Under the pieces are notes generated by a model that worked only from the letters and a program-made list of their open reading frames with translations, made no database searches and was not told the DNA's origin. A stretch of DNA of 55,539 nucleotides, the filler included, from Sphacelaria rigidula (taxonomy: Eukaryota): assembly GCA_964200075.2 (NCBI GenBank). It is 5 parts of 5 records of this genome, joined end to end, with 100 filler letters (N's around TTAATTAATTAA, not from the genome) between each part and the next. Parts side by side here need not be neighbours in the genome. Positions count along the whole stretch, not along the records: positions 1 to 11,030 come from CAXNAA020005510.1; positions 11,131 to 22,159 come from CAXNAA020005511.1; positions 22,260 to 33,287 come from CAXNAA020005512.1; positions 33,388 to 44,414 come from CAXNAA020005513.1; 1 more part is not named here. One strand, 5' to 3'. The translations under genes were made by a program, and so were the position numbers. Each line of letters opens with the position of its first letter. Within the stretch, counting starts at the first letter, position 1. Shown one piece after another: positions 1 through 55,539 of the stretch.

Positions 1-990
1 GAGACGGAGCACCGTTCCTACTCCTAATATAGACACCTCCAACATTCCGGCGCTCATTACCTTTCTTGCATACATTACACAAAAACCTTTTACCAATCTT
101 ATACCCGTCCTGTTTCGCCGTCTGTGGCCATCCTCTATCGCCTAGTATGACCATCGTTTTCTCCCTACGGTCTAATGCGTCAAACGATTTCATGTCACCT
201 TCGTTCACGTCCCGCATTTCCCCCTCCAACACGTCCCCTTCCCCCTTTTATAATTCACATTCTGCCACTATATGACTGTTGCTCTCTATTGCTTTGCCAT
301 AGAGGTAATTCTGTGCGTCTACGTTCTCCTCCTTTCGACCACTGCCGTATCTCTTTCTTCTTTCTGAAAGGTCCAGGTCCCCCACCCAAAATCGCAGTTT
401 CATATTTTTCGCCGAGTCCACGGGGCCATGCAAGTATGTTTCCATCTATCCCCTTTCTCAACCCCCCGTATGTCTCCAGGCAGTCTCCCTTGTAATGCGT
501 GAGAGGACCGCGTGCTTAGAGGGCCGCATCGGAATTCAAACACCCATATGGTTAGGGTTGGGGTGAGGGTTAGCGTTGGGGTTGGGGTCAGGGGCGTGGT
601 CCCTGCAGGGACTGGCTCGATTGGTTTTGAAAGAAGTTGACCCTGAGATGTTTTGGACTACAATGCGGTCATCTAAGCACGCGGTCTTCTCATGCATTAC
701 ATCCCTTGTCTACTTTGCGTCTGAGCGCTCTTTTCCCCCATATTTCCATAATATCTCTTCCTTTTATCTTGTTCCCGCGCCTTCACCTATGGACAGTATT
801 TCGTCTTGGTTTCCCCCTATGTCCTTCCATACATTCTCCACTTCCCCATCCCACCTTACTCCAGCCTTCCCTTCCGTGCTTTTCTTCCATACAGCCTTAT
901 CAAACTATAGCTGGCAATCGTTTTCTCTGCATGTTCTTTACGCTACAGTATATTGCCAACTCAATTTCCTCATGTTTCTGTTTGTTTGAA
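1..990 (-). mobile_element. Decayed non-LTR retrotransposon (LINE) ORF2 C-terminus and start of 3' region, interrupted by a telomeric MITE at 491-701
   Basis: Minus-strand KLRFWVGDLDLSERRKRY...GKAIESNSHIVAECEL resembles a degenerate C-terminal CCHC region of LINE ORF2; bases 1-70 match the LINE 3' ends at ~27270-27410 and 42441-42510. Confidence 0.75.
491..701 (+). mobile_element. Telomeric-repeat MITE copy 1
   Basis: TIR TGTAATGCGTGAGAGGACCGCGTGCTTAGAGG...CATTACA; internal degenerate TTAGGG tract; perfect 5-bp TSD TCCCT. Confidence 0.92.
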
Positions 991-1010
991 GTAAGTACAT
1001 TCCCAACTCT

Positions 1011-1250
1011 GACACTTTCTACGATAGCCTCCTCCCAAAACCAGCCCAAACGTGTCACGAAAAAAATATCCATACAGCTTGGGTTCAGGCTGCATGAAGC
1101 CAATCATATGGGCGACATTGGCGAGAACAAACCCAAGCGGGAATTCTGAGCTGCTTGTTGTGCTCGGCATTTTCCATTTCAATTTACGTGAAGATGTTGC
1201 CTCCCCAAACCAGGCACGTTTTTTGGGGGGGGGCTATCGCAGAAAGTGTC
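1011..1250. mobile_element. MITE with GACACTTTCTACGATAGCC TIRs (copy A)
   Basis: Terminal inverted repeats; inverted sister copy at 36773-37022; flanks CTCT/CCCT. Confidence 0.8.
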
Positions 1251-1416
1251 CCCTGCTCCCAGTGATGGTTTGGTACAAACAGACGGTATAGGTGGGGTTA
1301 TTAACAGTAGTCATCGCTACTGGCTTGCAGCAAGGCGATACGTCTCGTGGTCTCGAACAAGCATCCTGTTGAGTCCACTCGTGCATATTCAAATACGGGA
1401 TGACCACTGTAATATA

Positions 1417-1474
1417 TGATTGATTGATTGATTGGTTGTCGCACTTTAACTGACCCCCCAGGGGTCCAGCCGTG
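1417..1474 (-). mobile_element. 3' end of (ATCA)n-tailed retroposon
   Basis: CACGGCTGGACCCCTGGGGGGTCAGTTAAAGTGCGACAA followed by (ATCA)n on minus strand; same motif recurs near 32135-32190, 47051-47108 and 55352-55400. Confidence 0.75.
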
Positions 1475-2084
1475 ATCTGTAATATATACCATGTTGTTTG
1501 TGCACTGAAATTTATTATAATATCATGTCGACCATATTTCACACGCTGACGTACCGTTCATGAATCAGGCATCCGTACTGTATTGTCTCACCGTTGTTCA
1601 GCAACCAACCAGCAGAAAGGATAGCAAGAGAGAATACGTCCAACGTAGTACAGCTCACACGGAACGGCAAGGATCTTGATCACAGCTTCAGAAGCGATTC
1701 AGTTTCTCTTTTCTTCTTGGTGGCGTTTATCTTTGCACTCAGAAAGGAGTGAGCACCAGGGTTTTTAGTATCCAACTGAATTCCGACCGAATTCAACGGA
1801 TACCAAGAGGTATGCTTATGTATTCCGTCTCCCAAGGATGCAAACATCCTCACCCCTGACTGCGGTACTCGCCAGTTCCTGCAGTCAGCCCTCCAGGACT
1901 TTCAACCATCGGACCGACGGGCCCATCATCGTATTGTCCTACCACCACTTACGCTTCGATCCATAAGACCCCCCTCAGGCCTAGGGTTGAAAAACCCTGG
2001 GACTGAACGTGGTTCGATGATGGGTCGCCGCGTTACCATGTTCCTCTTCCTCGAGTAATCGGCACTGTTTCGTGTAGCCGTCGA

Positions 2085-2421
2085 TCTTGGTAACCGTCCT
2101 GCCGGGTCAGACCACGTAGGGAATATAAACATCGTGCAGGAACGATTCCATCCAGCCCGGAGCAGTTCTCAGCCTTGTTAACCGCTCTGCCGGGTCAGAC
2201 CACGTAGGGAATTTAAACACTATGCAGGAACGATCCCATCCAGCCCGGAGAAGTTCTCAATCTTCCGCTCTTGTTGATCGCTCTGCCGGGTTAGACCACG
2301 TAGGGAACTTGAACACCATACAGAAATGATCCCATCCAGTCTGGAGAAGTTCTCCATCTTGTTGATCGCTCTGTCGGCCACGCAGGGGATTTACACACCG
2401 TACATGAACAATCCCATCCAA
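2085..2421. repeat. Tandem repeat, ~90-100-bp unit, ~3.5 copies, in the Gypsy 3' region
   Basis: GCCGGGTCAGACCACGTAGGGAA...CCATCCAGCCCGGAG repeated near 2101, 2189 and 2286; partial copy near 2375. Confidence 0.85.
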
Positions 2422-3356
2422 TTCAGCTTGACTCTGGAACTACTCCGATACCTTGCATCCACCGCGTATTCACGTACCTGTGACGGAGTTATCTCCTCTC
2501 AGTCTCCCCCCTCATACTTGATACGATAGTACGGTTGCCGAAAAACCACCTCCTCGAATTCCTGTTGCTCACCTTGGTTGTGTGCAAACAACTTTTCAGA
2601 TCTTTGTACTCCGGGGAATCTGATTCCCCCCCGGCGTCACTTTTAAGGAAAAAGAATACTCCGACGAATTCCTGTTGTTCAACTTGGTTGTCTGCAAATC
2701 GCTCACGAAGCTTCGTGCCTCGGGGAATCTGACTCCCCCCCAGCGTCACTTCTATGGAAAGAGGATATTCAGATCGTCAGGAAGAGTTGAACAGGCATTT
2801 AGCTACGGGTTCAATGACCGTGGCTGCCAGTAGGAAAGCAAAGAGAAGTTTGCTCCCTCGATCCCCAACCACCAACAACTACCTATTATCCGAAGTAGAA
2901 ACCTGCTTCATGTCCGGTAGGTCCATCTCTTTTACCCCCCAGGGCTGCGAAAAGAGGGCGGGCCGCATCGCTATGATGTGGCTTTGAGCATGCTTGCGTA
3001 GGTGACAGCCACAAGACGGCACGAATTTGCGATTGTCGGCAAAAAACCGGGCCACTAATAGCGTGCGTTTACCACTGCGGTCGTTCTCAACCCCCCGGCG
3101 TGCCCATGCGTAGTGTGCACCAGCGGAAGCAGCCCGGCACCAGGCTGCGTGAAGCAGCTAACTCAGCTGGCGCCCTAGGTGACGTACACCATAAAAGATC
3201 ATCATCATCTAGAACGTACGCTTCCTGCTCATTACCAGTTCCTTCGTCCCGTTTCTCCTCCATTAATCTATCCCTGATATGTTGTCGGAAGTACCCCTTC
3301 ATACCCAACACCGATTGTGACTCCTCTACCCTCCGTGATTCCCTTAACTGAGTACG

Positions 3357-3404
<48 letters not shown>

Positions 3405-4968
3405 CCCACACACGGGGTGTCTAGAACAAAACCACACCGCCCCACCACCACCNNNNNNNNNNCCCAACACCCATTTTTTCTTCTCCCCCCCCCCTCTTTT
3501 CCTTCCCCTATTACCCCCCCCCCCCCCCCCCCCCTCAACTGAGCGATGGCCTCGATCTTAGATGGCGAAGGTCGTATTTCCGAAGCATCGATCGTAATCC
3601 CCACAGAGTCTTGTTGTTGGGTACACCACTGTGATTTCTGGAAATTCACCGTGAGGCCTCCAGTCAGCAAGTAATGCAGCATAACTCTCAATCCAGCCAT
3701 TCGACTGGGAAATGTCGCACGAAGCCACAAGATGTTGTCCAACCTATTCGTGACTCCCTCCGACGGTAACAACGCTTCGAGCACTCTCCGGTGAAAGGTT
3801 GCTGGCAATACCTCGAGTCCGAATTCGCAACGTTGTTGTTGCCTCATTGCCCCTTCGCGTCGTGAAAGACCGTGAGGTGTCAGTTCTTGCTTGCCTTCTC
3901 CAACTGGAAAAAACACTTACTAGACAAACACTCGGAAAGTACTTGAATCCATCTAGCCCACTATACATGGTCTACATATCCCCCAAACCGCCGCTGCATG
4001 ATTCGAGAAGTTCGTTCAGTCCACGGTAATCCTGACCCAACCGGAAACTACCGCCCTTTTTCAAACCGTGACGCAGGCGGCTGCCCATGCTGCCGTCGAA
4101 GACCCCATGATCCCCCGCTCCACGAGCTTCTGGACCTCGTCTTGGATAGCCGTCTCTTGTTCTGGCGAGTACTGCTTAGTGACGGCAGTGAATGGCCGAC
4201 ACCTGGGGACTTTCAGCCGTAGACGCACCGGTTCTCCACAAACGGCCTTCACTCGCTTAGGCTCCACCGCAAAACGACCTGCTTCTTTAAAGTCCTTCAA
4301 CAAAGATAGCAGCTGGATCTTCTGCGCTGGACCCGATTGGCCTATGTTCGCCTCCGTGACTCCACTCCTGCGGGCTCAGTCGTATCTCTCTCCTTCACCT
4401 CTGATGACTCCGACTTGGGGAGGAGCCGACACAGTCCCTCCGTCCTCCAGCTTCGACTTAAGAGTTGTGTCCAAGCCGGAAAGTTATAGATTCTGCAATC
4501 GCTCACGGTCTCGAACATTCACGACCACGACCTTTTCCACCACCATACCCTTTCCAACAAGGCGAGCACTCTTTGTGGTGTTTACCACCTTACACACCAG
4601 TGGTGATTGTGGGTCTCATCATTGCACTCCTCTGGCTACCCGTACTTCTGCCTCCCCATCTAAATTAAACGCCTTTCGAGGTTCGATCAACACGGGTCGC
4701 CGCTGCTGCGGATGAGGCCCTCGTGCGTAGCCAAGGACTGGCTTGCTAACGGGACCTTTTGACCTTACGTTCTCCGTTAGATGCAGCAGTCGCTGAAGCG
4801 CAGCGTCGTCCTCCCACGTCACCCCAAGGCTGTTCCACACCTCATCTCATGTTGCCAGTTCGCTGCCAGTAGACAACATCCCCGCCGGGTCGTCCCTGGG
4901 CGCGCTTGACTTGACGGCACCGAAGGGGTCTAAAGCTACCGAATCTCCTTGGCTGGTGAGGTGCTCGG

Positions 4969-5185
4969 TGTAATGCGTAAGAGGACCGCGTGCTTAGAGG
5001 GCCGCACCGGAATTTGAACATTCCTATGGTTAGGGTTAGGGTTAGGGTTAGGGTTAGGGTCAGGGTTATGGTTAGGGGCGTGGTACCTGCAGGGACTGGC
5101 CCGTTTGGTTTTGAAAAACGTCGACCCTGCGGTGTCTTGAACTACGGCGCGATCCTCTAGGTACTCGATCCTCTGACGCAATATA
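4969..5185 (+). mobile_element. Telomeric-repeat MITE copy 2 (inside Gypsy relic)
   Basis: Same TIRs; (TTAGGG)5 run; flanks CTCGG/GTCGG. Confidence 0.9.
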
Positions 5186-6262
5186 GTCGGTGTCAACAGC
5201 TCCGAGGTTTGGGGAACCGTTAGACACGAACCGTACTCACGGCGCCTCCGGCGGAGGCCGAAATCTAGATCGCCCTTCGAAAGATGAAGTGCTCTTGTTT
5301 CTCCTGAAGAATCTCGCTCCTAAAACAAATTCATATGGTCATCTATCGACCACCCTGATCCATACCTTCCTTACCGTATCCTTTGTGTGGACACGAATCG
5401 GGATTACCGCTGACCCTAGAATCTTCATCGGAGGTATCTTACTGCTGCTAGGGTTAGCGGCCCTCGAAATTCCTGCTCCTTGTCGTTGCAACTTACTTGC
5501 TAAATGACCCCACGTTACCAACAACCTCCACCACTGTTTCGATGCATGGTTTCCCCCCCCTGCCCCGGTCCCAGTAACACCGATACTGGTGAGCGGTGGC
5601 TACTCTTGCTGTGGTGCCATACTTCAGCTTGTACTCCACAGCTGCTGTGCATCTTTCCTACTCGCTTCAACTGAAATGGCGTTCGAAGCAGGGGTAGCCC
5701 CGGACGGGTGAAATGACCCACACAATGAATTTTGCATGCGTACCCACCGGGTAAGGTGGAACCTAGTCCCTAGATCGATTCTGCAGAGGCGGCGGCAGCG
5801 GCAGCAGCTGAGCATCAGATATGTACCCTCCTGGCTGCGCCTGGCCTGGGAAGAACAATGTTAATGGAGACCCAGATACTGGAAGTATCCGCTGAAAAAA
5901 ACGGAGGAAGACCGATTGTGCAAATCGTTGGTCAGGAGCACGAAGGGAATGCATCTGCGGCGCTTCAGCGGTGTTGTGCTGCACAGGCGCAAAAAAACTA
6001 CTGCTATTGTCGCGGTGCAGAAAAACTGCTGCAGTTGCGGACGCACAAAAGACTGATGCTGCTGAGGAGGTGCGGCAACCTACTGCTGCGTGGGAGGGTG
6101 CGCCAACCTGCTACTGCATGGAAAGGTGCTTGCACGGGGGGCTGTTGGACGGATCCCGCCGGGTAGAAAAGCTGGGCTAAAGGGTTCAAGGGATTTCCAC
6201 TCATTTTTCACCGATTTGGGGTTAGCTATGCGATACTCGACACGTTAAACCTGCACGCACGT

Positions 6263-6473
6263 TGTAAAGCGTGAGAGGACCGCGTGCTTAGAGGACCGCG
6301 CCGTAGTCCAAAACACCCCAGGATCGACGTTTTTCGAAACCAATCGGGACAGTTTCTGCAGGAACCACGCCCCTGACCCTAACCCCAACACTAAACCTAA
6401 CCCTAACCCTAACCACAGAGATATTCAAATTCCGATGCGGTCCTCTAAGCACGCGGTCATCTCACGCATTACA
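6263..6473 (-). mobile_element. Telomeric-repeat MITE copy 3
   Basis: TIRs; CCCTAA tract; flanks ACGT/ACCT. Confidence 0.9.
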
Positions 6474-6794
6474 ACCTACCACATTGATGGGAAAACATCG
6501 ATTGAAACAACTACGGATGGTTCATGGCAGTATATTGTAATCTCCATGATTCGAGAGTCACGAGGGCGGTGTCTGGCGGAGACATTCTCAATCATTAACG
6601 GCGTGAGAAACAATGGAACAAGTACCATGGATATTAGCGCCTCACCAGCATAACGATAGCCGACAAGGAGGGGAAGGAGGACGAAGGAAACATCAATATG
6701 ACCGGACGAAGCAGGTTCACGCATGTGCATTTGGCCAGGGTATCACGTGTCGGGGACATCCAAGTAAAACTTCATGGACTTCGACCCCTCTACA

Positions 6795-7050
6795 CCCGTT
6801 CGGACATGCAAGGGAATTCTGACTCCATATCAACCTGTTCGAGCACGCATGGAAACATCCTGGCTCCCTGTCAACCTGTTCGGACATGCAAGGGAATTCT
6901 GGCTCCATGTCAACCTGTTCGAACACGCATGGGAAAACCCTGGCTCCCTGTCAACCTGTTCGGACATGTATGGGAACTCCTGGTCCCCTGTCAACCTGTT
7001 CGGACACGCAAGGGAATTCTTGATTCCCTGTCAACCTGTTCGGACAAGCA
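6795..7050. repeat. Minisatellite, 39-40-bp unit, ~6.5 copies
   Basis: TGTCAACCTGTTCGGACATGCAAGGGAATTCTGGCTCC-like unit with alternating A/B variants. Confidence 0.9.
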
Positions 7051-7579
7051 TGGTCTTGACATCTTGCGCTGTCACGATCGCCTATTTTCCTGTACGCAAT
7101 CAAACCCTGCTTGTTCACTGTATGGTGCAAGAATGTATATATATATATATATATTGGTTCATACAACTTTCTCTCTTTCATCCACTCAAAGTCCGGCTTG
7201 TATGTTGGTAACTTGCACAGTATCCACAATTATCACACGAGTCGTTCATTACAAGCCAAAATCCACCGTCGATTTGTTTCCGGTGTAAATCTCGGCAAAG
7301 GAATGTGTGGAACCCATGGACATCTCAAGGCCACCAGAACGTAGCCCTGCCCCGGCGACGGTCATAGCGCGCACAGCTAGACGGTCATCTTCGAATCGAT
7401 TGTCGGAGCACGCACAGCTAGAAGGTCATTTTCGAATAGATTGTCGGAGCATGTACAAGTATAGACCTTCATCGGGAACTTGCGGAGTTCCCGTTGAAGT
7501 GGCGCCTCGTGCGAACCTCGTAGCATGCAGCTTCACTCGTAGTCGCTCAATCGTTGTGGATCTGAGTTGGTCATCACAT

Positions 7580-8140
7580 TCGTGAGTAGCTACATGAAAA
7601 ATGGTAGACGAGCACCCGTAATAATTGTCGACGAGCAACTGCTGCAGGCGTCATGCAGTCCAATGACCCACCGCTGTGGGTAGAAATAAATCAAGATATG
7701 GTACGTTCAGCAGTGCACCTGGATACGATCACTTAAAATCGAAACAACCTCACATAAGTCCCAATTTTGTTTTACGCATGCATGGCTCGTCCATACCCTT
7801 TGAAGCTATCCACCAAGGGCGCAAACGATCAAACAGGGGAAACCCCGTTGAGGTTACATCCATTTTCCATGACAAAAAGGCATTTCAAGGATCAATGATC
7901 TGCCCCCCCTGACCAGGGGGTAGGGTAAATACCTCATGTTTAGTTCATTCAAACCTCGTAACTTCCGTTCACGACAAATCAGCTCACATAGCACCGTGCC
8001 TGATAGCATGTATGCACAGACAGTACCATACGGCATTGCGATTTCATTAATAGCCTTGTGCATTAGCGGACTATAGAGTACCAATGCTGTTCTTTCTCCG
8101 TTGCGTACGTGGTCATACATGAGATAATTTTAGCAGGTGG
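7580..8140 (-). pseudogene. Decayed ORF, possibly a 2OG-Fe(II) dioxygenase of the TET/JBP type
   Basis: Across stops and frameshifts: MHA*N..., YPGALLNVPYLDLFLP..G, LL..VDNYYG(AR)STIFHVATHE; by-eye resemblance only. Confidence 0.25.
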
Positions 8141-8623
8141 CCCGCATCCCCAAACGTATATGATACACTCGGTACCAATAATTATTGTAGTAGACAACAT
8201 CTCGATAGCCCATCTGTATCTTTTTCACAGGTATTTCGTTAATTCACATCTGCTGGTTAAATGCTAAATTCGTTAACTCACATCATCTGCTGGTTAATTA
8301 CTAAATTCTGCGTTCAGTAGTTTCATTCAGGCAACATAGCCATCACTACCATATGTGTCCCCACAGGATATAGACTCGAATCAGCAGTACACGGCAGAGG
8401 TGATCTGAGCTCTTCGGCTGTCATACTCCGACATTTGATGCTCGATGGTGATTCGCTACAGTTTATCCCTAAAGGGAAAGCACATTACTCTTGAATTGTT
8501 GGACCAAGTACACAGTTGGGGCTTTAAGGAGGAGATAGTGCAGGCGGTATACAATCAGTACAGCCATCTTGTACAGCCATCTTGTAACAGCATCACAATA
8601 AATGAACCGATAGCATGCCGTAG

Positions 8624-8834
8624 TGTAATGCTTGAGATGACCGCGTGCTTAGAGGACCGCATCGGAATTTGAATATCTCTGTGGTTAGGGTTAGGGTTAG
8701 GTTTAGTGTTGGGGTTAGGGTCAGGGACGTGGTTCCTGCAGGAACTGTCCCGCTTGGTTTCGAAAAACGTCGATCCTGGGGTGTTTTGGACTACGGCGCG
8801 GTCCTCTAAGCACGCGGTCCTCTCACGCATTATA
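8624..8834 (+). mobile_element. Telomeric-repeat MITE copy 4 (near-identical inverted sister of copy 3)
   Basis: TIRs; shares variants GAGATGACC, AATATCTCTGT, CCTGCAGGAAC and TTTCGAAAA with copy 3; no clear TSD. Confidence 0.9.
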
Positions 8835-9286
8835 GAGGAACCGAAGGGTGACGTTGCAACACAATATGCGGAGACACAAGCGGTTTTTCATCCAGCGGGT
8901 CTTGTCGAATTTGAGTATGTGTGAGGCGGCATAGCGTTGTTCCATTTCAGCTGCATCACACTGCAAAATCATACCGTACAGCAATAGCAGCGTCAGTTGT
9001 GAACAAGTCTAACGTCACTCCATTTCGCGGCAAACGCCGAGAGTTTATACTTGAATGAGTAGTTTAACTGATATTCAAGGCCAACCTCGTCTGTGTACAC
9101 CATCCCGTTTCTGGCATGTGAACGTAATACGCTGGTTTTGGTGCCCACCGTGAAAGCAAGTCATTCGCTACAGACAGGTCATCATGTGATTTCGGGGTTG
9201 ATAGACATGACATCCGACAGCTCATCGAATGTACTCACACTAAAAGATAGATACATGTACACGTGTCTGGATGCAAGGGAGGTGCA

Positions 9287-9559
9287 TGTTGAGGTTGAAT
9301 CATGACATATGGGGGAAAGGCGAATACGACATACAATTCCGTTATTTAAGGTATACCCGATATAATGGTTGCAGTAGATATCTGCTGGGGAGCACACGCT
9401 TTATTCCGTGGCCAAGAAAGTAGGCTATGACATGTTATTTTTGTATGAGCGATTTTTCCAAGATTGAACCCCCCCACGTGTTGGCAGTGCACGAGTGGGT
9501 TTTTACATTTTATATGGAGAGCATAATATACATTCATCTACTGGGGAGCTAGTACAACA
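9287..9559 (+). mobile_element. Putative LTR
   Basis: TGTTG...CAACA termini; purine-rich tract just upstream; gag-like ORF starts ~130 bp downstream; no second copy in the contig. Confidence 0.4.
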
Positions 9560-9689
9560 ACGGAGGTCCCATGACCTTTTTCAAACATAGACTCTTGCGC
9601 CGAGAAAGCAATCAAGTCTTTACGCTAGCGACCGGGCTACGCATTGCTACAGGGTAACCACAGGGTTTCTTAAGACATCAAAAAATGAA

Positions 9690-10964
9690 GTGGGAAAAAA
9701 CGTAGACGACGTCGTAGCAAAAATACCAGAAGCCGACAAAGACGCGGCACGGGAGACCCTAGTAGCGGTTATGCAGGAGCAAACCAGACAGCAACAAGAT
9801 CTTCGACAGCAAGGTCAAGCACAGGACGAGGAGCCGAGCCTGGAAGCGCGCACGTCAGGGACAAGAGCGACGGGCCCCAGTAGCGCATCCCACCTACGAC
9901 TACAACAGCATTTTTAGACACATGTCTACACCCAGATGGGACAGTCTGGCATGTTAAGGGTACGGTCACATAACAGTATAGCCGCGTGGGATGGTACGAC
10001 GAAAACTGGTGAAGAAGTAAGACAGAAATTCATGATGTTCAAGCTGCAGATGACGGCGTATTTCAAACAGGAGCTCTGCGAAGAGGCTCTTGACACAACT
10101 TTCCCCATAAGAGTACATTTTGAAAGAGAGTGAGATTTAAGGGAGATATTCGGAAATGACATGGTAGAGCAGGCCATGAGAGCATGGAACATACTGGTAG
10201 AAAAAGTGGCCTATGCTCCACCTGTAGAGCAACTTGTAAGACTAGGCAACCCCAGCGAGGGATGGAAGTACACCGTAGACCACTACACGGTATCCCAACC
10301 AACTGAGAAAGCGCAGTTGGAGCATGAGTGGCAGAGTCTAGGTATGAACATTGGAGAGGATCCCCGAATCTTTCTTAATAGAGCGAAGTTGATCAGGTAT
10401 AACCGTGCGAGACTTGGAGTGATCAGACTCAGATGTTAACCGGCACTACATACGCCGCCTGTCCTCCGATCTTGACTTACAGTGTGGTGTCCTGCTCGCG
10501 CTGGATGAAGTAGCGACAGAGACCCTTGAGCGCATGGTGATGACGGCGCATGGAGAGATAGAAATGGCCATGAGCACGGCAGGCAGGAATCAGGACGGTA
10601 CTCAGGACCACGCGCTCGTCGCTGCCACTGGGGGTGGCAGAGGCGGGGGCGTACAGCAAACCCCGACAGCAAGGGGGTGAGAGACGCCGACAACAGGATT
10701 ATGTTTTCTGTCATTTCCACAACACCACCCGGCATAACGACACTGAATGCAACGCACAACGAAATATGCACGCACAAGATAGTCGTGGTGATCGTGGTGC
10801 GTGGAATGGTGTTCGCCAGCAGCAGTACCATAGTACAGATAGTTTTGGAGGTCGTGGGGGTGGCGGACGAGGTAGAATGCAAACGCAACCATCGCAGCAG
10901 CATATCCAGCAACCCCAATAGCAGCAACACCATCGTCAGCACCCAGAAAAGCAGCAGCAACTAA
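9690..10964 (+). mobile_element. Decayed Ty1/Copia-type gag
   Basis: AWNILVEKV...EKAQLEHEWQSLGMNIGEDPRIFLNRAK (Copia gag-like), zinc-knuckle-like CHFHNTTRHNDTEC, then RGG/Q-rich segment; stops and frameshifts. Confidence 0.65.
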
Positions 10965-11030
10965 CATACAATTCTATAAAATGAGGTTCATCAATTAAAT
11001 GAGGTTCGAGCCCAAAACAGTACTTTCTCC

Positions 11031-11130
11031 NNNNNNNNNNNNNNNNNNNNNNNNNNNNNNNNNNNNNNNNNNNNTTAATTAATTAANNNNNNNNNNNNNN
11101 NNNNNNNNNNNNNNNNNNNNNNNNNNNNNN
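11031..11130. other. Artificial contig linker
   Basis: N44-TTAATTAATTAA-N44. Confidence 0.97.
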
Positions 11131-12048
11131 GTCTTTCGTGCAAGAGAGATATGCCACTTCAGCCCCATATGTTTGAACCCCAAAATGTAAAATCGGCTGT
11201 TAATACGAAGATCGATTTCTCTCTGCCTCTCTTTTTGGACAGGACGCGCCTCTGTGCCCTAAAAAACAGGGTAATGTTCCCGTCACCGCTACTTCTGTTC
11301 TCTGTCACACACATGCCAGCAAGGACGGTACGCTGCGGCAAAAAGAACAGATGATCCGATTTGAACTTGGTGGGAATTATTCATCGCTGATTTTAACCGA
11401 CATGACGTGTCTGACTATCCCGACCACAAGAGCCTGCCACAGGCCAGTTGGGGTGTGTGTGTGAGAGAGATCAAAACCTTGTGGAGACCTTCTTGACATG
11501 CGGAGTGCAAAAGGATACCTATGGTGGTGCCCTAACTGTTGCTAGCGTGGTGCAGAGGGGTACGTCAGCTGCAATCTGGAGCTCTCGTTGCTTTGCTCTA
11601 CTGACTTTCGTCCGTAGAGCGAATGCCGAGAGGTCACACACGGTAACAACATGTTATCATGTATCCAAATTCGGGACAGCTACTGTATGAAAACAAAACA
11701 GTTCTCTTTTCGAAGCTACGTCCAGATCATTGAAATGGCTCTTGTTACCCGAGGAACTGCGGCTTCCCCGTCCCCTCGTCAGGTATGAAAGAAGGGCGGC
11801 AGAGGTTTTGGGAGTGCATGTAACGCCCACAGGGGAACACAGAGTTTCTCGTGTCTGAAAATCCCCGTTTCCCTACTTGCAAACAGTTTTATGCCAGTTG
11901 CTTTCTACTAAGAACGTTAAACAATCGATTTGTGTTCTGTATTGTACTGATTGGCGGATGCCAATGCCAGCAAAGTTTAGTGGTACTGTCCGACATTGTA
12001 TTCGATACAGACAGCAGTACCGAAAGTATAGACAGTACACGCTGCCTG

Positions 12049-12245
12049 CGTGTATGTGTGTGTGTGTGTTGTCGTCCTATCTATTCTGCACGTCGGTCTA
12101 CACCTTTCGGTATGTGTGGGCGCACCAGCCAGAGTCACACAGAAGCAAGGCCAACACAGGACTTTCTTTCTTTTTTGTCATTATTTGCTGTTCTCCACCT
12201 TCCCTTTTGCGGTGTTTGACTTTCTCTTTTATCGCGAGAGGAGTT
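12049..12245 (-). mobile_element. 3' end of (CA)n-tailed retroposon
   Basis: Inverted homolog of 30440-30701; ends in a (CA)n tail on minus strand. Confidence 0.7.
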
Positions 12246-13873
12246 TGAGCGGCTGCTGGCAACACCTGTGACGGAATATTATTGAACCGGGCGCCACATA
12301 TCAGGATTCACAGTATTCGTCGTGGAAGGGAGATTGCCTACCTAATGCCCAGAAAATGTGCCGTCGGAGTGCTTCCATCTGCGTATTTCTCATCTGAAGC
12401 TTGAAGATGTCCCCTCGAAAAGTCGAAACCGTGAGCCTCAGCGCGAGTAGTCCACCTCGTACGTGCGTACTTTCAGATCGATGGGGATTCAACAATTCAC
12501 ACAGAACATTCCTCGCCGGCCAATGGTACGAAGTCGTCCGACACGACAGTGACTTCCGACACGGAACATTTTGACATGAGTCACACCTGCTTCTCTCTAT
12601 CTCGCGACATTTCCATGATAGCCAAACATCAACGTCTCGGACATCCAACCGAGGCTTTTCGTCCATCATTCGGAAAGGCGCGTCTGACCCCTCTTTCGAA
12701 TTAAATCGCTACTCTCAATCCCACCCGCCACTCAATATCATGAAAACATTGTTTTATCTTTTACTAGTTAATATACGACAACGAAGTGGATGCTACCTAA
12801 TCCGTTGAACAGCTCGCGTGTCATCCATTTCCAAGGAAAACATCGGACCCACGATGACAACGGCAGAGCTATCATGGCGCGCTGCAAGTTTACATGGTGG
12901 TATACCATTGCCTTTTCCGCGAACCTTGTGGAGGCTGAGACATCCTCCTCCCCCTCTTCAGGAAGCGGACAGTGCACCCATTGAACGAATGAGCGCTCAC
13001 CCCGCCGCATGTATTACTCGAAAGTGCCCTGTCTTGCTAGCCTAGGTGAGGGCATCACTTGCGTAGGTCTGAGTGAAGTCTTCACAGTGCTCCGGGAATC
13101 GTCTTGTTCGGCTAGTTCGGCTGGTTGAGGTCGTGCGTCATGAACTGTTCCTGGAACAGCTGTTAAAGCTTCATCAGAACAACACAAGTGACGGATACGG
13201 TCGTTAGGGTAATGATTATCCTGGAGTTATCGAACAAGTGTTTCTGGGAACACAGTGATTGATGGCAGTTTGATAAACTTTCACATGATTCGATAAGATT
13301 CCAATACATACATACATATATCTATCTATCCCAAAGCTGTCGGACTAGCCACGAGAAGTGCCTGTTCTGGAGGCGCCAAAAGGAGTTCGCTTTGAAGCCA
13401 CGTGTGCATGCAATGAAGAGAGGAAATGAGTGGAGAGAAAATTGGTCTCAACGCACCGACATTATCCCGCTGTAACTTTTGACAAATGGGACTACTGACC
13501 CGCTTCCACTTCTCATTTTGCCTCTCTTAAGTCAACATCACCTCCGACCTCTTGACAAGAGGATGGTGTTGCTGTGTGCCACTCAGGAACCAAAAACATT
13601 CGTTCAGTCCTTGCACACACTGCAATCTGCAAGTGGCTATGACGGGCTCGGGATTCCATGTCTAACGGACCACTGTTCTTCGCCTGTCTGTCGTGCACCC
13701 AATGGCGCACGCCAGGACTTCTTCGATGCTGTTTCTTCGTTAATCGATACATTGGTTATGAAATACAGGTTTAGGCAGGCGAACCTTCCCGTGAATCTTG
13801 TTTGAATCGGTACTGAAAATGCTTGTATGAGACGGACTCCAACCATGCAGCTGTATTCAACTGCGGGTGTGAT

Positions 13874-13913
<40 letters not shown>

Positions 13914-15474
13914 ACCTATTCGCTGGCATATACGTGCGAACTCAACATTATCTTCTGCTTTTGGTGTCGTGNNNNNNNNNNTTTGTAACTGGTATTAAAA
14001 GGCTTTTTTTGAACGCCCCCCACCCCCTCCGCTTTTTTTCCCCGGGGGGGTGATTCCCCCCCCCCCCCCCCCCTCCTCCTCTCCTCCCTTTGAGAATATT
14101 AAGGAGTCATGCTGGTGCCTAAAATTGCTTTACCTGTGGTAGGTTCCCGTCTGTGCAAGTTGATTGATTAACCGATTGATTGATTGTCTCGTATCAGGTG
14201 ATTCAACATAGACCTAACCGCATGGTCACAAGATGAATGTAGCAGGTGCCGTCAGACATCAGGTTTTTGTCAGTAACAAAAGAGCAGATAGTCACAGAAG
14301 TGAGTGGTGGTTGTATCTTGTCTTAATGTCACCAAATCCCACTGCATGGATCTAGCCTAGGAGCATCCCCCACAAGTAACAACTTTTCCCAGCTCCTACA
14401 TATATTATCTGGATCTCTTCCTTCGTACTCCCCAGGACTCATGAGAATGAGGAACAGGCCAATAGTCACCCTTACCACCCCCTCCAAATATCGACAAAAA
14501 AACACTGATTTTCATACACACAGACCTCTTAATGTGGTCGACTAAGAGTAACGAACGTCCCGCACTGTACTTGAGTGATCAGCATGTCCACTACACATGT
14601 ATTGGTGCTGTCAGTTGGGCTGATTGTCTCCATCAACACTAGAAATGTTCTTCGAAGCCATCGTGGTTCTTTTTGTCAGGGGTTGGAGCATCAATTATAC
14701 CCGGTAATCTCATTCCACTTTGTGTGTCTCTCGCCGTATTTTCTTCCTCCAGTGACTACACTAGAACCAAGTATTGGACAAGAACGACTTAAGCTGATAT
14801 CAAACAGCTTCTCGGCACTTCACTAAATATTACTAACTCGTACCTTCCTCTAAAATGCAGGACCTATCCGTGGTACACTGAGAGCAAGTGATTTACTGGT
14901 ATCAAACTAAACTCAGGTAGCGGATCAATCGCGCTCAGCACCAACCCCACCCCCTCTTTCCTCTTTCGAAGTGAGACACCGGGAGAATCATGTCCCTTCA
15001 CTGTTGGTTATGACCCCCCCCCCCCTCCCGCTTTCGATTTGTGTCATAATTTTTGGGCGATCTTCACCCCGAGTAAAGTCGAGCCTCTTTCACCTAGACC
15101 CTGCTGCTGTCCATTTACCGCCGGTTTTTGTCCGTGCCAGGAACGTGTAGTTCGCGCACCCCAAGATTAAATCACAACGACAGATGGTTCAACCTACAAT
15201 CACGTGATTTGCCGTGGTGCAAGAAGTGGTGCGTGCAGCGTTTCTCTGATTTTTATCAGGTTTTATAGGGATTTCTGATTGGCTCGAGATATGTAGAACT
15301 TGGCTTCATCCTCCGCACCAAGGAACTATGTCTCGTCCATCAGTTGGAAGCATGGGTGGAAACTAGCGTAGTACTGGTAGATTACTGCTTCGCGCCGAAT
15401 CCAGCTCCTCTCCGACGTCTTGAACGTACGAAGATCGAATTCATGAGCCCGTCAATTCTAAGCGCCCATAGTGA

Positions 15475-18400
15475 TCATGAGTTGTTTCCGATATCAATAA
15501 TGACATCAGTGGAGGATACTCGCTGGTGCTGCTGTGGCCGCGGTGATTTGCTACCGCGCTTGGTAATGGGCGACCTCTGCCCGACCGCATGATACGAAAT
15601 GTCCTTGAGGTCATCACTGCCACTGCTATTGTCGTTGTTGCCTTTGTTGTCATTGTTGTTGGTGGCCATGGCTGCAGGGGTCTTGGACCTAGACCTGGGC
15701 GATAACGAAGCTAGGGAATGCCTGTCCGGCCTGGAGATCTCGTGCGCTAGTCGCTGGGCCGAGGCCAGCCAACGTCGAGCGGCACTCTGGGACTTATACT
15801 CCAGCTTGATCTGGGTGTCTTCGAGACGCTCGCGGGTCTGTGCATGCACAAGCTTTATACGTCAAGGGCGCAAGCCGAATCGGAGCGGAGGGAGTGGGGC
15901 TTCATTTAACGTTCCAGAATTACTTGAACGTCACTTGAGCGTTATACTCGTGCGCCTCCTCCGTTTCCCCTCCCCACAGTATAACATACTACGCTGACCT
16001 TCGGACCAATTCAATTCAACCGGCCCTTCTCAACGATGCGCGACTTCAAAACGTATTATCAACGTGTATTGCAGGCACGATCTGCATCACTGCATTTTGA
16101 TTGGGAGATATCGCACCTTTAGTCCAACCAGTTGCCTCGTGACGCTCTTCAACTGCATGTCCACCTCCAAGTGATCTTGTCGAGCAGCGGCCGTTTCTGC
16201 CGTCGCTCGGATGAGTACTTCCTCCAATTCCTCGGCGTACTGCTCCAAAGTTAATCCCGGACCCTTGGTCAAATCCCGACTTGCAAAGGATCCAGGTCTG
16301 CCGTATGTTTTGACCGACAACTTATACGTTAGTGGTGGGCAAATCGTTTCAAGTACTGCTACCGTTCATGAATGTGCTACACAGGGAGTCGATGGGGCCC
16401 GACCGTGGGACAAATGGCGCATCCCATGCACTAGAAATTCCATGAGGCCGTATTCACGAAGTGTTATTGCCTGATTTTCTAGGCTATACTATTCGTAGTA
16501 TAATAATGAAATGAAGACACGTCGTCAGTGCTGTACGAAAGGTTAGACAGCCCTTCCAGGCGAATCTACAACGCCGATATCGCTATAAGGCGTTACCGTA
16601 CCACAACAAAAGACCACACTCAGAATGTGTTGAAAGCGATCGTCGAATTTGCTGATGCCTTTCATCCGGTGTTCTCCTGAATGAAGCGAGCACAGGTAAG
16701 CTGACCAATGCTGATATCTTCATCAGATGTTAACATGAATGGTGCTTTTGCGACTCCACTCACAACGTTGTGAGATCGAGTGTAGACCATACTGTGTGTC
16801 TCGTGTCCGATGTTCTCCTGAATGAAGCGAGCGCCGATAAACTGGCGAATGTCGATATCTTAATCATTCGTCAAGATAAACGCTGCTCTCACGACTTCTT
16901 CCAGTATCATTGACGGCGCGTGTGCTGCCATAGCAAGCGACCAGACTCACTTCGACCCTCCCGTGATCGTCGATCCCATCGCGGCTCCGACCCCAGCGAC
17001 CATTGCTTTCAGGTCAATGATCCGCTGCTGCACGGAACGGCCCGCAATCTGACCACCCACGCCACTGCCGTCATATTGCGCGTCCTCAGCCTGCTCACGG
17101 CGGGACACGAAAGCCTGGAGCTGAGCCAGTCGGGTTCGATGCCCCGCTAACTCGTCGTCCCTCGAACCCACCGTCGCCTGAATTTTCAAGTGACAAGTGG
17201 GGCGAATGAACTTAGCGTTTGAACAGTTACATGGAAGCACTCACGCGAGAATGATAATCTAGTAGGTAGAATCCTCTGGAGACGTGGGTGGGGAAGTGAA
17301 ACTTCATCCTTGGGGAGATCAAACATGGAGTCTGATAAGTCTGACTGTGACAGTGATTCCTTTGCAGGCAGGACAAAGAATAATACGTAACATGAAGAGT
17401 CCTAGAGTTACATCGTCCCCCTCCAGGAGGTTTGCCGAATTTCTCGGATTCCAGTTGATGGTCAGATCAAGTTTGTGCTCCGAATTTGAATGATCGAAAC
17501 GGTACGTCTCCCCGTTGCCGAACGACTCGCCTTTAGCATGCCTTCTAGTGATTCAGCACGGGTGGATGCTTCGTCCGCCGAAGCTTTGGCGCCCTCCGTT
17601 GCCGCCTCAGCATTTTCCGTCCGCCGCAACAGCTCTTCATATCTCTTACTCCACCTTTCTTCCAAATCGCTCAAACTAGCGGCGTGTTTCTTGCCTAGCG
17701 TGTCCAGCTGCCACTGGCGTTCTATGTCATGGTCACGATTAGCGGCCTCTGCGGCAGCTTCGACGGCCGCTACTGTGGAGGCTTCTTCCGCCAGTTTTTC
17801 CCGGGCGACGGTCAAACGAGCCTGTAGATCAGACTCCACGGCGGCTAGTCGCTCCCGTGCTTTTGTTTCTCCCTCCGCTATATATTTTGCTTGTTCCGCT
17901 TTTATCAGGGCCACTGCCGCCTCGTGCGATGCCCGTTCCGCTAGAAGCTCCAGGTGATGGTTGGCCTTCTGTGCGTCTCTCGCTATAGCCCCCTCCTTCT
18001 CTACTGCCGTGAGTTTCACCGCAAACCCCTCCGACAAAACCTTGAGATCCTCTATCCGCTTTTCTTCCGCTGCTTCTGCTGCGACTCGAATATCGTTTTT
18101 TTGCTTTTCCCTGATCCTAGATAGTTCTTGCCCATGCTTCGCCGCCAACTCATCCCGTGCTGCTGCAATCATGCTCGCCTGCTGACCTTTCGCCGTCGCT
18201 CTCAACCTCTTCTGAATACCGATATCAGCCTTGCGTTGCGCTTCAACGGCTGCAGTAGCTTGTGAAATGGCTGCATCTCGCTCGTCAGCGGTCACCTTTA
18301 GCTCCCTTTGGTGTTCCGATCTCAAGGATTCCAGTGCAGAATTCAACTCAGCCTCGGCCGCCAACTTTCGCTCCCTACGATCCTTATCAGCTCTGCGTAT

Positions 18401-21400
18401 ATCCTCCTGATACCTTTTCTCCAGAGCAGCCATCTCAGCAGCGGATTCTGCTTTCACCGCGTCCACCGATGAAGCGCACTGCGATTCGACTGCACTCACG
18501 GCTCTTTGTCGTCGCTCTTCTTCACAAGCAGCGACAAGCTCAGCCTGGGCAGTACGCTCTTCCCCCAATTTTCTCAACTCTTCTTTGTATTTTTCCGCGG
18601 TCGACTTCGTTTCATCTTCGTACCGTTTCGCCTCCTTCTCAGCGGCGCCGGCGATGGCGACAGTTTCGGCCGCCGCTTCCTTCTTTTCAGCTTCTCGCTG
18701 CTCCTCCGCCGTTCTCAATTCGTCGGAGTACTTCGCTTCTAACGCAGCGATGGCTCCCGAATGGTGCGTTTCCAACATTACCTTGACCTTCGCCAATTTC
18801 TCGGTGGCTGCATTTGCGTCGGAGGACCTTTGCTCTTCCCCCTCTCGTGCGACACGCGCAACTTCGTCGTCGTGTAAGCTCTTGAGAACCTCGAGCTCTC
18901 GCGCGTGTTCTTTTCGAATAGAGGCGGCCAATGATGCCGTGCTGCTTTCCACACAGTCATTCATTTCCGTCTCGTGCTTCGCCATAAGTGCCGCGATGGC
19001 CTCCTGATGCTTGGATTCCTGGGTGGCGGCGGCCGCCACCGCCTTCGCCCTGATTGATTCAACCAACAGAGAATGCGAATTCCGCAGGTTTTCGGCATCC
19101 GCTGCACGTTCGTCCCTCTCGGTGGTCATGGCACCATTCAGTGATGCGACTTCTGTGTGGTGCGTTTTCGAGCACCTATCGAGCTCTTCTTGGTGTTTGT
19201 TTATTTCGGATGCCAGAGCCGCCATGTGCTGAGATTTTGCCGCTTCTATGCGGGCAGCATGCTCCTCCGCAGCAGCTGCAAGCTGTGCCGTGCGTTTCGC
19301 TTCCTCGGCCGCGCGGATCTCTTCGATATCGGACGTGTTTCGGTGTTTTGCAAGCCTTATCTCGTTCCGGTGTTTTTCGTTGTCAGTTGCAATAAGTGCT
19401 TCCAACTCAGCGCGGACATCGGCTAATGTCTCTTCGAACTTTTTCTCCGCGGCTTGGAGGTCAGTACAGCGACGATGTTCCGCCGCGATGCTCAACGCGT
19501 TCAACTGTTCTTCCCACTTTTTGTTGGCCCGTTCAAGGGCTTCCATGTGCGACTTCTGCAGTTGCTCGGCATCCGTCCCTCGTTCTTCCCTCTCGGTGGC
19601 CATGGCAGCGGTCAGTGACGCGATTTGTGCCTGATGCGTTTGGGAGCATATATCAAGCTCTTGTTGGTGCTCGTGCTTTGCGGACGTCAGGGTCGCCATG
19701 TGCTCAGACTTCCCCGCTTCTATGACGGCAGCATGCTCCTCGGCAGCTGCAGCGAGCTCGACCGTGTGTTTTGCTTCCTCAGTCTTGCGAATCTCCTCGA
19801 TGTCTGACATGTGTCCTCGTTCCATGAGCGTGAGCTCTTCTCGGTGTCTTCCCTTCTCAGCGGCAATACTTGTCGTCTGCTCCGCGATAACCATTTCCAT
19901 TTCTCGCTTGTGCTCGTCACGTAAAGCCACTTGCGCTGCGTTAGCTTCCCTCAAATAGTCCTCTTGAGCGCGTTTCGCTTGGTCGCGGTGTTGCTGTTGG
20001 AGTTCACGATCTCGCTTAGCCACCGCTTTTGCCATTGCCGCCGCCAACGTCTGCTCCATTTCGGCCCGCAATTGCTTCCGCTCCTCATCAACAGCTGCAC
20101 TCTGAATCCTTCGCGCGGTATCCTCGAGATCATTACGCAGTCGAACGAACTCTTCAGCGTGTTTCTCGCGCATTTCACACAATTCTACCTCAGCCGCATC
20201 AGCGGCCGCAGCTAGGGCGGCAGACGCAGCGGCATTTGCATTAGAGACGGCTTCTGTGATCGCGTCAGTCTTTTGCACCTCGGCGGAAGCAAGAGCCTCA
20301 GCGATCGCCTGATCTCTTTCTCCTTTCATTTCTTGCCTCAACCGATTGAGCTCATCTGACGTGCGTGCTTCAGCTGCTGAATGCCGTTCTGCTAAATCAC
20401 GCGTGTGCTCATCGTTTAACTTCGTCATACTAGATTCTGCTTCGACTGCTATTTTCTCGGTAGCAGCCTTGTGCTCCTCTCTTAATCGAGACACGTCCTG
20501 CATATGCTGCTTTTCCAGTACGGCCTTCTCTGCCTTTGATGCGTCTGCCCATTCCTCTTTAGCCTGAGATGTCTCGACCGCTGCTTGCTTTCGGATCGTG
20601 TCCACTTCTTCGGCGTGCCTGAATATTAGTTCAATCATTTGAGGGCGTATCCATATGTCATTTTTGACCTGAAAAAATCTTGGGTATCCCCCCCCCCCAC
20701 ACACACACAAGATCATTGTTCAAACGTTCTTTGCCCAACGTATTTGTACCATTCCATAGCACTATCGTTTCAGGCCGACTAGCTTCTTCAACTACACCGA
20801 AGGTGCAACCGTGGAGAACAACTACGCGGCGAGCAGGTGCATGGAACAACTCATTTCACAGACGCTCCCATCTTTTGTACAGCTCACCTCTCACGATGCT
20901 CTTTTATTGATGTGTCAAGCTCGAGCTTGTGCGCTTCCCGCAATGCTTCGATTCTGTCACGTTGCTCCTCCACCAGAGATGCAAGCTCCTGTCGATGTAG
21001 CCGTTCTGTGGTCGCCGCAGACTCAAAACTCGCCGCTGCGGCAGCTGTCGCTGCCTCGGCCCCTCTTCTCTCTTCTCGGTGCAGCGCTGCTTGGAGACTG
21101 TCCGCCGTAGCCAATGCGCGCTGCATCTCATCCCCATCGTCCGCGCGCTCCCTTCTCGTCGTGGCCGTTTGGACGCAGCGTGCGATGTGCCGAATGAGGG
21201 GAATGAAGCGGAGGGCGAAAGGGATGTCTGATCTTCATTCTGCAACTGGTGCACTAGAAATCCTCACTTTTGCAGTTTGCAACCTGTCTGCTATGCCGAA
21301 TGAAAAATGACCACTATATACGTGCATTTAGATTCACCTGAGGGGGTTGGGGGGGGGGAGGTAGCATGTGATCCAAACCGCTGCTCTGCAGGCTACAATA

Positions 21401-22051
21401 GTGCCACACGGAGAGATGGTGTCGGGCATTTGTACCAGCGACATCGCGGGTAATTCTCACCTCTCAAGCGCCGCCGACAACACGACCTCCTTCTCCTTTG
21501 GCCAACAGATCCAGGGTAAGCGACGTATTTATTGATTACACGCGTGTGGGTGACACAAGAGTAAGGGACCGGGGTGGTCCGACGGTGAAAACAAACGATG
21601 TGCTATCGTACGCATTGTTTTCATTCTACGTATAGAGCATCCGATCCACGGTATAACCATAGTGTTACACACAAGGAGGGAGCAGCATTGTACACACGTC
21701 GAATAAGCCAGTGTAATGAGCCATTCACACTGTACAGTAGCACGGCGGCGCCCGACCAGGGGCAAAGAAACCGCTAACGTAGGGTCCATGAGTAGGCGAA
21801 ACGTCAGCTACGTCGGAGGGAGCCGCAAGAGACTGAAAACATACATGTGTCTACGCAATTCGTTCGGTCGCGCGAACAAAATCTATGCACATGCTTCGTA
21901 TTTTACCTCGTGCTCAAGAATGATGGCATCCTTCTGTATCAATAGCTCACGAAGAACTCGAACTTCTTCCCTGAGCTTTCCTATCAACGGGTTCGAGCTT
22001 GCGTCGTTCACCGTCGTCGTGTTTACGATATCCTTGGCCCGCTCCACGTAC
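15475..22051 (-). CDS. Kinesin-like protein, 3' partial (end of motor domain/neck plus very long coiled-coil tail). Proposed exons: 22051-21907, 21495-21461, 21151-20888, 20618-17531, 17177-16951, 16297-16117, 15837-15475
   Basis: First exon RYVERAKDIVNTTTVNDASSNPLIGKLREEVRVLRELL matches the kinesin alpha6/neck motif (LRYAxRAKxIxN...N...LIxxLxEEVxxL); splice phases are mutually consistent; 3088-nt E/A/K/R-rich exon; acceptors of exons 2-3 (AAG) less certain; rest of the motor lies beyond the contig end. Confidence 0.82.
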
Positions 22052-22159
22052 CTAAGCGCATGGAAGGATGGCGCACATGGCGAAAAAGCAGACTTCTAAG
22101 CGTTCGGAAGGGGGAGGGGGGGGGGGCAGGTTTCACCCACGTTTTGAGATCGGAAGGGG

Positions 22160-22259
22160 NNNNNNNNNNNNNNNNNNNNNNNNNNNNNNNNNNNNNNNNN
22201 NNNTTAATTAATTAANNNNNNNNNNNNNNNNNNNNNNNNNNNNNNNNNNNNNNNNNNNN
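22160..22259. other. Artificial contig linker
   Basis: N44-TTAATTAATTAA-N44. Confidence 0.97.
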
Positions 22260-22266
22260 CCTATTT

Positions 22267-22349
22267 TGCGCTCCGTCGCGAAAGGGGGGCGTGGGCAATT
22301 TCCAAACGACTAAGGCAAGCAACAAATTAATTCCCCCCCCCCCCCCCCT
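22267..22349 (+). mobile_element. Degenerate LINE 3' end (same family as 1-990) followed by poly-C
   Basis: GCTCCGTCGCGAAAGGG...ACGACTAAGGCAAGCAACAAAT matches 27343-27401. Confidence 0.6.
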
Positions 22350-22469
22350 TATTTGCCCAAACCTTGCACAAGGTTGTTGAAATCCTGGCGCGAGACTAGT
22401 CGTACGCGGGGTTCGAAGAGGTTAGACTTCCGTTTGATAGTTTTTGAGTGGCCGATACCAGGTCCTACA

Positions 22470-24083
22470 TACCACCGCCTCTTGCGGGATTAGCACGTCG
22501 AAGGCGCTCCGAGCTCAGCCAACAAACGCGCAACTTCAGGGAAGTCGATAGGTTCTGGTTGGTCGCGGGACGGGCCGTGCACATGCCCTGCGGAGATGAA
22601 TTTGAGCGTCAGTAATTATTAGGGACGTCTACCTTGAGTGAAGACTAGAGTGGCCACCGCAGAACACGTTGCTCGGCTCATACGCCAAAATGTCGTTCAG
22701 CCCGTCCGCTTCTGCTTCAGTCGCGCCTGCGCCCTTCTGTACTGTCCGTGTCAGCACAACAATAGAGTTGCATACAGATATGCTCCAGACGCAAAAATCT
22801 CGGCGGCACACAGCTGAGTCACACATACCGTTGTGTGATGTTACCCGCTTAACCCGCCTCGTTGTGCTTGGCGTAGTGTGCCGCTGCAGTTCCCACACTC
22901 TACCGTCATCCTCCGGTAGTCGTGGTGGTCGTCGTCGGCGCGGAGGCGACCTGTCTTGTGTGACTTGCATGTCAAACTACTAAACTCTCGCGATTTCATC
23001 ATTTGTCGCGTCGCCCCTTGAAACTGGGATAGTTTGGAGATTATTCTAGAGAGCCGACCTTTTATGATAACTCAAGTTCTGTATCCGTTCACCAACGCGC
23101 AAAACATGTACCGCCAGAAATGACCCTGCGGAGAATGCCTGTGGCGTTTTATTTGTTTTTTTGCCGATGCGTGCTGTGTGTACCGTGCTGCTGTAGTCAG
23201 CGTTTGTCGCTGTTTACGTGTGCAATCCGAATTTCTGTCACTTCTTGTGTGTTTTCCTTTGTCGTCAGTAGCAAGCGAGCAGTGCTTTCTGCGTTTGGCC
23301 CCTGTTTTTACCTCCCTTCGTTTTGTCGCTGTTGTCGCCTCACTAGGCGTTGAAATCATGCGTAGGGGGAGTCCTCCAGCACCCTCGGACCTCACCGGAT
23401 CTCACACTGCCCGAGGAGCGCCATCAAGCTGCCACCTTTGAGGCAAAAGCAGGTGCACCTCCACTGCCAGCATTCGAGAGTGGGTCTGCGGTAGCACAGC
23501 CCATCTAGTTTGTTGCTTATCAGGAGCAGCTAGTGAAAACTAGATTGGATACATTGAGTGCTTTTGGCATGTCAACACTGTACGAGCTGAGCCAGCTGCC
23601 TGTATTTTTGGCGGTAATCGGGTGATCAGGTGCTTAATGTGAGGAGTTCAAGGTTGACATGTTGACGCGACTTGTTTTTCTGTCATCAACACGCGCAGTA
23701 TCTCTGGGAACGCAAATAAAACAATACATTCAGAGGGATTTGGAATTTCAGCAAAATCTGGAAAATGTCATGACTCCGTGAAAACAAAGCGACGGCACTC
23801 CCGTCACGAGTTGTGTACTTGCGCGCAGATCATCCTGCGAACATTTCGGGTATAACCTCCTAAAGTCGGGCTCTGCGTGCAAGTTTTCGTGTGGCACTGC
23901 TGTGCTCCTTTTATCAAAGTGGTACAGGAGACTCCAGTTACGGAGGTCACGGGTTCGAATCCGGACAGATCGTCCTTTTCTATTTCGCCGAACCTGATTT
24001 CGTCGTTGAGGTCTCGTGCTTCGGTGGCTGAGCGTGCATGGTCGGGTTGGTCTGCAGTTCCCAGCGATATGCTCAAATCGGCC
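22470..24083 (-). pseudogene. Possible exons of an unidentified gene or pseudogene
   Basis: GC-rich coding-like blocks bounded by AG/GT at ~22470-22589, ~22633-22737, ~22846-22950 and ~23930-24083; frames do not join cleanly. Confidence 0.25.
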
Positions 24084-24254
24084 TGATTCGGAAACTGTAG
24101 ATGTTGTTGAGTGCTGAGGGGTTTCAAGAGTGGCCCAGCTCGTACTGTTGAAATATTTGTCAAGTTACGTGCGGATCACGTCATCGCGGTTAATACTTCA
24201 ACGGTTCGGACGCGTAAAATCGTGATTCGACTCATGTTCAACAAATGGAATCAA

Positions 24255-25930
24255 TCATATCATTTGTACAAAAGTTGTGATTCGTACATATTTTAGGTTC
24301 GTGATATTCGTACGACTCTACCCGGAGTGTACACATTCCCAGTTCGTGAGTCACTCGGTACAGAGTCGAAGGTACACGTATCCAGCCTTCCATTTATTTG
24401 TATGGTATGAATGGTAGTTACATGTTTTCCAAGTGTCATTCATGCATCAATCAAAGTCACACGTTCCCCTCTTCCCATCCATACGTCATGAATCATGAGT
24501 ACATGTTCCCTTTTTCCATTCATACGGGGTAAACCAAGCGTACATATTTCCTAATCTCCATTCGTCAAGGATTAATCATACGTACATGTTTCCCACCGTC
24601 TTTTCATACGCGATGGACCAAGTGTACATGTGTCCCACTTTTCATTTATGCAGAATGACTCATACGTGTACCTTCCCATCGCTTTCAGCTCGTATGATAT
24701 AAATCATGAGAGCATGTTCTCCACCTGTCATGGCATGGGGCGCGGCTCTTCGGTGACGCGGCTTTTGTAGGTGGGGAACGCAAGTGTGAGAGTACAAGTC
24801 GCGAACCCCTCAGGAGCCAAATCTGCAATTAACACAATTTCAAATGTTTGAATCGCACGTAACACATCGACTATAGTAGAACACACCCGTCTGGCTGCCT
24901 AGAGCGGTTCTCCTAGCATTTTTTCTCTCGAGCGATGCTCTCGAGAACCCCTGTAGTTTCATCTGTGGTTCCTCGTATTGTTCTGTGGTGGGGTTGGCCC
25001 AAATACACGTTATATAATGCCGCGAGTGCTTGCGAGCGCGAGTCTTCCCCGCATGCTCGCGGGAGGTTTCGAAAAAGAAGTCCGGCAGGGTACGCTGCCA
25101 TCCGCAGACAGTACGTTACAGCTCAGCACAGCACGCATCTGCGCGCCTAGAACAACGTTTCCAGTAAAGTACTGTAAAATCTGTACGGTGGATAAAAGAC
25201 CACGGTAATACGAAACCTTCCATTCATACATACGGCATGAACCATAGATTCACCCTGTATTTCTCCCCGTTGATCCGGGTAGCATGAATTACGTGATTCA
25301 TGTACATGTTCCCCACCTTGCATTCGTGAGCATGAATAAGAGGTGACCATTTCCCACCTTCCATTTACACGACATGAATCAAAAGTACATGTAGCCACCT
25401 TTTCATTCATGCAGCATGAATCATGGGCGCATGTTACTCTCCTCCCATTCATACGAGGTGAATTAAGCGTACATGTTTCCCCATTTCCGTTCATGCATCA
25501 TACGTACGTGTTCTCCGCCTTCCGTTCATACGATATGAATCAAGCGTACACGTTTCCCGAATCCCATCGCATGAGCATGAATCATACGTACCTGTTCTCC
25601 GCCTTCTATCCATACGAGGTGAATCGAGCGCACACATTTTCGAATTTCAGTCCATGCAGCATGACCCACACGTAACTGTCCCCCGCCTTCCATCTATACC
25701 AGATGTATCATACGTACATGTTTCCCATCAATGATTCATGCAGGAATTGTGATTCGTACATATTTTGCAGTCTTGATTCGCGTGACACTACCTTGAGTGT
25801 ACGCTTCCCCAGGTCATGATTTGTGCGGTATGACCTTGAACGTACAATTTCACTACCCGTGATTGATACCGTATGACTCTCTGGTACATGATTCGCATTA
25901 AGAAATCATGAGTCAACCCGTATGACCGCT
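24255..25930. repeat. Degenerate ~37-bp minisatellite array in two blocks, interrupted by a ~480-bp unrelated segment (~24735-25215)
   Basis: Recurring ATGAATCA..CGTACATGTTTCCC..CTTCCATTCAT unit; an ~80-bp segment duplicated at 24277 and 25749. Confidence 0.8.
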
Positions 25931-27269
25931 GCACACGTGGAAACATCGTCTCGCGATATGACGATCAAAACCTTGGCCAGCCTTAGCGCAATGTAACCAT
26001 CAAGAACACGTACAAAATGACTTGTGTGCGCTGCGCCGTAGGTGCCCCTTCAAAGTCAAAGGGGGTCAAGAGTGAGGAATCGGGAGAAAAGGACACTCCG
26101 CCGCCCATATGGCAGGTCGAGAAACCACGAGAGAAAGCGGTGGTTACGAAACAGGACCTCAAGAGCTTCCAGCATTTTTGGCTCGCTAACGAGGAACATA
26201 AGTTGCTTATGGTGGCTATTCCTAAGGTATGTGTTCACTCTGAAAGATGAACGGCGATACCTCTCGGTTACCGTTTAGAGCTGCAGCGGCAGAACTACGT
26301 GGCAACTCCGAGTCCTGTTCTCTTCTTATCCGTCTTCCACTGGGAAGAATCGGTGCTGCGTTTTGGAAAACAATAGTGTCTGCGCTGTTTTTTTACCCGC
26401 GACCTAGGTGCGACACCTGCCCTCGCTTGTCACCGTGCCAACCACGGCGCTATATCTTATTTAGGAATACACGTTCTGTTTCCCCAGGCGGAAATCTACT
26501 CACTATGTTTCTCCATCGTCTGATATATGAAAACGTTTCCGGTTCAAAAATTGGATCACCGACCTCCTCGAAGGGCGGGCTCTGAATCCACTGCACAGAT
26601 GGCGGAGCGCACGGTCGTCCCATCGCATATATCAATATATGTATGTGATACAAGACGAAATGGGTAACCTGTGTCCTGTTTTATCATCACTCGAAAGCCT
26701 TTCGCGTTTCATGTAAGCACAACGCGTGCACAGAAAGAATTGTTGATAGTTGTATACCTTGCGCCGAACCCTATTCAGTCATACGCCGCGACCGTCAGCA
26801 TATTTCAGTTACAGCGCAGCGAGCGGAGCAGTGATGATCGGGCCAGCAGTAGTACATGAGGGTGATTCATGTACCAAGATGTAACCAGCAAAATGATGCA
26901 TGGGGAAGTTGGAACAGTATCTCTGTACACGCAGGAGACTATTGCTGGAGAAAAACTACCGTCCAACTTCGTCCCTCACCCGTGAGCAAAGACTGCTGCA
27001 CGCGTCTTTGAGATGCGTTTCGCGCTTGCGTCGAGAGTGCTGGCTCCTTAGCCTATTACTGCGGCACCCCCCATGAATTAGTGGTGCGTTCCCACCATTG
27101 ACAACCTCCAATCTTCAGCATGCCCAGTTGGTCGTCCGTGCGCACGCAGAATGTTGCCAAGCTCGTCGTACCTGGCAACGCACATTAAACGACCCAAGGG
27201 ACTCAGGCCTCCTCTCTTCCATGTAGACGTCGTCTCTTTGACCCAAAACAACGCCCCCCCCCCCGGTCA

Positions 27270-27410
27270 AAGTAATGAGCTTTTGAAGAAACGTAATGAG
27301 CGCCATAATGTTGGAGGTGTCTCTATGAGGAGTAGGAACGGTGCTCCGTCTCGAAAAGGGATGCGTGGTCAATGGTCGAACGACTAAGGCAAGCAGCAAA
27401 TGAGTACCCC
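27270..27410 (+). mobile_element. 5'-truncated LINE 3' end
   Basis: Matches the reverse complement of 1-70; ends GCAAATGAGTACCCC; C-rich tracts on both sides. Confidence 0.8.
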
Positions 27411-28077
27411 CGCGCGCGCGCTCCCCCAAATATAAACATGTAGAGAACAAACAAACAACCAGGTATTTACGCCTATGCTCTGCGAAGTCTCGACCTGAGG
27501 AAGTTTTACGCATGTGTCAACCAGTGTAAAGATGGCATTAGCTCTCTGGGTGTGGTTATGTTTTGCATGATAGACGGACGTCGCCCAAGTATCCGTTTAG
27601 GCCTTCATTCGAATGACTTGAATACGCTGCAAATTGGGTACAAATGGTCTCTGCCCTCTCGCACCTTGTAATTTCGCTTGTCTGTATGACTTTGTGTATG
27701 TGAACATGGGTAGGTGGCCTGCACCCAGGTGCATGCTCTGTACCTTCGGATGCTGGGCTCCCAGGGCTGGAACACGACAGTTCTCGCCAATGTGAGCCCC
27801 TCCCCACAGACACACATAAACAGCATGTTTCCATTTCGTTCAGGTGCACTTCGCTTGGTGTTTTTTGTGTGCCCGTCGTCCAGCCGGTGCCCGAATGTTT
27901 TGGCAGCAGGAGAGGCGACGACTTCCATCATGTTATCAATGGCAGGGCAGACGACTACGCCGCTTGGCTTTGATTTATTTGTCCTGCTGTTCAGAGAAAT
28001 TGCGGCACGCAGTTAGACCATTTCCGATACACGCATTTGGACTCTCTTCTGCATGACGAGAACCCACACACTCTGTC

Positions 28078-28356
28078 CCGCGCGCAGGTGGTCTAGATGG
28101 CACACCTGACGTCGTTTAGGTCGGAGGGAAACGGGTTCGTTCCCGGGCAGACGAAGTTGGCTGCGTGTTCGGACATAACTGACTTTTTCGATGAAACCAT
28201 GTGGGGTGTGAGCAGCAGCGGTTGTTGATCCCACGAGAGCGACGTGCTGCGGGAGTTCTGATCCACTTTACATCAGAGAAGACCAACACGTGTACCGGGG
28301 CAGAGATGAGTTGATTGATGCCTTGAGACCAGGGGCTCGTCCCGATAAAGTGGTTG
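28078..28356 (+). mobile_element. Divergent tRNA-derived SINE
   Basis: A-box-like GGTGGTCTAGATGG, B-box-like GGGTTCGTTCCC; body TGATCCA...TACCGGGG.AGAGATG...CCTTGAGACCA shared with 38151-38460. Confidence 0.55.
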
Positions 28357-30439
28357 TATACATGATATTGCATGCCCTAGTTCTTGAACCATTGACCTCA
28401 CAACCCTACAAAGCCGGGGTGGAGCTCACTGGGGTTTCGCCGGATCAGGCTCGAGAAAAGTGGAGGGTCGGAAGTATGATGAAGGAAACAGTAAAGTTGT
28501 GCGTATTGCATGCCAAGGACAGCGATTACCCAGGCGAGGTCAGAGTTTTCTAATGACCCTTCCGACCACAGTGACGAAATTTTGCCGCGACAGACGTCGT
28601 AGTTGTCCGACCCCCTACCGCACCCTACCGCACCGTATCGCACCGCAATGTTTGAGGACCACATGCATTCGGAGAGAAACCAAGGACACACACTATCCCC
28701 CCGTACAGTACGGTACTGCCCTCGGCGTACCGCAGTCATTTTCCAAAAGTTGTGGCCGAGGTTAGGCTTGGTTTAATGCCGACTGAAAGGCGAACCTCAT
28801 GCAATCGCAGCTCGCGAAGTGTGCTGGAGGCCTCCTGGACAACGGAGCTTGTGCATTCCGGGGTATGATGTTCACGCGATGTATTTTCACGCAATAAGGC
28901 TGGCCGGAAGGCTATAGTAGGCACGTTTGGAGGACGAGCTGTTCGTCCCCGTGGACGTGGCTCGATCAGTCAGTTCAGTGCTTAACTACTCAAGTTTCCG
29001 TTGTTGTGCCTCTGTTTTGCTATTTTATTACCGGGGAACACGACGCACTAGTGGTTGGTTCGTTCTCTGCTCAAATTGTGGAGTTGTCTGGTCGTAGCAT
29101 GGCACATGCGTTCATGTACCAATGGCACCCGCTGGCCGTATGTCGGCAGTATGTGTTTCATATCGTGGTTCTACGGAGAGGAGAGGCGTCTTCTGAGCGT
29201 AGCATGGTACTCATTACACAATGCGTTGTCGCCGAATACACCAACCGTTCGGTTTTTTTCACGCCACAGTATGCGGGACGCTCCTTCAATGTGTTTTCCG
29301 CAGGATTTGAAAACGTTCGGACTCACGACGTGCTTCAAAAACGTTCCGACTTTGCCGACAACATAGTCTGTGGAGACTAATTTTGGAATGCCAGTTTGAT
29401 ATACCCAGTATAATATACTCAACACCAACCGCCAAATAAGAGACTTCAGTCACTGTCTAGTTGATAGGAACTGGAGTGCTCGCGAACACATGTCATCATG
29501 TCGACTCTGTATTTTTGTCAAATAGCTTGTTCGGGAGTTTTAAGCCCCAAATCCATTTTACGCCAACTCATTGCATTTCAATCCTTCGGGAATCTTTCCC
29601 TTTCGCCCCCGACCAGACGCCTGACAATTGCAAACCTTGACGAAGAAGAAAAGAGGGGAATAGAGAAGACCGACGGCAACCATATTTATGGCGGAAGGCC
29701 ACCACAGACGAATCCACCGGCATGCGTCAGGCACGCACCAAAATGTCACCCCGGTGCGGTTGGATGTGTTTTGTTCAATGAGGGCACGCAACGGGTACAG
29801 TGTGTTTAACTTCATGCACACAGTCAAAATTACACTCGCGTGCCTGGACTCTGTACAAGCGAAACTTTGCACCACTTGTGTATTTTTAATATACTGAGTC
29901 CCGTGCAAAACTGGGGCAGATTTTTATACGGGTCCGAAAATCACGTCTCGGGCTAATAGGTTTGCGTGAAAGCTGTAAAATCTCGAATATATCGTCCAAA
30001 AAGCACCTCGAAATCCACACTTTTCCATCGCCGATGTCAAAAGGGTCGACATGTTGGGCATACACAACCACGAATCAGATCGAGACGATATCGAAAAGGT
30101 TCGGCTTCGCTGAATTTATCAGTGAGCCCCAATCGCCCCCCGGGCCCATTAGGTATCGTACACCGTGGCTGTCTCTGCAAGTGGCGATATCAGAAAATAA
30201 AGCATCCCCTTCGAGGATGCCATCAATAAACATAATCACTAATATGTTTTGGACCGAGGAATCTCAGCAGCATGGTCGCCGCAGTGGCTCAGTTGGTAAC
30301 CTCGAAACCTTCTGACGGTTGGGTCGTGGATTCAGATCTCGGAGCGATCTGGGATTGTTTCTCACACGATGTCCAACAATGGAGAGCGACTATGTCGTGG
30401 GTACACAAAAGTTCGACTCAATGGTCGACGAAGGAAAGG

Positions 30440-30622
30440 GGCTTCTGAACCCCTCTCGCGATAAACCGTACAGGCAAGCACCGCAGGAAAAATGTGGAGT
30501 ACAAGTAACAAACAAACAAGAAAATACCTCCTCTGTTGGCCTTCCTCCTGTGTGACCCCGGCTGGTGCCCCCACATATTCCGAAATGTGTAGACTGGCGC
30601 CCATAATAGATGGGACAACAAC

Positions 30623-30678
<56 letters not shown>

Positions 30679-30701
30679 GCGCGCGCGCACACACACACAC
30701 A
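30440..30701 (+). mobile_element. 3' end of (CA)n-tailed retroposon
   Basis: Homologous to 12049-12245; ends GGGACAACAA(CA)n. Confidence 0.7.
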
Positions 30702-31039
30702 CCCTTCTCTGTTGAGCACATCCAAAGTGTACTGTACTCCCTTTGCTGTGTTGAAGGTTCATGGTCCATGGTCCATGGTCCATGGATGAACACCTCGCTC
30801 GTGGTCTACGAGTCGGGTGGGTGATGTTGATTGGTCGTGGTACCGACCTATGTGCTGGTCGATAACGCTGGATCGACAAGATGCTGTCCTGAACGCGGTA
30901 ACGGCCATTCTGATGCTGGAGAAGCATCCCGCCAAACGAATGGGCAATATCAGCAGTTAGGGATGCGTAATTCATCTTAGCTCGCTAGAGCCAACCAACC
31001 ACTTTAACTGCAAGCTTGTAACAATGAGAAGTGCATTGT

Positions 31040-31300
31040 ACATCGAACGGGGGTTCGATTCCCGATGCGTTGGGGTTTTTTTCTTCGTAATGTATGAATT
31101 GCAAGGAGGAAAGCGTGAGAACGTGAGTAGACAAAAGTAGTCGGCTGGGTTTGTGTGACGTGAGTTGACGCGGTGCGGGAGTACTGATCCAATCCGCGAG
31201 ATCAAAATGAACGGAAGATACCGGGGGAGAGATGGGTTGATCCCTTGAGACCACGGACTCATCCCGAGGAAGGGGAAGGGTTCAAAGTGTGAGGAAAAAA
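31040..31300 (+). mobile_element. tRNA-derived SINE, 5'-truncated
   Basis: B box GGTTCGATTCCC; body collinear with 38205-38445. Confidence 0.75.
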
Positions 31301-31592
31301 ACAACATGGTGATGAGAATATGATAAATTGCTTTTTAGTGGAAGAAGCGCTCAGGCCTCTTCGTTTGGTCCGAGGAGCCGAAACGCTGCATCTGAGAATA
31401 CAGTATATAAACTAACGACAAAACGTTCCACGTCTGACCTCGAATCGACAACTCAATCTCCGCCTGCACCACGACATGAACATGGCAGCTCCAACTCGTG
31501 GGAGCACAAGCGTGCATGGGTCACACGTTGTGTCGGTTGTTCAGGCCTCCATGTACGGTCAAGGGCTCGCTTGGAACATCTTTATATTATTT

Positions 31593-31733
31593 TTCTGATT
31601 CTGATTCTGATTCTGATTCTTATTCTGATTCTGATTCTTATTCTTTAATTCGTTGTACCTTAAAGCTCTCCCCTTCCTCGGGATAATGTTTCCGATATTT
31701 ACTAGAGATCGAGCTAACGTGACGGATATAGTG

Positions 31734-31802
<69 letters not shown>

Positions 31803-32047
31803 CTACTACTACTAATTGGGCTAATATTAGTACGATATTATCGGTGGAATCTCGTGATATCCGTCATCAAAACAGACGGTAGATATCATCACTATTGTGG
31901 TGGTCATTATCAGTGTTTACTTCATCATCAGTATCTCCATGATGATCATGATGATCATGAATGTTCCCATTGTCATCATCTTCATGATCGACATCAGAGT
32001 TCCCATCATCTTGGTCGTGATGATCGTTATCAAAAGTGATGATGATG

Positions 32048-32079
<32 letters not shown>

Positions 32080-32500
32080 GGTGATGATGATGATGGTCGT
32101 TATCATCATCATCAGTATTCCCATAATCTTTTTGACTGATTGATTGACTGACGCACTTTAACTGACTCCCCCCCCAGGGGTCCAGCCGCGGTCGCATGAT
32201 GGACGTACCCAAGAGTAGCAAAACTGACACACTCGCTGAAGAGAAGAAGGAACGAAAAGAGAAGTCGAACAGAACGATCTAGTAGACGAAGATGTGAAAA
32301 AAAAGGAAATAATAAAAATGTCAACAAAGGCTCAAAAAGAAAGTCAACAAAAGCAAGATCATATCAATGACTTGGTATGATTGTCGTCATCGTCATCGTC
32401 GTCATCGTCATCACATCAGTGATTTGGTATTAAATCATAATCATAATCATGATCATGATCATGATCATCATGATCATGATCATTATAATCATCACATCAA
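31593..32500. repeat. Microsatellite cluster: (TTCTGA)n, (GTA)n, (GAT)n, (CAT/GATCAT)n; includes a minus-strand (ATCA)n retroposon 3' end at ~32133-32345
   Basis: Directly visible simple repeats. Confidence 0.9.
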
Positions 32501-32551
32501 TAAGTTGGCATTACAATCACCATCATTTACTTCAGCCATCATCAAACATTA

Positions 32552-32756
32552 CAAGGGCAGGTCGAGTAGAGTACACTCAATTGTGGGGTATTTTGAAAGA
32601 CGTACTTGGGGCACTCAGATTAGCGTAGAGTGTTAGGAGTCGTATCCAAAAAATAACTGGAAAGCGATCCTTGAACCCGCACCCCCAATTTGTGTAGTTG
32701 AATTACGACGTTCAAAATACCCCGCAAATGAGGATACTCTACTCGACCTACCCTTG
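32552..32756. mobile_element. hAT-type MITE
   Basis: ~46-bp imperfect TIRs CAAGGG(C/T)AGGTCGAGTAGAGTA...; perfect 8-bp TSD AAACATTA. Confidence 0.9.
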
Positions 32757-32893
32757 AAACATTATTCTCCCGCTCCACCAGACAAAACACGCATCGTTCC
32801 GTCCGTCTTTCACCATAAAAAAAACAACAACAACGCGGTTTGTTTCTGGTCGCTTTTCATTGCATTGAAAAAAAAATCCCGCACGTTTACAAG

Positions 32894-33046
32894 GTGCGAG
32901 AGGTGCTCTCTTCCCGCCGAGGAACACTGCAGGGCGTGGAAGACTCCTTCGTCGACAACATGGTGGGGGGGCTTGACGCGTGGACTTCGGCCGCCGGGAA
33001 AAACCTCATCCGCTGGGGATTCATGGTCATGAGAAAAAAGCCCCCG
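32894..33046 (+). CDS. Exon resembling the C-terminus of sarcosine/dimethylglycine N-methyltransferase
   Basis: AG|VREVLSSRRGTLQGVEDSFVDNMVGGLDAWTSAAGKNLIRWGFMVMRKKPP|GTATGT resembles the SDMT C-terminal pattern (V..EL...YIDxM..GL..W......WG...RK); upstream exons not found. Confidence 0.55.
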
Positions 33047-33287
33047 GTATGTATGTACTCTACAACGGTAAATATTGAGGAATACCCCCATCACATCTAC
33101 AACCCAACATTGGTGTCCTGTACGTACGTATCTGTCGTGCCTCGGTGAGGTGGGTTCAACTGGTACGGGCTCCCCGAAACGGAGGGAGTTCGGCTGGAGG
33201 CGTTGGCATTGACTTATTCAGATTGATCTATCCCGGCAGCAGCAGGCAAAGGTTGGTGGATGTTTTTTTTTTCTTCATTCTTTTGGT

Positions 33288-33387
33288 NNNNNNNNNNNNN
33301 NNNNNNNNNNNNNNNNNNNNNNNNNNNNNNNTTAATTAATTAANNNNNNNNNNNNNNNNNNNNNNNNNNNNNNNNNNNNNNNNNNNN
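33288..33387. other. Artificial contig linker
   Basis: N44-TTAATTAATTAA-N44. Confidence 0.97.
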
Positions 33388-34744
33388 ATATTTATTCCAG
33401 TATGGGACAATCGGAACAGAAACAAGTGTACTACCTGTGTGTACATGTCATGACCTTCAGAGCTCAGTTGCACGCGGTGCGTGTTGGTATGATCACCAGG
33501 GGTTGCGACGTATCGGAAATCGTACATGCGCTGATGGGGGCAACCATCCTATATACAATACCTAGAGTTGTAGCCCCTCCCTTCGTGGACCCCTTTCAAC
33601 AAAAACGCGTTTTGGACACGGGAGGACTACACGGGACTGTGGGCCCCACTGAAGATCCGATCATCACTGTCTACACTCCAACAAATGATACCAACCACGA
33701 TACCCCCGATCGACTCTACTTTCATGGCGTCGGGTTGAAGGTGTCCGTACACACCGAAGTTCGCGCGACCCACGACTTGCGCACACGTACAACGAACAGC
33801 ACACNNNNNNNNNNGTGAGATTTCCAACAGCGTCGCCAGCGTTTTGTTTCCTCCCATTTGTACAGGACGGGACACAAAAACAGCACAGCACACGAGGCAA
33901 TCCTCCACGCGGATCAAACCGCCTTCACATACTGCAGCACACTACAGGACTGTGCAGTGAGATGCGCATCATATCAAGAGGCCGTCAAAACGTGGGACAA
34001 GAAATCACTCCGTCTGCATCGATGCACTACAACAACAGTAGAAGTGCCTCATACCTGTGGAGTGGATGATACCAATGAGCGGTCTGCACACGCGTTCGCT
34101 GAGGCCGTGCCTTCCCCGTGTGGAATCCATTACATCTCGCGCTTGCGTCACCTGCGGTAAAACAATACAGGATATCGTGGTAGATGCGGACCGTACCATT
34201 CATGTTACTTGTTGATCCTACGAGTATGCAGGCGCCGATTTCGAAAAAATCCCGTCTACCCCGACCGAGCACATTGTATCCAGTGCGTCATCTCGCTCAT
34301 CTGCACACAACACTTATCGATGAAGTGGTGACTGGCCGGTGTATCAAAGACCGTCCCGTAGTCCGCGGTCTCATAGACCTCTTACATTTCGTACTCATTG
34401 TATTACCGGCGGCGAGCCAACACGAGACAATACCGTGCAGATGGGTGCCCGTGGTTTTGTCGAACGGACCACTTGGCACGCGGCAGGAACAGCATGATTT
34501 GCTCTTCCCTCCGTGTTGTGCAACATGCACGATCTCCACCCGTCAATCAATGGAGTAATGCTTCAACAATAGCGCTGTACAAATTTCGTCTCTGTGAGCG
34601 ACCTTCATTCGTCCGAAATATGACACTCACCAAATGTTTTGAAAGATGCTCTGCAGAGGGATACTAGGTGGCTGGGAGGAAGTGATATAGAGAGGGGCCG
34701 ACGTGTCTCGGGCGTGTGGGCGAAGTTAATGACATTCGGAACAG

Positions 34745-34912
34745 TTAGAGGACCGCATCGGAATTTGAACATCCCTATGGTTAGTGTTAGGGTTAGCGTC
34801 AGGGGCGTGGTACCTGCAGGGACTGGCCCGATTATTTTCGAAAAACGTCGATCCTGAGGTGTTTGGAACTCAGACGCGGTCCTCTTCGCACGCGGTTCTC
34901 TCACGCATTACA
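34745..34912 (+). mobile_element. Telomeric-repeat MITE, 5'-truncated
   Basis: Lacks the outer left TIR; right end CGCATTACA intact. Confidence 0.88.
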
Positions 34913-35202
34913 CCGTGTTTCATTCAACATCTGTGTTCGGCCAAAAATGAAAGTGCGGCCAGCGGAAAATGCAAAGTTGCCCTGGGACGGTCTCAATGAG
35001 TAGAGCAAGTCATTTCAAGGCGTCACTCTCCGCCTAGCCCTTTTTTCAGGCGAAGAGCGACAGAGGCGGACCAAAAAGGTGGTTTTCATACAGGAGTTGT
35101 GAACGGCTCCCATTAGAGTCGGTCTAATCTTTCATATTTGCAACGTCGACTATACATGTAGCATTCCAGTGGAATATTTCATGAAAGAAGGGATGTTATA
35201 AC

Positions 35203-35344
35203 AGGGTTGGGGCTAGTGTTGGGTTTGGGGTCAGGGGCGTGGTCCCTGCAGAGACTGGTCCCATCGGTTTTGAATAACGTCGATCCTGAGGTGTTTTGAA
35301 GTACGATGCGGTCCTCTAAGCACGCGGTCCTCTCGCACATTACA
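35203..35344 (+). mobile_element. Telomeric-repeat MITE, 5'-truncated within the G-rich tract
   Basis: Starts in the GGGTT tract; right TIR intact. Confidence 0.88.
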
Positions 35345-35689
35345 ATTGGTCGAAAACAAAAGTGCGACCAACGGGAAACGCAGAGTTGCCCTAGAACGGT
35401 CCTTAACGAGTAGAGCAAGTAATTCCAAGGCGTCAACACCCGCCTAGCCCTCTTTTCGAGCGTGAATCGACGAACAAGGACACAAAAAGTAGTTTTCGAC
35501 AGGAATTTTGAACGGTTCCCATTAGAGTTGGCCTTACAAACGGTGTTCTTCGCAGCAATAAATAATTCCGAAAATATAAATTAAATCTCAAATCGACACA
35601 CAACAAGCCCACACTTGAAGAAGAGCAGATGTGGTGAAATTTGGTCAACTCAAAACTACATATGTACATGTACCATTTCACTTTTTTCA

Positions 35690-35875
35690 TCACTTTAGCC
35701 GAGTTTTCTCTGGCAGCAAGGCATCTTATTATGCGCTTTCTTTTGCAGTGCACGAAGAAGGCGCAGCGGCACATTACCTTTTTGGTTTGGGTGACACCTG
35801 CGGCGCGTGTTCTGGCCATCGAAAGTCGCCCGCACTGGCTCTTTTTCGCGGGGTGTCGATCCCGCACCACAAAAG
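35690..35875 (+). repeat. Dispersed repeat (second copy ~37260-37455)
   Basis: Shared TTTTCTCTGGC.GCAAGG...CGAAAGTCGC...TTTTTCGCGGGGTGTC. Confidence 0.7.
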
Positions 35876-36246
35876 CTTCCCCCAGTTCATGAAAAACTTT
35901 AAGCAGCAGGATGATTGTTGACGGGATATTTTCCCCCCGTGTTTCCCTTCGTCGGGTTCTCGTTCATTTGGGAGCACGATTACACCGCTTATGCCGCCAC
36001 GAGAACATGAGAGCAATGCAGTTGAAAACAATTGAACATTGCCTTGGGCTTAGTCAGCAGCAAACACCAGACCGTGCGGTGAGCCTTTGACGAGGTGAAC
36101 AAGGCACACGCGTGGGCAAACGTCCCAACTTTGGGCCACCTGTATTGACCATCAAAGGGCGGTGCCGAAATCCCTGTGATCATGCAACCCGTAGGATGCA
36201 CCTGGGAAGTACAGGCGCAGGGATATCCTTGTGGCAGGGTTGACAG

Positions 36247-36457
36247 TGTAATGTGTGAGAGGACCGCGTGCTTAGAGGACCGCATCGGAATGTGAATATC
36301 CTGATGGTTAGGGTTAGGATTCGGATCAGTGTCGGGGTTATGGTCAGGGGCGTAGTTCCTGCAGGGACTGGCCCGATTGGTTTTGAAAAACGTCGATCCT
36401 GAGGTCTTTTGAACTACGGCGCGGTCCTCTAAACACGCAGTCCTCTCACACATTGAA
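36247..36457 (+). mobile_element. Telomeric-repeat MITE
   Basis: TIRs; perfect 5-bp TSD GACAG. Confidence 0.92.
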
Positions 36458-36772
36458 GACAGGGTTGTCCTTGTGACAGGGATGACAGGGAGAATCATAC
36501 GAGTACGCACCTCATGTATATTTCGACGGCTTAATACCGTGTTTTCAGTACAAGTCAAGCGTTACTTTGCTTGTGGATTTCTCCGCCGTGTCTGAACAAA
36601 CCAGCCTGGAAATTGGCACAGAAGTAGACCACAACACAGACAGCATATTCTCGGATCGGCGGCACGTTTTACGTGGTGTACCAGACGCACGAAGTGAATA
36701 GGGGTTCTGGGCAATGCCATCGATATGCCTTCAAAACGGACCCCCCTCGGCCCAGACTGTGTGAGACGTCAG

Positions 36773-37022
36773 GACACTTTCTACGATAGCCCCCCACCAA
36801 AACGTGCATGGTTTTGGGAGGCAAAATCTTTATGTAAATCGAAATGGGAAAAGCAGAGCACAATGAGAAGCTGGGGAGTCCCGCGCTTGGGTTCGTTCTA
36901 GCCGATGTCGTCAATATGAGGCGCTTTATGCAGCCTGAACCCGAACATCAGGCGCTGCACGGCCAACGTTTTCGTGACACTTTTAGCTGGTTTCGGGGGG
37001 GGGGGCTATTGTAGAAAGTGTC
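36773..37022. mobile_element. MITE with GACAC TIRs (copy B)
   Basis: GACACTTTCTACGATAGCC...GGCTATTGTAGAAAGTGTC; 4-bp TSD TCAG. Confidence 0.82.
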
Positions 37023-37898
37023 TCAGTGAATGCATATTATGTGGACACGCAGATGCGCTCACCTCCACATCATGACCCCCTGGGTGGCTCCTGCCCCGGC
37101 AAACAAGCATCGATCCATATTGGGTAGACTCTGGTTCATGTCATTCTACGCGATATCTATCTTGGTATCGCCTGTGGCGAGGTACTCACTTCAGGAGGCA
37201 CGGTCGTGCAAGCGCCGTCAGTGCTTTTACGCGCGATGTATATTATGTGCACGTATCATTTCACCGCTTTTGCCGACTTTTCTCTGGCGGCAAGGTATTT
37301 TTTCCCACACGTCCTATTGCGGCGCATCGAGAAGGCTCAGCAGTACATCACCGTTCAGGTTTGGGCGCCATCTGATGCCTGTGGCGGGTGTTCTGACCAC
37401 CGAAAGTCGCTCAAACTGGTCTTTTTTCGCGGGGTGTCAATCCCGAACCAAAACTCTCCAAGATCGTGGGAAACTTGACAAAATATATTTTCGACTTGCG
37501 TCACCCCCGGGAGGCCCGTACCAGCCTCCTGAAGGGGAACCTTGTATACTGTATCAAATTACAGTAGATCCTGGAAAATGGGGTCGATCTCAAAAATGAG
37601 GTTCAAGTGGCATATCTACTTTTTTGCAGGAATGACGCGAAACAGTAACCCAGAGCGAAACCATCTTTCCCCTCAAAACTCTGCAGCCGTGAATCCGTTG
37701 TGGCTAAATGCACCGAACGAATGCGGTGTACACGCGTGTCGATGACGATATCACCAGAGAGGGAAGCGAAGACAGAGAGGAATAGGCTTCTCGCCCGTGT
37801 CCTTTGTGTGTTCACGCCTGGCGATCACCAATCGCCTGAGAGACTGGCATCATGCATGTTACCAGCACGTACCGAATTTCTCATGTGCCGGTAGGTAT

Positions 37899-38115
37899 TG
37901 TAATGCGTGAGAGGACTGCGTGCTTAGAGGACCACGCCGTAGTTCAAAACACCGCAGGATCGACGTTTTTCAAAACCAGTCGGGTCAGTCCCTGCAGGTA
38001 CCATGCCCTTGACCATTACCCTAACCCTAACCCTAACCCTAACCCTAACCCTAACCATAGGGGTGTTCAAATTCCGATGCGGTCCTCTAAACACGCGGTC
38101 CTCTCACGCATTACA
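37899..38115 (-). mobile_element. Telomeric-repeat MITE
   Basis: TIRs; (CCCTAA)6 run; no TSD seen. Confidence 0.92.
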
Positions 38116-38150
38116 TACTCTACTGGTGATAATCACCCTGCTACCCGTAA

Positions 38151-38460
38151 TGCCGCCGCGCCCCGGTGGTGTAATGGTCCGACTGCCGCCATTAGGGTGG
38201 AGAGAACGAGGGTTCGATTCCCGATGCGTTGGGTTTTTCCTTCGTAGTATATGATATCCACCGTGTACAGCGTGAGAACGTGAGTAAACAAAGCAGTTGA
38301 CTGAGTTCGTTTGACGTGAGTTGACGCGGTAGGGGAGTGCTGATCCAATCCGCAAGACCAAAATACCTTTACCGGGGAGAGATGGTTTGGTCCCTTGAGA
38401 CCACGGATTCGTTTCGAGGAAGGGGAGGGGTTCAAAGTGCGACAAATGAAAATCAAGAAA
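38151..38460 (+). mobile_element. tRNA-derived SINE, near full length
   Basis: A box TGGTGTAATGG, B box GGTTCGATTCC, then a non-tRNA body ending GAGACCACGG...GGGGTTCAAAGTGCGACAA. Confidence 0.8.
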
Positions 38461-39335
38461 ATATGAAATATTCTCCATCAATCGAAATACACATAAATCC
38501 GCCAGGCATTAATCAAGTTCTAGAACATCCAAGCATGTTGACAAGGTGACTTTGTCATTGTCTAGACACTGAGACTCGATATCATCGACACCGTGATTTC
38601 GGAGAACTCAGAAGTGTTTGGGGCTGGCAAGGTACCTGCTGACTCTCACATGCCCACGAGCGCCACGGCGTACCCACAGAGCAGCTCTCCGAAGTGCTAC
38701 GTTGCAGTCCCCGGATTTCTGGGACTTATCCGAAAATGAAGCTTCGGAAGAGAAATTGAACCGCGTCGCTTGCGGAAAAGTCTGATCGCGCAGTCCGAAG
38801 AGTCCGAAAATTTCTGAGACCTTCGAAGGGACAGTTTCGATAATAATATACCTGACGCGACCCATCTGCTCGGTACTTGCAGGTACTGACATGTAATTTG
38901 CATGCAGTCTACTTTGACGTTCAAGGCAGCTTCAAAGTAAACACCCAAGTCAAGACCACGAACCTTGCTCTTCTCCGCAGAGATGTCATCGCAGTGACTT
39001 GGTCTTGACTGGTGTATTTACCTTGTAGCTGCCTCGAACAGCGCAGTAGACCGCAGGCAAACCACCGTTCAGAACCTGCAAGTACGGAACAGATTGGTCG
39101 TTTCGGCATCTGGTGTCTGCTAGTACCGAGAAGATGGGTTGTCTAGGCATCTAGTACCTTCAAGTGCCGACAATCAGTTCTGTCGATGCGGTCATGGCCT
39201 GCGTGGTAGGCGCCGACACCTTTCAACAATACACTGGAGCCAACCCTTTCCCACCACAATCCACGTGCGAGAGTGACTCCCGCGCGAGTCACGGGTGCCT
39301 GGATTTTGTTTTTTCGGAATCCCCGCTCTCCTCCC

Positions 39336-39544
39336 TGTAATGCATGAGAGGAGTGCGTACTTAGAGGACCGCATCGGAATTTGAACATCCCTATGGTCAG
39401 GGTCAGGGTTAGGTTTAGGGTTAGTGTTGGGGTGAGGGTCAGGAGCGTGGTCCCTGTAGGGGCTGGCCCGAGAAAAACGTCGATCCTAAGGTGTTACGAA
39501 CTACGGCGCGGTCCTCCAAGCACGCGGTCCGCTCACCCATTACA
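39336..39544 (+). mobile_element. Telomeric-repeat MITE
   Basis: TIRs; perfect 5-bp TSD CTCCC. Confidence 0.92.
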
Positions 39545-39696
39545 CTCCCTTTCGAGGCACACCGTGTCGTCGTCGTGTCGCTCTAGTCACCTCGCCTGGC
39601 TTCCGCTACCCCAGACACGATAAACGCACGGCCTGGGTTTGCTCGGGGCGCGGTCTGTGCATTCATGGAGTCCGTGACGTCCTCCGGGCATGTCCG

Positions 39697-39756
39697 TTAT
39701 GGGGTGTTCAAATTCCAATGTGGTCCGAAACGCACGCGATTCTGGCACACATTACA
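39697..39756 (-). mobile_element. Old fragment of telomeric-repeat MITE (one end)
   Basis: TATGGGGTGTTCAAATTCCAATGTGGTCC...CACATTACA. Confidence 0.65.
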
Positions 39757-39779
39757 CCTCTGCCATCGCGGCCTCATCG

Positions 39780-40290
39780 AACAGATGCCGGGGCACGCAC
39801 CCCTCGCGGCCGCGTCCCCGATGGAAGAAGTCAAGGAAGTGGATACCTGGCGAACAGCAAGGCCGTTGGGACTGATCACCTGTGTGGCGAACTATTCAAT
39901 TTCGGCCTCACCAAGGACCCTGCCATGCTAAGGGCTTTCAAGACGTCGTGCTTCCGGTGTACCACCGGTAAGTAGTGCCACAGGAATTCAAAAACTCTGT
40001 CATGAAGGCGCTATTCAGGAAAGAGGGCTATCACGAATGTGGTAACTACTGTACCGCGGCATCTCGCCAGGGTTCCACGTGGGCAAGGTGATTCTCAGGG
40101 TAGCTGCGATTCACTTCAGCGCACACTGCGCGGGGAGGGGGAATCCTACCAGAGAATCAGTGCGATTTTGGACCCGGCCGGTCGGCAGTTGACACGATGT
40201 ACGTGGTGCGCCGACTCCAAGAACTGACTGGAGAGAAGAATCTTTCGGTGAAACTGTTTTCCATCGACCTCACAAATGGCGCACGGCTCA
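39780..40290 (+). pseudogene. MIF4G (eIF4G-like) domain pseudogene fragment
   Basis: LGLITCV/GELFNFGL (frameshift) resembles the MIF4G GNxxFIGELF motif; downstream YVVRRLQELTGEKNLSVKLFSIDL resembles the last MIF4G helices; GTAAGT donor at 39968. Confidence 0.4.
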
Positions 40291-40321
40291 GTCGGCCACT
40301 ACACCTCTTGACAGGTCCTGT

Positions 40322-40532
40322 TGTAATGGGTGACAGTACGGCGTGCTTAGGGGATCGCGTCTTAGTTCCAAACACCTGAGGGTCGACGTTTTTCAAAACC
40401 AATTGCGCCAATCTCTGCAGGGACCACGCCCCTTACCCTAATCCCAACAATAGCCCTTATCCTAACCCTGACCATAGGGGTGTTGAAACTCGGATGCGGT
40501 CCCCTAAGCACGCGGTTCTCTCACGCATTACA
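40322..40532 (-). mobile_element. Telomeric-repeat MITE
   Basis: TIRs; 4-bp TSD CTGT. Confidence 0.9.
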
Positions 40533-40534
40533 CT

Positions 40535-41990
40535 GTCACGATACGGTGTCCCCGCCAAGGTGATTTCCATCATCGGTTAGTTCCACGCGCATGCATGCCG
40601 GCGAGCATGCAATGTTACGGCGGCGAAATTATCGAGTGGTTCAATGTTGATCAGGGTCTCCCCCAAGGCTGCGTGATCCACTCACGATTTGTGCAGCATC
40701 TTCTTTGCGGGAGTGCTGAGGGTGACGGTCGACCGCTTCTCGATCGCTGAAGCGGCGGTGGATGACTACACTGATATCGCTTCTGAAGTGGGACAACCAG
40801 GAACGAGCTTTGTGGGGTGCTTCGGCCATAGTGTACGCCGACATATGCTGGCATCGCGTTGCGATCTCGATTAGACCCGACAAACATGGTCGCAACCATA
40901 GTCGAAGTCTGTGAGGCGTCCGGTTCTGTCGTGGCGAAAAACAAGACATCAACCACACGGGTGGCCACTGGGGTGCCTGTATCTCAAAGTTGGACGTTAT
41001 AGACCTTGCGCGACGTATGTGACGTTCAAATTTGAGGTTGCAGCTACCCCAGTCGCCACCCGTGCATGCACATGCGCTTCTCAAGCGTGACGGTGAATGC
41101 GATAAAGGTGGAGGCGGTAGGCGAAACGTAGAAGCAGTTTAAGGTTTTTCTTCTGTCACCGCCGCATCGACCGGGCTCGAAAGTGCTTCGTCAAGTACAG
41201 CAACCCGACATTCGACGACCTGTACATCGTTGTGGCCGAAACGATTTTTTCTCTGAAGGCAGAAGTGATCGAGATCGTACCCTCTCGCTGAGCGACCTGG
41301 ATGTTTTCGCCTTATGATCTCGACCCGTTGCGGAGAGTCCACCGTGGGTTCTTGCTGAGGTGGCTCACCGAGCATATCTTGATCCACAGCACTCCCCACT
41401 ACTACACAATGCCATCATACCACGAGGGTTTCGGGAGAACTTGCTGCGACTGTACCGAGGTTACCATAATAAGAGAAATCCTACGATACGCCGGCCGCGT
41501 CGCGGGCATGCACGATGGGCGCCCCCCCAGCATTATCATGCGTAAGAAAATGGTCGAACAGGAGAAGGCGAGTCAACCTGCGAAACGCTCGCAACGCTGT
41601 CCCCCATGGGTACTACTGTAAAGCGTGAGAGGACCGCGTGCTTAGAGGACCGCGTCGGAAGTCGAACATCCCTATGGTTGAGGTTAGGGTTAGGGTTAGG
41701 GTGAGGGTTGGGGTTGAGGTCAGGGTCGTGGTTCCTGTAGGGACTGGTCCGATTGGTTTTGGAAAACATCGATCCTGAGGTGTTTGCACGGTGCGGTCCT
41801 CTAAGCACGCGGTCCTCTCGCGCATTACACTACTCCATCTTTGTACTAGACGCGACATGATGAACGAAAATCACCCCAATATGGTTCCGGATGGTATCGG
41901 TTTGCAAAGGAAGGAGCTGTGAAGTACATCACAAATTGGACCAGTGGGCGCCATACAAAGGAAGCTTCCGCTGCGTTACCACTAGAGATT
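40535..41990 (+). mobile_element. Decayed RTE-clade LINE reverse transcriptase, interrupted by a MITE at 41617-41829
   Basis: RYGVPAKVISII, WFNVDQGLPQGCV, IFFAGVLRV, VYAD, LRRVHRGFLLRW, YAGRVAGMHDGRPP. Confidence 0.8.
41617..41829 (+). mobile_element. Telomeric-repeat MITE
   Basis: TIRs; 4-bp TSD CTAC. Confidence 0.92.
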
Positions 41991-42216
41991 CTTCTGTCTC
42001 TCTCGAAGGTCGCCGAAGCGTAATGAGTCACCCATGACGTAGTATACTCGCTAGTGCGTCTCTGTTTTCCGGAGACCGTTCGTAATTTCTCCGGGGGTAC
42101 CCGGGGGAGTGTTTCACTCTCTCTTGACGTCCATCAAGATCCTTTACTCTACTGATAGATATGATCTGTTTGCTTACCACATCCTGACCAACGTGGGGGG
42201 AGAGGGGGCGGGAGGG

Positions 42217-42440
42217 TGTAATGTGCGAGGGGACCGCGTGCTTGGGAGACCGCATCGGAGTTTTAGCACCCCTTTGGTTAAAGGTTAGGGTTAGGGTTGG
42301 GGTTAGGGCTAAAGTTGGGGTTAGGGCCAGGGGCGTGGTTCCTACAGGGATTGGCCTGATTGGGTTCGATAAACGTCGATCCTGGGGTGTTGTGAACTAC
42401 GATGTAGTTCCCCAAGCGCGCGGTCCTCTCACGCATTATA
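42217..42440 (+). mobile_element. Telomeric-repeat MITE inserted at a LINE 3' junction
   Basis: TIRs; long GGGTTA-type tract; flanks AGGG/GGGG. Confidence 0.9.
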
Positions 42441-42510
42441 GGGGTACTCATTTGTTGCTTGCCCTAGTCATGTGACCATTGACCACGCATCCCTTTCGAG
42501 ACGGAGCACT
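42441..42510 (-). mobile_element. 5'-truncated LINE 3' end
   Basis: Reverse complement matches 27341-27410; G-rich tracts on both sides (42195-42216 and 42513-42533). Confidence 0.8.
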
Positions 42511-43894
42511 TGGGGGGGGGGGAGAGAGGGGGGCTTAATTTTCTATTTCTCGATGTTTCTATCTTTTTGACCATTATTTTTATTCTTTGTTCTCGGAGTC
42601 TTACTCGTAGATAAAGCCGCGCAATGAGCTCTTCTATCTATCTCACGTAAAGATTAGTAGTGAAGGTACTGGACAGGCGAACCTACGTCTGTGACCACGG
42701 GTTTTAGAAATTGACGAGTGCTCAAAACCAAGTATGGTTCTAGAGATTCGCGAGAGCAAGATTTCCGGAGCTGCTTGAAAGAAACCGTTCATCCGACCTT
42801 GAGTTAAACCGGGCGCACTGAAGATCGGAAAAGTGCGTTAGAAGCCTCGCAGGGAGTGCAGCGCCGAGTCTCTCTGGGGTTGCACAACCCACCGAACACC
42901 GTACTCTGGCGAGACTCGGCACGGAATCGCCAAAAAAGGCGTCTTTGGGAGATATTACACATCGCTTCTACAGGATCGCATGTTGAGAACCTGCATCACG
43001 CTTCAAACAACCATATACGTGTGGCGAGACCTACGGAGTCGACGTAGACATAGATCTCGACTTGTGAAGTTGAACGGCACTATAGTATCATGGTCGTAAG
43101 CTGCGACCATCAGATATGATATGACAAGAAATACTCCACAAGTCTTCTACCGTAGGCCGGAGCAGCATGAGAACTGCGAAATGGAGAACACGCTGGATCA
43201 AAAGCACTGACGTCCAACCGTCCACCCACCCACCCTCCAGGATATCGTTCCCTTTGGACGGTGGTGTAGGATCCCCGAGGTTCACTAATGAAATACAACG
43301 TTTGGATGCCTGCTTAATCGCCGGTCGGAACAGTCTGGACAAGTCATAGGGCAACAACATCGATCCTGACGGAGGAACGACACCAGAACCCTGCTGCGGT
43401 AATATCCTTCAATTATAAATAATGGTGAATATCGCACGCATTTGATTACTCGGTTCATGTTTGCAATGGTGGTTGTGGCCTTTCATTGAGGGTGAGGGCG
43501 CCTTGATTTGTGCATATAAGACCTTTGCATGAGTACGTGACTCCGATACTCGCAATTTTGAACAGATTACACAGTTTGCGCCTCGCATTTTATTTACCGT
43601 TCTTTCATTTCCCCTGGGCACCCGGTCGACCGCATGTATCACCCCTGCCGCCATTCCCCTCGATGCGTCCCACATCCGTGGTTGAGGATAGATCTTAACC
43701 GAAATACTACGAACGTACAGTGCAGGTGGAAGTTCTGCGGGGAACTGCCGCGGGTCGCGGTGAACACGGGGAGCATCGTGAACGGAGCGAAGTACCCAGT
43801 CCTAAGAAAAGGGAAACCACACGGTGACAGCACTTTTCAATGAAACACAGGCGCCAGGCGCGACCACTGATGGATCAGCTGTAGAAGACTAGGG

Positions 43895-43942
43895 TGTACT
43901 CATCATCATGCATGCCATAGTCATAAAGACCATTGACCTCGC
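43895..43942 (-). mobile_element. 48-bp retroposed LINE 3' tip
   Basis: Perfect 12-bp TSD AGAAGACTAGGG; second copy at 52796-52840. Confidence 0.8.
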
Positions 43943-43967
43943 AGAAGACTAGGGGGTGGCAGAGGGT

Positions 43968-44171
43968 TGTAATGCCCGGGAGGACCGCGTGCTTAGGGAA
44001 TCGCACCGTAACTCAAAATACATCAGGATCGACGTTTTCCTAAACCAATCGAGCCATTCCCTGAGGGACCACGCCCCTGACCCTAACCCCAACCCTAACC
44101 CTAACCCTCACCATAGGGATGTTTAATTTCCAATACGGTCTCCTAAGCATGTGGTCCCCCCACGCATTACA
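43968..44171 (-). mobile_element. Telomeric-repeat MITE
   Basis: TIRs; CCCTAA tract; flanks AGGGT/ATGGT. Confidence 0.9.
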
Positions 44172-44352
44172 ATGGTGTTCAAATCCACCCTTTTCAATAC
44201 TGCGGAGCACTGCCAGCGCACAATCGTTGATGACTTTGTTCGTTGGGTGGTATCGATTACATTCTGACGTCAAGTGTACTGCCGGAATCGTTGGTATCAA
44301 CAATGAGGCGAACCTTGGAAGAACAAACCGGAAGGCGTTCTTCACCGCTCTT

Positions 44353-44414
44353 AACACTATATTCGTGAGATTCAGAACGTAGTTTCAGATTCAGAGTCAG
44401 ACCCGAAACAATTG
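44353..44414 (+). mobile_element. Left end of AACACTATATTCGTGAG TIR element, cut by the contig end
   Basis: Near-identical to 46031-46092. Confidence 0.8.
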
Positions 44415-44514
44415 NNNNNNNNNNNNNNNNNNNNNNNNNNNNNNNNNNNNNNNNNNNNTTAATTAATTAANNNNNNNNNNNNNNNNNNNNNNNNNNNNNN
44501 NNNNNNNNNNNNNN
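44415..44514. other. Artificial contig linker
   Basis: N44-TTAATTAATTAA-N44. Confidence 0.97.
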
Positions 44515-45527
44515 CATTCACTGATTGACCGCTTTTCACTCTCAATCGTATCATCTACTCTCAATCTCACGAAAACACTGTTTCCAGAAGAATATATCTG
44601 GGGAAAGTGCCTTCTTTTACACTTCCGCGACAATATTCCCTTGAAAAGAGACTTGGGCTAGCTACAAGGAGGCCGAGTCATCCACATCGAAATGACTTGC
44701 TCCTCTATCTGAGAGAATTCCGGCACACGTTTGCATCCTCTTTCCTGTACGTATTCCTTTTTTTTTCTGAGGCGCATTATCACCGTTTCCGGTGCACATA
44801 GTTTGACCTTAAGAGGTCTCAAGGGGTTTCCGCGCTGATTGCGAAGAAACGTCAAGCATTGTCGGTGCAAACGTACCAAGGACATGGAGGTTTCGCCCGA
44901 CTTTGATCGCTTTTCTAAGAAATTGCTGGCCCGATCAAAGCGTTCATCGCGCCCACCGGGAAACACAGGTGTGCCCCGCACTCATCTCAAACAGTGAAGG
45001 AGAGAGAGACAGAGCAAGTAAGTGCTTCCGAGGTGTCAGAAAGCGCCTAGCCCTCGTCCCGAGCGGAAAATGTCGCACAAAATTGCCACAGAGAAACTTT
45101 ATAGAAGAGCTAGGACAAGGGTCTGTCGAGAGACAGTGTTCTGAGAGTGTTCCCGAGGATTCTCTTTCTTGGGATCAGGCCGACGAGGCCGCTTCTTCAT
45201 GGTCCAGAAATACATCATATCTATCTATTATGGGAAACCGCATTTTTCGTCCTCCTGCGTCCTTTCACGGCGAGAAATAGGGATATAGTAGATGATGGAC
45301 GTATTCTGCCACCTCGGAATGACTACTTGCTCGCTCTCTCTTCTCTCTACTCTTTTTTGAGACGAGTCTGAGCCACCTTCGCGTTTTCTGGTGGGCGCAG
45401 TACTTGCGATACTTTATACTATGCGTCTGACAACTCATGAGCTACCTTGAATAACTGATCCAACAGAACTCTCAGCTCCCTTCTCCAAAAACGCGACATG
45501 CGTTACGGCAGGGTCCGAGAAGCCAGA

Positions 45528-45964
45528 AACACGGGATTTTACAAATTGGGGACGGATTTTTTATTGGGAATGAGAACCCGGATAATTAAAATCTTCGTAT
45601 CCTCACCAAATCTTCGAAATATGATCTCAATTCTTTACTTACTGGTAGCTATTGACAACTACTACACGCCAAACCAACTTGGATTTCGATAACCGAGATT
45701 TTGGGGTCCTAGATGAAAAACCATTTATTATGGAGTCCGATCGGATCACCTGAATTCCTCCAAATTGGTTTCTCACCTAGGACCCCAACATTTCGGTTAT
45801 CGAAATCCAAATTTGTCTGGCGTGTAGTAGCTGACAGCAGCTACGAGTAAGTGAGGAAATGAAATCATACTCCGAAGAAGGTTTGGTGGGGATACGAAGA
45901 TTTCAATTCTCCGGGTTCTCACCCCCAATAAAAAATCAATTCCCAATTTGTGAAATCCCGTGTT
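45528..45964. mobile_element. Fold-back MITE with ~195-bp arms
   Basis: AACACGGGATTT...AAATCCCGTGTT; arms complementary up to ~45723/45762; 4-bp TSD CAGA. Confidence 0.88.
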
Positions 45965-46030
45965 CAGAGCGCTACTTTTGCGCTAGTCCGCATGCTCGGC
46001 GTCCAGCGCCACACACAGGTGGTAGCAAAT

Positions 46031-46476
46031 AACACTATATTCGTGAGATTCAGAACGTAGTTTCAGATTCAGAGTCAGACCCGGAACAATTGACTTTCCC
46101 NNNNNNNNNNACAGTTCGAGGAGTAATGCGCCCAGCTGGTGAAGCGGCGGCTTCAGTGGTAGCTGTCACCTACACGATCAATTTGACACATCAGTTGATC
46201 GCAACGACGTAGTCAGTCCATTGCAGCAAAAGATCCCCTCTTTCAGGAAAAATCGATTCGTGCCTGAAACAGTTTCAGTTCCGGAATGCCCCCCATGCGT
46301 AAAAATGCTTTGTGCGGTATCTCACCAACCCCGCCGCCGAATTCCTCGGGGTGCTATGCGGTAGCTGCATGCACAGAACGTGTGCTCAAGCAAAAAAAAA
46401 AAAGTTGCCCGTTAGGAACGCTAGAGCATCCACTCTGAATCTGAAACTACGTCCTGAATCTCACGAATATAGTGTT
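46031..46476. mobile_element. TIR element (contains a small N gap)
   Basis: ~45-bp TIR AACACTATATTCGTGAGATTCAG.ACGTAGTTTCAGATTCAGAGT; flanks AAAT/GAAT. Confidence 0.8.
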
Positions 46477-46829
46477 GAATATGGAAAAGGGGGTCGAATG
46501 AGGTAACTCATTTGCGGATCAGCACACTAATAAGAAGTGATATTGAGGTAGCTCATGAGCTAGGCCGTTTGACGTCCAATATTCACCCAGGCTTGAAATC
46601 TCTCGGACAAACTGTCAAACTCCAGAAAAACTTGATTATTTTTTTACCTTTTCGCGCAGATGGTGTTCGGGGGGATTGACGCGGAAGATCTCCAATCCAC
46701 TCCAAGGTCAAACTGTGTGCACCGGGAAATGGTGAGCAAATGATTCCGAGGTGGCCGGATCCGCCTAGCCCTTCTCCCGGGCGAAAAACGTTGCGGAAGG
46801 ATCAAAAAGGCATTTTTCCGAGACACGTC

Positions 46830-47110
46830 TTGTATCTTATTCTATTCGCTCTTTACTTTCCTCTTCTTTTCCTCTTTTCTGTTTTAGGTCGGCCATTTAT
46901 TTCTGTGTTTTTTGCTTGATTTTACTTTTTTATTACTTTTTTTGTAACGACTTGGTCTGCTATGTCTTTCTGTTCGATTTTTTTTCTCCCTGTTCTTTTT
47001 TTCAGAGCGTGTTTCAGTTTCGTTTTTCTTGGGTACGTCTACCATGAGACCACGGCTGGATCATGACCCCTGGGGCGTCAGTTAAAGTGCGACAATCAAT
47101 CAATCAACCA
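46830..47110 (+). mobile_element. 3' end of (ATCA)n-tailed retroposon
   Basis: T-rich body, then GAGACCACGGCTGG...CAGTTAAAGTGCGACAATCAATCAATCAA. Confidence 0.75.
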
Positions 47111-48559
47111 CTCAACGTCTCTTTCTTGGATCATGACAGAATGGCCTAGCAGGCAGCGTTGGCCTAGCAGGCAGCGTTGGCCTAGCAGGGACCGTCCTCA
47201 ATGGTTTTTGCTTTGAGGTTTTCGGTTGACTTTATTGTTTGTCATCGCATTGCTCACTTGCTCGGAAACTGTTCAGGAAAGGGCTGGTCGAATAAACGAA
47301 TGACGCAATTTTGTCGGGAGATCAAAACTAGCTTTCAAAATGCGCCGGAAATTATTATCCTCTGCCTAAAAAGAGAACTAGCACGTACTGGCAGGAACAC
47401 TTGAAAAATAAGTTTGTGTCTGGGGGAACGTCCAGCGTTCTCCCTTCTGAAGGAAGATATTTGCTTGTCGAGCGGTCGCAAATCGGCGTGACGTCAACAT
47501 ACCACCGTCACGTTGCTCTTCCATCGCACTCAATGGTGTCTCGGGCAGACGCTTCCACGATGATTTGCTACCGTACTCGCCACGCGCGTGTGCTTTTCGA
47601 TTGCAAGCCTGTTCCGCCCCCCCTCATATAAGATCGACTCTTATCTCTTGACTGTAAGATTGCAATTGGGTCAACGACTATCATCTTGGGTGTTCCAATC
47701 TCGCAATAACTTCAGTTGCTTCTTGATCCAGCGGCTGAAGACACCATACCACAACACACTACACCACACTCAACAACATTCGGGACGCATGTACAACTAT
47801 ATCGTAACAGCACGAGCTCATCGTGCCAACCCGTCCCTTTGCCCCACCCGACACAACGCCGCACGACACAAAGGCAAACACACTATTGATATCAAACACG
47901 CCTATCGAACACCATCTGCGCAACGAACAAAGCACGCTCATCGATAGATCGCGCATCCTGGGATGGCTGCCGCATGCATTCGGCGCACCGGACAACACAA
48001 ACCAAACCAAACCGAACACAGACAATAGACAAGAGCAACAGCAACAACAACAGCGACGTCCGGAGCAACACCACACCCTCCCTGCAGGCCGGGAGTATGA
48101 ATGTATAACACGCAAAACGGCAAAGCAAAGAAAAGAAAAAAAAAAGAAAAGAAAAAGAAGAGGAGAAAAACAGAAAAACCCAAGGGTAACAACTTGGAGA
48201 AGATTGACAGTCAACGTCTCGTGTGCCCAAAAAACACGTATGCTTTTCGTATCCAGGGCTTCATACCCGTGACAGCCCAAGAAACATCCAGCTATCCCGA
48301 GCGTCAGTCCCGTACCGCAATCGCAAGCTCGCCAAAACCTTGGCTGACGTAACCCTAACGTAATGTGTAACGTAACGTAACCGGTCACTGCGGAGGTATC
48401 CGAATTGCGATCAGCTACCTACAGCATTACAACAACAAACACAACAAAACGAGGCCACGGTGATCGAAGTACGGGTTTATTTGAAATTATGATGCCGGAG
48501 TAGGAGCGCAAAGAGGGTCCCGTATCTTCCCGATCATCAGCAGTACACTACACTACACT

Positions 48560-49330
48560 ACACTCCATGGGCATCATTCATTCCGTGCTCACCCGGCATC
48601 ACTGCACCCGATCCTTCATCGCGGGGTAATGTTCCCCATACGGCCACAGGTACCCTCAATGGTCTGCGAATGATACATGCATCTTCAGTCAGCGCGAGGG
48701 AGCACCCTCAATCGCTAAAAGCGCTATCTTTATCATCGCGGACATATACTCTTTTGCTGGTCAACACATGCTACCCTCCTATTTTCACAACGAGTATCCT
48801 CACATGTCCTCACATGTCACGCAGCAGTGTTATCGACCGTCATGAAATCAGAAGCCTGTGTCGCAGTCAAGGGGCATCATCGAGCGTCGGTGAAGCTGTC
48901 CGAATAAACGGCGATGGGGTGGCTTCAATTGTCACGTCTCTCGATGATCACATCAAAACATACCTGAAAAGGTCCGTGAGTTTCCCGCAACTAACCAGAC
49001 CACTGTACCCCCAATGGTCATAAACGTGTGCACCCTCAACCGTCAGGACAAGTCTCAGTCATCATGAGCACTGCCCCATGAATCATCACGAAGGGATACC
49101 CCAAACAGTCATGATGAGTCGAAATGATCAAGAGCACACTTCACCCTGAATTGTCTCGAAGTTATACCCCCCAATGGTCGCGGATAATCTCGCATGTCAT
49201 CAATAAAACCGTAGCCTGGATCGTCACAAAGGTGTACTGTACCGTCCACGGTCACTAATCCCGTCAACCCTCACGAGCACGATACGGCACCCTTAATCGT
49301 CACAAAAGATGGCCTCGAATCATGCCTACC
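48560..49330. repeat. Highly degenerate tandem array
   Basis: Recurring (T/A)CACCCTCAAT.GTCA / CCCCCAATGGTC / TCATCAC motifs. Confidence 0.45.
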
Positions 49331-52321
49331 CCAAATTGCCAACATCCACACGACATACGCCCTTTTCCTCACCAAGTCCGGGCACAGGCAATCGTACGGC
49401 AAGCCCCCCCCGGCCTCATCCCTCAACAAAACCTGCTCCCTTCCTCATTACCTTCCTCGGCCGAGCAACCATACTTCAACCCCGCCAACCAATCGCGCAC
49501 ATTTCGGTTTTGTTTTGTTCTGTTCATCCCAATATCGTTGTCTCTGAGAAAATCTCTCTAAAAAAAGAAGTTATGATTACCACGAGAACGTTCTCCCTTT
49601 TTAAGACCGTTATTCCCCGGAAAAGAAACTTTCTTTCCCAAGACAAGGAGTCTCCTCCAAGAAATTGATTCCCAAAGAAAATGCTGTCATACTCCAACTA
49701 AAAGTTTTTTTCCCACGAATTTCCGTATCGATAAATTTCGTTCCCCCCCCCCCCCCTTCTCCTCTTGATAAGGTTCTTCCAACCAATGTGTTTCCCCCGA
49801 GGAATTTCCTCCCGCAAAAGAAATTTCTTCTCGAATCCATCCCTCCCCAAGAAACGTGATTACGCACACCAAACACCATTATGGATACCGCCCTCTCTTC
49901 CTCCCCCCAGACAAAAAACACAAGATACAAAATACAAGAGACGAACAGTCACCGTTGTCAGGAAAAGTCGTACGCGCGAGCCCCCTTTTCGGCGTTTCCG
50001 GCGCCGGGCTTGGAGCCGTTGAGATATCGAAGAGTCTCCGTCGCGGAGGGGTCGGGCACAAAGTGCGGCAACGTTCCCACGGTTGAAGATCCGTTGATCC
50101 TGACGTTTGTCTTCAGTGCTCTGTACACCAAGTCCACTACCTCCCCCTTTTGCCTGCGTGGAGACAAACCAAGGTTTTAGATGAGTGCAACATCTTGCTC
50201 GGGTGAGGCGGGGTCTTATCAGAAGTGATTATTATCACTTTTAAAAAAATCTCTTTTGGAGAAGTGATTGCCCCCACAACGACCAGTGCTGAGTCTTACC
50301 GACAAGCAGTTTTGTCCAGATCGAAGCCCAGATCCGACATAGGTACAAAAATGCGGCGGTTCTGGAAGTGACCGTTAGTCCAATATATCTGTACTGCTGC
50401 GGACAAGACGCAACGAGGTAGCACAGCGCCGACACACCGGGCCATGACAACTCACGCATAGACACCCACCACTCACGCGAATTAACTCAAGAGCGAGCTC
50501 TCAATCATCTACACGCGGCAGTCTTTGTTTGACGGAAATCCGTACAGTTGGATAAGAGGCGGCCGCGTACGTGTCAAATAGGAACCGAAAACGTGCCGTT
50601 GCTCATTGTTATTCAGTGTGTGCTGTGCGCGCGTCTCACGCAAATCATCATATCTCGCTGAATTCTGAACCGATTTGAGCAAGGTCACGCACGGCATGCT
50701 CAGCTGATGAGCAGCAAAGAATGGAGCGGTGTGTTTTGGAGTGCGAGGGCAATGCGATGATCCTCAGGTTCACGTTTGATTGTGTTGACTTGTCTTGTCA
50801 AGCCTTCGGTTATGCCATGTCAACAGGACGTTTTATGTTCCCGTTCGAGGTGTCACAAAATCACTTTTGCAAAAAGTGTTTTTTCAGGCACTTTATTTTT
50901 TTTTGGGGGGGGGAGGATCGCAGCAACCAATCATCGGTCGTTTTGAACAAAAGTGACTTTTTTAAAGGTGATAAATCACTTCCGATAAGACCCCGCCTGA
51001 GGGCAGGTGTGAATAGTCTGTTGAACTCGGATTTGTTCCCGAATGGGATGAATCATCAGTTACGCCTTTCGTTCTTGGAAGGTAGTAGCACTGGGTAGAA
51101 GTAGCATTCGTTGTTCTTGTAACTGTCACTGTTACTGTAATTGTTGTAACTGTAACTGCAACTGTAATTGTTACTGTGACTGTTGCTGTTATTGGTATTG
51201 TTACCAGTATCATCGTCACTACCAGTATCATCGTCACGACCATCATCATCATCGTTTCTACTATCATATCATATTATTATGCTGTAATGACTGCTGAGTA
51301 TTATTTTTACAATTATTAGTTTTTATATCATCATCAGTCAGTAGCATTCTTGTTGTTCTTCTTCTTCATCTTCTTTGATTCAAATCCCCGACGACTCATT
51401 ATTCGGCGAGAGATGCTCCGACCGTTCGACAAGTACTTTAGTAAATCAACATTATCGGATCATTCGATGCACTACACTACACTCCAGTGTGTGTTTTTGC
51501 TCCTTCCGTGCTTCAATTTCTCTGCCATACACCTACACGTACACGTGGCTGACAACTTGTAGGTCCACGACGTTTTGTCGCTGCGGCAAGGCAAAAAGTA
51601 TCAAGCGTTCAAGCCTACACACGGAACAACCGCATGGACACCAAATTCCTCGACAACTTGGCCGTCACGCCTCACGCCGGTAGGTTGAATATTCAATCGC
51701 CGGTAGCCTCGACGACATACTTGGAGCTGGGCAGCTCTCCTGTTTTTGTGAGCACCACTCCCGTCGACGAACATCCTGTACATCCCGTGCATTCCGTGCC
51801 CCCCCATCTTTGACCCATGTAATATTGGTCATTATCCAACAGCAGTTACTGCGAAAAGGTGATTGCTCGACGGACACTTGTTGTGGAATTTTTTTCTTAT
51901 GTGGTGGTTCCCATATGACGTTGATATTTTCCAGCGGTTGATCGTACCGGCGATCTGTGGTATCTACCGCTCAGGGCGTTAACGCAGGGCAGGGGTAGGC
52001 ATACTGTCACGCCCCGTGCATGGCTTAATTAGCTGTTGGACGATACGTTGATATATTGATTTGATCGATTGCTGCACATCAACTGACTCCCCCGTCATTC
52101 ATGTATTTAGCCGTCATCACCGTCATTATCCACAAGATAGACGTACCTGAGATCAAAAGAAAAAAAAACAGAACGGAAACACTCGCTGAAGAAAAGTCGA
52201 GAAAATAAAGAAAGAAGGCAGAACAGAAGACTAAACAGCGTACATTTTGCATTTAAAAACAGACACAAGGAGGACTAGAAAAAAAAACTATTCATGGAGC
52301 TGTGCACTCGATAAGACTCAC

Positions 52322-52484
52322 TTTTCGGCCAGCTCCAGCTGCGTGGGAGACTCAATCTCCGGGAAGCGCTGGATCATCCACTTGTATACTTCTAGCACGG
52401 CATGCTTGTTGCATACTCCTTGGAACTCGTCCAGCTGCCAAAGCCGGGATCAAAGCGCACCATGCGAGGATACCGTGAGATGAT
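52322..52484 (-). pseudogene. Exon resembling the SUV3-like helicase C-terminal domain (in-frame stop near its start)
   Basis: CAG|...LWQLDEFQGVCNKHAVLEVYKWMIQRFPEIE...|GTGAGT resembles the SUV3 pattern HxVLxLYxWLxxRFP. Confidence 0.35.
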
Positions 52485-52795
52485 CTGTAGGACCACACTA
52501 CTACACTACAGCCACGGCACTCCGGTGGCGTGAATTAAAATGGTACAACTGACAGCACTAGAGGGGAAAGACAGCCGGTTCAATTCCTACCAGATGCGTT
52601 TAACTTTTTTGTCAATAGAAATATTATAGAACTAGTATCTTATTTCCATCGTTGAAAGCGTCAAGACGTACGTGAGGGCATGAGTAGCCAATGAAGAGTT
52701 CGTTCGAGTGAGTTTGTTTCACGTGAGTCAAGGCTATGTGGGAGTGTCGGTCATGATCCACTCCGCGATACCAAAAATGGAAGGCATGTACCGGG

Positions 52796-52840
52796 TGTAC
52801 TCATCATCATGCATGCCATACTCATAAGATCATTGATCTC
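52796..52840 (-). mobile_element. 45-bp retroposed LINE 3' tip
   Basis: 12-bp TSD GCATGTACCGGG/GCATCTACCGGG; homolog of 43895-43942. Confidence 0.8.
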
Positions 52841-52875
52841 GCATCTACCGGGGGAGAGGTGGGTTTATCCATTGA

Positions 52876-53355
52876 GGCCGCTTCTTACAGCAAATCAAAT
52901 AAAAAGCCCGTCAAATTGTCGTTTGGTCTTTCTGCAATCACACCCTACAAGAGGGTTGGGCGGATTTTGACAGCTTGGAATGACTTGCTCTACTCATCGA
53001 GACGACGGCTTCGGGGAAAACTTGCGTTTTGTGGTGGTCGCATTTTCTTTAATTTTTAACAAAACCTGCATTTTTGTCCAAGAGCGGTCAAGATCGGTCA
53101 AGACGATCAGTAATTTGTAGACCTAACCGTTTTTGACCGTTCTTGGACAAAAACGCAACATTAGTTGAAAAAAAAAAAAACTTTGGCCACCGAAAAACGT
53201 AAAGGTGCCCTGAAACCGTATAAACGAGTAGAGCAAGTCATTCCAACTTGTCAAAATCCGCCTAACCCTCTCGTAGGGTATGAAACGACGCAGAAGGACC
53301 AAAATGGTAGGTAGTCTTAGAGGATTTTAAAACTTGTTTGCCGTAAAAAGTGGCT
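52876..53355. mobile_element. PIF/Harbinger-like fold-back MITE
   Basis: GGCCGCTTCTTACAGCAAA...TTTGCCGTAAAAAGTGGCT; imperfect palindrome over the whole length; 3-bp flanks TGA/CGA; related arm fragments at ~34940-35125, ~35350-35535 and ~44660-45060. Confidence 0.75.
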
Positions 53356-55099
53356 CGAGACCACAAGAAGAACTCGACCCCAGGAGGGGAGGGGTTCAAA
53401 CGGCGACTTGGCAAACGAAAAAAATGATGCACAAAAAAGATACCTTAAACTACTGTACCTGTACTATTGTACTGCTGTACTTGTACATACTCCGCGAGGA
53501 GACAGGGTCTGAAACAGTTATGCGTCTCTTCTTCACCCTTTCCCTTTCTCGAGCCTCTATTTTCACCGAGCGTTTCCGTTCCATTTTTCATCAGGAGATA
53601 CGTTTGTCTTGTGATCCCAGCAGGACTTGGAAATCAACCGGCGAAGAAAGAGATCGAGCGTTGCGCAAAGCTAATATGGCAACATCGCGAGTTCTATGTT
53701 GGTTGGTTGATTTCATTGGCTGCTTGATTCATTGATCGCCTGTTTTGACCGACCGACTGATTGTCGCACATGAACTGCTTCATTAGTATGTACTGTCTGT
53801 AGTGTAATCCACCCGTGGCCAAAGTGTACATGTACTGTGCCCATGATCAATGTACGCAAACGCTCGCTAAACAGTACCGTTCTCTCAGAGGACACAAGAT
53901 ATCTTGCACCATGGAGAGAGAAGGGGTGGTATCAATCGTGACAGACGACACCCGACGGTCGCCCAATGGGCCGAGGAGGTTCAGCACAGAGAGTGAATGA
54001 ATGGAAATGCCCTTGAAATATATGGTTCAGATAAGATGCCTGACTGAAATAGGCATTTCCATCCTCTGTTGAAGGGTCCAAGCATGTATGTACAGACAGG
54101 TACCGTGGGAGACATAGGTGCATCGATCCTTTGACACTTTTCGATCTCGCTCGGGAGGACGAGGGGGGACGGGTTGACAGGCATGACGGAAGGGGGAGAG
54201 AGAGGGGGAGGGGCGGGGAGGGCGGGGAACTTAAAAAATCAACGAACCTTGATTTTCGAATGACTGACTTGTCAAGATAACATGTATAATAGTGATCTAG
54301 TGGAGAACAGGGAGCGATGACGCAACACTGGAACATTTCAACACTATAACACTATAACACTGGAACATCCCGACTTCTTGCGGACCATAGCCGACATACA
54401 TCCTGCCCATCAGCCCCATCGACCAAAGATCTTCCGGCACAGGGAATAGTACCCTTTTGGTTTGCTTGGTTGACAAGAGTACATCAGCTATAATGTTGTG
54501 ATCCAGAAAAAAAGTAGCCCGAATATGCAGTTTTCGAACGCAAAAGAAAGTCGAGAACAAGAGTGCGGCATGCTCAGGTAACAAGGCATTCTTCCCGACT
54601 GCAGGCTGTGCAACCCACAGCCTGACCCCAACGCCCTAACCCCTGGCTAAAGTCTTCAAAAGTCCGGCACAAGTCCCATCGGCATGGTACTTCTGCGATC
54701 AGTTGTTGACGTTCTCCTTGCCTTATAGCCTTGTGGTGTGGTCGGGTGTGCGCCTGTACACCTTCTACTTTGCCCTTGGGTTGCGTCGCTTTCATCATCT
54801 TTTTTCTCTCACTTCTTTTCTTGCTCTTGCTCTTGCTTTACTCTCCGTGTCATACGGTATCATACAGTAGCGTTCAAGTGGTTCGCTCCCGTAGGACTCA
54901 TTGATGAAAACGCATGCCCAAATAGTATGTTCCGAAATAGCGAAGCCGCAGTCTGCTCTCACAGCCTTTTGTTTTGTTTCGTACGCATATGTGTCTCTCT
55001 CTGCGTGTGTGTGTGTGTTCTTCGCGCACCGCACTTTTTCTTCACCTGAAGCCATGCTACAGGGACCAGTTACTTGTAGATGAATTTCGTTCAGTCATG

Positions 55100-55400
55100 C
55101 ACGTCTTTATTCTTCTTTGACGTCTCTTTTTTCTACTTCTTTTTTCTAGTTATTTTCCTTTCTTTTCCTTTTTATCCCCTTTTTTGTTTGGTTTTCTTTC
55201 AATTTTGCTTATTTTTGTTTTTGTTTTTGCTTTTGCTTTTCAGTCACTCCGTTTCTTCATTGATTTCATTTCTCCCACTTTTTTTTTTCAGCGAGAGGTC
55301 CCGTTTGGTTTACCTTGGGCGGGCAAGGTACGTCTACTTTGTCAAAAATGACCACGGCTGGACCCCTCGGGGATCAGCTAGTGTGTGACAATTAAACAAT
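55100..55400 (+). mobile_element. 3' end of (ATCA)n-family retroposon
   Basis: T-rich body, then GACCACGGCTGGACCCCTCGGGGATCAGCTAGTGTGTGACAAT. Confidence 0.65.
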
Positions 55401-55452
55401 AAAAGTACTCCCGTTAATATCTACAATACCCGGGTGGCACCCCTCCTGAAAA

Positions 55453-55485
<33 letters not shown>

Positions 55486-55539
55486 TTCCCCAATGACCCC
55501 CACAACCCGGTCACCCCCTCGCCTCGCTCCGGCGGCCCG

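Follow-up and report, generated by a model that had tools for sequence, protein, structure and literature searches.

A probable MITE family with an internal telomere-like array and Ginger2/TDD-like ends in the alga Sphacelaria rigidula

Described systems and how the family compares

Ginger1 and Ginger2 are both described as having TGTNR termini (PMC2836005), with target-site duplications (TSDs) of 4 bp in Ginger1 and of 4 or 5 bp in Ginger2/TDD (PMC2836005, PMC10045372). According to PMC2836005, CCGG makes up 75% and CCGT/ACGG 24% of Ginger1 TSDs, and Ginger2 prefers the AT-rich target RTATAY; published terminal inverted repeats (TIRs) measure 40 to 270 bp in Ginger1 and 50 to 180 bp in Ginger2. 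Short non-coding derivatives of Ginger2/TDD, a few hundred base pairs long, are on record (e.g., Ginger2_NA of Bombyx mori and Rhodnius prolixus), and insects are reported to have Ginger2-derived MITEs (PMC3845634).

The family described here was analyzed in a 55,539-nucleotide stretch of Sphacelaria rigidula DNA (assembly GCA_964200075.2), which we call the window. It has in common with Ginger2/TDD, as published, the TGTNR termini, TIRs of tens of base pairs, and TSDs of 4 or 5 bp, but it differs in that an integrase-like transposase is known for Ginger2/TDD and none is linked to the family here, in that its host is an alga rather than an animal or Dictyostelium, and in that it contains an internal telomere-like array. 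The near-perfect TIR of 37 bp falls below both published Ginger ranges (including that of Ginger2) and reaches about 55 bp only with an imperfect extension. Whereas Ginger2 is reported to insert at AT-rich targets, the exact TSDs here are TCCCT, GACAG, CTCCC, CTGT, and CTAC, so that in this small sample none of five is RTATAY-like. Ginger1 likewise resembles the family in its termini, its TIRs from about 40 bp, and its 4-bp TSD (PMC2836005), but none of the five exact TSDs is CCGG or CCGT/ACGG, and those found here are mostly 5 bp.

Three other systems invite comparison. IS481EU, which PMC10045372 reports from parabasalids only, combines TGT..ACA ends with TIRs mostly shorter than 50 bp and 4-bp, occasionally 5-bp, TSDs, and likewise includes non-autonomous families; it differs in also generating TSDs of about 15 and about 25 bp, as compared with a TSD scan here that covered up to 6 bp. 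In the sources consulted, the occurrence of both 4- and 5-bp TSDs in one family is documented for IS481EU rather than for Ginger, and decay could explain why both occur here. The telomere-bearing elements (TBE) of Oxytricha are, as described, cut-and-paste transposons that include the telomere repeat of their host, much as this family includes a telomere-like one, but they belong to Tc1/mariner, are autonomous, have an ANT TSD, and bear their telomere repeats at the tips of both TIRs, whereas the array here is a single one, lies internally, and keeps one orientation. Solo LTRs, finally, are described with TG..CA ends and TSDs of 3 to 6 bp, mostly 5 bp, much as here; the family departs from them in its long TIR with sub-repeats and in having neither paired copies nor nearby retroelement genes.

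Copies, terminal anatomy, and genomic context

At up to 3 mismatches, the 37-mer TIR matches 16 times across the whole window, against 0 expected (100 shuffles), and at up to 7 mismatches, it matches 23 times. The motif AGAGGACCGC, present as two direct repeats 16 bp apart in each TIR arm, also occurs 23 times in the window, where 0.06 occurrences are expected. BLAST with a consensus built in the window (about 211 bp) recovered 11 full copies of 204 to 224 bp and 3 partial copies, at 80 to 94% identity to the consensus (Table 1; copies are named by their first coordinate). In the three copies tested, the inverted-repeat arms extend over 39 to 57 nt with 79 to 95% complementarity. The TIR starts with TGTAA, and TGTAA/TTACA stands at 18 of the 22 full-copy termini and in the consensus; between the TIRs, the core of the full copies is asymmetric. 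Pfam gave no match over or near the copies, Rfam no family, and ARAGORN no tRNA. The copies constitute one real family of short non-coding mobile elements, and the preliminary description, which had counted 11 full and 3 partial copies, reported a 37-bp TIR with a doubled AGAGGACCGC, and placed a telomere-like tract at a fixed position and orientation in an asymmetric core, is borne out by the BLAST, mismatch, and motif counts and by the alignment of copies. Its five TSDs of 4 to 5 bp were all found as listed.

Ten of the 14 copies are packed within 9.4 kb, both orientations are present, and no two of the 11 full copies have related flanks. Copies 6263 and 8624, inverted relative to each other, are 97% identical; an inversion between the two, which might have lain behind their missing TSDs, was rejected upon finding that the flanks lack the expected reverse-complement match. 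Partial copies 34745 and 35203 have their right flank in common and therefore reflect one segmental duplication (34779-35125 aligns to 35211-35534 at 74%). The flanks of copy 37899 are inverted-complementary for about 11 nt past the TIR, and a composite or extended element there was discarded, there being no TSD outside this extension; the flank match between 39756 and 43968 is confined to 9 bp. Copy 42217 adjoins another repeat, which has a copy at 27341-27410.

Table 1. Copies of the family in the window
Feature	Position	Strand	TSD	Remarks
Full copy, 211 bp	491..701	+	Exact, 5 bp, TCCCT	
Full copy, 217 bp	4969..5185	+	Near, CTCGG/GTCGG	Right end decayed (..CAATATA); longest telomere-like array in window, 8.3 GGTTAG units
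Full copy, 211 bp	6263..6473	-	Near, ACGT/ACCT	Nearest to consensus (94%); TIR arms 6263-6299 and 6437-6473; C-strand tract 6371-6414
Full copy, 211 bp	8624..8834	+	Not recognizable (GTAG/GAGG)	
Partial copy, consensus 26-211	34745..34912	+		Without outer 25 bp of left TIR
Partial copy, consensus 70-211	35203..35344	+		Duplicate of partial copy 34745
Full copy, 211 bp	36247..36457	+	Exact, 5 bp, GACAG	Empty site in run contigs
Full copy, 217 bp	37899..38115	-	None	6.5 perfect ACCCTA units
Full copy, 209 bp	39336..39544	+	Exact, 5 bp, CTCCC	Run X1 contig enters copy
Fragment, 56 bp, consensus 1-56	39701..39756	-		Left TIR and subterminal region; stops just short of telomere-like tract position
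Full copy, 211 bp	40322..40532	-	Exact, 4 bp, CTGT	
Full copy, 213 bp	41617..41829	+	Exact, 4 bp, CTAC	5 bp (ACTAC) if terminal A counted
Full copy, 224 bp	42217..42440	+	Near, AGGG/GGGG	Most diverged (81% to consensus)
Full copy, 204 bp	43968..44171	-	Near, AGGGT/ATGGT	

The DNA adjoining the copies is highly repeated, and LINE, Gypsy, and RTE relics had been proposed around them. We searched 407 stop-free ORFs (17 of at least 150 aa from the whole window, 256 of at least 70 aa, and 134 of 45 to 69 aa near copies) against Pfam at an E value of at most 0.01 and found no reverse transcriptase, integrase, RNase H, endonuclease, or other transposon domain among them; the only matches were sub-threshold and of low complexity, and the proposed retroelement relics are accordingly unsupported. 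The related claim that copies are younger than their host repeats holds for at least copy 36247, whose empty site shows it to be younger than the repeat around it. By eye, one neighboring repeat resembles a tRNA-derived SINE, and the window also contains a 1085-aa coiled-coil ORF with relatives in Logan only.

Insertion and the telomere-like tract

Exact TSDs flank 5 of the 11 full copies (three of 5 bp and two of 4 bp), and given the rate of 0.00535 at random sites, the binomial probability of this outcome is about 2e-9; a further four copies are one mismatch away from a TSD, and two are without a recognizable one. At copy 36247, contigs from public sequencing runs contain a precise empty site, where the joint 36241->36458 leaves out 216 bases (211 + 5), with 5 letters shared and a single GACAG; this joint is present in three contigs of X2, three of X4, one of X5, and none of X1. 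These contigs, matched at 90% likeness, most likely represent paralogous copies of the host repeat rather than alleles, and the search for empty sites, which succeeded at copy 36247, yielded no joint at copies whose flanks are unique, the lack of further joints being uninformative. Contigs of X1 enter or cross copies 39336, 42217 (spanned end to end), and 43968, so these insertions are common to X1 and the window. Summed contig depth in the bin of copy 39336 reaches 76,740 in X1, versus 142 and 66 in the adjacent unique bins, and over copy-bearing bins it is 100 to 1000 times that of unique neighbors, although depth does not equate to copy number. On the strength of the TSD statistics and the precise empty site, insertion as a mobile non-coding TIR element with a 4- to 5-bp duplication is supported.

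In every copy that retains it, a degenerate, G-rich (TTAGGG)n tract occupies consensus positions 60-102 in one and the same orientation, such that the 5'-3' direction of its G-rich strand points away from the left arm; Tandem Repeats Finder flags it in 9 of the 11 full copies. Substitutions amount to 9.0% in the tract, as against 6.9 to 13.2% elsewhere in the element, and every one of the 25 insertion columns in the alignment falls within the tract or next to it. A strict G-quadruplex motif survives in just 5 of the 11 copies. The tract looks like inherited cargo that mutates at the rate of the rest of the element: the founder element would have had it once, with passive copying since then, and it may now alter by slippage together with point mutation at a neutral rate. 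As to its origin, telomerase healing of a broken left arm, followed by rejoining to the right arm, would fit the orientation of the tract, a speculative scenario. We regard it as distinctly unlikely that the tract is more than cargo, in the sense that a telomerase-healed arm founded the family and that thousands of copies now act as interstitial telomere sequences recognized by the host; such recognition could take the form of putative Myb/TRF-type binding, of new telomeres seeded where breaks occur, of G-quadruplexes acting as fragile sites, or of the element itself being tethered.

Superfamily assignment, alternatives, and meaning

The family is very probably a non-autonomous, cut-and-paste TIR DNA transposon (a MITE) and, if so, probably belongs to the integrase-type (Ginger-like) superfamily; for the reading as a whole, a high-copy MITE family of about 211 bp and of the integrase-type, Ginger2/TDD kind, we lean somewhat to acceptance. 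Judging by its termini and the length of its TSDs, the family would be moved by an integrase-type DDE transposase of this kind, and the paired AGAGGACCGC repeats would be likely binding sites for such a transposase supplied in trans. Integration proceeds through a staggered cut, mostly of 5 bp and at times of 4 bp, as the TSDs and the one empty site show. That TG...CA ends with 4- to 5-bp TSDs fit integrase-type DDE transposons, as had been stated, agrees with the Ginger literature. For the Ginger-like reading proposed at the outset, the TGTNR ends and TSD lengths stand, but the target preference and a partner or integrase ORF were not found in the data searched.

The window contains no longer element with the same TIRs and, among its 407 ORFs, no integrase-like ORF or transposase gene. 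A TIR 23-mer had no match in metagenome, viral, or prokaryote-genome collections, a core 23-mer none in viral contigs, and a degenerate TIR 22-mer none in a genome-contig collection. Two metagenomic loci matched by the degenerate 22-mer (L001 and L002) resemble the family over only 21 to 29 pattern bases and are chance matches, since no other part of the element matches; the single literature match to the TIR string, a 13-mer in a Toxoplasma paper, is likewise chance. In the open-access literature searched, no described MITE with internal telomere repeats was found, and the family looks new, but within a known kind of transposon rather than a new kind of system.

Because no transposase-bearing partner was found and the TSDs match the target preference of neither Ginger group, we infer the superfamily from the ends only, and a MITE of another or undescribed DDE superfamily, mobilized by the same cut-and-paste process (an IS481EU-like element, Transib, a hAT relative with 5-bp TSDs, or a new group), is the alternative that we take most seriously, though we think it rather unlikely. 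Transib and hAT termini (CAC.. and YARNG) do not fit TGTAA. IS481EU, with TIRs mostly below 50 bp and both TSD lengths within a family, fits at least as well as Ginger by its published description, but it is reported from parabasalids only, and TGTNR is the terminus given for both Ginger groups (PMC2836005).

That the copies are solo LTRs of a very small (TRIM-like) LTR retrotransposon, left by LTR-LTR recombination after reverse-transcription-based insertion, is very unlikely. TG..CA ends with a mostly 5-bp TSD are, as generally described, the classic LTR signature, and an empty site cannot separate a solo LTR from a MITE, but a third of the 211-bp unit consists of a near-perfect 37-bp TIR with paired sub-repeats, none of the 12 same-orientation pairs in the window share outer TSDs, the DNA next to the copies contains no shared internal sequence, and the 407 ORFs lack reverse transcriptase, RNase H, and integrase domains. 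That the copies are immobile and multiplied as part of a larger unit, through segmental or tandem duplication, with TSDs arising by chance, would be in keeping with the duplicated pair of partial copies and with the packing of most copies into a short interval; the unrelated flanks and mixed orientations of the full copies, the TSD statistics, and the precise empty site argue against this, and on the basis of flanks, empty site, and TSDs, it is effectively refuted for the full copies and of next to no probability overall.

Transposition of mobile elements is one proposed origin of interstitial telomeric sequences, for which the review consulted offers associations with flanking elements only as support. 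The family is a concrete case, in which one short DNA transposon has spread a (TTAGGG)n-like array over many positions. If the Ginger assignment is true, the known range of integrase-type DNA transposons, MITEs included, would grow by an algal lineage; were the copies indeed recognized by the host as telomere sequence, the family would be a clear-cut example in nature of interstitial telomere repeats being dispersed by a mobile element, as has long been proposed. It bears on telomere-repeat mapping, on assembly and telomere-finding software, and possibly on genome stability, and it belongs in the repeat library of the host, lest its copies pass for chromosome-fusion scars or telomere ends.

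Copies, termini, and the telomere-like tract

The 37-base terminal inverted repeat (TIR) of the family matches the window at 16 places with no more than 3 mismatches, with 0 expected from 100 shuffles, and at 23 places with no more than 7, and the 10-mer AGAGGACCGC occurs 23 times against an expectation of 0.06. TIR matches were paired, the copies were oriented by their G-rich tract, and an alignment of these copies produced a 211-bp consensus that, in a BLAST search of the window, recovered 11 full and 3 partial copies, each named here by its start. The preliminary description had arrived at the same count and the same TIR. Full copies are 204 to 224 bp long, share 80 to 94% identity with the consensus, and are 76 to 90% identical to each other, the exception being copies 6263 and 8624 (97%). 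In the three copies submitted to the repeat finder, the inverted arms extend over 39 to 57 nt with 79 to 95% complementarity, with AGAGGACCGC(G) present twice per arm at a spacing of 16 bp.

Copies of the element and other features of the window (copies located by BLAST with the 211-bp consensus)
Positions	Feature	Remark
491-701	Full copy	
4969-5185	Full copy	
6263-6473	Full copy	
8624-8834	Full copy	
36247-36457	Full copy	
37899-38115	Full copy	
39336-39544	Full copy	
40322-40532	Full copy	
41617-41829	Full copy	
42217-42440	Full copy	
43968-44171	Full copy	
34745-34912	Partial copy	
35203-35344	Partial copy	
39701-39756	Partial copy	Lone left-arm fragment
38150-38445	Very high-depth repeat	Just right of copy 37899
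31045-31292	Repeat	Related to 38150-38445
17462-20719 (-)	Stop-free ORF	1085 aa
1-67	Sequence following the GGGGTACTCATTTG repeat in contigs	
27341-27410	GGGGTACTCATTTG repeat	
42441-42509	GGGGTACTCATTTG repeat	
2086-2377	Tandem array	Period 88/96 bp
6794-7053	Tandem array	Period 40/80 bp
25302-25726	Tandem array	Period 42/84 bp

Copies 6263 and 8624 lie 2.15 kb apart in inverted relative orientation, and neither has an exact target-site duplication (TSD); neither a simple inversion nor a composite element matches the flanks of the two. The fragment 39701 ends at the exact position where the telomere-like tract would start and could be either a truncated copy or the trace of a relative with other internal sequence.

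A degenerate (GGTTAG)n tract occupies positions 60 to 102 of the consensus in a single orientation, and every copy spanning these positions carries it there, as the preliminary description had it; the tract was therefore present in the founder. Tandem Repeats Finder flags it in 9 of 11 full copies, and the number of perfect TTAGGG units per copy ranges from 1 to 6. Its substitution rate (9.0%) falls inside the range of the other element regions (6.9 to 13.2%), and all 25 insertion columns in the alignment are in or beside it, as would be seen in a microsatellite that evolves neutrally and undergoes slippage. Five of the 11 copies retain a strict four-run G-quadruplex motif, which the consensus lacks when loops are limited to 7 nt, and whole elements fold as long hairpins (z of -2.9 to -9.5), as would be expected of any TIR element. 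Read 5' to 3', the G-rich strand leads away from the left arm, as it would had telomerase at some time elongated this arm after a break; this is speculation, with a prior of 50% from orientation alone.

Insertion, abundance, and age

The strongest single result for mobility is an empty-site joint, which we detected upon aligning contigs of four public sequencing runs (X1, X2, X4, and X5) to positions 33900 to 44400 at 90% likeness. The joint, 36241 to 36458, skips 216 bases, leaves 5 letters that fit either side, and is present in three contigs of X2, three of X4, one of X5, and none of X1. The skipped bases correspond exactly to the 211-bp copy together with a single GACAG, which makes the joint a precise empty site for copy 36247. 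The flanks are highly repeated and the alignments were made at 90% likeness, so we read the empty-site contigs as paralogues of the host repeat in which the insertion is missing, rather than as alleles; whether paralogue or allele, they show that a repeat already in place received this unit as a separate 211-bp segment and that 5 bp were duplicated in the process.

Exact direct repeats of 4 or 5 bp (TCCCT, GACAG, CTCCC, CTGT, and CTAC) border 5 of the 11 full copies, confirming the TSDs initially listed, and the rate of such repeats at 20,000 random site pairs (0.00535) gives a binomial P of 2e-9. In another four full copies, the TSD deviates by one mismatch, and in two none is recognizable, a degree of decay that is expected because the copies have diverged from the consensus by 6 to 20%. 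The main TSD length is 5 bp (three exact and two one-mismatch cases), and ACTAC is an alternative reading of CTAC. Within the window, the flanks of full copies are mutually unrelated; a common flank occurs only in partial copies 34745 and 35203 (74% over about 340 bp), which therefore represent one segmental duplication.

The tetramer GTAG occurs no more than 8 nt beyond the terminus in 5 of 25 cases, versus a background of 1.6% (nominal P of 4e-5 for a motif picked post hoc), at copies 6263, 8624, 37899 (both ends), and 41617, and the flanks of copy 37899 prolong its inverted repeat by about 11 nt. These features may mean that the element prefers certain targets or that the target was palindromic.

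The family is very abundant: in X1, the bin containing copy 39336 has a summed contig depth of 76,740, versus 142 and 66 in the adjoining unique bins, and other copy-bearing bins behave similarly, such sums not being copy numbers. The X1 contigs, which belong to another study, differ by about 2% in unique DNA; they enter copy 39336, cross copy 42217 completely, and begin within copy 43968, and these insertions are therefore shared and old. In the 11 full copies, CpG sites show no hypermutability (33 of 330 changed, or 10.0%, versus 193 of 1972, or 9.8%, elsewhere), which hints at a host without CpG methylation in these repeats.

Other features of the window

The repeat adjoining copy 37899 contains tRNA box A (TGGTGTAATGGT) and box B (GGTTCGATTCCC) motifs recognized by eye and, from these, is probably a tRNA-derived SINE; ARAGORN found no tRNA in it. 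Copy 42217 directly abuts the end of a member of another, extremely abundant family beginning GGGGTACTCATTTG, which lies in the highest-depth bin of the alignment to positions 33900 to 44400, and hundreds of contigs run on beyond 42509 with the sequence of window positions 1 to 67. Three tandem arrays are situated between copies. The protein encoded by the sole gene-like ORF is rich in Ala and Glu, resembles a coiled coil, is internally duplicated (19074-19394 aligns with 19548-19868), and lacks a Pfam domain, and its only relatives are three run-assembly proteins (99%, 40%, and 27% identity). Paired 44-N runs with 12 bases between them recur every ~11,128 bases (11031-11130, 22160-22259, 33288-33387, and 44415-44514) and look like regular masking, not biology; 10-N gaps occur at 3453, 13972, 33805, and 46101, the first two after long poly-C runs (3357-3407 and 13875-13913).

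Coding content and affinities of the family

None of 407 stop-free ORFs (17 of at least 150 amino acids window-wide, plus 256 of at least 70 and 134 of 45 to 69 amino acids around copies) contains a transposon-related Pfam domain at an E value of ≤0.01, and the element matches no Rfam family and no tRNA by ARAGORN; it is thus noncoding for protein and without a known-RNA match. With 0 transposon domains in these ORFs, the suggestion that copies reside in LINE, Gypsy, and RTE relics goes unsupported, and their neighbors are high-copy repeats as judged by contig depth. That the copies are solo LTRs is unlikely: within the window, outer TSDs are common to 0 of 12 same-orientation pairs and no internal sequence is shared beside any copy, and an LTR of 211 bp would not be expected to have a 37-bp TIR with paired sub-repeats.

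Among integrase-type transposons, Ginger1 and Ginger2 both have TGTNR termini, with TIRs of 40 to 270 bp and 4-bp TSDs (CCGG or CCGT) in Ginger1 and TIRs of 50 to 180 bp and 4-bp TSDs (5 bp in TDD-4 and TDD-5) at AT-rich targets in Ginger2 (Bao et al. 2010, PMC2836005). Kojima (2023, PMC10045372) lists TSDs of 4 bp for Ginger1, 4 or 5 bp for Ginger2, 6 bp for Polinton, and 3 to 6 bp for LTR elements. The same paper also covers IS481EU, found in parabasalids, which ends in TGT..ACA and mostly has TIRs of <50 bp; in one of its families, the TSD is 4 bp long at seven copies and 5 bp long at one. GingerRoot/IS3EU has TA..TA ends and 6-bp TSDs, and Ginger2-derived MITEs were previously described in silkworm and Rhodnius (PMC3845634).

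A TGTAA start is found at 18 of 22 full-copy termini, and with TSDs of 4 to 5 bp, the family therefore fits the integrase-type group. Judged from these ends and TSDs, it would work like a Ginger2/TDD-type MITE. The Ginger-like assignment made in the preliminary description is thus consistent with the termini and TSD length but not with the target preference, as the exact TSDs show neither Ginger preference (0 of 5), and the perfect TIR is slightly short for a Ginger element. The window contains no long element with these TIRs, and searches of viral, metagenome, and prokaryote collections returned only two chance matches to the TIR.

Transposons with telomere repeats are already known. In Oxytricha TBEs, which differ from this family in being autonomous Tc1/mariner elements, the repeats form the tips of both TIRs, and Penelope-like elements have them at their ends; one review counts mobile-element transposition among the ways in which interstitial telomere repeats may arise. 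Our searches of the open-access literature turned up neither a published MITE with a telomere array in its interior nor a printed occurrence of the family's TIR strings. The family is best read as a MITE that has integrase-type ends and carries an unusual cargo.
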